Positions 1-64,000 of a stretch of DNA of 64,000 nucleotides are shown here, piece by piece. Each line of letters begins with the position of its first letter. Within the stretch, counting starts at the first letter, position 1. Made by a program: the position numbers and the translations under genes. Source of the stretch: Scenedesmus sp. PABB004 (taxonomy: Eukaryota); contig JABVCE010000008.1 in the NCBI GenBank assembly GCA_014905635.1, forward strand, positions 682,001 to 746,000, given 5' to 3'. Below the pieces are notes generated by a model. That model saw only the letters and a list, made by a program, of their open reading frames with translations, was not told the origin of the DNA and made no database searches.

Positions 1-1826
1 TGAGGTCGAGCAGCGAGTCCACCGCCGCGCGCACCGCAAAGCACTGCTGCAAGCGGTTGACAAACTGCGTCTTGCTTGCCTGCAGCCGGCGCGGCGCGCG
101 GCGGGCCGGCGCGGCGGCGGGCGGCGCGCCGTCGGCGGTGTGGGCGCGCCGGGCACGGCGCGGCGCGCCGTGGTGCGCTCGGGGCCGCCTGCGCCGCGCC
201 GCGCCTGCGCGTCGTCGTCCAACACGGCCTCCACGTCGCGCAGCAGCGCCGCGAGCGCAGGCGAGCCGAGGTTGGCGCGGATCGCCTGTCGTGGCGGCGC
301 GGCGGCGCGGCGGCGCGGCGGCGCGGCGGTGCGGCGGCGCGGGTCGCGGCCTGCCGCGCCGCCTCCTGGCCCCCCGCCGCAGCGCCGCCGCGCCGCGCCT
401 TGAGCAGGTCGCTGTCCACCCAGGCCATGCTGTCAGCCATCGCCGGCAGGCAGCGCAGCACGTCGCGAAGCAGGATGACCGCCGACACGAGGCGGCCCAG
501 CCGCGCCGACGGGTCGCGCGCGCCGCCGCCCTCGCCGCTGGGGCGCAGCCCGAGGTTGCTGCAGACCTTGTCCAGATCCTTTGGCAGCGTCTCCAGCAGC
601 GCGCTCAGCTCCAGCGTGAGGTGCGGCGACTCGAGCAGCTCCTGCGTTGTCGCAGCACGGCGCCTAGGCGCGCGCGCTCGCAGGGCAGCGCGGCACGCGC
701 GGCGGCGCGCGGCGCGGCGCGCCGTGCCGCACCTGCACGCTGTCCAGCCGCAGCTCGAGCGTGGCAACGTCGGTCAGCGGCTGCAGCAGGTTGGTGCGCA
801 GCAGGCGCGCGCCGCACGCGGTGGCGGTGTGGCTGAGGAAGCCCAGCAGGCTGCCGCTGAGCGGGCTCGGCGGGCCGCCGCCGGCACCGCCACCGCCGCC
901 GGCGCCGCGCCTCCGCCCGGCTGCTGCGGCCGCGCCGCCGCCCAGCAGCGGCCGGCTGGGCGCCGTGCTCGGCAGCGCCGCCGGCTGCGCGCCGGCGAGG
1001 GCGCCGGCCGCGTGCGCGGGCGGGGCGGCGGCGCCGGCCCGCCGCTGCAGCGCGGCCGCAGCAGCACCGGCGGCGCTGCCGGCGAGCGCCTTGAGCAGTG
1101 CGGAGCGCGCGCGCGACGGCGCGAGCACCTCGAGGCTGGCCAGCGCGTCGCGGTCGATGGCCATGTGGTGGCGAATGCCGTCAAACTCGACCTGCGGCAC
1201 GCGCGGCGGCACAGGCGAGAGCTCCACGGCGCGGCGCGCCCGCGGCCGCCAGCCCCGGCGCGCCGGCGCGCCGCACAGGCGGGCCGGCGCGGCCCCCGCC
1301 GCCGCCGCCAGCGGTGCGCGCGGCGCACCTGCAGCGCGCGCGGCGCGAGCGCGAGGCCCAGGCTGCGTCGCACGTGGTGCAGCAGCGCGCCGGCCGCGCC
1401 AAAGCCGAGGTAGTGGGAGCGGTGCTGCGCGCTGCCGACGCCCAGCTGGGCGCCGGGCTCGCCTGCGGCCTCGTGGACCGTGAGGATGCCCTTGGCGTCG
1501 TCAAAGGCGCTGCGCGGCAGCGCGACCTGCTCCCAGCCCGCCGCGGCGGTGAGCTGGTTGACGCCCGCCGCGCCCGCGACCTCGTGGTGCCCGCCGCCCA
1601 CGACGACGAGCTGCCGCGGCGCCGCGGCGTCGAGGAGCAGCTGCGTGGTCGTGTAGCTGCGCCCCGCCTCCACGAACTGGCTCACGCACAGCTGCAGGCG
1701 CGGCACGTCCAGCACGGCGAGGCCGACCTCCTTCGCGCGATTCTCAATCACCGCCGCGTACGCGAGCGCGGCGGCGCCGTCTGGGGCGCCCTCCTCGCCG
1801 GGCGGAGGCCCCTGCCGGGCGGCCAT
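1..1826 (-). CDS. MSH4: MutS homolog 4 (meiotic crossover protein), 5' part; multi-exon, runs off the left edge of the window
   Basis: Spliced translation gives MAARQ...VIENRAKEVGLAVLD...SQFVEAGRSYTTT...FDDAKG...MAIDRDALASLEVL...SLLGFLSHTATACGARLLRTNLLQPLTD...RLDSVQ/ELL. These are MutS domain II/III motifs. The N-terminal mismatch-binding domain is absent, and ENRAKEVG is typical of plant MSH4. Confidence 0.88.
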
Positions 1827-2083
1827 CGCTCCAGGGCCAGCGGCGCGCGATCGCGGCGCAAGCGGCGGCGCGCGGTCGTTCGAGCGCCGCCCGCGCGCGC
1901 GGCGCTGCGCGACGACGGGCTGCGTGGCTCCCGAGGCTCCCGGTGGGAGCTAGCTCTGCGGGCGGGGCGGGGGAGGGGCGCAACAAAGGCAGCCGCCGCG
2001 ACCGCGGTTCTGCGGCGGTTGGCGCAAGTCGCGTCGTGACGAGCCGACCGACGCGCGCGGCCGGGAGCGCGCGAAAAAGGTTG

Positions 2084-2088
2084 TTACA
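2084..2088 (-). promoter_or_regulatory. TGTAA polyadenylation signal (chlorophyte type)
   Basis: TTACA on the + strand lies in a relatively AT-rich patch about 500 nt downstream of the 2590-2751 small ORF and upstream of the MSH4 start. Confidence 0.5.
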
Positions 2089-2589
2089 GCGCCAGCGGGC
2101 GCACACGCTCGGGGTCAACAACCACAACGAAAATTGGCAGTGCTCAGGGTCGTCATCGTCTGCACACGCAACTAGAGTCACGCGCCCGCCCCCGCCGCTG
2201 CGGCCCTCGCTCTGCGCTGCCTGGCAGCAGCCGCAGGCGCCGCCCCGCAGGTCCCCCGCCCGCCCCGCCCTGGCCTGGGAGCGCGTCGCCGCGCCCGCCG
2301 GCCCCCAGCACTGCTGCGCTTCTGCGCACGCTCGCCGCCGCTGCTGCGTGCCTGCTCCTGCAAGCCACCGCGGAGCGCCGCGTGCTCCTGCCTGCTCCTG
2401 CAGGCGCGGCCCGCTGGCCCTGCTGCTGCCCGGGGCGGCCCCTGCCGCCCGGGCTGGCCGCTGCTGGACGCGACGCTGCCCGGCGCGGCGCCGGCCGGCG
2501 GGCAGCTGCCGCAGCTGCGAAAGCCTCGCCGCCGCCGCCCTGGCTCAACGCCGGGCGGCGGCCGCCACGCGCCGCCGCTCGCGGCGGCC

Positions 2590-2751
2590 TCAGTCGCGGT
2601 CCATGCGGCGGTGGTCGGCGGAGGGGGAGTTGCGGCGCCGGCGCTTGGTGTTGGTGATGATAAGGGCCAGGTCCTCCTCAATCTCGTGCGGCGACAGCGT
2701 CATGGCGAAGAAGGGCCGCTTGTACGGCAGCTGCTGCGCTGGGGGCGGCAT
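2590..2751 (-). CDS. Small (53 aa) DUF1639-like protein; not in the ORF track; a 5' extension is possible
   Basis: ATG at 2751 to TGA at 2590 gives MPPPAQQLPYKRPFFAMTLSPHEIEEDLALIITNTKRRRRNSPSADHRRMDRD. Codon usage is coding-like. F-x-x-x-L-S-x-x-E-I-E-E-D plus a basic tail resembles plant DUF1639. Confidence 0.6.
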   Translation of the reverse strand: MPPPAQQLPYKRPFFAMTLSPHEIEEDLALIITNTKRRRRNSPSADHRRMDRD

Positions 2752-3198
2752 GACAGGGGCCAGCGCGCGTGCGGGCGGCCGCGGCAGCGGCGGGCAGGCC
2801 GGGCCGGCGCTCTCTGCGCTGTGCGGGCGCCGTGCGGGAGCGGGGAGCCGTGCCGAGTGCGTGTGGCGTCGCGTGGGCGGCCGACAACTGTGGCGGCGCG
2901 ACTGGCGCGGCGCCGGGGAGGCCGGCAGACGAGGCGCCGCGGGCCCTCGCGGTTCCGGGCGTGCTCACAGCGCGGCACGCCGTGGCCGGGATGCCACCGA
3001 CGAGGCAGAGATCTGGCCGTCCCTGTGAAGCACGTGGCCGAGCCCAGCCGCCCCCAGGCGAGGCGCCCGCGGTCGATGAGAGCCGCGGCGCACCGCGGCG
3101 CGCCAACCCCAGCCCGGCGGGCGGCCCTCTCCCCTCCCGCGCGTCCGCATCGCCCGCGCCCCGCGCTCGCGACCCGCGCCGAGCAGCGCCCGGGCGGC

Positions 3199-4786
3199 AT
3201 GACGGCGGCAGGCGCGGCGGCGGCGCGCTGCTGCCGCGGCGCCCGGGCCGCGCGAGCGCCGCTGCCAGCGCCTCACCCGCTGCTGCCGCCCGACCGCGCA
3301 GCCAAGCTGGATCCCTCGCCGGAGGTGCTGCAGCTCTGGCGCACCGCGCAGGTGCGCCGCCGCGCGCTGCCTCCCTGCCCAGCGCGCCACCCCACGCGCG
3401 GCCCACGCTCGTGCGCGTCCGCCGCCCCCTGCTGCTGCACAGGCGGTGTGCTTCGACGTCGACAGCACGTTGTGAGCGCGCCCGCGCCGCAGCGCACGGC
3501 GGCGGCGGGCCAGCGCTTCGGCGCCTGGGTCGCCGCTCGCCTGACCGCCCTCGCCCTGCCGCGCCGCCCGGCCGCGCCGCAGCTGCTGCGACGAGTCCAT
3601 CGACGAGATCGCGGCCTTCCTGGGCGTGGGCGAGCAGGTGGCGGCGCTCACGGCGCAGTGAGTGCGGCGGGCACGACCGGCGCGGCGGGGGGACGCCGCG
3701 GCCGCGACCGCGGCCGCGGCGGGGCGCCGAGTGCGGCCGCCGCCGCCGCGGGCGGGCGCGCAGGGCGATGGGCGGCTCGGTGCGCTTCCAGGACGCCCTG
3801 GCGTCGCGGCTGGGCATCATGGGCCTCTCGCAGCAGAAGCTTGATCAGTTCCTCAAGCAGCACCCCGCGCAGCTGTCGCCGGGTGCGCCCGCGCCGCCGC
3901 CGCGCGCGACACCGCGCGCGCGACACCGCGCGCGCCGCGCCCGCGCCGCGGCGCGGCCGAGCCCGCCCCCTCGCCGCGGCGCGGCCGCGCCGCAGGCATC
4001 CCCGAGCTGGTGCGCGCGCTGCAGGCGCGCGGCACCGCGGTCTTCCTGGTCAGCGGGGGCTTCCGCCAGGTCATCCACCCCATCGCCGAGGCCCTGGGCA
4101 TCCCGCTGAGCCACGTCTACGCCAACCAGCTGCTCTTCAAGGCGCGCGCAGCGACGCCGCGACGCAGCACGCACAGCACGCGGCGCCCCGCGGCCGCGGC
4201 GCCCGGCGCGGCGGCCGCGGCGGGACGCAGGGCGCCCCGGCGCTCTCAGCGCCGCCACCGCCGCCGCCGCCGCCGCCGCTGCGGGTCGCGCAGGAGGACG
4301 GGAGCTACGCTGGCTTTGACGCAGCCGAGTTCACCTCGCGCAGCGGCGGCAAGGCAGAGGCGGTGCGCGACATCAAGGTGCGCCGGCGGCCGCGCGTTGC
4401 TTCGGCTCGGTGGCGCCGCCGCCGCCGCCGCCCTCCTGCCCGCCTGCCTGCCCGCTGAGAGGCGCGGCCCACGGCCCGCCTGCCCGCCAGGCCAAGTACG
4501 GCTACGAGCGCATCGCCATGGTCGGCGACGGCGCGACCGACATGGAGGCGCGCCAGCCCGACGCCGCCAACATCTTCATCGGGTGCGCCGCGCCGCCGCG
4601 CCAGCGCTCGCGGCGGCGCCGCGCTCGCGCGCGCGCGCTCCCGCGCGCTGCGGCGCGCGCACTGCCGAGCCCCGCCGCCTCCACCGCCGCAGGTATGGGG
4701 GCGTGGTGGAGCGGGCCAACATCGCCGCGCAGGCCGACTGGTACCTCTACAGCATCCAGCCCCTCACCGACGCGCTGCAGGCGTGA
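3199..4786 (+). CDS. PSP: Phosphoserine phosphatase (HAD family), multi-exon, with probable transit peptide
   Basis: HAD motif I AVCFDVDST, then ESIDEIAAFLG, AMGGSVRFQDAL, LVSGGF, motif IV MVGDGATDMEAR and YGGVVER. Stop at 4786. Confidence 0.95.
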
Positions 4787-5134
4787 GCACGTGCACGCCG
4801 CGGCATGCTGCGCACCGCAGCGGCGGCGGGCGGGGCGGCGGGGGGCGTGCACGTGCGTGCGTGCGCGGGCCAGCTGCGGGCGCGGGCGGCATTCCTTGGG
4901 GGCTGGATCACCGCCCGGTGATCCAGCCGGCGCTGGGTGGTGGTGGAGGCTGGCGGCAGCGAGCTGAGAGCCAGCTGGGGCGCGCACGTGCGGCGGGCGC
5001 GCCTGCTGCAACTCCCGCGACAGCTCCGTTGCCCGCTGAGCCTCGGCTGAGCCCACCACAAGCCAACTTTAGTTAAGTCCGCGCATCCGATTCTTCGGCG
5101 CCGCCCGCCCGCCCGACTGTCGCCCGCGCGCTCG

Positions 5135-8100
5135 TCACGCCTCCTTGGTGATGAGCACGATTGCCGAGTGCGCCGCGACGCCGTACGTCCCCTGCACGCC
5201 CGCGTTGCCGCCGGGCGTGATGTCGCGCGGCGGCGGCAGGTTGGTGTCGACGAGGCGGCACCACTTGCGCCCCGCCGGCGGCTTGGGCAGCGTGGCGGGG
5301 ACCTCAAAGCCGTGCGCGTTGAACGCGACGAACACGTCGCCGCACCCGCTGCCCTGCGCGCGGCGACGCGCGGCGCGGCGGGCGCAGGGGTGAGCAGGCG
5401 CAGGCAGGCGCGCGGGCGGCGGCGGGGGCTGCGTGGGGTGGGGTCGAGCGCGCCTTGGTGTCGTGCAGCGTCCACATGAGGAAGCGGGAGTCGGGGTTCT
5501 GCCAGTTGTTCTCGTGCCACGTGATGTCCTTGGGCCTGCGCGGTGCGGCGTGCGCGCCGAGTGCGTGAGCGCGCGAGCGCGCAAGCGCGGGCACAGCCGC
5601 GCGCCGCCGCGGCCGCTGCGCGGCGGTCGCACCCCGGGAAGGTCTCGCGCGCGAGCATGGGGCAGGACCGCCGGAACTTGATGAGCTCGCTTGTGAAGCG
5701 CAGCAGCGCGGTGCGCCGCTCGTCGTCCTCGCCCGGCCAGTGCATGTGGCTGAGCTCGGTGTCGTGGCCGTACCAGTTGTTGTTGCCGTGGTGCGTGATC
5801 GCCACCTCGTCGCCTGCGGCCGTCGCGCGGCGGCCGCGGCGGCGGCGGCGGGCCTTTGGGGCGCGGGCGCGCGCGCAGCACGCGCGGCGCGGCGGGGCCA
5901 GCCCCACCGCACGTCGCGCGGTCGGGCGCGCCCGGCGGCAATGTGAGGCACGCACCCATGACCATCATCGGCGTGCCCACCGCCATCAGCAGCGCGGTGA
6001 GGTAGTTGCGCATCTGCTTGAAGCGCAGGCCGAGCACGCCGCCGTCCTTGGTCGGGCCCTCGACGCCGCAGTTCCAGCTGAAGTTGTCGTTCGAGCCGTC
6101 GTTGTTGCCCTCGCCGTTGGCGCCGTTGTGCTTGGCGTTGTACGAGACCAGGTCGGCGAGGCTGAAGCCGTCGTGCGCGGTGACAAAGTTGACGCTGTGC
6201 GCCGGCTGGCGCGCGTTGCTCGCGTACAGGTCGGCACTGCCAGACATGCGCGTCGCGAAGGCGCCCTTCAGGCCTGTGCCGGCGCGTGGGCGGCGGCGGC
6301 GGCGTCCGGGCGGGCGGCGGCGGGCGGCAGCAGCGGCAGCAGCGCCGGGCGGGAGGCAGCAGCGGCGCCGGGCGGGCGGGCGAGCGCGGTGGCTGGGCGG
6401 GCGGCGCGCACCCGGCTCGCCCTTGACGAATCGCCGCACGTCGTCGCGGTATTTGCCGTTCCACTCGGCCCACACGTCCCAGTTGGGGAACGACCCCACC
6501 TGCGCGCGCGCCGCGCAGGGGAGCGGGCGCGCGCGCTCGGCGGCCGGCCGCCGCCGCGCGCCAGCGCGCCAGCGCGCCAGCGCGCGTGCGCGTGCGCGTG
6601 CGCGTGCGCGTGCGCGTGCGCGTGCGCGTGCGCGTGCGCGTGCGCGTGCGCGTGCGCGTGCGCGTGCGCGTGCACGTGCGCGTGCGCGTGCGCGTGCACG
6701 TGCGCGCCTGGTACATGCCGAGGTCCCAGGGCTCGGCGATGAGGTGCACGCGGCTGAGCACCGGGTGCTTCGCGATCTCCCGGATCAGCGGTGGCGCCGT
6801 GAGCGGGCGGCCCTTGGAGTCTGCGGCCGCGCGCGCGCGGCGTGTGGGGACGCTGCGCCGCGCTGCACCGCGCGGCCAGCGGCGGCGTGGGCAGCGACAG
6901 CGCCAGCGCCGGGCGCGCAGCGGGCGGGGCGGGCGCGCGCACCGCGGCAGAGGCAGGAGGCGAGGTCGAAGCGGAAGCCGTCGACGTGAAACTCCTCCAC
7001 CCAGCGCACGAGCGAGTCGATGATGAGCGACTTGACCACCGGGTGGTTGGCGTTGACCGTGTTGCCGCACCCGCTGCACTCCCGCGGGCGGGCGGGCGGG
7101 CGGGCGGCGGGCGCGTCGGCGTGCGAGCGGGCACGGGGCGCCGCGGCGCCGGCGGCGCCGCCGCCGCTGCGCCACGGCAATCGCTGCTGATACGTCAACG
7201 CGGCGGACGCGCCTGAAGTTGATGAGCTGCACGTACTGGCTCGGGTCGACCATGTAGTAGGTCAGGTTGTCGATGCCCCTGCGCGTGCGCAGGCCGCCAC
7301 AGCAGCAGCGGGCCCGGCGCCGTCGGCGCGGCGCCGGCGGTCGCGGCGCGGCGGTCGCGGCGCGCTGCGCGCGGGGCACCCGCGCACCGCATGGAGATGG
7401 TGTACGGGTGCTTGTCGTCCAGCTCGGCGGTGTGGTTGTACACCACGTCCAATATGACCTGGATGCCGCGGGCATGCAGCCTGCGGACCGGCACGGTGGC
7501 GTCGGTGGCGGCGGCGTTGATCGGCTGGCCGGCCCGCCCGCCCGCCCCGCCCGGCCGCCCGCGGGCGGCGCGGCGCGGCGCGGCGCGGCGCGGCGCGGCG
7601 ACTCACGCCTTGACCATCTCCTTGAACTCGGCCGCCGCCGCGGCGGGGCCGGCGCCGGGCGAGGCGAAGCGCGACATCGGGGCCATGAAGCTGACGTGGC
7701 TGTAGCCCCACACGTTGACCATGTGCTGCCGAGGGTTGGGCCAGCGCTGCAGCTCCAGCTCGTCGTACTCAAACACGGGCAGCAGCTCCACCGCGTTCAC
7801 GCCCAGGTCCGCGAGGTAGTCGGCCTGGCGACGTGGAAGCGGCAGCGGCGGCGGCGGCGGTGGCGGTGGCGGCGGTGGCGCGGCGGCACCCCTGCCCGCG
7901 CCCGCGCGCCGCCCCGCCGGCGCCGGCGCGGGTGCAGCCGCGCCGCGGCGCGCCACCTTGTCGGCGACGCCGAGGTAGGTGCCGCGCCGCTCGGGCGGCA
8001 GCCCGCTGGACGCGCTGGCGGTGAAGCAGCGCACGCTCATCTCATAGATGACGAGGTCCTTCAGCGCGTGCCCGGGGCGGGCGTAGTCGGAGCCCCAGTC

Positions 8101-9333
8101 GAACGAGGCGTCAAAGTCAAACGTGCCCCACCAGGTGCTGCCCTTCTGCGGGCGCGGCGGCGCGCGCGGCGGCGGCGAGCAGCAGCTCAGCGGCGCGCCG
8201 AGCGCGCTGCTGCGCGGCGGCAGTGGCGGTGGCGTTGCCCGCGGCGGCGGCGCTGGCGCAGCGGCGCGAGCGCGCCGCTCACGTTGAGCTCAAACCACTC
8301 GCGCTCGTCGCGCGTCGCCCAGGTGTCGCGGCCCGCGACCAGCGGCGCGCGCGGGTCGAGCAGCAGGCGCTTGCTGTCCCAGCGGTACCCGCTGTCCCAG
8401 CCGCCCTTGCCCGCGACGCGCAGCGCGTACCACACGCCGCTGCTCGGCAGGCCCTCCACCGCGACGTGCCACACGTCGCCTGCGCGCGCGGCGGCGGCGG
8501 CGGCGCGGCCGCGCGCTCCTCGGGGCTGCGGCGCACGCGCACGCGCGGCGGCGGCGGCGGCGGCGGCTGCTGCGCGCAATCTGCACGCAGCCAGCCGGCA
8601 GGGCGGGGCGGGGCGGGGCGGGGCGGGGCGGGGCGCACCCGTCTTGTTCATCGGCACCTCCTGCTGGCTGCCGTCCGCGGGGTTGCGCAGCACCAGCGCC
8701 ACCGACGCCGCGCCGCCAGAGTAGACAGCGAAGTTCACGGCGCCGCCGGCGCGGCTCGGCCCCAGCGGCTCGGGCGCGCCTGCGCGGCGCGGCGCGGCGC
8801 GGCGCGGCGCGGCGCGGCGCACGCGGCGGCAGGCTCGCGAGCGGCGCGGCAGCGGCGCGGGAGCGGCTCGCGCGAGCGCCGCCGCGCGGCGGCCCCCACC
8901 TTTGCTGATGCTGGTGTAGCTGCCCGCGCTGACCATCGCCGCGGGCACCGCAGAGCTGCGCAGCGCCACGCACCGCGGCGCCGAGCCGCTGCGCGCCGCC
9001 GAGCCTGCCGCCGCCGTCGCGGCGCCGCCCCGGCGGCCGTGCGCCGCATGGCCGCCGATGATCTGCTGCGTGACCGCTGCCGCGGCGCCACGTGCCCGGG
9101 CGGCCGGGCGCGGCAGCTGCGACGCGCGGCGGCGGCGGCGCGAGCAGCGGCGACGGTTTCGCCAACCGCTCCGACGCGCAGCTCTCGCGCCCGCCGCAGC
9201 GCCCGCGCAGCAGCCGCGCCGGCCCCGACACGCCCGACCCTCGCACCTGGGCGCCCAGCGAAGCGCCCACGCCGCCGCGCTGCGGCCGCGCGGGCGCGGC
9301 GCCGCCGGCAGCTGTCGCGGGCGCGCGCTGCAT
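5135..9333 (-). CDS. ISA3: Isoamylase 3 (GH13 starch debranching enzyme), multi-exon, with transit peptide
   Basis: Contains [108 protein letters not shown] and SWNCGVEG. The DDKHPYT and PNWDxWAEW motifs are ISA3-like. The start at 9333 (MQRAPATA...) is inferred from splicing. Confidence 0.9.
6581..6706. repeat. (CGTGCG)n hexanucleotide microsatellite in an ISA3 intron
   Basis: About 20 near-perfect tandem copies directly after the GC donor site. Confidence 0.95.
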
Positions 9334-10478
9334 GCTGCTGCCCGCGATCGAGCGCCGCGGGTGGCGTGCGTGGGACCGCGTCCGACGCCCGAGCAGAGCG
9401 CCCCTGGCGCGGGCGCTTCCGGCAAGTCGGAGGGCGGGTGCCGAAGCCGGCCGGCGGGCGAGAGCGCACACGCCGCGGAGGCCGGCGCACGACCGAGGTC
9501 TGCGCGGCGGAACGGGGCAGGCGCGGGAGGCGCTGCGGGCGGCGCGCGTCGGTCGGCGGCGGCGCAAGCGGGCGAGCCCTAGCCCGCTGCGGCGCCGTTC
9601 GTCGTTGTGAGAAGCGGCCAGGGGGCCGAACGCCCTGTGAGGTGGCAGCAGCAGCAGCGCTCGCGGCCGCCGTCGCGAGGTGCCGGGCTCGGGCGGCGAG
9701 CGGCAGCGGCGCCGGCGCTGCGGCAGCCTGGCGCCGCGGCCGGCCGACCGGCGGCCGGCCGCGTGGTGCAGCGCCCGCGGTCCCATGCAGGCCCGCGGAT
9801 GAGGTGCCCGCACGGCGCTCGGCCGCGGCCCGGAGCGGCCGGCCCCCGCCGGCGCAGCGCGGCGCCCAGCGCGCCGCCCGGCGCCGGCGCCGGTGCGGCC
9901 GCGCGGGCGGCCGCGCGTCAGCCCGGGGTGGTCGGCGGCGTGGCGCGGTGCCCTCGGGCCCGCAACGGCGGTGGGCGGCGCGGTTCGCCGCTGCGCCGCG
10001 GCGCCGGCCCCCTTCAGCGCGGCGCGCCTCCACACTGGCACTCGCTGCGACCAGGTCCTGCAAGCCGCGCCGCACGCACGGCGCGGGCGGCAGCTCACGC
10101 AGCGCACGCACCACACGGAGCGCACGGGCGATTTTGGTCGAACACCCGCGCAGCGACCGGCCGGCCCTGCGCGCAGAGGCCCCGGCACGCCCCGCCAGCA
10201 CTACCCGGAGGTCGGCAGTGATGCAGGCAAGTCTTCACTCGCGGCGCCGGGGCAACGCGGCGCGGGGCGGCGCGGCCCGGCTGCGGGAGCGCGCCAGTCC
10301 GCGCAGCAGGCCCCAGGCGGCACCCCAGCCCGCGCCCAGCTCGCTGCAGCTCGCGCACAGCCCCAAGCACCGTTGAGCCTCGCGGCTGCGCGGCGGCGGC
10401 GAGTTCGCAGCGCCGGCCCGCGCGCTCGCGCGGACCGCGCCTCACGCGCCGCGCCGCGCTGCGCACGCTGCCCTGCAG

Positions 10479-12949
10479 ATGCCGGCTGACGGCCTGGAGG
10501 TGCCGGCTGCGCCGGCGGCGGCTGCTTCGACGGCTGCTTCGGCGGCTCCGGCGCCGGCAGCTGCGGCGCCGGCGCGCGCGGCCGTCGACATGCAGCACGC
10601 CCTCCGCGCCGTCGCGGCCAAGACGGCGGCGCAGCTGCCGCCGGAGGGCCTGGCGATCCTCATACACGAGCTGGGCCTGGAGCAGGGCCGGCAGCAGAGC
10701 CAGCCGAGCTCGTGCGAGCTGCAGCAGCGGCTGATGCAGACGCGGCTGCAGCCGCCCGCGCCCGACGCGCACCACCTCTCGCGCGTCACGAGGCGCAGCA
10801 GCAGCGACGGCGCCGCCGAGCAGGCGCAGCCGGCGCGGAAGAAGCGGCGCCTGGCGGCGGGCGGGGCGCTGCGCTGCGGCGCCGACGTCGACGCGGCCGC
10901 CGAGGGCCAGGCGGCGCGGGAGTGGGCCTGCGTCGAGGCGGGGCGGGGCTTCAAGATCTTCACGAACGGGCTGCAGAGCTTCGCGGTGACCTACTCGAGC
11001 CGCCACATAAAGTGCGCGCGCAGCAACTGCACGGGGGAGGCTGCCGCGCCTTCTGGGCGGCGCGGCGCGGCGCGGCGCGCCGCGCCGCCTGCGCGCGGGC
11101 GCAGGCGCTGACGCCGCGCGCTCGCCCCCCTGCCGCGGGCTGCCGCGCTCCGCGCGCCAGGAGCGACTGCACCTACGCGACGCTGGACGCGGCGCGGCGC
11201 GCGGCGTGCGAGCGCACCGACGCGCGCGCCGCGGCGGCGCTGGCGGAGAAGCGCGCGGCGTGGGGCGGCGCAGTGGCGGCGCGCGCGGCCAGCCTGAAGC
11301 CCGCGGCGCTGCTGGAGAGGGGCATCGCCACCGCGCCCGCCGGCAGCCCCGGCCCGCGCGCGCCGCTCTTCTGCTTCCGGCAGCGGCGGTCGGGTGCGCC
11401 GCCTCGACGGCGCGGCGGGGCGCACGGGCACGCGCTCGCGCGCGCCCGCGGCCCGCAGCAGCGCCGCTGCGCGCTCGTCCCCGAACGCGCGCGCCCCGCG
11501 CGGCGACGCCCGCAGGCTCGCGCGCGCAGGCGCGCGCGCGTGCGCCCGTGCCGGCACCGGCGCCGGAGCCCGTGCGCGCGCCTCTGAGCGGCGCGGTGCT
11601 GGCGCTGGGCGACGTGCTGGACCCCGGCCTGGCCGGCGCGCGCGTGCGCCTCGGCGGCGCGCTCGGCTCGGGCGCCTGCGGCAGCGTCTATGCGGGCACC
11701 GCGCGCGACCGCGGCCGGGGCGGCGGCGTGCCCGTGGCGGTGAAGGTGAGTGGCGCGGCTGCGCGGCTGCGCGGCTGCGCGGCTGCGCGGCTTGAGCCGC
11801 CCGGCCGCACCCGCAGGTCTTCGCGACGACCGGCTGCGACCATGCAAACTACGGCAAGGCGCGCGCGCACTGGACGGCCCTCGAGTTCCAGGCCCTTCGC
11901 CTGCTGCGCGGCACCGCGGGCGCGGTGCAGCTGCTCGCCTCGGGCATCGTGGACTGCGACGTGGCGAGTGACTACGAGGAGCTCCGCGTCGCGGTGCTCG
12001 AGCGCATGCGCCCCTCGCGCAGCCTCTTTGGCGACCGCACGCCCACGTGCCGCACCTTTGGGCGGTGGCCCGAGGCTGCGGCGCGCAGCGCGGTGCGCCA
12101 GCTGCTGCACGTGCTGGACGCCATGCACAGCGGCCGCCTGGGCAAGGTGATCGTGCACTGCGACTTCAAAGTGAGCGCGCGGGCGGCGTGGCCGCGGCCC
12201 TGCCGCGGCGCGGCTCCGCCACCGCGGGCGCAAAGGGAAAGCTGCGGCGCGCCGCGCCGCCGCCGCCGCAGCCCGCCAACGTGCTGGCGAGTGTCAGGCC
12301 CGACGGCAGCGTGCGCGTGGCGCTCGCCGACTGGGGCGCCTGCATCCTGCGCGACCTCGAGCCCGGCGAGGCCGCCGGCGCCGACGGCGCCCCGGGCGGC
12401 GCGGGGCACGCGCGCGTGCGCGTCCGGGTCTGGCAGCCGCACACGCCCTCCTTTGCGGCGCCCGAGCTGCTGGCGGCGCTGGACGGCATGGCGGCGCAGA
12501 TGGACGCGCGCAAGGCGGCGGCGAGGAGGGACCGGATGCAGACGGACGGGGCGGCGGCGGAGGGCGCGGAGGAGGAGCACGCCGACGACGAGCCTCAGCC
12601 TGAGCCTGAGCCCGTCGCGCTCGACTGCAGCCTCGACGTCTGGGCGCTCGGGCTCACGCTGCTCTCGCTGCTGACCGGCCGCGACCCGTACCGCCTCGCC
12701 GGCTGCCGGGGCGCCTCGAGCAGCACCAGCGTCGACTGCGCGCCCATCGTCGACATGGTGCGCGCGGTCGTCGACGCCGACGGCGGCGGGCCCTGGGCCA
12801 AGCTCGCGCGCAGCGCGGTTGTGTCGGCCGGCGCGCGGCACTTTCTCTCCTGCGCGACCGGCCTCGGCGCGGAGCGCAAGGCGCTGCCGCCGGGCCGGCG
12901 CCGCATGAGCGCCGCGGCGCTGCTGCGCCTGGCGTGGCTCGCGGAGTGA
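10479..12949 (+). CDS. Divergent Ser/Thr protein kinase with long N-terminal extension, multi-exon; a 2-codon upstream exon at 10221 is possible
   Basis: Gly loop LGSGACGSVY, VAVK, catalytic loop IVHCDFK/PANVL, DWG in place of DFG, TPSFAAPE and DVWALG. The N-terminus carries a basic NLS-like ARKKRRL. Confidence 0.85.
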
Positions 12950-13364
12950 GAGACGGGCGGCGGCGCGGCGCAGCGTTCTCCACGCTCCCGCTAATCCCAG
13001 GGTGGATTTCTTAGATGGTTTTGCTCGCGACAGCGACCCGGAACATCAAACTCACTCCTATGCGGCGGCGTGAGACGCAGAGTGACATGGGCTGCCCTCA
13101 ATACCGCGCGCCCCGGGGCCTCCGTGCACTCGCAAGAGCACCTCCAGCGCACGCCCAGCCCGCCTCCCGACGCCCGGCGGCCCGCAGCGCGCGACCCGAG
13201 CAGCAGACGCGCGCCCGCCTCCCGCAGCGCAGCCCCGCAGCTTCCCGGACCCGCTCAGGCGGCCCCACAGACCGCCAGGCCGTCCGCAAGGACCGCGAGA
13301 AGGCCGCGAGCGTCGCCGCCGCGAGCAGGGCGCGAGCGTCGCCGCCGCGCAAGCAGCAGCGCCG

Positions 13365-14324
13365 ATGGCGGCCAAGCCCGGTCGCCGCGGCTGGGCGGCC
13401 GGGGCGGCGGCCGTGGCCGCCCGGCTGGACTGGAGCTGCGCGGCGCTCATCGTCGTGCTCGGCATCGCCACAAAGGCCGTCGGCCACCGCGCGCCGGCGG
13501 CGCGCCCGGTCTTTGCGAGCGACCCCAGCATCGCCCTGCCCTTCACCAAGCATGACATGCCGTTCTGGGTCGCGCTCCTGGTGCCCTTCGTCGTCCTCGT
13601 GGTCGCGGCGGCCGCACTCGAGTTCGGCGCGCGCCGGCGCCAGCAGGGCGTCGCGCGCGCCGCGGTCGTGCTCGTCAACCTGCTGCTCACCACGCTCGCC
13701 GCGCTCGTGGTGGTGGGGTTCATGACGGAGCTCCTCAAGCGTCTCGGCGGCCGGCTCCGGCCCGACTTCCTCGCGCGCTGCCAGCCCGACCTCGCGGCGG
13801 TCGACGCCGGCGGCGCGGTCGCGTACGGCACCTTCCCTGACGTAACGTGCGGCGCGCCGGCGTCCAAGGCCCTGCGCGACGGGCACATGAGCTTCCCGAG
13901 CGGCCACTCGTCCTGCTCCGCCACCATCGGCCTCGTCGCGGCGATGTACGTGGCCTGGTCGGCCCTGCTCCGCGACGGCGGCGCGCTGCACGCGGGCCTC
14001 GTCGCGCCGGGGCAGGGCCTCGCGCGCCGCGCCGCCAGCGAGGCCGCGGGGCTGGGCCTGCTGCTGGTTCTCCTCTTCGAGATCGCGTGGCCCTGGGGCG
14101 TGGCGCTGTCGCGCTTCAGGGACAACCGGCACAACGTGTCGGACGTCGTCGCCGGCATCCTGCTCGCGGTCACGTTTGCGCCGCTCTTCGTGCTCCGCCT
14201 CGTGCGCAACGTCGACGCGTGGTGCGCCGGGCCGGGCGACGCCGCCGACGGCAGCGCGCGCGTGGTCGAGGTCACGCCCGTCGCGCACCCGCTCGGCGAC
14301 GCGCAGCTCGCGGCGATGGTGTGA
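13365..14324 (+). CDS. PAP2-family lipid phosphate phosphatase, intronless
   Basis: All three PAP2 motifs are present (KRLGGRLRP, SFPSGH, SRFRDNRHNVSDV), with several hydrophobic TM segments. Confidence 0.93.
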   Translation: MAAKPGRRGWAAGAAAVAARLDWSCAALIVVLGIATKAVGHRAPAARPVFASDPSIALPFTKHDMPFWVALLVPFVVLVVAAAALEFGARRRQQGVARAAVVLVNLLLTTLAALVVVGFMTELLKRLGGRLRPDFLARCQPDLAAVDAGGAVAYGTFPDVTCGAPASKALRDGHMSFPSGHSSCSATIGLVAAMYVAWSALLRDGGALHAGLVAPGQGLARRAASEAAGLGLLLVLLFEIAWPWGVALSRFRDNRHNVSDVVAGILLAVTFAPLFVLRLVRNVDAWCAGPGDAADGSARVVEVTPVAHPLGDAQLAAMV

Positions 14325-14946
14325 GCGCAGCAGCGGCAGCAGGGACTGTGTTTTGTTCTTTGCAGCGGCGGGCGGGCGTGTCGATTGTTTGGCGCGCGAC
14401 TGTTTTTTTAGGGCGAGCGAGCCTGCGCGCCGCGCCTGGCGCCATGATGAGGCTGCGGGCACGCCCGCGGCTGACGACGGTTTTTTGGCGGCGTAACCAA
14501 CCGCTCCCGTTCCTCTTGGCGGTCCGTGGCCTCTCCGTGGGCACAGCCACTGGCACAGCCTCGCACACAAACGCAGAGGGTCCAGCACGCCGACGCGCGG
14601 CGCAGACGCCCGCCGCCGCTGCTGCACGCGCCGCCGCGGCCGCTCCGAAGCGTGCCGCCCTGCTAGCGCGCGACGCGTGACGCGCAGGCTCATCGGTCGA
14701 CAGCGGGAGCTCGCGGCGCGCCCGCTGGCGCGCGCGGAGGAGGCGGGGGGAGGAGCAGCAGCAGAGGCGGGGCTCTCAGCCCAGGCGCACCAGGCGGCCG
14801 GGCGGGCTCCTGTGGCCGGTACCCGCGGCCTCCCACCGTGCTGTAGCCGCTCCAGCGGGCGCAGCTGCTGCGGGCGCCGGCGGCGGCGCCGGCGGCAGCG
14901 GCAGCGGCGCGCCGCGCCCGGCCGCCGCCGCGCGCGCGGCGGCGCC

Positions 14947-15540
14947 ATGTTTTCGCTCTGCTTCGGCTTCGTGGAGCACATCTGCCGCAAGGACGAGTTC
15001 CACGTCCTCATCCTGGGCCTGGACCGGGCGGGCAAGACCAACGTGCTCGAGAAGCTCAAGGCGCTGCTGACCGACCTGCCGGGCATGGAGCCGGGGCAGA
15101 TCATGCCCACGGTCGGGCTCAACGTCGGCAAGATGGAGGCCCACGGCGCGGCGCTGGTGTTCTGGGACCTCGGCGGCGCGGCGGGGCTGCGGGGCATCTG
15201 GGAGAAGTACTACGCCGAGGCGCACGCGCTGCTGTTTGTCGTGGACGCCGCCGACGCGCCGCGCTTCGAGGAGGCCAAGGCCGCGCTCGACAAGGCGCTC
15301 GGCACGCGCGAGCTCGCAGGCGCGCCGCTGCTGCTGCTCGCGAACAAGCAGGACGCGCCCGGCGCGGCGGGGCTGGCCGAGGTCGCCGAGGCGTTTGGCC
15401 TCGGCCGGCTCGACGGCAGCGGGCCCGCGGTGCAGCCGTGCTCGGCGTTCACGGGCGCGGGGCTGGCCGACGGCCTGCGCTGGCTGGTCGACGCCGTGAA
15501 GCGCAGCCCGCGGCGCTACGCGGTCCCGCGCCGGCGGTGA
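14947..15540 (+). CDS. ARFRP1: ARF-related protein 1 (ARFRP1/Arl3p-type small GTPase), intronless
   Basis: The MFSL... N-terminus has no myristoylated Gly2. Motifs GLDRAGKT, MPTVGLNVG, WDLGG, WEKYY, LANKQD and CSA are present. Confidence 0.92.
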   Translation: MFSLCFGFVEHICRKDEFHVLILGLDRAGKTNVLEKLKALLTDLPGMEPGQIMPTVGLNVGKMEAHGAALVFWDLGGAAGLRGIWEKYYAEAHALLFVVDAADAPRFEEAKAALDKALGTRELAGAPLLLLANKQDAPGAAGLAEVAEAFGLGRLDGSGPAVQPCSAFTGAGLADGLRWLVDAVKRSPRRYAVPRRR

Positions 15541-15590
15541 CGCGGGCCGCCGCGCGCCGCGCGGGCGCGCCCGCGCTGCGACACGCGCGG

Positions 15591-15591
<1 letters not shown>

Positions 15592-15642
<51 letters not shown>
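15592..15642. repeat. (GGC)n microsatellite
   Basis: Perfect trinucleotide run downstream of the ARFRP1 stop. Confidence 0.9.
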
Positions 15643-15644
<2 letters not shown>

Positions 15645-15830
15645 TGGGGCGTCGGCAGGAGGTGCCCGGGGGGCGTGGGCGGCGGCGTCGGCGGTTGCGA
15701 CGGTTTGCGCCGCGGTTGGCTTCGAAAAACCCCGACCGCTGCCGCTGCTCGAGTGGGCACGCCGCACACCTCCGACCACTCCCCCGCAATCCGTGCGAGG
15801 CGCGGATCGCTTGGGCCCCGCGCAGCAGCG

Positions 15831-18743
15831 ATGCGGGCGACGCGGGGGCTGCTGGCGGCGCTGCAGCGCTTGGCGGCGCCGCCGTGGCCCGCGGCCGCGG
15901 CGCGTGCGTTCGCCAGCCGCACCACGGATGTCGCCATCGTGGGCGGAGGCCACAACGGCCTCGTGGCGGCGGTGCTGCTCGCGCGGCAGGGCCTAAAAGT
16001 GAGGTGCGGGGCCGCACAGCGCCGCTGCCGCTGCACGCGTGCCGCCGCCCGACCGCCGGCCGCCGCACCGCCGCGGCGGCGCCGCACAGGTGGAGGTGTT
16101 TGAGGACAAGCCGCTGGTTGGCGGCGCTTGCCGCACGGAGCATCCATTCCCCAAGGTCCCCGGCCTGGGGCACTCGACCGGCGCGTACCTGCTCGGCGTC
16201 ATGCCCCCGGAGCTGCTGGGCGTGCTGGGGCTGAAGCTGCCGCTCGTGCGCCGAGACCCACACTACTTCCTGCCCACCACAGGTGCGGACCTGCCCGTCG
16301 TCGTCGCGCCGCGCCGCTGCGACGCGCACGCCTTGGCCGCCGCGCCCTGGCCCGCGCCGCGCCGCCGCTTGGCGCGCCGCGAGCGAGCGCCGGCCGCCCC
16401 CGCCCGCGCGCCGCGCGCCGCGCAGGCAGCCGCTACCTGCTGCTGGGCAGCGACGAGGCGGCGATGCGGCAGCAGTTTGTCGACTTCTTCTCGGAGGCCG
16501 ACTGGCGCGCACACACGGCGCTGCAGGCCGAGATGGCCGCGCTGCGGGAGGACGTCGCGCCGACGTGGCTCGGCGAGCCGCTCTCGCTGGAGGAGACGGC
16601 GGAGCGGCACGTGCGGCCCGCGCTGCGGCAGGCGTTCGTCGACCTCGTGCGCCAGCCGGTCTCGGCCTACCTCGACAGGTGGGGCGGGCCGGCGGCGCCG
16701 GCCGCGCGCGGGCGGCGCCCGGCCGGCGTCCAAGCCCGCGCGTGCCGGCCCGCGCCGCACACGCCGCGCGCGCGCGTCGCACCGCGCCCGCGCCGCGGCG
16801 CCAGGTTTGGCTTCAAGAGCGACCTGCTGCGCGCGATGTACGCGGTAACGGACGGCTTCTCCGGCCTCAACGGCACCTGGGACACGCCCGGCACCGGCAT
16901 GAACTTCCTGGTGCACAACATGGTGCGCGCCCCGCGGCACCGCGCGACCCAGCGCGGCGCGCGTCGCCGCGCCGGGCCCGCGGCGGGTGGGTGCGCGCGC
17001 AGCGCCGCGCCGACGGGCGCCGCCGCCGCGTCCGCGGCGCGCAGTGCCGGCTGCCGGGGTCGGGCGGCACCTGGATGGTGGTGCAGGGCGGCATGGGCGT
17101 CGTCACGCAGCGCCTCGCTGCGGCGGCGATGGCGGCGGGCGCGGCCATCCACACCGGCGCGCGCGTCGACAGCATCGAGGTCCAGGACGGCCGCGCCACG
17201 GGTGCGCGCCCCGCCCGCGCCGCCCGCGCGTGCCCGCGGCCGCGCGCTCGCGCGGGCCGAGCCGCGCGCGTGCGCCGCACGAGCCCCCGCCGCGCGCGAC
17301 GCGCCTGCACGCGCGCAGGCGTGGTGCTGGCGGGCGGGTCGCGCGTGGACGCGCGCTGCGTGGTGGTCAACGCCGACCCCTTCCGCCTGCGCGACCTCGC
17401 GGGCCGGGAGCGCTTCGAGCCGGGCTTCAACACCTGGCTCGACTCGCTGCGCAAGGACGGCACGACCATGAAGGCACGCGGCGTGCCGCGCCGCCCCACC
17501 GCACGGCGCGCTGCCGCTGGTCCGCCGCCGCCCCGCCACGCCCGGGCCCCGCGACGCGCCCCGCGCCGCCCCGCGCCCTGCGCGCCGCCGCTCTGCGCCG
17601 CTCTGCTCTCTGCTCTGCTCTGCCCCGCTCTGCTTGCCACGCACCAGGTCAACCTCGCGCTCAAGGGCCTGCCGCGCTTCCGCTGCCTGCCAGAGGCGCG
17701 CGGGCAGCACCGCACGACCACGCACCTGCTGCCGGACGAGGGCGCCGTCATGGCCAGCCTCACGCAGAGCTTTGCGGACGTGCAGGCGGGGCGGCTGCCC
17801 GACTTCCCGACCATCGAGTGGTGCGCGGCGCGCCGACGCGCGGCGCGGCGCCGGCGCACGTGCGCCCGCGCCGGGCAGCGCCCGCCGCGGGGCGCACCTG
17901 CCGCGCCTGAGCCCGCCGCCCTGCCCGCGCCTCGCCCCGGCACGCGCCCCGCCGGCGTCCAGGTACTTTCACACCACCAACGACCCCTCCGTGCAGGTGC
18001 CGCACCGCGGCGCCGCGCCGGCCGCTGCACGCGCGCACGCCGCGCCGACGCACCGTGCCCGCCGCGCGCCCGCGCGCGCGCGCCGCGCCGCAGGACGCCG
18101 CGGGCCACCACAGCAGCGCGCTGTTTGTGCAGTGGGTGCCGTACGAGCTCGCGGGCAGCAGCTGGGAGGCGGAGGAGGAGCGGTACGTCGACCACCTGCT
18201 GGACATCGTGGACACCTTTGCGCCGGGTGGGCGCGCCGGCCCGCGCGCCGCGCCGGCGCCGCGCCGCGCGCCGCCGGCGCCGGGTCCCGCGCCCCCGCCC
18301 GCCGCCGCCGCACGCCCGCGCCGCGCCGCGCCGCGCGCGACGCCCGCCGCGCCGCTGCCGCGCGCGCGCAGGCACGTCGGACCTGGTCGTCGACCGCGTG
18401 ACGCTGACGCCGCCCAAGATTGAGAGCTACTTTGGCATCACGCGGGGCCACATCCACCACATTGACAACAGCTTTGGCTTCGACCAGCGCTTCCCCTACC
18501 GAACGCCCATCCAGGCGCGGCGCGGCGCGTGGCGCGTGGCGCGTCGCGCGCGGGCAGCGCGCAGCGCGCAGCGCGGCTCACAGCGGGCCGCCGCCGCCGC
18601 GCGCCGCCGCCGGCGCGCAGGGGCTCTACTCTGCGTCCGCGGGCACGCACCCCGGGGGCTCGGTGATCGGCTGCGCGGGGCACAACGCGGCGGGCTGCGT
18701 CGTGCGGGACATGGGGCTCACGCCCGCGTGGCCGACCGCGTGA
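15831..18743 (+). CDS. FAD-dependent oxidoreductase, phytoene dehydrogenase-like/PYROXD2 family, with mitochondrial-type presequence; multi-exon
   Basis: Contains DVAIVGGGHNGLVAA, VGGACRTE, GAYLLG, WMVVQGGMG and GHIHHID, and the C-terminal GLYSASAGTHPGGSVIGCAGHNAA. Confidence 0.9.
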
Positions 18744-19026
18744 GCGCGCGGGCATGGGGCATGGGGCTCAGCGCTGCGCGGCAGGCGAGCAGGCGAGCGG
18801 GCGGCGGCGCGTGTGGTGGGGCCACCAGAGGGCCTTGGCTCGCTTTCTCTGCAGTCTGGGTGGTGCAGCCGCGCAATCGAAGCGAAACTGGACAGCGCGG
18901 CGCGGCGCACGACAGCGCCGCTCGCTCCACGCCGGGCGTGCCCGCAACGCGTTCCGCAGCGCGTTGGGCAGCGAGTCACATTACAGCGCGCGGGGGGCGA
19001 TGGCGGGCTGATCGGCAGTCGATCTG

Positions 19027-20053
19027 ATGAGCGGCGGCGCCGAACGGGAGCAGCAGCTGCGCGAGCTGGGCATCACGCTGTGGGATCCGCCGCTGCCCCC
19101 CGTGCGGAGGCCGCGCCAGACAGCTGATGGCCTGGCCCTGGTGAGCGCGGCGCGAGCCGCAGCAGCGGCACCGGCGGCAGGCAGCGCTCACGCCGGGGCC
19201 GCTGCCGCCCGCGCCGGCAGGACTTTCCCTCTGAGGCAGCGCGCAAGGACTTTCGCCGCGCCTGCACCAGCCGCGTCGCGGCCAACTGCTGCGATGGGGC
19301 ACGGTGCGCCGCGGCCACTGTGGTGCTTGGTCGGTGGCGGCGGCGCGCCGCGCGCGCGGCGGGCCGCTCACTGTGCGGCACGCCCGGCCGTGCCGCAGGG
19401 CCGCCTGCTCGCTCAAGGCCGTTGACCGCTGCCGGGGGCCGTCGTGGCTGCGGCGCCTGGGCTGGCGGAAGGGTGAGCTGCGGCGGCGCGGTGGCGCGGC
19501 GCGCGCGCGTGTGCGCGTGTGCGTGTGCGCGCACTTGCGTGGCGGCGGGGGTCGGTGATGACAAAACCCCCAAACAATGAGAATAGGTGAAATCTGAGGC
19601 GCTGCGGCGCCGGCGCTGACACAAACCTCGTCTGAGAGCCCTCCTGAGCCGCGCGTGTGTGCGCGGCGGTCGCAGCTGGCTGCGAGCCAGGGCCCTGACA
19701 GGGCAGAGCGCCGCGCGTGCTGACGGGCTGCCGCCGCCGCGCTCGCCAGGCGCGCCCTGGCCCGAGGTGGAGGCGTGCGAGGAGCAGCAGATGGAGGTGG
19801 GCGCCGGAGGGGGCGGCAGCGGGGCGCCCCAGCGGTGGCGGGCCCTGGCTGCCACGGGCTGCTGCTGCCGCCCCACTCTGCCGCTGCTGCCGCGTGCGCC
19901 GCTGCCACCTGCCAGGCCTGCCTGGCGGCCAGCGCGAGCGCCTGCCAGGACCACGCAGAGAGCTTCTGCGAGCTCGTCGTGGCGCCCCAGCAGCAGCAGC
20001 AGGCGCAGCGGCAGCAGCAGCAGCAGCAGCGCGGAGGCGGCATGCAGCGCTGA
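19027..20053 (+). CDS. Small Cys-patterned protein (151 aa) of unknown function; exons 19027-19140, 19221-19303, 19399-19472, 19750-19796, 19916-20053
   Basis: Five exons joined by canonical GT-AG introns with consistent phases give MSGGAEREQQLRELGITLWDPPLPP...DFPSEAARKDFRRACTSRVAANCCDGARAACSLKAVDRCRGPSWLRRLGWRKGAPWPEVEACEEQQMEACLAASASACQDHAESFCELVVAPQQQ... Confidence 0.8.
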
Positions 20054-20402
20054 GCGGCGGCGTCAGCGGAGAAAACTGCCTGACCACCGGGCCGCCTGGT
20101 GAATAATCTCCCTGCATCTCCATCCCCCTCCTTGCTGTCTTTCCTTTTGCATTTCTGAGCGCGCTGCGCGGCGGCCGGGCAGCAGCAGCCGCGCCCCTGG
20201 CGCGCACGGCGCCGGCGTGGCGGCGCCACCGCGCCGTTCACCCGCCCCACGACCCTGGGGCCCCGCACGCCCCGTGGTCTGGCGGCGAGAGTGCAAGCAC
20301 AGCACAGCACGCCGAGCACGCAGCGGAGCACCTCAGTTAACGACCCTGTTGCTGCGACCTCGCAACTCGCAAGCTCTCGAGGGGCTGCTGCGCAACCGCC
20401 GC

Positions 20403-22932
20403 TCACAGCTCGTCCCGTGCAGCGCCAGCAGCAGGGGCCTCGGGCAGCCGCACGGCTGCGTGGCTGAGCAGCGCGCGCTCAATTTCGTCGGCCGTGCGAT
20501 CGTAGGGCGATCGCCGCGCCGAGTATGTGCGCAGCGCGCGGGACAGCCCGGCCGCGGCCGCCGCGTAGCTCGGCTGCCCGACGACCTGCCCAGGGCGGCG
20601 GCGCCGGGCGGCCCGCGCGCGGTCGGTCGGCGGCGGGCACCCGCAAGAGCTGGCCAGCGCCCCTGCGCCCTCGCACCTCGCGAATGGTGGCCGCCACGGC
20701 TGCGTGGTCGAAGCTCACGTTGCGCCCGCCGCGCAGCGTCGGCGCGTTGGGCAGCATCACCGCCGCGCCGCGGCGGACGAGCTTCAGCAGGTTCTCCGTC
20801 TGCGGCGGCCGCCGCAGAGGGAAAACACGCGCGTGAGACCGCGGGCCGCCCTGACAGGTCGCGCGTGCACGGCGCGGCTGACCACGGTCGCAGCGCCCTC
20901 GCGCCTGCTCAAACTGGAAGGGCATGCCCAGCAGCGGAACACCGTGGAACGCCGCCTCCAGCACCGAGTGCCAGCCGCCGTGAGAGACCGCCGCGACGAC
21001 ATTGGCGTGGCCGAGCACGTCCTGCGCGACGCGCGGTCGGCCGGCGGCGGAGGGCGCGCGTCGGCGCACGAAGCGCGCTCGTGGGCGCCGGGCCCGGCTG
21101 CTGCAAGCCAGCCAGCCGGCCGCACGTTGTAGTCTGCCCACTCCACGAGCATGGTGTTGGGCCCCAGGCGGGCGGTGAACTCGGCGAGCGACAGCCCGTC
21201 CGGCAGCGCCTTGGTCGGCTTGAAGGGCCACAACACGCGTGTCGGCGCGAGCAGCGCAAACGCCTGCGCGCGTTGGCGGCAGCGCGGTTGCGGCAGCGGC
21301 CGCGGCGGCCGCGGCGGCGCCGGCACGCGGGCGCGCCCCCGAGGCTGGCGGACCTCTGCCAGCTCCAGCATGTCGCGGGGCGAGAGGACCAGCTTGGCCT
21401 GCGGCGTCGTGCCGACCGCGACCAGCACGACCCCCGCGGGCGCGCCGCCGACAAACTCCGCCACCGCGGGCGGCGAGAGTGGGTGCGCCGCGCGCGGCGT
21501 GCCCGGGCCCACCACGACCTGCGCGCGGCAGGCAGGGGGGCGCCCGCCGCGAGGCTCGAGCGCGGCCCGCGCGGGTGCAGCGCGCGCGCGCGTGCGCGCG
21601 CAGGCGCCCACCTGGTTGGCAGCCAGCGGGCGCGGCCCCTCGAGCTCCAGGCTGGTCAGCAGGACCTGCACGACTGGCGCGCAGCGAGCGCGCGGCCGCC
21701 CCAGCGCCGCGGCGAGCGCGTTGACGGGCGGCAGCACGCTCGCCACACGCGGCAGGCCCAGCTGCGCGCGCAGCGGCGCCCAACGGTCGAGCCCGCCGAG
21801 CTCGCCCAGCGCCGGCAGCACCCAGTTGAGCATGAGGTATGGCGGCAGGTTGCGCGCGAGGCCGCGCAGCGTGCGCACGTCCTCGGGGCTCGTGCCGCTC
21901 GTCATCTGCCGCGCGGCCGCGGCGCGGGCGCGCTGTCGCGGGGTCGCGGCGGCGCGGGACGCGCGGCGGCGCGGGGCGCGCGGCGGCGCGGGGCGCGCGG
22001 CGGCGCGGGGCGCGCGGCGGCGCGCGCGGCGGCGCGCGGGCGCTGAGCGCGGTGGCAGTCGCTCGCCTGCGGCGCGCTGAGCGGCAGCCCGAAGACCGCC
22101 GGCGATCCGTAGACGTCGAACAAAGGCACGCCGAGCGCGTGGGCGAGCAGGCAGGGGCAGCTGTCCGACAGCGGCGACGGCATCGCGATGCCCGCCAGCG
22201 CGTGCGCGCGGATGCCCCGCAGCGCCTGCGCGGACGCGGACGCGGACGCGGATGCGGCGGCAGGCGCGCAGCCTCGGCAGGGGGAGGGGACACAGAGGTG
22301 GCGCCTCCGAGCCTGCGGCAGCCCCACGTGCCGTCATGAGCGTCGCGTTCCGGAGCAGCATCTCGCACGGCGCCACGAACGCCTTTTGCAGCGTGAAGAG
22401 AAGCTTCAATCCAGCGACGCTGCGCTTGCCGAGCGACTTGAGCGCGGCGCCGCTGACGCTGGCGACGACGTCGTCCACGCCCGGCGCCGCCACGTGCAGC
22501 ATGCGCAGCGCCTCCGCGGTGGTGTTGCTCGTGTGCCGCGCGGCCGCGAGGCGCGCGAAGCTCTCCGACTCTGCGGGTCGTGGTGTCAGCCGTGAGGCGC
22601 GCGGGCGGCGCGTGGCAGGCGCGTGGCGGGCGCGCGGGCGGCGTGCTGTGCGCGGGCGCCGCGCGCACACACACACCCGTGACGACCGTAATGTCGTGAC
22701 CCCGCGCCGCCAGGTGCGCGGCGACGGCCATGAGATCGAGGACCGGGGAATTTTCAGCAGGACTGGCGATCACAATGACCCGCAGCGCCTCGCCGGCAGC
22801 GCCGCCGCTGCCCGCGGCTGCCGCTCGCAGCGCCTCGCCGGCAGCGGCGCCGCTGCCCGCGGCTGCCGCTCGCGCGGCGACGAGCAGCAGCGCCGCCGTG
22901 GCCAGCAGCGTGGCGCTCGGTCTCCACGACAT
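20403..22932 (-). CDS. GT1-family UDP-glycosyltransferase with signal peptide and C-terminal RDEL; multi-exon
   Basis: N-terminal hydrophobic MSWRPSATLLATAALLLVAARA and LAARGHDITVVT. UGT signature WADYN/DVLGHANVVAAVSHGGWHSVLEAAFHGVPLLGMPFQFEQ. The last exon reads ...EIERALLSHAAVRLPEAPAAGAARDEL*. Confidence 0.88.
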
Positions 22933-23289
22933 ATGTAACGGCCAGGGTCGGGGCGAGCTGCGCGCGGCGGATGGTGCGGCTGCGCGGAAGCTCGCGTGAC
23001 CAATCGTCAACGATGCCCTCCGACACCCGAGCTGCGCGCCTGTGCGCTATCGCCGCGCGTGCGGCCGGCTCCCCGCGTCTTGCCGCACCGTCGCGATGAT
23101 TGAACCCTGCTCCTGCGCGTGGCGGCCGGCTCTCCGCCCGCCGCCGCTGCCGCTGCTGCGCTCGTAGTCTGGCCAAGCACTTGAGAACTGGGAGCTGCGC
23201 CCTGCCGGTGTTGCGACGACGACAGCAGCGCTCTTAGCGGTTTTTTCTCGCGAGAACCAGGGGCCCCGAGCACGGCACTGCGCCGTGTG

Positions 23290-24412
23290 TTACGACAACG
23301 ACGACGGCCGCACGCGCGCCTTCTCGGCGTCCAGTATCGCGCACAGCTGCGCGACGCACTCCTCCAGCCGGCCCTCGCGGTTGACCACGACGTAGTCAAA
23401 CTCGGAGATGCACCGCGTCTCCTGACTGCGCGCGCGGCGGCGGCCGAGGCGTCGCGCGGGCCCGGGCTCGCGCGCCCGGTCGTGCAGCCCCGCCGCCGCC
23501 GCCGCCCGCGCCGCCGCCGCCGCCGCCGCCGCACCGTGCGGTCGCCACGCGCGTGCGCATTGTGTCGAGCGGCTCGGTCTTGCGGCTCACGAGGCGCCGC
23601 ACGAGCGCGGCCTCGCTCTCGGCGACGATGAAAACGCTCACCACGCCCGGCAGCAGCCGCCGCACCGTCGCGGCGCCCTGCGCGCCGCGCGCGCCGGCGT
23701 CGGCGCGGGCGCGGGCGCCGCCGCCGCGCGCGCGCACTGCACGCGGCGTGCGCCGCGCCTGCACGTCGATGCGCAGCACCACGTCCACGCCGCGGCGCAG
23801 CGCGTCGTCGACCTGCGACCGGGGGATTCCCTTGTAGTCGCCGTACACCACCGCGTGCTCCAGCAGCGCCTCGGCCGCGATCCAGGCCTCAAACGCAGGG
23901 CGCGACACAAAGAAGTAGTCCACGCCCTCGACCTCGCCCGGGCGCATCGCGCTGCGCGGCGCGGCGCGGCGGGCGTCGGCGCGGCCGCGCAGCGGCGTCG
24001 GGGGCGGGCGCAGGTGCGCTGCGCGGCCGCGCGGGCGGCGGGGCGGGCGGCGGGCGGCGCACCGCGAGGTCGCGGTCACGACGGTGTGCAGCTCGGGGCG
24101 GCGCTCCTGCAGGCGCTTGAGCACCGCGTCCTTGCCGACGCCGCTGGGGCCGCTGATGACGACCACGCGCGGCGCCGGCGCCGGCACCTGGCGCGGCGCG
24201 CGGCGCAGCGTCGGCCACGGGCGGCGGCGGCGGCGGCGGCGGCGGCGGGGCGCACGGCCGTGCGGGCGCGTGCGGCTGCGCGTGCGGGCGCCGCACCATT
24301 GGCTGCTGGCTGAGCGGGCCGAGCTCCACCTCCAGCAGCTTCAGCGTCTCGGCCACGCCCGCGTCGGGCGGCGCCTGCTGCTGCTGCTGCTGCTGCTGCT
24401 GCGGCTGCTGCG

Positions 24413-24448
<36 letters not shown>

Positions 24449-24608
24449 CCTGCGGCAGCGCCTGCTGCTGCCCCGGCCCCGACGACGCGGTGGCCGCGCA
24501 GCGAGCGCCGCACGCCCGCCGCGCCGGCGCGGCGTGCGAGCTCAGCAGCCCGTCCAGGCCGCGGCGCGCGACCGCCACCCGCGCCAGGCGGCCACCGCTG
24601 GCCAGCAT
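23290..24608 (-). CDS. Guanylate kinase, organellar type (transit peptide plus polyQ), multi-exon
   Basis: Contains P-loop VISGPSGVGKD, VTATSRAMRPGEVEGVDYFFVS, VYGDYKG, RIDVQGA and FDYVVVN. Confidence 0.93.
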
Positions 24609-25017
24609 GGCCGCCGCGTGGTGGCCGACAACGGCCGCGCCGCTGCTGTCAGCTCGGTGGCGGCGAGCGCTGGAAGCTGGGGTCGCGCAAGCGTGGTATG
24701 TGTGAGACTGGCGCTGATTCCGACGGCCTGGGCGCGACGCCGCCCAGCCCAGTTCAGGGCGGCGCCGCGGCGGCGGGCAAAGGGCTTTGCCGCCGCGCCG
24801 GTCGTAACAAGGACGCCCTCGCGCGGTCCAGAGCTGCGCAAGCGCTTGGACGGCGCCACAGCCAGCCTCCCAGGCGCCGCGCGATCGCCCACGCACACGC
24901 GGTGAGGCAGGGGGCGCCATCAGCAGCAGGGCGGCCTGGGCACCACCCAGGCGCTCGATCGCCGACGTCGACGGACTCGACGACCAGGACCTTGTTTAAC
25001 CACAAGCTCACGGGGCA

Positions 25018-28000
25018 ATGGGCAGCGAACGCGGGTGAGCGGGAGCCGCAGCAGCAGCGCGCGCCGGCGGCCGCGTCGCAGCGCTGCGCCCACCGCCGCC
25101 GCACGCCGCCGTCCGGCGCAGGGATGACGGCCGGCGTGGCAGCCGCAGCCGCAGCCGCTCGCGAGGCAGGCGGGCCCGCGACGAGCCGGCAAGGCGCGGA
25201 GACCGCTCGCACAGCGGCGAGCGCCGCGCCAGAAGCACGGAGGCGGCGCGCGGCGGCAGCCGGGAGCGGCCCGCCGGCAAGGACGCGCCGCGTGCCAGCA
25301 GCCGGGAGCGCCGCCGCAGCCGCAGCAGGGAGGCGGCGCGCGCGAGCAGCCGGGAGCGCCGCGCCAGCAAGGAGCGGCAGCGTGCCCGCAGCCGCGAGCG
25401 CCGCCGCAGCCGCAGCAGGGAGCCCGCGATGCTGGCAGCGCCCGGCGGCAGCCGGGAGCGCCGCGCGAGCAAGGAGCGGCCGCGCGGCAGCAGCCGGGAG
25501 CGCCGCCGCAGCCGCAGCAGGGAGCGCGAGCGCCGGGGCAGCCGCGAGCGGCGGCGCAGCGGCAGCCGGGAGCGCCGCCGCAGCAGCCGCGAGCGCCAGC
25601 GCCGCAGCCGCTCGCCCTCGGAGCGCGGCAAGCGCAGCAGGTGGGCAGGGCACGCCCCCTGGGTTGCGCGGCGGGCCTGCGCCCGCTGGCGCAGCGCTGC
25701 GCTCACGCCGCGCGCGCCCGCAGGGAGCCCGAGCGCGCCGCGGACCGGGAGTGGGGCAGGGAGCGCAGCCGCGAGCGCGAGCGCAGCCCCCGGGCGGGCA
25801 GGGCGGCCGCGAGCACAAGCGCACCCGCTGGGAGCCGCCGGCCGGGCAGCAGCTGCCGCCGCCGCCGGGCATGAGCTTCCCGGGGCCGCCCGGCAGCAGC
25901 CACGCGCCGCCCCGCGGCGGTGGCCCGCCCGGCGGCTTCGGCCCGCCCGGCGGCTTTGGCCCGCCCGGCGGCGGCGGCTTCGGCCCGCCCGGCGGCGGCG
26001 GCTTCGGCCCGCCCGGCGGCGGCGGCTTCGGCCCGCCCGGCGGCGGCGGCGGCTTCGGGCGCCTGCCGGGTGAGCGGCGGGCGCAGCGTGTGCACGTGCA
26101 CGCTCTGTTGGGCGCCTGCCCGCCCGCCCTGCGCCCCCGCCCGGCTCACCCTCCGCGCCCCGCCTGACAGGCCCGCCCCTGAGCGAGGACCCGCCGCCGT
26201 TGGGGTCGATCCACCGCGGCAGCGTGCAGGGCATCAAGCCCTTTGGCGTGTTTGTCGCCATCGAGGGCTTCCGTCGCCACGTGCTCGTGCACCACACGCA
26301 GGCGCGCGCACACGCAGCGCGCCGCTGCGCCGCGACCCGGCGGCGGCCTGCCCGTGCGGCGCGGGCTGCGCCGTGCTGACCGCCGTCCGTGGCCCGCGGC
26401 CGCGCGGGGCGCGCAGGTGTCTGAGCAGGTCGTGCTCACGCGGGGTGATGAGGACGAGCTCAAGCTCAAGGCGCTCGAGTACGTGGCCGCGCCGGGGCAG
26501 CGCGTGTTCGTAAAGGTGCGCGCACCGCGCCGCACCGCACCGCCCCGCACCCGGCGCACCCGGCACACCCGGCCCGGCGGCGGCCGTGCGCGCTCCCTGG
26601 CGCGAGCCGCTGACGCGCGCACGCCACGCCGCCCTTTCACTCCACCCCCCCCCCTCCCTCCCTCCCGGGCGTCGCCGCCAGATCCTGGAGGTCTCGCCCG
26701 ACCCGAGCGGCGGGCCGGGGCCCGGGTACCGCGTGCACGGCAGCATGCGCGTGGTCGACCAGGAGAGCGGCGCAGACCTGGACCCCTCCGGCGCGCTCGC
26801 GGCGGCGCGCGGCCCGGGTGCGCGCGCGCGCGCGCGCCGCCGCCGCCGGGCGCGCAGCGCCGCGCGCGCCCCGCCCCGCACGCCAGCCCAGCCCAGCCCT
26901 GCCGACCCGCCCGCCTGTGTGTGTGCGTGCGCGCAGGCGGCGGCGGCGGCGGCGGGCCGCTGTCGGACGGGGCGCCCGAGGTCGGCAGCATCCACCGCGG
27001 CGAGGTGAAGCGCATCGAGGCGTACGGCGTGTTTGTCGCGCTGCCGGGCTTCCGCAAGCACGGCCTCGTGCACGCGAGCCAGGCACGACGCGCGCGCGCG
27101 GGGCGCGGCGGGCGCCGCTGCAGCGTGCTCCGCCGCCGCCGCCCGCCGCCTCCCGCCGCCGCCGCCTCCCGCCGCCGCCCGCCGCCGCCGCATCCCGCCG
27201 ACGCCTCGTGCCGCCGCCGCCCGCCGTCGCGCCGCGCTGACCGCGCGTCGCCTGCGCCTGCCGCCGGCCGCCTGCAAGGTCGCCAACTATCTCGAGTTTT
27301 CGGCCGAGGACGGCGACGCGGAGCGGCGCAAGGCGCTGTCCGAGGTGGTGGACCTGGGGCAGGAGGTGTGGGTCAAGGTGGTGGAGGTCGGCGAGGACGA
27401 GCGCGGGCGTGGGCCCAAGATCGGCTGCTCAATGAAGCTCGTCGACCAGGGCGACGGCGCTGACCTCGACCCCCAGGCGCGCGCGGCCCCGCTGCGCCGC
27501 GGCCGCGCAGCCCCGCGCGCCGCAGCAGCCCGCGCGGCCAGCGCCGACCGGCCCCGCGCGCCCGGCCCACGCCCCGCGCGCAGAACCTGCGCTACCGCCC
27601 GCGCGGCGACCCGGGCGGCGGCGGCTTTGGCGGGCGCGGCGCGCCGATCGGCGCGGGCGCGGGCGAGGTGCGCGGCGGCGCGGTGGACTGGGGCTACCTC
27701 GCCACGCGCCCGGGCGCGTTTGGCGGCGCCGGTTACGAGCTGCTCAAAGAGGAGTACCCCGGCCCGCCGCCGGGGCCGCCGCCGGCCGGCCACGGCGCGC
27801 CGCCAGGCGGGGGGCTGCCGCCGCCGCCGCAGCTGCCGCCCGTCGGGCGCGGCCGCGGCGCGGTCGTGCCTGCGTGGATGACGCAGGGCGGCGCCGCGGC
27901 GCCCGGCTCCGCGCCGCACCCCGACGCGCCCGGCGGCGGCGGCGGCGGCGGCGCGCCGCTGACGGTGGAGGAGGCGCTGCGCATCGTGCAGGCGGCGGCG

Positions 28001-28201
28001 GCGGGCAAGGAGCGCGGCAGGAAGGAGAGCAAGAACGACAAGCACCACAAGAAGGAGAAGAAGCGCAGCCACAAGCACAAGAGCGGCAGCGCCAAGCACA
28101 AGCGCAGCAGCCGGCGGCGCTCGCGCTCACGCTCGCGCTCGCGCGGCGGCAGCAGCGACAGCAGCGGCAGCAGCGGCAGCGCCGGTGGGCGGCGGCGCTG
28201 A
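25018..28201 (+). CDS. RS-rich RNA-binding protein with two S1 domains (ZCCHC17/pNO40-like), multi-exon
   Basis: An RS/RE-rich N-terminus and (GGFGPPG)n are followed by S1 #1 GSIHRGSVQGIKPFGVFVAIEGFRRHVLVHHTQ/VSE and S1 #2 GSIHRGEVKRIEAYGVFVALPGFRKHGLVHASQ/VANY...IGCSMKLVDQGDGADLDP. The tail is basic (K/H/RS). Confidence 0.82.
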
Positions 28202-28456
28202 CACGGGCGCGGCAAGCGGGGAGGCGCGCGCGTGACGCGCGTGGCGCGCGACGTGTGACGCTCGTGTGCTCGTTCGTGCCCCTGGCTCCCGCGCTTTCCT
28301 GTGCCACTGTTCCCACCCGTCGGTGACCTCACGGCCACAGGCGCGCGGCCGACGCCGAGCGCACAGCAGCGGCGGCGGCAGCAGCGGCGGCAGCAGCGGC
28401 AGCGTCCAGCGGCCCGCAGCGCGCTCGCGCCTGTCCCAGCCGAACCAGTGCTCGCC

Positions 28457-29312
28457 ATGGCGCCAATGGCGCTGCGCAGCAGCCGAGCGCCTGCGGCGGC
28501 CGCCGCCCGGCAGCAGCGCCCGCGGCGGCCGGCAATCGCGGCCGCCGCGGCCGTTCCGCGCCCGGCGCTGGGCGCTCGCGCGGCGCTGACAGCGCTCCAC
28601 AGCGCCGTGCAGCGCGGCGCGGGCCGCGGCGGCAGCGGCGGCGGCAGCGGCGTGTCGTGCCGCGCGCAGGCGCCGGAGCAGGCCGAGGAGCTCGCGCCGG
28701 CGCCGGCGCCGGCGCTGGTCGGCGAGGACGCGGCGTCCTTCGACCTGGGGGCGCAGAGCCTGCGGTCGTGGGGCATCTTCAGCGTGCTGCTGACCAGCGT
28801 GATGGCCGCGCTCTACTGGCTGTGGATCCGGCCCGGCGGCGGGCTGGCGGAGGACTACGTGGCGCTGCTGGAGGGCTGGACCAACGCCAACCCTGAGGCC
28901 ACCATTCTCGCCATCCTCGCCGTGTTTGCCGTCTTCCACAGCGGCCTCGCGGGCCTGCGCCCCAAGGGTGCGCGCCGCGCCGCGCCGCGCCGCGCCGCGC
29001 AGCTCCCCGCCCCCGCCGCGCTCCCGCGCTCCTCCTCCCCACGCCGCCGCGCCCCGCACGCCCGCGCGTCGTCAGGCGAGGCGCTGATCGGCGCGCGCGC
29101 GTACCGCGTGATCTTTGCGCTCGGCAGCCTGCCGCTCGCGGTCGTGGCGATCGTGTACTTCATCAACCACCGCTACGATGGCACCGCGCTCTGGGACGTG
29201 CGCGGCGTGCCGGGCGTGCACGAGGCGGTGCGCGCCGCGCCACGCGCGCGCCGCGCGGCCAGCACCTCGCCGGGCGCCGCTCACTCAAACTGCCGCTCTC
29301 TCTCTCTCCCTC

Positions 29313-29364
<52 letters not shown>

Positions 29365-30017
29365 CCCTCTCTCTCTCGCTCCCTCTCTCTCTGTCTCTCT
29401 CATTCTCATTTACATCCATACATCCTCCTGCCTGCCAGGTGTGGGTGCTGAACTTCATATCCTTCTACTTCCTCTACCCCTCGACCTTCAACATCCTGGA
29501 AGTCGCCGCGGTGGACAAGCCCAAGCTGCACCTCTGGGAGACCGGCATCACGCGCATCACGCGCCACCCGCAGGCGGTCGGGCAGGCGATCTGGTGCCTC
29601 GCGCACACGGTCTGGGTGGGCTCGACCGTCATGCTCGCCGCGAGCGCGGGGCTGATGGCGCACCACGTGTTTGGCTGCTGGCACGGCGACCGCCGGCTCA
29701 AGGACAAGTACGGCGACGCGTTTGAGCAGGTGCGGCGCGCACTCGAGGCCCGGCCTGGCTGGCTGGCTGCTGGCCGCCGCCCGCCCGCCGCGCGCCGGCG
29801 GGGGGCGACGGAAAAACCCCGCCCCCTCCTGCGCCAGGTCAAGGCGCGCACGAGCGTCGTGCCGTTTGCGGCGATCCTCGACGGCCGCCAGGTGCTGCCG
29901 CCGGACTACTACAAGGAGTTTCTGCGCGCCCCCTACCTCGCGGTCACCGCCTTCACGCTCGGCGCGTACTTTGCGCACCCGCTCATGCAGCGCGCCGCGT
30001 ACGCGCTGCACTGGTAG
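28457..30017 (+). CDS. Z-ISO: 15-cis-zeta-carotene isomerase (NnrU family), plastid, multi-exon
   Basis: Contains LVGEDAASFDL, FAVFHSGLAGLR, YFINHRYDG, FLYPSTFNILEVAAVDKPKLHLWETGITRITRHPQAVGQ, HHVFGCWHGDRRL and RTSVVPFAAILDGRQ. Confidence 0.96.
29297..29400. repeat. (CT)n microsatellite/polypyrimidine tract in a Z-ISO intron
   Basis: Long CT dinucleotide run interrupted by a poly-C stretch. Confidence 0.95.
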
Positions 30018-30348
30018 CGGGCGCGGCGCGGGTCTGGGCGGAAGTGTCGCTGTTGGGGTGTGCTCTCGGCAGGGAAAATGTGGGCAGAAAAGACGCTGCG
30101 GCCTGCCGCCGCCGCGGCGCGCCGCGCGCCGTCGAACGAACAGGCGCCCCGCCGACAGGTGCCGGCTTTCCGCCGCGCGCGCAGCCTTCGCGTTCACTCT
30201 GCGCGCCCAGCTCGCGGCCCAGCTCCGCGCCCCGCCGCCACTCCCCGCGCCGCTGAAGCAGCAACCGTTGTTGGCGCGGCGCCGCCGCGTCCGCCGGCGT
30301 CCGCCGCCGTTCCCCAGCCCGCGCCGTACACCGCCGCGAATCGCTGCC

Positions 30349-33300
30349 ATGGCGGAGACGGGGGCGCGGGAACCGCCCGACGACGAGGAGGGCCTGGACC
30401 TGGAGCTGTGCGACGGCCGGCTCTCGGCCATCATGCCGCGGTGCGCGGGCCCGCCGCCGCCCGGGCCGCACCGCCCCGCGGTGCACGCCCGACGCCCCGG
30501 CCGCAGCGCCGCTGAGCCGCCGCTCGCGGGCACGCCGCGCGCCGCTCTCGCGGGCGTGCCGCGCGCAGCAAGCTGTTCCAGGACGACGCGGCGGTGCGGA
30601 GCGGCCTGCTGCAGGTGTTTGTGCGCATGAAGCCCGTGCCGGTGGGCGTGGAGACGTGCATGAGCCTGGACCACGCGGCGCTGCTCAAGGCGACCTGGTG
30701 CGCCCGCGCGCGCGCCGGCGGCGGCGTGGTGCCCAGAACGCGCGCGTCGGGCGGCGACCGCAGCTCGTCCGCGCCGCTGCCGCGCGCAGGCGCAACAAGG
30801 AGGCGGTGTACAAGTTCAGCCGCGTGTTCCAGCAGGACGCGGGGCAGGGCGACGTCTACGCCGGCACGACCGCCGCGTTGGTGCGCGCGCAGCGCCCGCG
30901 GCTGGCGCACGCGCGCGCGCGCGCGGCAGCGGCAGCGCCGGCGGCCCCGGCCCACGCGCCGCGCCGCAGGTAGAGGACTTTCTGGGCTTCCGGCAGCCCT
31001 CCGCGGTCGTCATGGCGTACGGCGTGACGAGCGCGGGCAAGACGTTCACGATGCAGGCGCGCTGGCCCGCCGCGGCGCGCGCAGCCGCGCGGCGCCGCCC
31101 CTGCAGGCCGGCGGCGCCTAACCGCCGTGGCCGCGCGCACAGGGCTCCGCCGACCAGCCCGGGCTGGTGCCGCTGGCGCTCAAAGACATCTTTGCGGTGC
31201 GGGGGCGATGGAGGGGGGGCGGGGGGGGGGGGGGTGGCCAGCGGCGGCGGCGGCGGCCAGCGGCAGCCAGCTGGCCAGCGACCAGCAGCGGTGCGCCCAC
31301 ACATGCGCGCGCATCACCGCCCGTCCGCAGGGCCTGCGCGACGCGAGCGCGAACCGCATCACGCTGTCGGTGTGCGAGGTGCGCGCCGGCGGCGGCCGCG
31401 GCCGCGCCCTGGCGCGCCCCCGCGCGTGCGGCTCTGAGCCGTGCCGCGCCGCACGTGTCGCGCGCCCAGATCTACAACGAGGCAATCCACGACCTCCTGG
31501 CGCCCGCGGCGGCGCAGCGCGGCGGCGGGCCGGCCCGCCCCGCAGCGCTGCGGCTGAAGGAGGAGAAGGGCGGCGGCATCGTCGTGCAGGTGCGCGGCGG
31601 GGGCGGGGCGTGGCCCCATCACGTTCTCACGCGCACGGGCGGCGAGCCCGCACGCGGGCTGCCACGGCGGCGCCCCGCCCATGTGGTGACACCGCCCTGC
31701 ACACACCCCGCGCGCGCCCAGGGCATGTCGGAGGCGACCGTGCGCTCGGCGCGCGACGCGCTCGAGCTGCTGCGCCGCGCGGCGCGTGCGCGCCAGTCGG
31801 CCGGCACGGCCGTGAACGAGCGCTCGAGCCGCAGCCACGCCGTGATCACGGTCAGGCTGGCCGAGCCCGGCGCCGCCGCCGGCGATGGCGACGCGACCGC
31901 GGCGGTGGTGAGCGCGCGCCACACGGCGCCGCGGCGTGGGGGCCTCCGCCGCGGCCGTGCGCAGCTGAGGGAGCGGCTGCGCCCGCTCGCGTCGCCGCCG
32001 CCGCAGGCCGCGCCGCGGCAGGCGCTGCTCCACTTTGTCGACCTGGCGGGCTGCGAGCGCGTCAAGCGCACCGGCAACTCGGGCGCGCGGCTGCGGTGTG
32101 CGCGCCGCCGCCCGGGCGCCGCGCGGCTGTCCGCCGCTGCCTGGTCGACCGCCGCCGCCTGACTGACCGCCGCCGCCGCCGCCGGTGCGGGCAGGGAGAG
32201 CGTGGCCATCAACAGCAGCCTCATGACGCTCGCGCGCTGCCTCGAGGTCCTGCGCTTCAACCAGCAGCACCCGGGCGAGGCCAAGGTCATCCCCTACCGC
32301 GAGAGCAAGGCGCGCGCGCAGGCGCCAGGCCTGGCGCTCGCGCTGGTGCTAGGAGCTAGCTCTGGGGCTGGGCGCTGCAGCCGGCGAGGGCAGGCGCGTG
32401 CTCGGCGGCGCGCCGACGCCGCGCACCGACCGCGCGCCCGCAGATCACGCACCTGTTCAAGGGCGTGCTGCAGGGCCAGGGGCGGTTCGTGATGCTCGTC
32501 AACGTCAGCCCCGCGGCCGAGGCGTTCAACGAGACCAAGCGCGTCCTGCAGGCGCGCGGCCGCGCCGCGCCGCGCGTGGCCGGTGCCGGCCGCCAGCACG
32601 CGCGCGCGCGGTCGCCGCGGCCCCGCGAGACGCCCCTGACCCCGGCCGCGGCGCGCCGTGGCGCAGTACGCCGCGCTGGCGAGCAAGGTCACGATGACCA
32701 GTGAGATCGAGCACGCCGTCGCGGGCGACGCCTGGCACCACGCCGCGCCCGGCGCGCCGCGCGCCGACGGCGCCGGCGCCGCGGCGGCGGCGCCGGACGC
32801 CGCCGCCGCGGCCGCGTCGGCCGCCGCGCTCGCGGCCGCGCAGGTGCGCCGCGCAGCTCGGCCACGCTCGCGCACCACACCCGCCCACCGCTCCTCACGC
32901 CGCCACGCCGCCGCCGTCCTCTCTTGCCGCCACCAGGCACGCATTGAGGAGCTGCTGGACGACAAGGCCGACCTGGAGTATGAGATTGACGTGGTGGAGC
33001 GCAAGGTGGAGCTGCTGCGCGAGGAGGTGCGCCGCCGAACGCGCTAGCAGCGGCGGCTCCGTGCGTCGCGCCGCGCCGCGTGAGCGCGGCCCGCGGCGCC
33101 ACCGCGTGAGCGCCGCCGCCGCGTCCCGTCGCGCCGCCGCCGCCGCCGCCGCCGCAGCTGATCAAGGCGGAGCTGGAGAAGGAGGCGCAGGAGGCGGACA
33201 TACGCGCGGAGGTGGCGGCCGAGTGGGGCGCGCTGCTCGAGGAGGCGGCGGCGCGCGAGCGCGCCAAGGCGGGCAGGGCCGAGGAGGACGCGGCCGCGTG

Positions 33301-35488
33301 GCGGCACAAGGTGCAGCGGCTGCGCGCCACAGTGCAGGGCGCGCCGGCCTGCCGGCCCGCCGCGCGAGCCGTGCTCGAGCGGCGCCCTGCGCCGCGCTGC
33401 GCCGCAGGCGCAGGAGCTCGAGGCACAGCTGGCGGAGCAGCGCGAGCAGCTGGCGGCGGGGGCGGCGCAGCTCAAGGTGCGCGGCGGCGAGCTCGCGCCC
33501 GGCCGCGCGCGCGCCGCTGCACCGCCCCGTGCTCACCCGTCGCTGCGCTTGGCCCAGGAGGCCAAGGCGGCCGCCGAGGCGGCGAGGCGCGGCGGGCTGC
33601 CGCTGGCGGAGCACCGGCGGCTGCTGGCGGAGGCGCGGCAGCAGGCGGCCGAGGCGGCCCTGCAGGGCGAGGCCGCGGCCATTGCGCAGGTGCCCCGGCA
33701 GGGCCGCGCGCGCTGCCGGCGCGCGGTGGGGCGGCGCCGAGTGCTCACACGGCCGCGCCGCCGGCCTGCGGCGCTGCAGGGCGCCATCGCCGACAAGCGG
33801 CACGCGGAGCAGCTGGGCGAGGCGCAGCGGCGCCTGGCGGCGGCGGAGGCGCGCGCGGCGGCAGCACAGCAGGCGCGCCACGCCGCCGAGGGCGCGGCAC
33901 GGCAGCGGGCGGCCGACGGGGCGCAGCAGCTGGCGGCGCTGCAGGCGCTGGCGGCGGGCGCGCTGGAGGCGCTGGAGCAGGCGGCGGGCGCGGCGCGGCG
34001 CGGCGCCGCGTGCGCTGACGACGTGCACGGCGCCGTGCAGCAGCTGCGATCAGCCCTGGCGGCGCAGGCGCAGCCGGCTGCGGGCGCCGCCGCTGCCGCG
34101 GCGCCAGCGGCTGCTTCGGTGCCCGGTCAGCAGCAGGAGGAGCAGGCGGAGCCTCCGCAGTCAGAGGAGCAGGCTGAGGAGCAGCAGCCCGCCAAGCCAT
34201 CCAGCAGCCGGCGGCGGGTCATGATTGCGCTGCCGCCCGAGGCAGGCGGCAGCAGCCCGCCGACCGTGCAGGCGCCGCAGAACGACCCCGGCACCGCCGC
34301 GGCCGAGCCCAAGCGCGCCGCCGCCAGCCGCGGCCGCCGCCGCACCATGGCGGCCGGCGCGGGCGTGGGCGGCGGCGGCCCGTCGCCGCCGGCTGCTGGC
34401 GAGGCTGAGCAGCCAACGCCAGCGCCAGCGCCAGCGCCAGCGCCAGCGCCAGCGCCAGCGCCTGCAGGCGAGGCCAAGCGGCGGCGGCGCACGCTGGCGC
34501 CGGCAGCGACGCAGGCGGAGCCGCCCGCCTGCCGAGGCCGGCGCAAGACGCTCGCGCCTGCCGCAGCCGCAGCCACTGACGAGGCGCCGCCCGCTGAGAC
34601 TTGCGCGGGCCTGGCGGTTGTCGTGGAGGAGGGCCAGGAGCAGGTGGGGCTGGGCTCCGACGCAGCTGGCAGCCCGGCGGCCAGCGCTGGCGAGCAGCCG
34701 GCGCAGCAGCCGGTCGAGGGCGCGGTTGCAGGGCAGGCGCGGTCGCGCAAGCGGGGCCGGGGGCGCACGTGCAGGAGGCGGTCGCCGAGCCCGGCGGGGG
34801 CGCGGTGGTGCAGCAGGGCGAGCAGCCACCCTCGCCGGTAGGCAGCAGCGAGGCGCGGCGCGGCAAGCACAAGAGGCAGCGACACGCCGGCGCCAGCCCG
34901 CCGGGCGAGCAGCAGGCGCCGGAGCAGCCGGCGGCGCCGGAGCAGCCGGCGGCGCCGGAGGAGCCGGCGGCGCCGGAGCAGCCAGCGGCTGACGCGGCCG
35001 CCCCGCTTGAGGCCGCATTCGTGGTGGGCGGCGGCGCCAAGGCCAGGAGCAGAGCCGGCAAGGGCAAGCGCGCCGCGCGGGGCGCTGCAGCGGCAGCCGA
35101 GGCGCCGAGGGCGGCAGCTGGCGAGGACGCGGCGGCGCCGACCGACGAGAACGCGGCGCCGCAGCCGGCGCCGCCGGCCGGCGGGCGGCGCAAGCTTGGC
35201 AAGGCCGCGCAGCTAGAGGGGCTGCCGGAGGAGGGGGCGGTGGCGGCGGAGGGAGAGGAGGAGGAGGCCTGGCAGCCGGCGGAGCGCGCGCTCAAGGACG
35301 TCACGCAGCAGACGCTGAGCCTGGCGGCGGGGCGCCGCGCGACCATCGCGTCGACCGCCACGGCCGGCCTGACGGCGGCGCGGGGGCGGCCGCGCGCGGG
35401 CGGCAGCGCGAGCAAGGCGGCGGCCGGCGGCGGCGCCGGCGCGCGCAGCACCTCGCCCGTCTCGCGGCGCACGCGGCGGCACTGCTGA
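30349..35488 (+). CDS. Kinesin-6-like (KIF20/MKLP) motor protein with coiled coil and low-complexity tail; apparent frameshift near 34760
   Basis: Contains LQVFVRMKP, YKFSRVF, P-loop AYGVTSAGKTFTM, IYNEAIHDLL, switch I NERSSRSH, switch II HFVDLAGCER, INSSLMTLARCLEVLRFNQ, IPYRESKITHLF and MLVNVSP. Confidence 0.88.
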
Positions 35489-35637
35489 ACTGCGGGGGAG
35501 GATGGGGAGGGAGGGGGCAGGGGTGCGTTGGGCGGCGATCGTTGCTGCCGGCCGCGACTGGCGCTGCCGGCGGGCGTTGGCAGCTGGTCTGAGCACTCGG
35601 TTTGCGTGAACAGCGTTACTCAAAGCCGTGCGCCGCA

Positions 35638-38600
35638 TCACCCCCAGCTGCTGCGCCGCCGGTTGCCGCCGCCGCCCACGGGCACGGCCGCCGCGCCCGG
35701 CGGCGGGAGCCCATGCAGGTCCGCCAGCTCTGGCGGCGCCTCGTCGCCACGCCCCTGCTGCATGGCGCCGGCACAGAACCCCGCTGCGAAGTCAAAACTG
35801 CGGCTCAGGCCGTCCGGGCCCTCGGCACCCCCGCCAGCCACGGGGCTGGCGCCGGCGTGCAGCAGGCCCGCGTCAACGCTGCGCCGCTGCATGCCGTCAC
35901 CCTGCAGCTGCTGCCGCCGCGCAGCCGAGCCGCTGTGGCCGGCCTCCGCAAACGTGACCTGCTTCCCGAACGAGCCGCCGCTGCGCAGCCGGGACGGCCG
36001 GCCGCCGGCCATGGCGGCGGCAGCCGCAGCCGCCGCGCCGGCGGCCGCCGCGCCGCCGCCGATGGGCGCAAAGCCGGGCGGCGCAGCGCCCGCGCGCTGG
36101 CGCAGCCCCAGCGCGCTCGCAAACAGCTGCGCCGGCAGCGCCGCGCCGCCGGCGCCGCCGGGCGCGGCCAGCGCGCTGGTGACCTCCGCCTCCTCCTCCT
36201 CCAGCTCCAGCTCCTCCAGCTCCTCCTCGCTGCCGGCGCCCGGCGCGCGGCGGGCGGCGAGCCGCCCCGGCGCGGCGATGATGGCGGCGAGGAGCTCGGG
36301 GTGCGCCGCGTACGCGCCGGCGAGCGCCGAGGCGGCGTCGGCGTCGAGGCCGCTCGCCGCCGAGTCGGCGGGGCCGAGCAGCTCGCTGCCGACGCTGATG
36401 AGCCCGCTGTCGCTGCGCTCACGCAGGCGGCGGCGCAGGCGCGCAACGCGCGCCTCCTGGCCCATGCGCGCCGCGACGGCGCTCGCGACGCGGCCGGCGG
36501 GGCTGTCCGCGGCGGCGCGCAGCCCGCCGCGGAGCTGCTGGCGCAGCTGCAGCATCAGCGACAGCCGGTGCTTGTTGACCGTCGCGCCGAGCGTGACGAG
36601 CGTGCGCAGCACCGCCTGCAGCGCGCGCACGATGCGCAGCGTCGACACGCGCATCAGCTCCAGCGCCTCCAGCGGGCTCCACCACCAGCCCAGCAGCGAC
36701 CAGGTCGCGCCGCCGGCGGCGCCCGCGCCCTGCGCGACGACCGGCGCCGCCGCGCGCGCGACCTGCCCCGTCGCGCGCGCCGCCGTCCAGCCCGCGCGCA
36801 GCGTGGCGCCCGCGGGCAGCAGCGCCTGCAGCGGCACCAGCGCCAGCTCCAGCAACGCCAGCGCGCCGCCGCCGAGCGCCTGCAGCAGCTGCAGCGGCCC
36901 GCTCCACAGCAGCAGCGACACCAGCTGGCCGACCAGCTGCAGCAGCAGCCACGCGAGCCGCCCCAGCGGGCCCAGCACCAGGCGCGCCGCCGCCGCGAGC
37001 GGGCGCAGCAGCGCCGCGGCCGCGCCACCGACGGCGCGCGCCGCGGCCGCGAGCGGCGCGAGCGCGGCGGCGAGCGGCCTCAGGATCGGGCCGAGGCTCG
37101 CATGCGTGAGCAGCTTGACGACCTGCACGAGCAGCTGGCTCTTGCCGAGCATGTAGGTCAGCAGGATGGAGAGCCGGATCTGGGTGTGGCCCTCGAGCCA
37201 CTCAAACACCGCCGCGGCGGGGCGGAACATCGCGACCATGACGGTCTTGAAGTAGGGGACGTTTTTGTACAGGTCGTAGAAGCTGGGCAGGCACCACGTG
37301 TCGGCATGTGTGTGACGGGGCGCGGCGCGGCGCGGCAGGGGAGGCGGCGGGGCGCGTGGGCACGTGGGGCGGCGGGAGGCAGTGGGACGGGTGTGAGGTG
37401 GGGGGTGCGGTGGAGCGGCAGGGGGACGAGCGCGGGCGGGGCGCGGGCAGGGCGCGGGCGGGCGCCGCACCCCATGGCCATCGACACGACGCTGAGCAGC
37501 ACGAAGAGCAGCCACGTCATGCGGCGCAGCCAGGGGCGGTACCATCTGCGTGTGCACAGACGTGGCGGCCGGCGCGGGCGGCAGTCGGTGCGGGCGGCAG
37601 TCGGCGGCGGCCGGGGCGGGGCGGCGGGCGCGCGCTGTGCGCTGTGCGGCGCGCGGCACGCGGCGCGTTGGCTCACAGTCCGTAGCTGGGCATGAAGACG
37701 GCCCAGCCGGGCAGGCCGCTCTCATACAGCTTCAGCAGCCGCACATTGCTCTGCGCGGCGGCGGCGCGCGTGGGCGGGCGCGTGGGCGCGCGCGAGCACA
37801 CGCACAGCGCGGCGGCGGCGGGCGCGGCGCCCCCGGGGCGCACGTTGACAAACTTCTTGAGCTGGTGCGGCAGCGTGGGGTCCTTGAAAGTCACCACGAC
37901 GGTGCGGCAGCTGTAGCGCCCCGCCGGCGGCGCCGCGGCGCCCGCGGCGTCACCGCCGTCCGCGGCGCCGTCCGCGGCGCCGCGGGGCGGCCCGAGCGCC
38001 AGCTCGCTCGCCGGGGCGGCGCTGGCGCCACAGGGCGCCGGCGCCGCCTCCGCGCCCTCGCCCGCGGCCGTCGCCGTCGCGGGCGCGCAGCTGGGCTCCT
38101 CTGCCGATGCCGGCTGCGCCTGCTGCTCCGGCTGCGCCTGCTGCTCCGGCTGCGCCTGCACGCCACTGCTCTTGCCGCCGCCGCCGGCCTTGCTGCCCGC
38201 CTGGCGCGCCGCGTCGGCGCAGCGTGCCGCCAGGCCGCCCACCGCAGCCGCGGCGCGGCCAGCGATGGACTTGGCAGTGCCGCGGCGGCCTCTGCCGCCC
38301 AGGTGATCCGTCTGCACCGCCGGCTGCTGCAGCGCCTGCTGCTGCAGCGCCTGCTGCTGCAGCGCCTGCTGCTGCTGCTGCTGCTGCTGCACGCCCCGCT
38401 GCGCGGCCGCTGCGGGCAGCCCGGGCACGCCCGCGTCCGCCGCGGCCTGCTGCAGCAGCTGCTCCAGGCTACACGCGCTGCGCGACTTGGCGATGCCCCG
38501 CCGCCCGCCGCCGCTGCTCGTGCGCAGCAGCCCGCGCGCGTGGCGGCCCTCCAGCAGCTGCTGGCTGCTGTGGAAGCGCTGCTGCAGCACGTGCAGCGGC

Positions 38601-39218
38601 TGCAGCAGCGGCTGGTTGCAGAGCGGGCACGCGCGATCGGCCGCCGCCGCCGACTGCCGCAGCCGGCTGCCGCTGCGCCCGCTGCTGACGCTGCCGCCGC
38701 TGCCGCCGCGGCGCGCCGCCAGCTGCTGCAGCAGCAGCGCCTGCAGCGGCGCCGCGGCGCCCTGCAGCAGCTCGAGCTGCTGCGCGCGCTCCTCCGCGCC
38801 CTCCGCGCCGCCCACGCGCGGGCTGCAGGGCATTGAGCACGGCGCGGTGGCGCAGCCGAGCGGGCCGCGCTCCGGCAGGCGCTCCGGCTGCGCCCAGAAG
38901 CCAAAGCTGTCCTCCCGCGCGTCCGGCTCCGCTCCGCCGGCGCCGCCACCCTCGAGCGCCAGCGGCTGCGGACGCCGGCGCACGGGGCTGCCCGCGGGCG
39001 CGACGTTGCTGCCCGCGGAGGACAGGCAGGCGCCCGGCGACGCGCCGGCGCGCGGCGCGGGGCTGCCCGGCGTCCGCGGGCGCGCCGGCTCCGGCAAGGG
39101 CGCGGCGCCCTCGCCCGGCATCGCCTCCAGGCAGGCCACCGCGACGCCCGCGCTCAGCGTGGGCTCCTTGACCAGTGCGGCGCCGCCGTGCTGCTGCTGC
39201 GCGCAGCCCCCGCACAGC

Positions 39219-39300
<82 letters not shown>

Positions 39301-40512
39301 CCGGCCGGCCCTGCGCAAGGTGCTCAAACGAGCTCCTGCCGGACGTCCAGGAGGCCCAGGAGGCCCAGGACGACACGCGGCTCATGCCGCCCAGCTGCTG
39401 CTGCTGCGCGTCTGGCGGCGCCTCGCCCGCGGCCGCCGCGTGCTGCCGCTGCAGCACCAGCTGCCGCGGGCTGGGCGCGCCGCGCGCGCCGCCGCCGACG
39501 GCGGAGGCGGCGCCCTGCAGGCTGCCGTCGTGGGGGCTGCCTGGCGGCAGCGCCTGCTTCTCCGGCGCCTCCTCTCGCCAGCCCCGCGGCGACGCGCCCT
39601 CCAGCTCCTGCTGGCAGCGCGGCGAGGCCGCGGCCTCACGCGACGCCTGCCCGCCCGCGCCGCTGGGCGCCGCCGGCTGCAGCAGCGCGCGCGGGCGCCG
39701 CAGCGCGCGCGGGTGCTGGGCCTGGTAGTGAAGGCAGACCTCCTCCACCTGCGGCGCGCGGCGCGGCGGGGCCAAGCGGCGCGTGGGCACGGGGCGGGCC
39801 GGCCGGCCAGCCGCCACGGCGCCGCGGCTGCCGGCATGCGGGCGCGCGCGTGGTGGCACGCACGCTGGCGAAGAGGCGCTTCGTGACGGTCGCCGCCTCG
39901 AGCACGAGCCGCGCGTCCTCGGTCAGCGGCCAGTTGAAGTCCAGGCCGACGACGTCGGCCCAGGCCAGCTCAAACGTGAGCACGGCGGCGCCGAGCGCGC
40001 CGGGCGGGCGGTGGTCCTCAAACGGGTTGCGCGCGCGCAGCCACGCCGACGTGCGCGCGCGCGCGGCCGACAGCAGCCCGCCGGCCGACGCGAGGAGCGG
40101 CGCCGTGCCCGCGCCGCTCCCGCCGCTGCCGCCGCTGCCGCCGATGCCGCGGGGCGCCTGCGCGCGCGGGCGCGGGCGCGGCAGCGGGTTTGCATGCGCC
40201 CCCGGCCCGCCGGCCCGCCGGCGCGGCAGCTGCCGATGCCGAACGCACCCGCGTGTCGCCGGCGTCGCGCGTGAGCAGGACCACGAACATGCGCTGGTCG
40301 GGCAGCAGCAGCAGGTAGCTGCGCGTCCGGTCGGGCGTGCCCCATATGCTGCGCACGCGCGCGGGGCGGCGCCGGCGCCGGCGTCAGCAGCGCGCTCTGC
40401 TGTCCGCGGCCCGCGCCGTGTCGCCGCCGCGTCGGGGCGCCGCGCCGCCGCACCCGATGCTGCAGGTGACCAGCGGGTAGAGCCGCTTGTCGGAGGTCCC
40501 GCTGCCCGGCAT
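35638..40512 (-). CDS. Conserved hypothetical membrane protein, multi-exon, with large Q/A-rich low-complexity insertion
   Basis: Spliced exons give MPGSGTSDKRLYPLVTCSIG/IWGTPDRTRSYLLLLPDQRMFVVLLTR...WADVVGLDFNWP...VVVTFKDPTLPHQLKKF/SNVRLLKLYESGLPGWAVFMPSYG/WYRPWLRRMTWLLFVLLSVVSMAMG/FYDLYKNVPYF... followed by a long Leu/Ala hydrophobic region. The start is inferred. Confidence 0.7.
39221..39299. repeat. (CTG)n/(CAG)n repeat encoding polyQ on the minus strand
   Basis: Perfect trinucleotide run of about 26 units within the coding exon. Confidence 0.95.
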
Positions 40513-41001
40513 CCGGCCCCGCCGCGGCCGCACGGCCGCGGCGGGCGGGTGCGGGCGACGGGCGACGCCGCCGCGGCGCGGTCGCCGCTGCGCGCCCGAG
40601 CGTCGATCGGACGGGGCTGCCCCCGATCACGGCGCCACGGGCAAGCGCGCCCGGGGGTTGCGGAGGGCTGGCTGGCGCGCGGCGGGCGCGGCCGGGGCTC
40701 GCGAGCAGAAGCAGGTGACGCGCGGCAGGCCGGGCCGTCCGTGCTGACCTGCTGTGCCCGCAGCGCGCCGCTCGACGTGTCGACGACTGGCCGCCGCGCG
40801 GCCTGGCTCGAGCGACCGGCGGCGAACGGGCGCCCCGTAACATCGTGGGCGCCCGCTGCGCTCCCTGCTCGCATGGCCCGCGCTTGCTGTCCACGCCGCA
40901 GTCCCTCGCGGTGCGCACGCCCACAAGTGCAGGTCCCGCCAAGCTTGCTCGCGCGCCCCCACGCCGCGACGCCCGCTGCAGCGCGCGCGCATTGGGCCGC
41001 C

Positions 41002-41438
41002 ATGAGCGCGCCGTGCCTGAGCCAACGCGCCGGCGTGCCGCGCCTGGCGGGCGCCCCAGGTGCGCGCGGCGTGGGTGGATTGATGGCGCGCCTGCCGCCG
41101 GCACCGCGAATCCCCGCCCCCATGCGCCGCGACACCGCCCCGGGGCGGTCGGGCGCGGCGCCAATTGGGCCCAGCCCGCGCGGCAGGCCGCCGATCTGCG
41201 CCGCCGCCGCGCGCCGCGCCGCGCGCCGCCCGCCGCTGCTGCCGCGCCCGCAGGCCGCGCCGGCCGCCGCGCGGCGCTGCGCTGCGCGGCCGCGCCCGCG
41301 CCCGTGGCGGCGCCGGTGGCTGAGGACGCGTGGTTGGCGAAGAACGTGGTGCCGCTGCTGGAGGGCGCGAGGTGCGCGCAGCGGCCACACGCGGGGGCGG
41401 CCCCGCGGCGCGCGGCCGGCCGGCGCCCTACACCCACT

Positions 41439-41483
<45 letters not shown>

Positions 41484-43156
41484 CGCACGTGCGCGCGCTC
41501 GCAGCGCGCCGGGGCCGCTGGCCGGCCTGCGCGGCGCGTGCGCGCCCGCGCTGGCGGGGCTGCGCATGCCGAGCACGCGGAGCGAGGAGTATCGGTACAC
41601 CGACATCTCCCCGCTGCTCGCGGCGGGCCTGGCGGCCGCGCCCGCCGACGCGCCGGTCGACGCGGCGCTGCTCGAGGCGCTCGCGCTGCCCGAGGCGGCG
41701 GGCAGCACGGCGGTGCTCGTCAACGGCGCGCTGCGCCCCGAGCTGAGCGACCTGTCGGCGCTGCCGGCGGGCGCGTATGTCGGCGGCGCGGCGGGCGCGC
41801 CCGCGGAGGCGCTGGCGCTCCTGGTGCGCCGCGTGGCGCTCGGCCGGGGGCGCGTGCGCGCGTGGCGGCCGCAGCGCGCCGGCTCGCCGGGCCGGCCGCT
41901 GCCGGCGCCAGCCCCGCCCACCAACACTGCCGCCGCCGCCGCCGCCGCCGCAGGGCGCGCAGTCGGGCGCGCGCGGCGGTCCCTTTGCGGTCATCAACGG
42001 CGTGCTCGCGCGCGACGCGCTGGTGCTGTCGCTGCCGGCCGGCGCCGCGCTGGCGCAGCCGCTGCACGTGCTGCACGTCTCGACCGCCGCGCCCGTCGGC
42101 GGCAACGGCGGCGGCCCGACGCTCGCCGCGAGCGCGCCGCGCCTGCTGGTCAGCCTCGGCGCGGGCGCGAGCGCCGAGCTGGTGGAGGAGCACGTCAGCG
42201 CGGGGAGCTCCGGCGCGCACGCGGCGGTGTGCGTCGCCGAGGTCGCGCTGGGCGAGGGCGCGGCGCTGCGGCACGGCTACGCCGCCCGCGACGCGGCGGG
42301 CGGCTGCCACTTCAAGTCCACGCTCGTCACGCAGGCGCGCGCGCCCGCCCCGCGCGGCGCGGCGCGTGCTGCAGCCGCGCCTGTGCGCCAGCACGCCGCG
42401 CGCCCGTGCGACGGCCGCCGCCGCCGCCGCCGCCGCACCGCCCCCACAACCTCCCCGCAGGCGGAGGGCAGCAGCTACAGCCTCGTCGAGGCGCGCATCG
42501 GCGGCAGCCTCTCGCGGCACGACCTCTCGATCGCGCAGTCGGGCCCCGACACGGTCACGTCGCTGCGCCACTTCCTGCTCGCGGGCGCGGGGCAGCTGCA
42601 GGACCTGCACAGCAAGCTGGTGCTGGACCACCCGCGCGGCCAGGCGGAGCAGCTGCACAAGTGCATCGCGAGCGCGGCGAGCGGGCGCGGCGTGTTTGAC
42701 GGCAACGTCAAGGTGCGCGGCAGTCAGCAGCGAGCCCGGCGGCGGCGGCCCGCCACACACAGCGCGCGGCGCGGCCGGGGCGGGAGCCCCACGGGCCCCG
42801 CCGCGCCCGCGCCGCGCGCCGGCGCGCCGCAGGTCAACCGGCTCGCGCAGAAGACGGACGCGGGGCAGCTGAGCCGCAACCTGCTGCTCGTGCCCAAGGC
42901 GACGGTCAACGTGAAGCCCAACCTGCAGATCATCGCCGACGACGTCAAGTGCACGCACGGCTGCACGGTGAGCGACCTGAGCGCGGAGGAGCTGTTTTAC
43001 TTCCGCGCGCGCGGCGTGAGCTACGACCAGGCGCGCACCGCGCTCGTGTACTCGTTCGGCGCGGAGGTGGTGCAGGAGCTGCGCCACGAGCGCCTCGTCG
43101 CGCGCATCCAGGCCGATGTGCAGGCCAGCCTCGCCGCGGCGGTGGCGGAGATGTGA
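41002..43156 (+). CDS. sufD: Plastid Fe-S cluster assembly protein SufD, multi-exon
   Basis: Contains MPSTRSEEYRYTD, QLQDLHSKLVLDHPRG, QLHKCI, GRGVFDGNVK/VNRLAQKTDAGQLSRNLLL and VKPNLQIIADDVKCTHGCTVSDLSAEELFYFRARG. Confidence 0.95.
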
Positions 43157-43375
43157 GCGGCGGCGGCGGCGCAGGATGGCGGCGGCGGCGCAGTGAAACG
43201 CTGCTGCTGAGCCCCGATGCGAGTGAGCGAGCCGCCGCCAGCTTCGCCGCCGGCCAGACCACGCATCGGCAGCCCCACCACGACGCTAAGGCGGCGATCC
43301 CCTCCGACAACAGCGCGCACGCGGACGCGGCCGCGCCGGAGCACCGCCCGCCGACGCCGCCGGGCGCCGGCAGCC

Positions 43376-44801
43376 ATGTCTCCGCCGCTGCACCACTCGC
43401 TGGTGCGGTACGACAACCCCTCGCTGGTGTCTGCGCCGGCGAAGGGCGCCAAAGACAAGGGGGGCAAGAAGGTGCGGGCGCGGCGGAGATGGATGCCGGC
43501 GGTCAACCCGCCCGAGCCCCGCCCAGGCGCCAGCTCGCGAGCCCTCCGCCCGCCCACGAGCCCCAGGGACCGCTTCCGCCTCTGGAGCAGAAGGGAGCGG
43601 TGACGCAGACCGAGGACATCCTCAACTCCATCCTGCCGCCGCGGTGCGCCGCTGCTGCTCCTGCACCGCGCGGCGCCACGCCGCCGCGCGGCGCCGCGAC
43701 CCCGCGGCAGCCGACTCCCTGGCTGTACGTCTGCGCCCAGCATCCCACTCTGCAGCCGCGCCGCGCCGCCGCCGCCGCAGGGAGTGGACCGAGGACGGCC
43801 AGCTGTGGGTTCAGTATGTGTCGAGCACGCCCGCGACTCGGCTGGACGTCATCAGCCTCCAGGAGCGGCTGGACCAGCAGCTGCAGCAGCGACAGGTGGG
43901 CGCAGCCGCGGCAGCGGCGGCGATGCGGCCTGCGTGCAGGCGTGCGCAGGCTCGGTTGCCGCGGCGGCGCTGGCGCGGGCGCCGCCGACGGTCTGCCGCT
44001 GGCGCCCACGACGCTGGCGCCGCCGCCGCGGTCTGCCGGCCGCCGCCAGGCGCGTGAGACGGGGATCTGCCCTGTGCGCGAGGGGCTGTACGCGCAGTGC
44101 CTTGACGAGCTCATCCGCCAGGTCACCGTCAACTGCGCGGAGCGCGGGCTGCTGCTGCTCCGCGTGCGCGACGAGATGCGCATGACCATCGCGGCCTACC
44201 AGGCGCGGCGGCGACGCCCTGCAAACAAGCAAGCGCGCGCCCCTGCGCCCGTCCTGCAAGCGCGCGCGCCCGGGCTGCGCCGCGCCTGACTGCCGCCGCG
44301 CCCCGCGCGCGCGCGCCGCACGCGCAGACGCTGTACGAGAGCAGCATCGCGTTTGGCATGCGCAAGGCACTGTTGACGGAGGCGGGCAAGGGCGAGCTGG
44401 AGGCGCAGGTCGTGCAGATGGAGGGCAGCATCAAGGACCTGGAGCGCCAGGCGCGCCGCGCCGCGCCGCGCGGCCGCCGCGCCCGAGCTCGCGCTGGGTG
44501 GGGGGACGCGCCCTGTGCCACCGGCCGCGCGGCGGCAGAGCTCGGCGGCCCCGCTCGCCACGCCGTCTCTCACGCGCCGCCTTGGCCGCAGGTGGCCGAG
44601 TGGAAGCTCAAGTGCGAGGCGATTGAGAAGCGCGAGGCGGAGCGCCGCGAGTCGGAGGCCAAGAAGCACAAGGAGGAGGTGGCCTACCTGGAGAGCTACG
44701 CCAAGCAGCTCAAGGGCCAGATCGAGGCGTTCGTCACGCCGCCCAAGAAGGGCGCAGCCGCGTCGGCGGGCGGTGGCCAGGCGGTCCTGAGCGCGGCGTG
44801 A
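43376..44801 (+). CDS. DNALI1: Axonemal inner-arm dynein light chain p28, multi-exon
   Basis: Contains SLVRYDNP, TEDILNSILPPR/EWTEDGQLWVQYVSSTPATRLDVI, ARETGICPVRE, DELIRQVT..CAERGLLLLRVRDEMRMTIAAYQ/TLYESSIAFGMRKAL, matching the p28/IDA4 family. Confidence 0.96.
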
Positions 44802-45270
44802 GCGGGCAGGCGGGGCGCGAGCGCTTGGGCGGGGGTGAGCAGGCGCCGCGGCGCCGGCTGGCGCGAGGTGGCACGCGCGCGCGGGCCGGCGCGGTGCATC
44901 ACGCTGAACGCGCGCCGTCTCGAGCCTTGCACGGGGGCACGGGCGCGTCTCTGGCTCGCGCCGCCCGTCGTGTGCTGCGGACAGACGCACAGCGTGCACC
45001 CCTGGCAGTCCCCTGGCAGGCTCCCCGGTCCGCTCTGGAGCTCCTGGACCTGCGACCGCCGTGACCGCGACTCAAAGCTCTGCTGGGCCGCCGCCGCAGC
45101 TTGCGCTAGGCCGCCCTCCTCAGCCGCCGGCAGTCCCACGCCCACTGTCGCTCTCTCACGCACCCTCCAGCCAGCCCCCGCGACCCGGCGCGGCCTGGGC
45201 GCCCGAGCACGCGAGCTCGCCTGCGCCGGGGCGGAAATCAAGGCATCAGAGGCTACGGGGGTGAGTTACC

Positions 45271-48200
45271 ATGGACGGCAAGTCGACCCCGGGTGCGTGG
45301 CCGATGAGCGGCCGTGTTCTCGCCGTGGGACAGTAGCATCGCGATGGCTCCGCCTGCGCCCCGGCCGGCGGGGGCCGCCAAGTCAGGGCGCCATGCGCCC
45401 CCTGGCTGCCGGAGGAGCTGCTCAGCCACACCGGCGGCACCCCGCGTCAGGACGGCGCGGCATGCGACGGCGCGGCCGCCGGCGCTGCGCCGCTGCCGCC
45501 GCGCACGGCGCGGCCTGATCCCGGCACAGCCGTGGCTTGTGCACCCTTCGACCGGCATGCCTTCGGCCTGGCGTGGCTTGACCCGACTTGGGGCCCGCCG
45601 GCGCGCGGCCGGGGCGGCGCGGCGTGCTCGCCCCTGACCCGCCGCTGTCGCGCTGCCGCGCCGCGCCACCGCAGGCGGCGCCACCGGCGACCTGGTCCAG
45701 CAGAACGCGGAGCAGACGCTGCACTACCTCGAGCTGGTCGCGGGGCAGATGACCAAGCAGCAGTTCCTGCCGCCGGGCATCACGATCACGGCGCAAGACC
45801 TGATCGCCAAGGGTGCGCCGCGGCGGGGCGCCGGCACCGCGGTGCCCCCTGCCTGCGCCCCGTGCCGCGCCCCTGACCGCGCATGCTGGCGCGCGCGCGC
45901 GCACAGGCCTGCAGGTCTGGAAGGACAGCAGCGGCACGGGGCACTCGAGCGTGGCGTGGCCGGGGCTCATCGACACGCCCAAGAAGGTCTTCAACACCAC
46001 CCAGGCCTGCTGGGCCATCATCCGCACGCCCGGCTGGAACAAGGCACGCGCAGCGCTGCGGCGCGCCGGCCGGGCGCGGCTGGCCTGGCGGGCGGCCCGC
46101 GCAGGCGCTGCGCAGTCTCTGACCGCCGCCGCCGCCGCCGCCGCCGTCTCACGCCCACCAGGCTCTGGGCATCCCGGGCGAGATCACGCCGGCCGCGACT
46201 GCCGCATCCACGGCGCGCGACCGCGGGACGAAGCCCGCAGCCGGCGCGGCGCAGGCGGCCACGCCCAAGTCGCCAGCGGCGCCCAAGTCGCCGGCAGCGG
46301 CGCCCAAGTCGCCGGCAGCGGCGCCCAAGTCGCCGGCGGCGGCGCCCAAGTCGCCGGCGGCGCCCAAGTCGCAGGCGGCCGCGCCCAAGCCGGCGCCGGC
46401 CGCGCCCAAGCCGCCGCCCGCCGAGGCCAAGCCGGCGCCGGCCGAGGACGAGGACGACACCAGCCGCGTGACCGAGGGGGTGAGACGCAGCGGCCGTGCC
46501 GTGGCTGGGCCGTGCCGGGCCTTGCCAGCCGAGGGCCCCCACCCCCTTGCTCACCGCCGCCGGCGCCGCTGTGGGCTCGTGTGCGCCGCTGCCGGCCGCA
46601 GTGCTGGCCCGGCTACTCTTTCCTGCCATGGGCCAAGGAGCTGCACGTGCTGGAGAGCCTGGCCGAGAAGCTGCGCAGCGTGACTGGCAAGCGGATGACG
46701 GGGGAGTCGCTGCACGCCGGCGGGCTGCGCGCGGTGCAGCGCCTAGGTGCGTGCGCCCGGCGGCCCCGCGGCGCGGCGCGCCGCCGCCTGGCCCAGCCTG
46801 GCGCCGCGTGGCACGCCGCTGAGCGCCGCTGAGCGCCGCCGCCCGGCGCGCCGCCCCGCGCTGCTCGCCGCTCGCCGCGCGCAGACCGGCCGCCCAAGAG
46901 CCAGTACTCGGTGTGGTGGCCGGGCGTGATGCAGGGCGACGAGCCCATCCACCTCGCGCCGTCGTACCTTGGCGGCGCGAACAAGGTGCTGGAGAACGAG
47001 CGCTGCTGCAAGGCGCTCGGCGTGCCCACCAACCTGCGCGCGCGCGGCGGCCCCGACGCCGGCGCCGCCGCAGCGGCCGCCGCCGCGGCGGCCGCCGCCG
47101 CGCCCGCGGCCATTGGCGCCGGCAGGAAGCGGGCGTCGAGCGACGGCGGCGGCGCCGCCGCGGCGGGCGGCGCCGGCGCGGGTGTCAAGCGCACGCGCGG
47201 CTCGGACGCGGCCGCGAGCGCCAAGCCGGAGCCGCCCGCAGCGGTTGGCGTGAAGCAGGAGCCGCCGCCGCCGGCGGCGGCGGCGGCGGCGGCTGCGCGC
47301 AAGCAGCAGGGCGGCGCCGACGCGATGCAGGTGGGCGGCGCGCCGGCGGGGCCCCCGAGGCGGTGTACGACGCGGCCAGGTTCAAGAGCAGCACCGCCGA
47401 CGTGCGCGCCGCGGTGGCGGCCGTGCTGGAGCAGCTCGGCCAGACGCTGGAGCTGGCGGCGGCGCACCGGGCCATCCCCTCGCGCACGCTGACGACGCTG
47501 CCGGGCGCGGCGCTGCTCACGTCGAGCCTGCACGGCGCCGCGGTGCGCGACTTTGCCGCGCACGCGCAGCGCCTGCAGGCGAGCCTGGAGGCCGACCTGG
47601 CGCTGCTGGAGCGCATGGCCGAGGCGTACGCCGCCGCGCCGCCCGCGCCCGGCGCCAAGCCCGGCGGCCGCGCGTCGCGCGGCAGCTCCGCGGCGCCCGA
47701 CGCGGGCGCGCGCAAGCCGTACGTCGCCTTCCGCGGCGCGCTCGAGGCAGACGCGGCGGACGCGGCGGCGTGGCTGCGCGACGCGCGGCAGGCGGAGGTG
47801 CTGCTCGCGCTGCGCGCGGTGCGGGACGTGCGGGCGATGTCAGACGCGCTCAAGGACGCGCAGGCCGAGGCGGCGCGCCTGCGCACGGAGCTGGCGGACG
47901 CGCGCGCGGCGTCGGGCGCGGTGCGCGCGGCCGCCGCGGAGCGGGCCGCCGAGGAGCGCGCGGCGGCTGACGTCGAGGCGCAGCGCCAGCAGCTGCAGGC
48001 GCTGCTCGCGCAGCAGCGGGCGCAGCAGCAGCAGCAGCTGCTGATGGCGCAGCAGCAGCGCGGCGCGCACGCCGGCGACGGCCGCGGCTCCGACGACGGC
48101 GCGCGCCGCAGCGCCGGCGGCGGCGCGCCGCCGCTCGCGCGGCGGCCCAGCGGCGGCAGCGAGGCGGCGCAGGAGCACGACGCCGACCTGCAGGCCGCCG

Positions 48201-48343
48201 AGGTGCTCGCGGCGGCCGCGCTCTACCGCGCGAGCAGCGGCGCCGCCGCGCCGCGGGGCTCCTACGGCGACGACGACGACTTCCTGCCGCGGCGCAGCTC
48301 GGGCGCGCCGCCCGCGGCGGCGCGGCACCCGGCGGCGTCGTCG

Positions 48344-48378
<35 letters not shown>

Positions 48379-48469
48379 GCCGGCGAGCCTCATGATGTAC
48401 CTGCAGCAGGTCATGCACCACAGCGGCCCAGGCGCGTCGCGCAGCTCCGGCGGCTACGGCGATGAGTGA
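45271..48469 (+). CDS. Hypothetical protein with two copies of an ~85-aa domain, a KSPAAAP-repeat linker and a coiled-coil C-terminus; apparent frameshift near 47350
   Basis: Coding-like exons at 45675-45812, 45908-46043, 46162-46479, ~46602-46746 and 46885-48469, with phase-consistent splice sites. The start at 45271 (MDGKSTPG) is tentative. Confidence 0.65.
46262..46410 (+). repeat. Coding minisatellite (18-21 nt unit) encoding (PKSPAAA)n
   Basis: Tandem units of GCGCCCAAGTCGCCGGCAGCG and variants. Confidence 0.9.
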
Positions 48470-48948
48470 CTCGCGGGGCGCGCGGTGCGTGCGGCGCGCC
48501 GGCTGTGGCGGGGCGCGGCGTGCGGTGCGGCGGGCAGGAGGCCTCCTGCTAGGAGCGGCGGGTGGCGGAGAGCGCTCTCTTACTTGCTTGGAGGGCGCCG
48601 CAGCACGGCCGATCGGTCGCGGCCGAGGCGCGCGCGTGAGTTGATGGTGTCACAGCTGGACCCTGCGCCCTGGTCCCGACGCTCGCCGCATCCGTCGCCC
48701 ACGGGAAGCCCGTGCCCAGCCCGCATGGCTCCCCGTGCGATGCCCGCCGGTCGCGCAAGCTGCAGTCATCAGCCATCGCTCAGCGAGCTGGTGGATGGAT
48801 TCACAGCGCGCGCTCCGCAGCCTCGGCAGGCTCTACCCGCGCGAGGCGCCTCACCGCGCGCTCGGTCAACACGGGCAAGGCGCCCGGCCGGGCGCCCCGA
48901 GCTCGCGAGCCCGCGCGGGCCGCGCACGAGCGCGCCCGAGCGCTGCGC

Positions 48949-50850
48949 TCAGTCGTCATAGACCAGGCACTCGAGCTCGCCCGGGTTGTCGGCGCAAAAC
49001 TCCTCGAGCGGGTCGCCAATCTTGGCCTTGGCGCCGTCGAGCGCGGAGCAGATGCTGCTGAACACGGCCTCCATGGAGCTGTTGCCGTCGATCTGCGGCG
49101 GCGGCGCCGGCGCCGGCGGCGGCGCGTGGGCGGCGCGTCGGCGGCGGCCGCCCAGCCAGCGCCGGCCGGGGTCTCGCCGCGGCGTGGGCCGCGCTGCGGC
49201 GGTCACCTCGTGCAGGCAGTTGGTGTAATAGCCGATGACCGCGTCCACGTTCTTGAAGTGAGTCTCCAGCCGCGTCTTGCACTGCGGCGCGGCGCGGTGC
49301 GGCGCGGCGGGGGCGGCCACGCGGCTCAGCGACGCCCGCCGCCGCGCGCCTGCCGCTGCGCGCCTGCGCCGGAAGGCCCCCGCCGCGCCTTCTCCTCGGT
49401 GTCGTCGCTGCGCTGCACGAGGCGGTGCTCGACCTCCTTGGGCGGCGGCTTGTACTTTAGGTGGTAGATCGCGCCCGTCTCGGGGTCCATGCGCCGCCCC
49501 ACGACGCGCTCGACCAGCAGCTCGCTCGGCACCTGCGCCACGACACGCGCGGCGCGGCGCGTGTCGGCGCGGGGCCGCGCCCGCCCGCCCGCCCGCCGCC
49601 GCCACTGCCGCCGCCGTGCGCCCCCACTGAGCCCCTCTCGGCACCCGCCGCCGCCCGCGGCAAGCAGCCCCTGCCGGCCCCCGTGAGCGGCTCAGCACAG
49701 CTCCGCCCAACCCAGACACAGCTCAGCCCAAACACACAGCCCAGCCAAGCGCAGCCCAAGCTCAAGCGCAGCCCAAGCGCAGCCCAAGCGCAGCTCAAGC
49801 GCAGCGCAGGTCACAGCTTGGGCTGAGCCCAAGCGCAGCCCAAACACGCAGCTCAGCCCAAGCTCAGCCCAAGCACACAGCCGCAGCTGCAGGCTCACGT
49901 CGATGAGCAGGAAGATGTCTGGCCGGATGCCCTCGCGCTCGATCGCCTCCGCCTGGCTCGCGCTGCGCGGGTAGCCGTCGAGGAGCCACCCCGCCGACGC
50001 GACGTCGGGCGTGGACAGGCGCGACTTGACCATCTCGACCACGACCTCGTCGGGGACGAGCACGCCGCGGTCCATAAAGTCCTTGGCCTTCTTGCCTGAG
50101 GGAGAGAGGGAGGGAGAGGGGGGGGGAGGGAGGGAGGGAGACAGGGAGTCAGGGAAGGGGGAGCCGGGGAGGGCGGGCCAGCGAGGGAGGCAGCGGGGAG
50201 TCAGCGGCGCGGTGGGAGCGCGAGTCGGGGAGGGCAGGGAGGGAGCTCCCGCGCGGGCAGGCGCGCCGCGCGCACCCGCGGGCGTGCCCATCGCGACCTG
50301 CTCGCGCAGCAGGTCGCCCACGGAGATGTGCACGAGGCCGTACTGCAGCGGCAGAGAGGCGGCGGCGGGCGGCGGCGTCGGGCGGCGCGCGAGCGCGCGC
50401 CGCGCGGCCCGCGTGCCGTGGCGGCCTGCGAGGGGCAACGCGCGCCGCGGCGCACCTTCTCCACGATGCGCTCGCACTGCGTGCCCTTGCCCGCCGCGGG
50501 CGCGCCCGAGATCATGACGCGCAGCGGGCGCTGCGCGGTCGCGTTGGCCTCCGCCTGCGCGCACGCAGCGGCGGCGGCGCGCGGCGGCGGGCGAGGTCGC
50601 ATCCGCCGGCGCGCGCCCCCGGGGGCTTGCAGGCGCGCCGCGGGGCTGCAATGCTGGGCGCCCAGGCGCAGCGCACCCGGACGACGAGCGCGGGCCGGCC
50701 CGCGAGCCGCGGGGCGCCTGCGGGGCGGCGCGCGGGGTCAGGGCGTCTCCCGGCGGTGGCGGGCGGCCAGGGACGTGCTAGCGCGCCCCCGCACGCACGC
50801 GCCGCGCGCCCGCCGGCCGGAGCCCGGCAGCGCTGGAGCTGCATCTGCAT
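48949..50850 (-). CDS. Plastid adenylate kinase with C-terminal CP12-like extension (Chlamydomonas ADK3 type), multi-exon
   Basis: Contains MISGAPAAGKGTQCE, HISVGDLLR, GVLVPDEVV, GWLLDGYPRS, GRRMDPETGAIYHLKY and QRSDDTEEK. The C-terminus is IGDPLEEFCADNPGELECLVYDD*. Confidence 0.93.
49690..49885. repeat. Intronic minisatellite, ~11-nt unit (CAGCCCAAGCG-like)
   Basis: Degenerate tandem copies of CAGCCCAAG/CAGCTCAAG within the adenylate kinase intron. Confidence 0.8.
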
Positions 50851-51152
50851 CGCGTTGGCGTCAGAGGGACCTCCCAGCGGTCCGGGGCGATCGGCGGGCG
50901 GCTGCTGCGGCAGGCGGCGCACGCGCGGCGGCAGCGGCAGCGGCGCGCGCCGTGCCGCCCGACGGTGAACCGCGCTCAGCGCTAACGAGCTGTGCGCAAT
51001 CGCGACCCAGTCAGGCGCGCTGCCCGCGATCTCCGGCCGTTCGTGGGGCACCGCTACTCTCCGCCGCCGCTGCTGCCACGCGCGCAGCCGCCGCGACTGT
51101 CGCTGCCGCCGGGCCGCAGCCAGCAGCCGCCAGCGCGCCCGCAGCAGCCGCC

Positions 51153-51975
51153 ATGGCCCAGTCCTGCAAGGCCGCGACCGACTTCAACCTTGCGCCCACG
51201 GCGGAGGACGAGCAGGAGGTCTGGGGCGCCGCCCGGCCCGGCGCGCGGCAGCAGCGCTGCTACGACGACGCAGTCGCCGTAAACGTTACTCCCGCCGAGG
51301 GTGCGGCCGGGCGGTCGCGCGGCTGCCGCCGCCGCCGCCGCTGCCGCTGGCAGCGGCGGCGCCAGCCTTCAGCCGCCGGCCAGCCCCGCCGCTGCGGCGG
51401 CGCCTGCCCAGCCGCCGAGCCGCCGCGCCGCGTCCGCAGTCGAGGAGTGGGTGGGCGCGGTCAAGGCGGTCGGCGTGTCGCGCGTCGTGAGCATGCTGTC
51501 CGACAGCGAGCTCGCCACGTACGAGCAGCCGCTGCCCGCCGCGCTGGCGGCCGCGTTCCCGCAGGGCTACGTCAACGTGGACGCCAAGGCCCCGGGTGCG
51601 GGCCGCGCGCGCGCAGCGGGCCTGGGGCAGCGGCGGCAGCGGGTCGGGGGCAGCGGCGGCGCAGTGCCACGCAGCAGCAGCGCGGGCGCCGCCCACGACG
51701 CGCGCACGCGCCGCCGCCCGCCCGCAGGCGCGGCGGCGGAGATCATGGCCGCGCTGCGCGCCGCCCGGGCCGCGGGCGACCGCGTCCTGGTGCACTGCTG
51801 GGGCGGCGGCGGCCGCACCGGCCTCGTGCAGGCGGCCTGGCTGTGCGCCGAGCGGGGGTTCTCCCCCGAGGCCGCGGCCGAGGCGGTGACGGCCTACGGC
51901 GCGGCGCGCGGCTGCTCGCGCCGCGTCGACGTGGCGGCGCTGCGCGACTTTGTGGCCGCGGCGGGCAAGGCGTAG
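51153..51975 (+). CDS. Small Cys-based (CX5R) protein tyrosine/dual-specificity phosphatase, 3 exons
   Basis: Active site VLVHCWGGGGRTG. N-terminal sequence FNLAPTAEDEQEVWGAARPG...VEEWVGAVKAVGVSRVVSMLSDSEL. Confidence 0.87.
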
Positions 51976-52443
51976 GCGGCAGCTTCCTTCGGCGCGCAGC
52001 TGGGACCGGGCACACATGTTTGCGTTACGACCGACTGAACGCTCGCTCGCTCCGCTCACTACGACCAACGCCGCCGCCGGCGGCAGCACCAAACGCCAAA
52101 ATCGCGCCCGGGCCCGCGCCGGCGGCCGCCGACCGCACGCGGCGGCGCCGCGCGGCCGCTGCCCCCGCACCCAGCAGCGCAGCACGCAGCGCGCCGGCCC
52201 AGGTCTGCAGCACGAACCGCACCAGCCGCCGCGCGGCGCCCCCCCCCCCTGCCGGCGGCGGCACCGCCGAGCCCAGCCAGCGCGCGCGCGGCGCGGCGCC
52301 GCAGCCTGAGAGCTGCGGCGCCGCGCGCGCGGCCGCGGCGGCCGCGGCGCGTTGGCCGCGCCGCCGCGGCGCGCCCCCGCCCTCCAGAGCAGTGCCGCGG
52401 TGTCCCTGCTGCCCCGGGCTCAGGCCCCGACGCCGCCCAAGGC

Positions 52444-54979
52444 TCAGGCCTTCTTGTGGAAGCTCTCAAAGTACTCGACCTCCTTCTTGGAGCCTGCGGG
52501 TGGGCGGACGACGAGAGAGCGGCGGGCGCGCGGCGCGGCGGTCGGCGGCTGGCGGCCGGCGGCCGGCGGTCGCCCCCGCACGCGCGCAGGCCCGCCCGCC
52601 CGCCCGCCCGCCCGCCTGCCCCACCGCGCCGCGCCGCGCCGCGTGTGAGCACACGCTCACCGATCATGAGCGGCACGCGCTGGTGCACCTCGGAGGGCAT
52701 GATGTCGAGCACGCGCTCCGTGCCGGTCGAGCCCTTGCCGCCCGCCTGCTCCGCGATGTAGCTCATCGGCGCGCACTCGTACAGCAGGCGCAGCTGGCGC
52801 GCGCGCGCGGTGGACGAGCGGCGCGCGGGCGGGCGGGGTGGCGCGCTGAGCGCGTGCGCGCGCGCCGGCCGCCCGCCGCCGCCGCTCGCCTCGGCCCCTT
52901 CTCTTCCGCCCCCGCTGCACACTCAAACAAACGCCACGGCCAAGCTCACAGCGCCCGCGCCGCCGCGGCCACACCTTGCCGTTCTTGTTCTTCGCGTCGC
53001 CGGGGTAGCCGTAGATGCCTCCGTAGAGCAGCGTGCGGTGGAAGTCGCCGACGAGCGAGCCGATGTAGCGCGCCGAGTAGGGCTTGCCGCCCCACTTGGC
53101 GGGGTCCTTCAGGCTGTCCATGTACGCCTTGGTCGGCTCGTCCCACATCGCGTAGTTGCCCTCATTGAAGCTGTAGATCTTGCCCACCTCGGGCACCTGC
53201 GCGGCCGCGGTGGCGCGGGGGCGGTTGTCTTGAATGAGCTTTGAGTGGGTGGGTGAGTGCGCGCCCGCGCCCCCGCCCATGGCCCGCGTCACCCAGCGCC
53301 GCGTCCGCGCCGCCGCGCCCGCGCCGCCGCCCAGCGCCGCCGCCGCGCGCCGCGTGCGCGCCTGGATGCGGTTGTGGGTGAGCACAAACTCGCCGACGTA
53401 GGGGTCGAGCGTGAAGCCGTACACGCCGTCGCCGATCGTGAGCACGAGCGTGTGGCAGCTGGAGTAGAGGCAGTAGCCGGCGGCGAGCAGGTTCTTGCCC
53501 GGCTGGCAGACGTTGGTGATGCAGGCCTCGAGGCTCTGGTCGAGGTTGTCCCCGATCATGCACTGCTCGCTCGGCTCGTAGATGCCAAAGATGCTGCCCA
53601 CGCTGATGCCTGGGCGCCACGGCCGCGGCGCGACGCGCGGCGGCGGCGGCGCGGTGAGTGCCGCGGGCGGGGGACAGAGGGCGAGGGGAGGGAGGGCGGT
53701 GCGAGCGCGGGCGGCGAGCGCGCGCGCGGCGCCGCGCGGGCTGCGGCGGCGCGCGCACCAGCGTCGATGTTGCTGCTGCCGTCGAGGGGGTCGAAGACGA
53801 CGATGTAGTTGCCGCTCGTGGTCTCCTCGACCGCGACCGGCGTCGCCTCCTCCTCGCTCGCGATGACGCCGGTGCGGCCGCTCATGCGCAGGACGTTGCA
53901 GAAGATGTCGTTGGAGATGACGTCGAGCTTCTTCTGCTCCTCGCCCTGCAAGGAGGGAGGGAGGGAGGCGCGGGCGCGGGGCGCCGAGGGGCGGGCCGGA
54001 GGCAGCGGGAGAGCCGGGTCGGGGGGAGGGCGGGCCGCCGCCGCCGCTGCTGCGAGCGCTGCTGCTGCCCGGCGCCGCTGCTGCCGCTGGTGCTGCCCCG
54101 GCCGCTGCCGCTGCCACCCTGGCTGCTGCCGCCGCCGCTGCTGCCGCCGCGGCCGCACCTGCACGTTCTCGCCGGTGCCCGCCACGCCGGTCAGGCTGCT
54201 GATGCCGCTGCGGCCCACGGCCGCGGCGATCTGCTTGCACGCCAGGCTGATGGAGGACAGCACGGTGGCGAGCTCAGAGTCAATCTTGCCCTTGCGCTCC
54301 TCCTGCGGGGCGCGCAGGGGGCGAGGGCGGCGGCGGCGCGCGCGGCGCGGTCGGCGCGGCGGCGCGGGCGCGCGAGCGCGCATGCACGCGGGGCGCCGTG
54401 CCGGCGGTGGCCCGCCTCCTTCTCCACCAGCCCCGGCCCGGCCAGCGCTGCGCGCCGCGGGCGGGAGCGGCAGCGGCAGCGCCAGCGCCCAGCGCGGCGC
54501 GTCGGCGCTGCCGCGCCGCGTCGCGCGCCGCACCTGGAGCAGCCAGGTGGTGAAGGTGTAGAGCTCAAACTGGCTCTTGTTGTAGGACGCGGGCGCGGGC
54601 GCGGACTTGGCCTCCACGGCGGCGGCCTGCGGCGCCGGGGGCCGACGACAGTGAGCTGCGCCATGCCCCCACCCCCCGCGCCCGCCTGCGCGCGCATTGG
54701 ACCCGCTGCCGCGCCCTCACCGCCGCCTTCACGCTGCGCTGCGCGGGAGCCACGCCGGCAGGGGTCGCGGCCTTGCCATTCTGCGAGCGCAGGCGGGGCT
54801 GATTGATGGCTCGACCCCGGCAGCGCCGCGCCGCGGCGTGCGGAGCCTGGGGCGGCCGCATTCGGCCGCACCTGCAGCGACGCCACCACCGGCGCGCCGA
54901 AGGCCACGCGCGGGGCCGCGGCGCGGCGGGCGGGCGCCGCGGCCTTGGCCGACAGCGAGCTGCGCTGGGCGAGCGCCAT
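52444..54979 (-). CDS. FBP: Chloroplast fructose-1,6-bisphosphatase (redox-regulated type), multi-exon
   Basis: Transit peptide MALAQRSSL..., [39 protein letters not shown], Cys-containing regulatory loop SEQCMIG...[37 protein letters not shown] and [11 protein letters not shown]. Confidence 0.97.
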
Positions 54980-55248
54980 GGCGACGCGCGGGGGGTGGGG
55001 GCGGGGCGGGGGCGTGGGGGAAGGTGCCGGCACCGGGTGCGCCGCGCGGCAGGGGTCGGGCGGGGCGCGGGACGCGCAGAGCGCGCGGGCTCAGCGTTGG
55101 TTGCGCGCGCTGCTCCCGCGAGCTGGGCGGTCCAGATCGCCAGGCCACCGCGCGTCACCAGCGTCTACACCACCTAGCGCCCGGCGCAGCCCACCAACTC
55201 CGCGGGCGCGCGGCAGCGGCGCGGCAGCGGCGGGCGGCGCGGCGCAGC

Positions 55249-58200
55249 ATGGCGGCGGCGCCGGGCGCCCTGCCCCGCCTCGCATGCGGTGGCCTGGCCG
55301 CGACGGTGGCCCTGGCGGCGGCGCGCGGCGGCGCGCTCGCGCCGTGCGGCGCAGCAGCAGCGGCAGCAGCAGCAGCGTGGGCGCAGCCGCACGCCGCGGC
55401 GCCGGCAGCAGCGGCAGCAGCGGCTGCCTTGCCGCGCCGGCGGGAGCGGTGGGGCGCCGCGGTGGCGCCGCTGCCGAGCAGCAGCGGCGGCGGCGTGCTG
55501 CGCGGCCTCGCGAGCAGCGCAGCGCTGCCCGCGGACGTGCGGCGCGCGCTGGCGGACGACGACGCGGCGGAGCTGACGCCCGCGGCGGTCGTGGCGCGGC
55601 TGGACCGGGTGATCGTGGGCCAGGAGGAGGCGAAGCGCGCGGTCGCGACGGCGTACCGCAACCGCTGGCGCCGGCAGCGCGTGGCCGACCCGGAGCTGCG
55701 GGCCGAGATCACGCCCAAGAACCTCCTGCTCATTGGGCCCACCGGGTGCGCGCTGCCGGGGCCCAAATGAGCAGGAGATGGCAACACGAGGGGCGCTGTG
55801 CCCGCGGCGCCGGCGCCGCGCGACCAGTGCCGCGACCGGCGCGGCTGCGCCCGCGCCGCGCCGCAGGTGCGGCAAGACCGAGATCGCCCGCCGCCTCGCG
55901 AAGCTCGCGGGCGCGCCGTTCGTCAAGGCGCGCCCGCCGCGCCAGCCGCCGCCGCCTGCCCAGCCGCGTGCGCGCGCGCGGCGCCCGCGCCCACATGCTG
56001 CGCACGCCCGCCCACGCCCACGCCCGCAGGTTGAGGCAACAAAGTTCACGGAGGTGTGTGTGTGCTTTGTATCTGCCGCGCGGCCCGGCTGCCGGGCCGC
56101 CACCGCCGCCGCTCGGGCGGGGCGTGTTTGTGTGTGGGCGCACGAGTTGCGGTCGCGTGCGCCGCGTGAGCAGACTCCCGCCGCCGCGCCAGGTCGGCTA
56201 CCACGGCCGCGACGTCGACAGCATCGTGCGCGACCTGCTCGAGGCGGCGGTCGGCGTCGTGCGCGCGCGCCTGCGCGCCGCGGCCGCCAAGCAGGCGCGC
56301 CGCGCCGCGCCGCGCGCGGCAGCCGCGCGACGCGCCGGGCCGGCCGACGCGCACCGGCGCGCACCTCGGCTGCGCGTCCTCGGGGTGCGCGGGCGGCGAG
56401 CGCCACCGCGCCCGGTCCGCGCCGCAGATCGCCGAGGCGGTGGAGAGCCACATCATCCACGCGCTGCTCGGCGAGGGCGCGTCGCTCGAGGCGATCGCCG
56501 GCGCCCGCGAGCGCTACCGCGCGGGTGCGGCGCAGCGCGGCGCATCGCGGCACGCCCACGCCGCGCCGGCCCGGCCCGGCCGCCGCCGGCGGCGCGCGGC
56601 CCTGACGCCCCGCCACGCGCCGCCGCGCCCGTCGCGCGCTGCCCCGCCAGGCGAGCTCGAGGGCGCCCTGATCGAGGTGGACGTGCCCACCAGCCGCGGC
56701 GGCGGCGGCGGCGAGCCGGGCGGGCTCACCATCCAGGTGGGCGCCCGCACGCGCGCGACGCGCGGGCGCGCCGCTCACGCCACGGGCGTGCACCGCGCGC
56801 CCACGCCCCGCGCCGCGCGCGCCGCGCCGCGGCGCGCAGGGTGGGCAGCTGAGCATGTCGATCAGCCTCGCCGGCATGTTTGGCGGCGGCCCCGGCGGCC
56901 CCGGCGGCCGCGGCCGCGAGCGCCGCACGATGACCGTCGCCGAGGCGCGGCCGCTGCTGGAGGAGGCCGAGGCCGACCGCGCCGCGCCGCCCGAGGCGGT
57001 GCACGCAGAGGCGGTGCGCGCCCAGCGTCGCGCCTGCTGCTGCCTGGCGGGCCCCGCGCGGGGCGGCCGGACGGGGCGCCGGCCCGCGCTCGCGCGGCAG
57101 CGCCCGCACGCACCCGCGCGTGCGCACGGCGCGGCCTGACACCTGAACCGCCGCTGCTGCCGCCGCTGCTGCCGCCGCTGCTGCTGCCTCCAGGTGCGCG
57201 TGGCCGAGGCGGAAGGCATCGTGTTCATCGATGAGATCGTGAGCCACGCACAGCACGCACAGCACACAGCACGCACAGCGCGAACAGCGCACACAGAGTC
57301 GGTTTGGGGCGTGCGCGAGCGCGCACCCGATCCCGCCGCGGCGCCGCCTGAGCGCGTGCCGCCGCGCCCCGCGCCCGCGCCGACCGCCCGCGTGCCGCCC
57401 GCAGGACAAGATCGTCAACCCCGCCAACACGCTACGCCACGGTGCGCGCGGCCGGCGGCGGGGCCGGCTGCTGGGCGCCTGGGCCGCTGGGGGGCGCCGA
57501 GCTTCTTCGTGCGCTGACGCCGCGGGCCCGCCGCCGCGCCGCGCCGCCGCCAGGCTCCGACCCGAGCGCCGAGGGCGTGCAGCGGGACCTACTGCCGCTG
57601 ATCGAGGGCAGGTGTGGGCTGCGCTCGCGCCGCCGCCCCGGCGTGGCGCCGTTGCCGCCGGCTGGCTCGTCAGCCGCGCACCGCGGGCTCGCCCCAGCAG
57701 CGCCGCGCCACGCGCCCGCACCTGCGTGTCCCTGCCCCCTTCTCTCTCCAACAGCACGGTGCCGACGAAGCACGGCCCGCTCTCGACCAACCACGTGCTG
57801 TTCATCGCCGCCGGCGCCTTCACCAGCGCCAAGCCCAGCGACATGATGGCGGAGCTGCAGGCGCGCCGGGCGCCCGCGCCGGCCGCCGCGCGCGCGCGCC
57901 GCCCGCGCGCGCCTCACCCGCCGCCGCCGCCGCCGCCGCCCGCGCGCCGCGCGGCGCCCACAGGGCCGGCTGCCGATCCGCGTCGAGCTGTCGGGCCTCA
58001 CGGCGGCTGACTTCGTGCGCATCCTCACAGAGCCAGAGTGCAACATGCTCTACCAGCAGCAGGTGCAGGACGGGGGTCAGGCTCGGGCTCAGGCTCGCGG
58101 CGCGCGGCTGGGGTTGGCGCTGGCCCGCCCGCTGCCCCCCCCCAGCGCGCGCCCCCACGCGGCCTGCCACTGCTGTCAGCAGTCTGACCCGCGCCCGCGC

Positions 58201-58614
58201 GCCGCAGCGCCTGCTGGGCTGCGAGGGCGTGGACCTGGTGTTCACGCCCGACGCGGTCACAGAGATCGCGGCCCTCGCAGAGCAGATCAACAAGGAGGTG
58301 CGGCGGGCGGGCGGCGGGCGGCGGCTGCAGCCTCCGGGCCCCAGCGCGCGCGCGCGCGCGCCGGCCCGCGCCGCGCTGTGTGCGTGGCCGACGCGGCCCG
58401 GCCCCGCCGCCGCGCTGCCATACGCCGCGCGGCGCGCAGGTTGAGAACATCGGCGCGCGCCGCCTGCACACGGTGCTGGAGCGCATCGTGGAGGACATCA
58501 GCTTCGACGCGCCCGACCGGGTCGCCGAGGCGGCGGGCGCCGGGAGCAGTGGCGAGAGCAGAGGCGGCGGCGCGGGCGGCGGCGAGGCCGGCGCCGCGGC
58601 CGGCGGCGAGGGCA

Positions 58615-58669
<55 letters not shown>

Positions 58670-58671
58670 CG

Positions 58672-58702
<31 letters not shown>

Positions 58703-58825
58703 AGCAGCAGCAGCAGCGGCGGGGGAGCTGCAGCGCGCTACACGCACGTCATCGACGCGGCGGCGGTGCGCGAGAAGCTGGCGGGCCTGCTGCAGCAGCA
58801 GGACCTGGACAAGTACATACTGTGA
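55249..58825 (+). CDS. hslU: HslU/ClpY AAA+ ATPase subunit of the HslUV protease, with mitochondrial-type presequence; apparent frameshift at ~58670
   Basis: Contains [132 protein letters not shown] and the C-terminal DLDKYIL. Confidence 0.95.
58616..58696. repeat. (GGC)n polyGly-coding repeat in the last hslU exon
   Basis: Long GGC run with a register shift at about 58670. Confidence 0.9.
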
Positions 58826-58925
58826 GCGCGGCGGCGCGCCTCGGACGCGCGCGCGCACGTGGTGCGAACTCAATCGCTCGGTTGCAGCGCCGCGGCGCGG
58901 CGGGCCTGCACGCGTCATGACGTGA

Positions 58926-59578
58926 TCACTGCTGGCGCAGCACGTCGGCGTGGTAGCAGAGTGGCCGCGCGTACACAGGCGCGCGCACGTGGAGCAGCAG
59001 CAGCCCACCCAGGCTCGCCGCGGCGCCGCCCGCGACCAGTATGAGCGTCACCGCCAGCGGGACGGCCGTCTCGTCGTAGCCGACGGGCGACCGCGGCGGC
59101 GCGTAGCCCTTGGGGCTGGCCAGCAGCACCAGCAGCACGACGCCGTACCCGCCCGCGCACGCCGCGTACGCGAGCCTGCGGCGACGACCGAGGCCGCGGC
59201 GCGGTCTCGGGCGCGGTCTCGGGCGCACGCGCGCGCGGGCGGGCAGCTGCCGGGGCCTGACTCACCCCGGCTTGGTGGTGCGGGAGCCGAGCAGCGCGAG
59301 CACGGCGAACGCCGCCCTGGGGCGCGCGCCGAGCGGCGTGCGCCGGCTGGTCAGGGTGGCCCCGCGGCCGGCGCGCCGCGGCGCACGACGTTTCGGCGCG
59401 CCCCCCGGCGGCCCTGGGCGGCAGCTCGGTCTGAGCAGCCCGTGGGGCGCCGCGCGGCTCACAGGAAGAAGGCGAGCAGGAAGACGCCGACGCCGACGCC
59501 GAGCACGCGCGGCGCGCCCACGCCCAGCAGCTGGCGGCCATGCCGCGCGCCGAGCGGCAGCAGGGAACTAGCTTCCAT
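58926..59578 (-). CDS. TMEM218: TMEM218-like ciliary transition-zone membrane protein, 3 exons
   Basis: Spliced translation: MEASS...RVLGVGVGVFLLAFFL/AAFAVLALLGSRTTKPG/LAYAACAGGYGVVLLVLLASPK...LAVTLILVAGGAAASLGGLLLLHVRAPVYARPL. It has three TM segments and the VLGVGxGVF and P(I/V)YA(K/R)PL hallmarks recalled for TMEM218. Confidence 0.75.
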
Positions 59579-60076
59579 GCGTGCGCTGCGGCGTGGGTAG
59601 TGCGGGAGCCCGGCGGCGGCGCGGCGGCCGCCGGCGCGCGGCCGCTGCTGGTGCACGCCAGCTGCTCGCTGGGCGCTGGTGGTGGGAGTGATGTGGACCC
59701 ACGCGGGAGATACGCGCGCTGACGCAAGGTCACGCAGCCAGCGCTCGCGATGTGGGCGGACCGGCAGGCGAGCAGCGCGGGCGATTGACCGCTGCGGAGC
59801 TCGCTGAGCGGCGCGCGGCAAGGCGCGGGGCTGGGGCTGGCACGACCCTCCGAGCCGGCGCCTGTCCCGGGGCGGAGCTTCGCAGTCGCTGAACCGCCGC
59901 TGCTCCGGTGCCGCAGCCGCGCTGCATCTCCGCCCCGCGCTCGGAGCGGCGCTCCGCCCTCGGGCAGGCCGCTGCGTCGCCAGCGTTACGACCGCGCCCA
60001 GCGTGCGCCAGGCGACTGCGGGGGCAGGCGCGGCGAGCGTTCCGCACGCGCGCGCGCGCCGCCCCCGCCGCCGGCG

Positions 60077-60820
60077 CTACCGCTGCACGCCCGCCCGCAC
60101 GGGCACGCGCCGCCACGCCAGGTCGGCGGGCCTGGTCCAGGTCGTCTCCTTGGTGTCCTGCGGCGGCGGCGGCGACGCCGCGTGGCGCGCGCGGTGAGCG
60201 AGCGCCGCCGCGCGCTGGCGCCGCAGTGCGGCCCTCGCCCCGCGCGGGCGCCGGCCGCGGCTGCCGGCCCGTCGGCCGCGCCCAGGTGCGGCCGCGCTGC
60301 CGGGGTGGGTGGGTGGGGGGGGGGGGCTCCTCCGGCCCCTCCTCCTTCCCAGCGCCGGACCTGGTTGAAGTAGTAGGCTCGCTGCAGGTCTTCGCTGAAG
60401 TGCTCCACCCACGCGTACGCGTGCCCGTTTGGCGGCTCGCTCAGCCTCTCGCCGCTCCCGCTCAGCCAGTAGCGTGCGCCCGCGTCGTCCTCATAGCCCA
60501 CGTCGCCGGGGTCTGCGCGGCGGCCGGCCGGCCGGCGGCGGTCGGCCGTGCGGCGGCCTGCGACCGCAGTCCCGGCCGACACCCCGGCCGCTGCAGGCGC
60601 ACGCGGGGCACCGCCGGCCCGCTCTGACCGGCGCTGCGCGTGCCGTACGGCCCCCTGCTCGCTCACCCTCCCACTGCAGGTCGCCGGTGATCTCGTTGTA
60701 AAAGTAAAAGGCCGGCGCCGCGGTCGCCGCCGCCGCCGCTGCTCCGCCCCCGCGCGCCTTGCCGCACGCCGCCTGCGGCGGCCACGTCAGCGACAGCAGC
60801 AGGACCGCCAGCAGCAGCAT
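60077..60820 (-). CDS. Small signal-peptide protein with WW-like modules; exons 60820-60667, 60512-60361, 60157-60077
   Basis: GT-AG introns give MLLLAVLLLSLTWPPQAACG...FYFYNEITGDLQWE/DPGDVGYEDDAGARYWLSGSGERLSEPPNGHAYAWVEHFSEDLQRAYYFNQ/DTKETTWTRPADLAWRRVPVRAGVQR*. Confidence 0.8.
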
Positions 60821-61288
60821 GGCCGCCGCCGGGCCGGGGCCCCGCGGGCGCCGCTGGGCGGGCACCCCGGTGCAGCAGATGCCCGGCACCCAGGCCGGCG
60901 GCACCGGACCGCTGGCGGCGCTGTGGTGACCGTGATGTCTGTGCGTGTGTCACGTCGGATCCGATCAGCTGACCGCGCGGGTGCTGGCAGCGGGGGCGCT
61001 GGCGCAGCTGCGGCCGCGGCGCTGGCGGCGGTGTGCGTTCCGCTGTCAGCCGCCAGTCCCCCCCCTGCTGCTGCCGCCTGCGTGGCTGGCCCTGCAATCC
61101 CCCGGCGCTGGGACTCGCCGCAGCGGCCAGCGCGCGCTTGGCCAGCAGGGTTGAACAGCTCCGGAACCCGCCACGCAGGCGCGAGGGCAGGCCGGGCGCA
61201 CGGCGCGCGGCGCGCGCGTCGCGACAGCGGGGCCGTGACGGGCGCGCGCCGGGCAACTGAGGGACCACCGGGCCCACCAATCGAGGGC

Positions 61289-63373
61289 TCACACCGACAG
61301 TCCCGGAGCCCCACCGTCGCCGCGTCGTCGTCGCGCACGCCACAGCCGCGCGGCGGCGTCCGCCCCGCCGTCCGCTCCGGGCGGCGGGGCGGGCATGTGC
61401 TCCGCCAGGCACTGCCAGCCGCCCGCCGACCCCAGCTCCGCCTCCAGTCCGGCCAGCAGCTCGGCGTGCCGCACAAGCGCTTGTGCGCCGGCGTCAGGGC
61501 TGCCGGCGGCCGCCGCCTCGCCCATTGCGCGCTGCACTGCCGCCCGCGCCGCCTCGCGGCTGGGCGCTGCCGCGGCCGCCGCCCGCACGCGCTGCGCGGC
61601 GCGCAGCACGCGCCGGAGCACCTCCGGCCGCTCCCGAAAGTACGCCGCCGACGCCGCCTGCACCAGCACCGGGTTGGGATGCGCCGCTCGCCGCTGCTGC
61701 GCCGCAGCGGCGGCGGGCTGCTGCGGCGGCCCGCCGCCGCCGCCGCCGTGCGACCCGCGGCGCCGCCCCGGCGGCGGGTAGCGGTCCTGCAGGCGCAGCA
61801 GGCTGAGCGTGTCGCCCAGCAGCCGCTCCTTGGTGCCGCGCATGAGCTCCGCCGTGCCGGGCCGGCTGTGCGCCCAGGCGAGCGAGGGCGACGCGTTGAC
61901 CTCGAGCAGCCAGGGGCGCAGCGAGGCATCGAGGCAAAAGTCCAGCCCCAGCAGCTCAAATGCAGCATCGCCGGGCAGGCCCAGCCGCGCCGCCTCCCGC
62001 GCGACCGGCGCCGCGGCCGCCGCGACGACGCGGCCCGCCGCGGCGGCCAGCTGTCGCCGCAGCCGCGCCGCGCGCTCGTCCCCGAGGTGCTCCCACAGCC
62101 GCCGCAGACGCCAGACGTCGGCGCCCTCGTCCTGGGCGTGGTTGGTGAGGTGCCCTGCCTGCGCCGCGCCGCCGAGCCGGGCCACCGCGTCCATGTCGGC
62201 GACATATTGCTGCCCGCTGAAGAGCACCAGACCCTCGCAGTGCAAGAACGCGCGCAGCGGCGCCGGGCCCAGCACGAGCACCCAGAGCCGCAGACCGTAC
62301 TTGCGCCCGTCGACCAGGTGCGGGCGCGTGATGTACTGCTGCACACTGAGGAAGGGGCGCGGCGCGCCGGCAGCCGGCGCGGCCGGCGCGGCCGGCGCGG
62401 CCGGGCCGGGCGGCGGCGGCGACAGGAAGGGCGCGTTGCGTTCAAGCAGCGCGCCGAGCGCGCGCGCGGCGGGGACGACCTGGAGGCCCCGGCCCAGGTG
62501 CTCTGCAGTCTTGAGCACCCAGTGCCCCGTGACCGGCCCCAGCGCGCGCCCCGCCGCGCCGCCGGCCGCGGCCGCGGCGGCCTCGTCGCGCAGGCGCTGC
62601 CGCCAGTCGGGAAGCTGCGCCGGCAGGCTGTACGAGCGTGGCGCGAGCTCCCACGCCGCCTCGCCGTAGGCCTCGTGCAGCGTCAGCGCGAGCAGGCGCT
62701 TGCGCGTGATGCACTCCAGGCCTGCCGGGCGGGGTGGGGGCGGCCGCGGCGGAGGCCTCGGCGCGGCCGGCGGCGCCGGCGGCGGGGCGCTGCGGCGGGG
62801 CGCTGCGCGCCCACCTGGCAGCGCGCTGATGAGCTGCCCCTGCCGCAGGAAGGGCGCGGCCTTGAGGGCGCCGTCAGAGGTCGACCAGAGCACGTCCCAG
62901 CGCGCGGGCACCTGCCAGCCCATGGCGCCCTGCGCCGCCGCTGACTTGACGTTGCCGCCGACGCGCACGCCGCCGGCGCCGAGGAGCGCGGCCTGGGCCA
63001 GCGAGTCGTCGCCGCTGCCCCGGAAGCGCTTCTCGTCGTGCCAGAAGCAAAAGCGCGCGAGCCGCTGCGACGGCGGCAGCGGCGCCGCCAGCGGGGGCGC
63101 TGCCGCGAGCTGCTGCGACGGCAACCGCGTTGCACACGTTGCGGCGTCTGCTGCTCTTCGACGCTGCTGGTGCTGGTGCTGCTGGTGCTGCTGCTGCTGC
63201 TCTGGCTGCGGCGGCTGGGCGGCGTCGCGCGGGCCACCCGCGGGCGCCGCGCAGCGCGCTGCTGGCGCTGGCCGCGGCGGTCGCCTGGCGCGCGCCCCCG
63301 CCGCGCTGCCGTGACACACTGCTCGCCTGCATGGCTGAGGCCGCCGGCAGGCCGGGCAGGGCAGCCCCACCAT
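61289..63373 (-). CDS. Tubulin-tyrosine ligase-like (TTL/TTLL, ATP-grasp) protein; start uncertain
   Basis: Contains WDVLWS, ISALP/GLECITRK, APRSYSLP, WVLKT..LGRGL, VQQYITRPHLVDGRKYGLRLWVLV, HLTN and FELLGLDFCLDASLRPWLLEVNASPSL. Confidence 0.88.
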   Translation of the reverse strand: MVGLPCPACRRPQPCRRAVCHGSAAGARARRPPRPAPAARCAAPAGGPRDAAQPPQPEQQQQHQQHQHQQRRRAADAATCATRLPSQQLAAAPPLAAPLPPSQRLARFCFWHDEKRFRGSGDDSLAQAALLGAGGVRVGGNVKSAAAQGAMGWQVPARWDVLWSTSDGALKAAPFLRQGQLISALPGGRAAPRRSAPPPAPPAAPRPPPRPPPPRPAGLECITRKRLLALTLHEAYGEAAWELAPRSYSLPAQLPDWRQRLRDEAAAAAAGGAAGRALGPVTGHWVLKTAEHLGRGLQVVPAARALGALLERNAPFLSPPPPGPAAPAAPAAPAAGAPRPFLSVQQYITRPHLVDGRKYGLRLWVLVLGPAPLRAFLHCEGLVLFSGQQYVADMDAVARLGGAAQAGHLTNHAQDEGADVWRLRRLWEHLGDERAARLRRQLAAAAGRVVAAAAAPVAREAARLGLPGDAAFELLGLDFCLDASLRPWLLEVNASPSLAWAHSRPGTAELMRGTKERLLGDTLSLLRLQDRYPPPGRRRGSHGGGGGGPPQQPAAAAAQQRRAAHPNPVLVQAASAAYFRERPEVLRRVLRAAQRVRAAAAAAPSREAARAAVQRAMGEAAAAGSPDAGAQALVRHAELLAGLEAELGSAGGWQCLAEHMPAPPPGADGGADAAARLWRARRRRGDGGAPGLSV

Positions 63374-63713
63374 GCGGCGGCGGCGGCAGCGGCACCGCCT
63401 CCGGTGAGCTTGCTTGCGCCGGGGCTCGCGTGCCTGCAGCGGTGCGTCCCCTGGATGCCGTCTGATGATCAGGAGCGGGCTGCTGCGCGTCGCCTGACCG
63501 GCAGCGCGCTTTAGCGCGACGACGCTTCGAACGCGGGCGCCGGCGCCGCCCAATCCGGGGGCCCCGCGCTGCCTCCGCGCCACACCCGGCGCGCCCCGCT
63601 CCCTGCGCGCCACACACGCTCCGCGAGAAGCTCCTGTCACTCGCCCACGCCCCTCGCCGCACCGCGCAGCGAGCAGCGGCGCGCCGCCTCTGCCGCCGCG
63701 CGGCGGGCGGGGC

Positions 63714-64000
63714 ATGGCGTCCAAGCGGTCCCTGAGCCTGCCGGCGGCTGCCAGGCGGCCGTCCAAAAAGTCCACCAAGCAGGCGCGGGCGGCGGCGGCG
63801 CCGCGCGGGCCCCCGCAGCGCGCGCAGCGGCGGCGGCGTCGCCGCCAACCGCCCCCCCCCCCCCCCCGCGCAGGCGCTGCCGCACGACAGCCAGCCGCAG
63901 GCGGGCGATGCCGACCGCGCGCTGCTGGCGGCGCTGATGGCGGCCGAGCCGGGCGCGCAGATGGCGATGGACGCGGACGACGACGACCTGGACGCGCCGC
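63714..64000 (+). CDS. 5' end of an unidentified gene, truncated by the window edge
   Basis: ATG at 63714 gives MASKRSLSLPAAARRPSKKSTKQ. A GC donor at 63783 and an acceptor at ~63873 lead to ALPHDSQPQAGDADRALLAALMAAEPGAQMAMDADDDDLDAP... Confidence 0.5.
   Translation, partial: MASKRSLSLPAAARRPSKKSTKQARAAAAPRGPPQRAQRRRRRRQPPPPPPRAGAAARQPAAGGRCRPRAAGGADGGRAGRADGDGRGRRRPGRA

Follow-up and report, generated by a model that had tools for sequence, protein, structure and literature searches.

U2-type introns with GC-AG ends are given as about 1% of the introns of animals and plants, where GT-to-GC conversions are reported to outnumber the reverse (PMC3167603, PMC3488318, PMC11732430). In Emiliania huxleyi, GC-AG introns made up 56% of 241 hand-mapped junctions and 61-64% in other sets, and they were described as mis-called by ab initio predictors (PMC4028052). 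For the pelagophytes Aureococcus anophagefferens and Pelagomonas calceolata, shares of 14-17% are given, with an older figure near 40% and 0.32% for a low-GC relative; these accounts call the cause unclear or ascribe it to GC content (10.1101/2024.10.30.620910; 10.1101/2021.10.25.465678; PMC3167603). A high share of GC donors is tied to high genome GC in the published parallels (PMC4028052; 10.1101/2024.10.30.620910), and what lets some GC-rich algae accept many GC donors is itself called unclear (PMC3167603). In a table of 121 genomes, the green-algal maximum of major non-canonical sites is 173/2,044 (8.5%) in Ostreococcus tauri; the same table lists 8,057/114,347 (7.0%) for Micractinium conductrix, 7,090/124,435 (5.7%) for Chlorella sorokiniana, 19/67,746 for Monoraphidium, and 239/101,050 for Volvox (PMC6310983). 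Searches of the open-access literature found no account of GC-AG introns being frequent in Sphaeropleales.

All results are from one 64-kb window of Scenedesmus sp. PABB004 (the whole stretch of DNA analysed), with a G+C content of 78.8% overall and 94.6% at third codon positions. Gene models were curated by hand, giving 140 introns in 24 intron-dense models (about 6 introns per model). HMM calling gave 159 introns, 124 of which were identical to the curated set; the other 35, many with GC donors, lay in low-complexity coding DNA or bridged neighbouring genes in many cases and were dropped or shifted by hand, and the GC share would be higher if some of them are real. The assembly appears to contain at least one frameshift (near 25800).

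More than 20 GC donors had been predicted for the window, and 29 were counted after gene rebuilding, so that frequent GC-AG introns are confirmed at the level of the gene models and in larger number than first listed. They account for 20.7% of introns (29/140; 95% interval 14.6-28.0%) and for 19 of the 83 introns in the 11 best-conserved genes, and they are spread over 15 of the 24 models, mostly of housekeeping enzymes. All 23 donors of the original prediction (17 on the plus strand; 6707, 7212, 20904, 23758, 49388, and 53361 on the minus strand) have CAG or AAG as the exon end and GCGCG or GCACG as the intron start. The six added donors are 398 and 204 (MutS-family), 3212 (phosphoserine phosphatase, PSP), 5453 (isoamylase 3, ISA3), and 22066 and 22331 (UDP-glycosyltransferase, UGT). 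The stereotyped motif AG//GC(G/A)CG (a double slash marks the exon-intron junction) thus stands for the listed donors, with two exceptions among those added, CAG//GCGAG at 22066 and the uncertain ACG//GCACG at 22331. The acceptor is AG in 29/29 (28 CAG, 1 AAG). GC introns are 81-208 nt long and resemble GT introns in length (p=0.95) and GC content (p=0.20).

Eighteen of the 29 GC junctions are fixed by homology on both sides, four on one side, and seven lack homology support. Introns named below are phase 0 unless stated, 22226..22331 apart. Twelve of the 23 listed junctions lie in gap-free alignments to homologous proteins. In ISA3 (minus strand), 6500..6707, 7074..7212 (phase 2), and the newly added 5354..5453 are ungapped in 5/5 close homologs. 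In the oxidoreductase (plus strand), 17474..17647 (GCACG type) is ungapped in 4/4 homologs and 18515..18620 in 1/4 under a strict test, with its register shared with several homologs. The three introns of the S1-domain protein (plus strand; 26302..26416, 27083..27278 with a GCACG donor and the AAG acceptor, and 27477..27583) are ungapped in 5/5 homologs, and those of the p28 axonemal dynein light chain (plus strand; 44203..44327 and 44451..44591) are ungapped in homologs. In HslU (plus strand), 55928..56029 and 57861..57963 are ungapped in 2/2 algal homologs and a bacterial homolog, and 56295..56427 in 2/2 algal homologs; 57861..57963 has no GT alternative within 45 nt. Another five of the 23 are continuous on both sides in Pfam or PDB coordinates: PSP 4142..4293 (plus strand; PDB chain 6q6j, 133/134 to 135/136), guanylate kinase 23678..23758 (minus strand; PF00625, 103 to 104), kinesin 32310..32443 (plus strand; PF00225, 283 to 284, where the HMM favoured a GT 36 nt downstream), SufD-like 42335..42460 (plus strand; PF01458, 74 to 75 by offset), and adenylate kinase (ADK) 49282..49388 (minus strand; PDB chain 1zak, 165 to 166/167).

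In four of the 23, a profile match reaches the junction or stops just short of it. The exon upstream of UGT 20800..20904 (minus strand) matches PF00201 to its last residue, with the downstream side unmatched; the exons upstream of kinesin 31057..31142 and 32552..32666 (plus strand) match PF00225 to their last residues, at position 93 (the next exon being too short to scan) and at 319 of 327, respectively; and in fructose-1,6-bisphosphatase (FBPase, minus strand), the exon upstream of 53197..53361 reaches the end of PF00316 and the next begins at position 1 of PF18913. No homology support was found for the two remaining listed junctions, 46044..46161 (plus strand; a GCACG-type intron with a hand-picked acceptor in a gene without Pfam match, with no GT alternative within 45 nt) and 63783..63873 (plus strand; an HMM call in a gene truncated at the end of the window). 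Among the additions, MutS-family 80..204 and 286..398 and UGT 21906..22066 with its GCGAG donor (all minus strand) were placed by open frame and codon bias. The MutS-family assignment comes from other exons; neither junction has Pfam or PDB support, and a PDB search at 286..398 was uninformative. PSP intron 1 (3212..3301, plus strand, phase 1) has neither a GT alternative within 45 nt nor homology at the junction. The possible intron at 22226..22331 (minus strand), the sole non-AG case, is an HMM call, with no homology, for which a GT-only run took a short GT alternative.

Protein continuity across these junctions suggests that the GC introns are removed from the RNA by the major spliceosome. 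Use of nearby GT donors instead was not borne out at the protein level, since it would bring indels or exchanges into conserved motifs. The same protein is not obtained with any in-frame GT..AG pair within 45 nt; a single alternative (at kinesin 32310) leaves the length unchanged, and it would exchange 12 residues of a conserved motif. Sliding the junction yields no GT-AG reading for any of the 29. Such introns had also been expected to break standard gene prediction. For annotation this holds with a GT-only predictor, which misplaces 27 of the 29 boundaries and loses two introns, but the public protein model P0001 has 3/3 isoamylase GC junctions correct.

GC donors are confined by exon context. 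Exonic AG precedes 28/29 GC donors, always as CAG or AAG (MAG), versus 44/111 GT donors (p=7e-9). The same is seen in 47 homology-fixed junctions (13/13 GC vs 13/34 GT, p=1e-4), although these come from five homolog-searched genes partly picked for several GC donors, so that 13/47 overstates the GC share. After non-AG exon ends there are 1 GC and 67 GT donors, and the context MAG//GYGCG holds 24 GC and 18 GT. All 29 GC donors have a purine at +3 and G at +5. The trade-off between AG// and //GURAG sites is known, and GT donors here follow the same pattern (PMC11732430): +4 A occurs in 2/44 GT donors after AG versus 20/67 after non-AG (p=0.001). Donors with two or more defects number 8/140 against 28 expected (minimum 18 in 20,000 permutations), with defect classes that were defined after the data had been inspected. 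In intron interiors, GCGCG:GTGCG is 404:39, so that T is enriched 7.8-fold at MAG//GYGCG donors.

Other candidate signals were rejected. Adenine at +3 as compensation (4/29 GC vs 0/111 GT, p=0.002) equals the dinucleotide background (GCA 295, GCG 1517, GTA 5, GTG 174), about 4.7 being expected from GCA:GCG. Phase 0, predicted for almost all listed donors and found in 22/23 (7212 excepted), is not a separate signal (35/44 AG//GT vs 26/28 AG//GC, p=0.18) and follows from the exonic AG requirement. Slippage in (GC)n runs does not account for the origin of the donors, the runs after GC donors showing no extra length (4.25 vs 4.0 and 4.9, p=0.73). Avoidance of the donor motif in internal exons was not detected (6 seen, 4.8 +- 1.7 expected), with one such site, at 4025, read through; other cues must therefore pick the splice site.

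Orthologous intron positions had been proposed as a check on lineage-specific GT-to-GC change. Among 80 p28 loci kept from metagenomes, only one, locus L013, has both GC-intron positions; its GC content is 48%, and it carries GT introns at both sites (2/2). The comparison is single, unrooted, and of two sites, and from it the direction of change is only inferred. In loci L004, L007, and L052, the intron at or next to a GT position carries GT. FBPase loci with introns were not found in the viral-contig scan. Most relatives are given as about 56% GC (PMC12571836).

These observations probably reflect GC-biased drift from T to C at the +2 position of old U2 introns, which is tolerated only where the donor is otherwise intact. 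The introns would be ordinary ones in which +2 T was replaced by C under the same strong AT-to-GC substitution bias that brought the lineage to 79% GC. The spliceosome would accept a donor whose contacts add up to more than a low threshold, which amounts to allowing one defect (no exonic AG, +2 C, +4 G or T, or no +5 G) and rarely two. GC donors would then survive only behind CAG or AAG, which may contact U1 and U5 loop 1, with +5 G, which may contact U1 and U6, and without +4 G. In this permissive context T would still be weakly preferred, about 8-fold over the intron background, and selection would mildly oppose GC, leaving such donors near mutation-selection-drift balance, with GC at about 57% of them; the GCG or GCA following the GC would mostly reflect intron composition. 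We infer the direction and cause of the substitution, the snRNA contacts, and an unmodified machinery. The original prediction of GC pressure as the driver is supported by the 78.8% GC of the window, with most relatives at about 56%, by GT in L013, and by the attribution made for Emiliania and pelagophytes. The rate depends on more than GC content, since GC donors are far commoner in Emiliania, whose genome has 65% GC. An altered U1 or U6 is not required by the data, because GC donors match GT donors in a pairing score to the canonical U1 5' end, a crude count of our own (14.3 for GC, 14.65 for all GT, 14.0 for non-AG GT). An Rfam scan of the window gave 0 matches, and hence no snRNA.

Against the drift reading stand the lack of motif avoidance in internal exons, the Emiliania comparison, and two features of the intron side. 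The strengthening there that would be expected from the human case is missing from GC donors (+4 A in 1/29, +6 T in 2/29), and C is favoured over G at +4 (+4 G behind MAG in 0 GC vs 8 GT, p=0.004; p=0.01 against background), a preference not accounted for by pairing with canonical U1. These two features would suit a spliceosome that has itself changed in this lineage, at the U1 5' end, at the ACAGAGA box of U6 or the methylation of that box, or at U1C, LUC7, SNRNP27K, or PRP8 contacts, so that it treats +4 C as a match and checks +2 loosely, a reading we hold to be unlikely. It draws further on +4 C in 28/29 GC and 74/111 GT donors, on the shunning of +4 G in non-AG GT donors (1/67 seen, 11-12 expected), and on the reported co-evolution of splice-site preference with METTL16 and SNRNP27K (PMC11732430). 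However, C already makes up about 70% of the background at +4, A and G at +3 of GC donors stand at their background ratio, T is still favoured at +2, and non-AG donors keep GTGAG at 6-7x background (20 seen vs about 3 expected), as standard U6 and U1 predict. It is likewise doubtful that a variant U1 5' end or U6 box, or a lost or changed methylation or reader, pairs with GYGCG and that extreme GC drift reshaped the Scenedesmaceae spliceosome. If true, CAG//GCGCG would be a one-mismatch site with +2 nearly free, and base composition would drive the co-evolution of snRNAs and splice sites, for which low-GC sister species would serve as controls.

Selection that favours GC donors for their weakness, to allow regulated retention or alternative splicing, has little probability; GC donors are reported as enriched in alternatively spliced genes of other species (PMC3488318) and intron retention as frequent in Emiliania (PMC4028052), but here GC donors track sequence context only, across 15 mostly housekeeping models, and T is over-represented against background, not under-represented. 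A recent introner-type transposon family that inserts after AG and brings its own GC donor is very improbable. GC-donor introners are described in pelagophytes (10.1101/2021.10.25.465678), and all but one GC intron follow AG, most in phase 0; yet only 1 of 30 dust-filtered intron pairs is GC-GC, long hits (70-80%) lie in low-complexity DNA, terminal inverted repeats are no different from those of GT introns, nor are junction repeats (4.0 vs 3.9 nt), the 81-208 nt spread has no narrow peak, and 2/2 tested positions (of 29) are common with the distant GT-intron locus L013. An artefact, whether through T-to-C miscalls at AGGT or because the real donors are GT sites close by, has hardly any probability either. 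The apparent frameshift near 25800 and the 7/29 junctions without homology support speak for it; against it, the GTGCG motif is never GC after non-AG ends (0/44), GT alternatives disrupt conserved protein, and base-calling error was rejected on the conserved valines after genomic AG, intact in 24/27 with 1 alanine. U12-type donors carry a fixed ATCCT-type extension, and the GC donors here continue GCG, ACG, or GAG, so a U12 type was rejected. Minor snRNAs and minor introns are, in the source consulted, not found in Chlorophyta (PMC11347168).

The lineage combines genes rich in introns, a strict context rule, and relatives that appear syntenic and have about 57% GC, and would offer a clean test of how GC-rich algae come to tolerate many GC donors. 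Comparison of orthologous introns and snRNAs could tell drift at permissive sites apart from a change of the spliceosome and make selection at +2 measurable.

Compared with known systems, the window is of the Emiliania and pelagophyte type, with high GC and a GC-AG share above 10%. Emiliania huxleyi is likewise a GC-rich alga in which GC-AG introns are a major class, the AG acceptor is kept, and genome GC is held responsible (PMC4028052), but it is a haptophyte with 65% GC and a GC majority, whereas here a chlorophycean with 79% GC has about 21%, nearly all MAG//GCRCG. The pelagophytes are described as intron-poor with many introners that have terminal repeats near 210 bp, in contrast to the intron-dense genes, old positions, and absence of introner signs here. 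As in animals and plants, a weak +2 may be offset by a stronger rest of the site, in the AG// class (PMC3167603, PMC3488318, PMC11732430); unlike there, such compensation would come from exonic MAG and +5 G alone, and +4 has C where A would be expected. Other green algae share a raised non-canonical content, so the trend exists in the group, and the 21% here is 2.5-3x the highest tabulated value, in counts that combine GC-AG with AT-AC sites and vary with the annotation (PMC6310983). Frequent GC donors are already known from other GC-rich algae, and the present window is a new and unusually high green-algal case.

Gene models were obtained with a self-trained HMM allowing both GT and GC donors, followed by hand curation; 124 of the 159 introns called were identical to the curated set, and 35 calls were moved or dropped. 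The curated set comprises 24 models with 140 introns, 111 with GT and 29 with GC donors (20.7%, interval 14.6 to 28.0%), and the 11 best-conserved genes contribute 19 GC donors in 83 introns. All results are based on one window plus homologs. The original prediction of GC donors as a major class was real and correctly described: all 23 donors that it listed have CAG or AAG at the exon end and begin with GCGCG or GCACG, and six more were found (398, 204, 3212, 5453, 22066, and 22331), the last being uncertain and the sole one without an exonic AG. The window is 78.8% GC, with 94.6% G+C at third codon positions and CpG not depleted (observed/expected 1.19). Acceptors are nearly fixed (139 CAG, 1 AAG, 0 TAG), 91 of the 140 introns end in CGCAG, a U pyrimidine tract is absent, and intron composition is about 86-88% GC. 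In their final 70 nt, 15/29 GC and 38/111 GT introns contain a branch-like motif of CT(G/A/C)A type. Longer introns are lengthened by simple repeats at 49533-49898, 6580-6700, and 29290-29400, including a CCCAAG-type unit of 10-11 nt, a 6-nt unit, and CT runs.

Thirteen GC junctions are supported by ungapped alignment to homologous proteins (three each in isoamylase, HslU, and the S1 protein, two each in the oxidoreductase and the axonemal dynein light chain p28), the oxidoreductase junction at 18515 passing the strict ungapped test in only 1 of 4 homologs. At five further junctions, Pfam or PDB coordinates run on without a break from one flanking exon to the next, namely those of phosphoserine phosphatase (PSP, 4142), adenylate kinase (49388), guanylate kinase, kinesin (32310), and SufD. 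Support from one side, with a profile match reaching the junction or nearly so, was found for FBPase, kinesin 31057 and 32552, and UDP-glycosyltransferase 20904, and 7/29 GC junctions have no homology support. All 779 residues of the public isoamylase 3 model of this strain (P0001) were placed on the window, in 15 exactly matching blocks, and the model uses all three isoamylase GC donors; the next matches for three genes were Tetradesmus and Scenedesmus proteins, which places the window in a green alga of the Scenedesmaceae. No nearby GT..AG pair would yield the same protein: among all pairs enumerated up to 45 nt away, only that at kinesin 32310 keeps the length, and this pair would exchange 12 residues in a stretch continuously matching the kinesin profile. 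Base-calling error from T to C is unlikely, because 24/27 conserved valines that come after a genomic AG are unaltered and GTGCG behind non-AG exon ends is GT in 44/44.

An exonic AG precedes 28/29 GC donors vs 44/111 GT donors (p=7e-9), and 13/13 vs 13/34 in the 47 homology-fixed junctions (p=1e-4). Exons ending in GAG or TAG precede 0/28 GC vs 9/44 GT donors (p=0.01), and all GC donors have a purine at intron position +3 and G at +5, the +3 A of the GCACG donors agreeing with background. In the context MAG/GYGCG (MAG being CAG or AAG), 24 donors are GC and 18 GT, vs 1 GC and 67 GT after non-AG exon ends; G at +4 behind MAG occurs in 0 GC vs 8 GT donors (p=0.004). The predicted phase-0 excess of GC donors is present but is not a separate feature, since it follows from the exonic AG (26/28 vs 35/44 for AG/GT, p=0.18). 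When six kinds of departure from an ideal donor were scored, in classes set after the data were seen, 113 of the 140 donors had one defect, 19 none, and 8 two, where 28 with at least two were expected and the minimum of 20,000 permutations was 18. Among GT donors, exonic AG trades off against GURAG (+4 A in 2/44 AG vs 20/67 non-AG donors, p=0.001), as already published (PMC11732430). On the sense strand, 27 of 47 MAG/GCRCG sites serve as donors; motifs of this type are not avoided in exons (6 seen vs 4.8 expected), so intron context must help site choice. The alignment to human PSP continues through a perfect CAG/GCGCG at 4025, located 29 nt inside a PSP exon; this motif is a natural decoy for probing further donor determinants.

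Old U2-type introns have probably drifted from GT to GC at permissive sites, where an exonic MAG and a +5 G would keep the donor above the spliceosome threshold despite C at +2. Intron interiors contain 404 GCGCG and 39 GTGCG; relative to them, T at +2 remains enriched 7.8-fold in the permissive context, which, read as a mutation-selection balance, would correspond to weak selection (ln 7.8 = 2.05). In length and composition, the two intron classes are similar. The suggestion that GT donors had become GC agrees with orthologous positions: a metagenomic p28 locus of 48% GC (L013) has introns at the p28 positions and carries GT at 2/2 sites that are GC in the window. In mammals, GT>GC conversions are commoner than the reverse (PMC3488318). 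An introner origin was rejected, introner features being absent from the introns, and slippage in GC runs as a source found no support.

An altered spliceosome in this lineage, also raised in the original prediction, seems unlikely, though two features speak for it and against drift: GC donors rarely carry +4 A (1/29) or +6 T (2/29), and C is preferred over G at +4 beyond background (p=0.01), of which canonical U1 pairing gives no account. The data do not require it: U1 pairing scores, a crude count against a canonical U1 end, were 14.3 for GC, 14.65 for all GT, and 14.0 for non-AG GT donors, by which the window's GC donors are not weaker than its common GT ones. No snRNA was matched by Rfam within the 64-kb window.

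With GC forbidden, the HMM gave wrong boundaries for 27/29 GC introns and lost 2. The expectation that standard gene prediction would break holds for this GT-only model, but the public isoamylase model is correct. Searches of up to 2000 residues yielded no identical public protein for HslU or for the S1 protein. The window has about 26 genes per 64 kb, which scaled to 39.8 Mb gives ~15,000-16,000, about twice the 7,092 published for the strain (PMC12571836); the public annotation may contain fused genes or lack some altogether. The original list does not include two small genes of strong codon bias, at 2575-2750 (minus strand, no Pfam match) and 19027-20053 (plus strand, three GT introns). Genes for a PAP2 phosphatase and an Arf-family GTPase (13365-14324 and 14947-15540) are intronless amid the intron-dense region. 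In the S1-domain gene, the RS-rich N-terminal portion is out of frame with the downstream portion at 25750-25870, probably because the assembly has a frameshift beside a run of C or because an intron is missing from the model. Apparent frame shifts in the HslU C-terminus (58600-58740), kinesin tail (34700-34800), and an unknown gene (47300-47360) fall in low-complexity GGC or C/G runs and are possible assembly errors.

The family of this alga is usually described as non-motile. In the regions 43376-44801 and 30349-35488, the p28 gene (PF10211) is intact, and a MutS-family gene at 1-1826, with a Pfam match to MutS II/III only, presumably resembles meiotic MSH4; the two would fit a life cycle with cryptic flagellate or sexual stages. 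The ISA3, HslU, and S1 protein homologs of Scenedesmus sp. NREL 46B-D3 are each assigned to a contig 493,305 bases long, and the Tetradesmus HslU and S1 matches to one of 6,027,792 bases. Positions 5135-58825 are probably syntenic with both, which helps comparison of orthologous introns.

PABB004 is 78.5% GC and most Sphaeropleales about 56%, and the words "intron" and "splice" do not occur in the accessible text of that comparative paper (PMC12571836). No report of frequent GC-AG introns in Sphaeropleales was found in the open-access literature. The plant average is 1.2%, and major non-canonical sites in green algae peak, in the same table, at 8.5% in Ostreococcus tauri, with 7.0% in Micractinium and 5.7% in Chlorella sorokiniana (PMC6310983). 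Human GC donors amount to about 1%, with the rest of the site stronger, and the same source calls the cause of high rates in GC-rich algae unclear (PMC3167603). In Emiliania huxleyi, GC donors reach 56-64%, RT-PCR-checked and ascribed to 65% genome GC (PMC4028052). Aureococcus and Pelagomonas have 14-17% vs 0.32% in a low-GC relative (10.1101/2024.10.30.620910), and introners with GC donors are described in their group (10.1101/2021.10.25.465678). The window is a new, high green-algal case of an already known phenomenon, in which a sharp context rule makes the question of drift versus adaptation testable.
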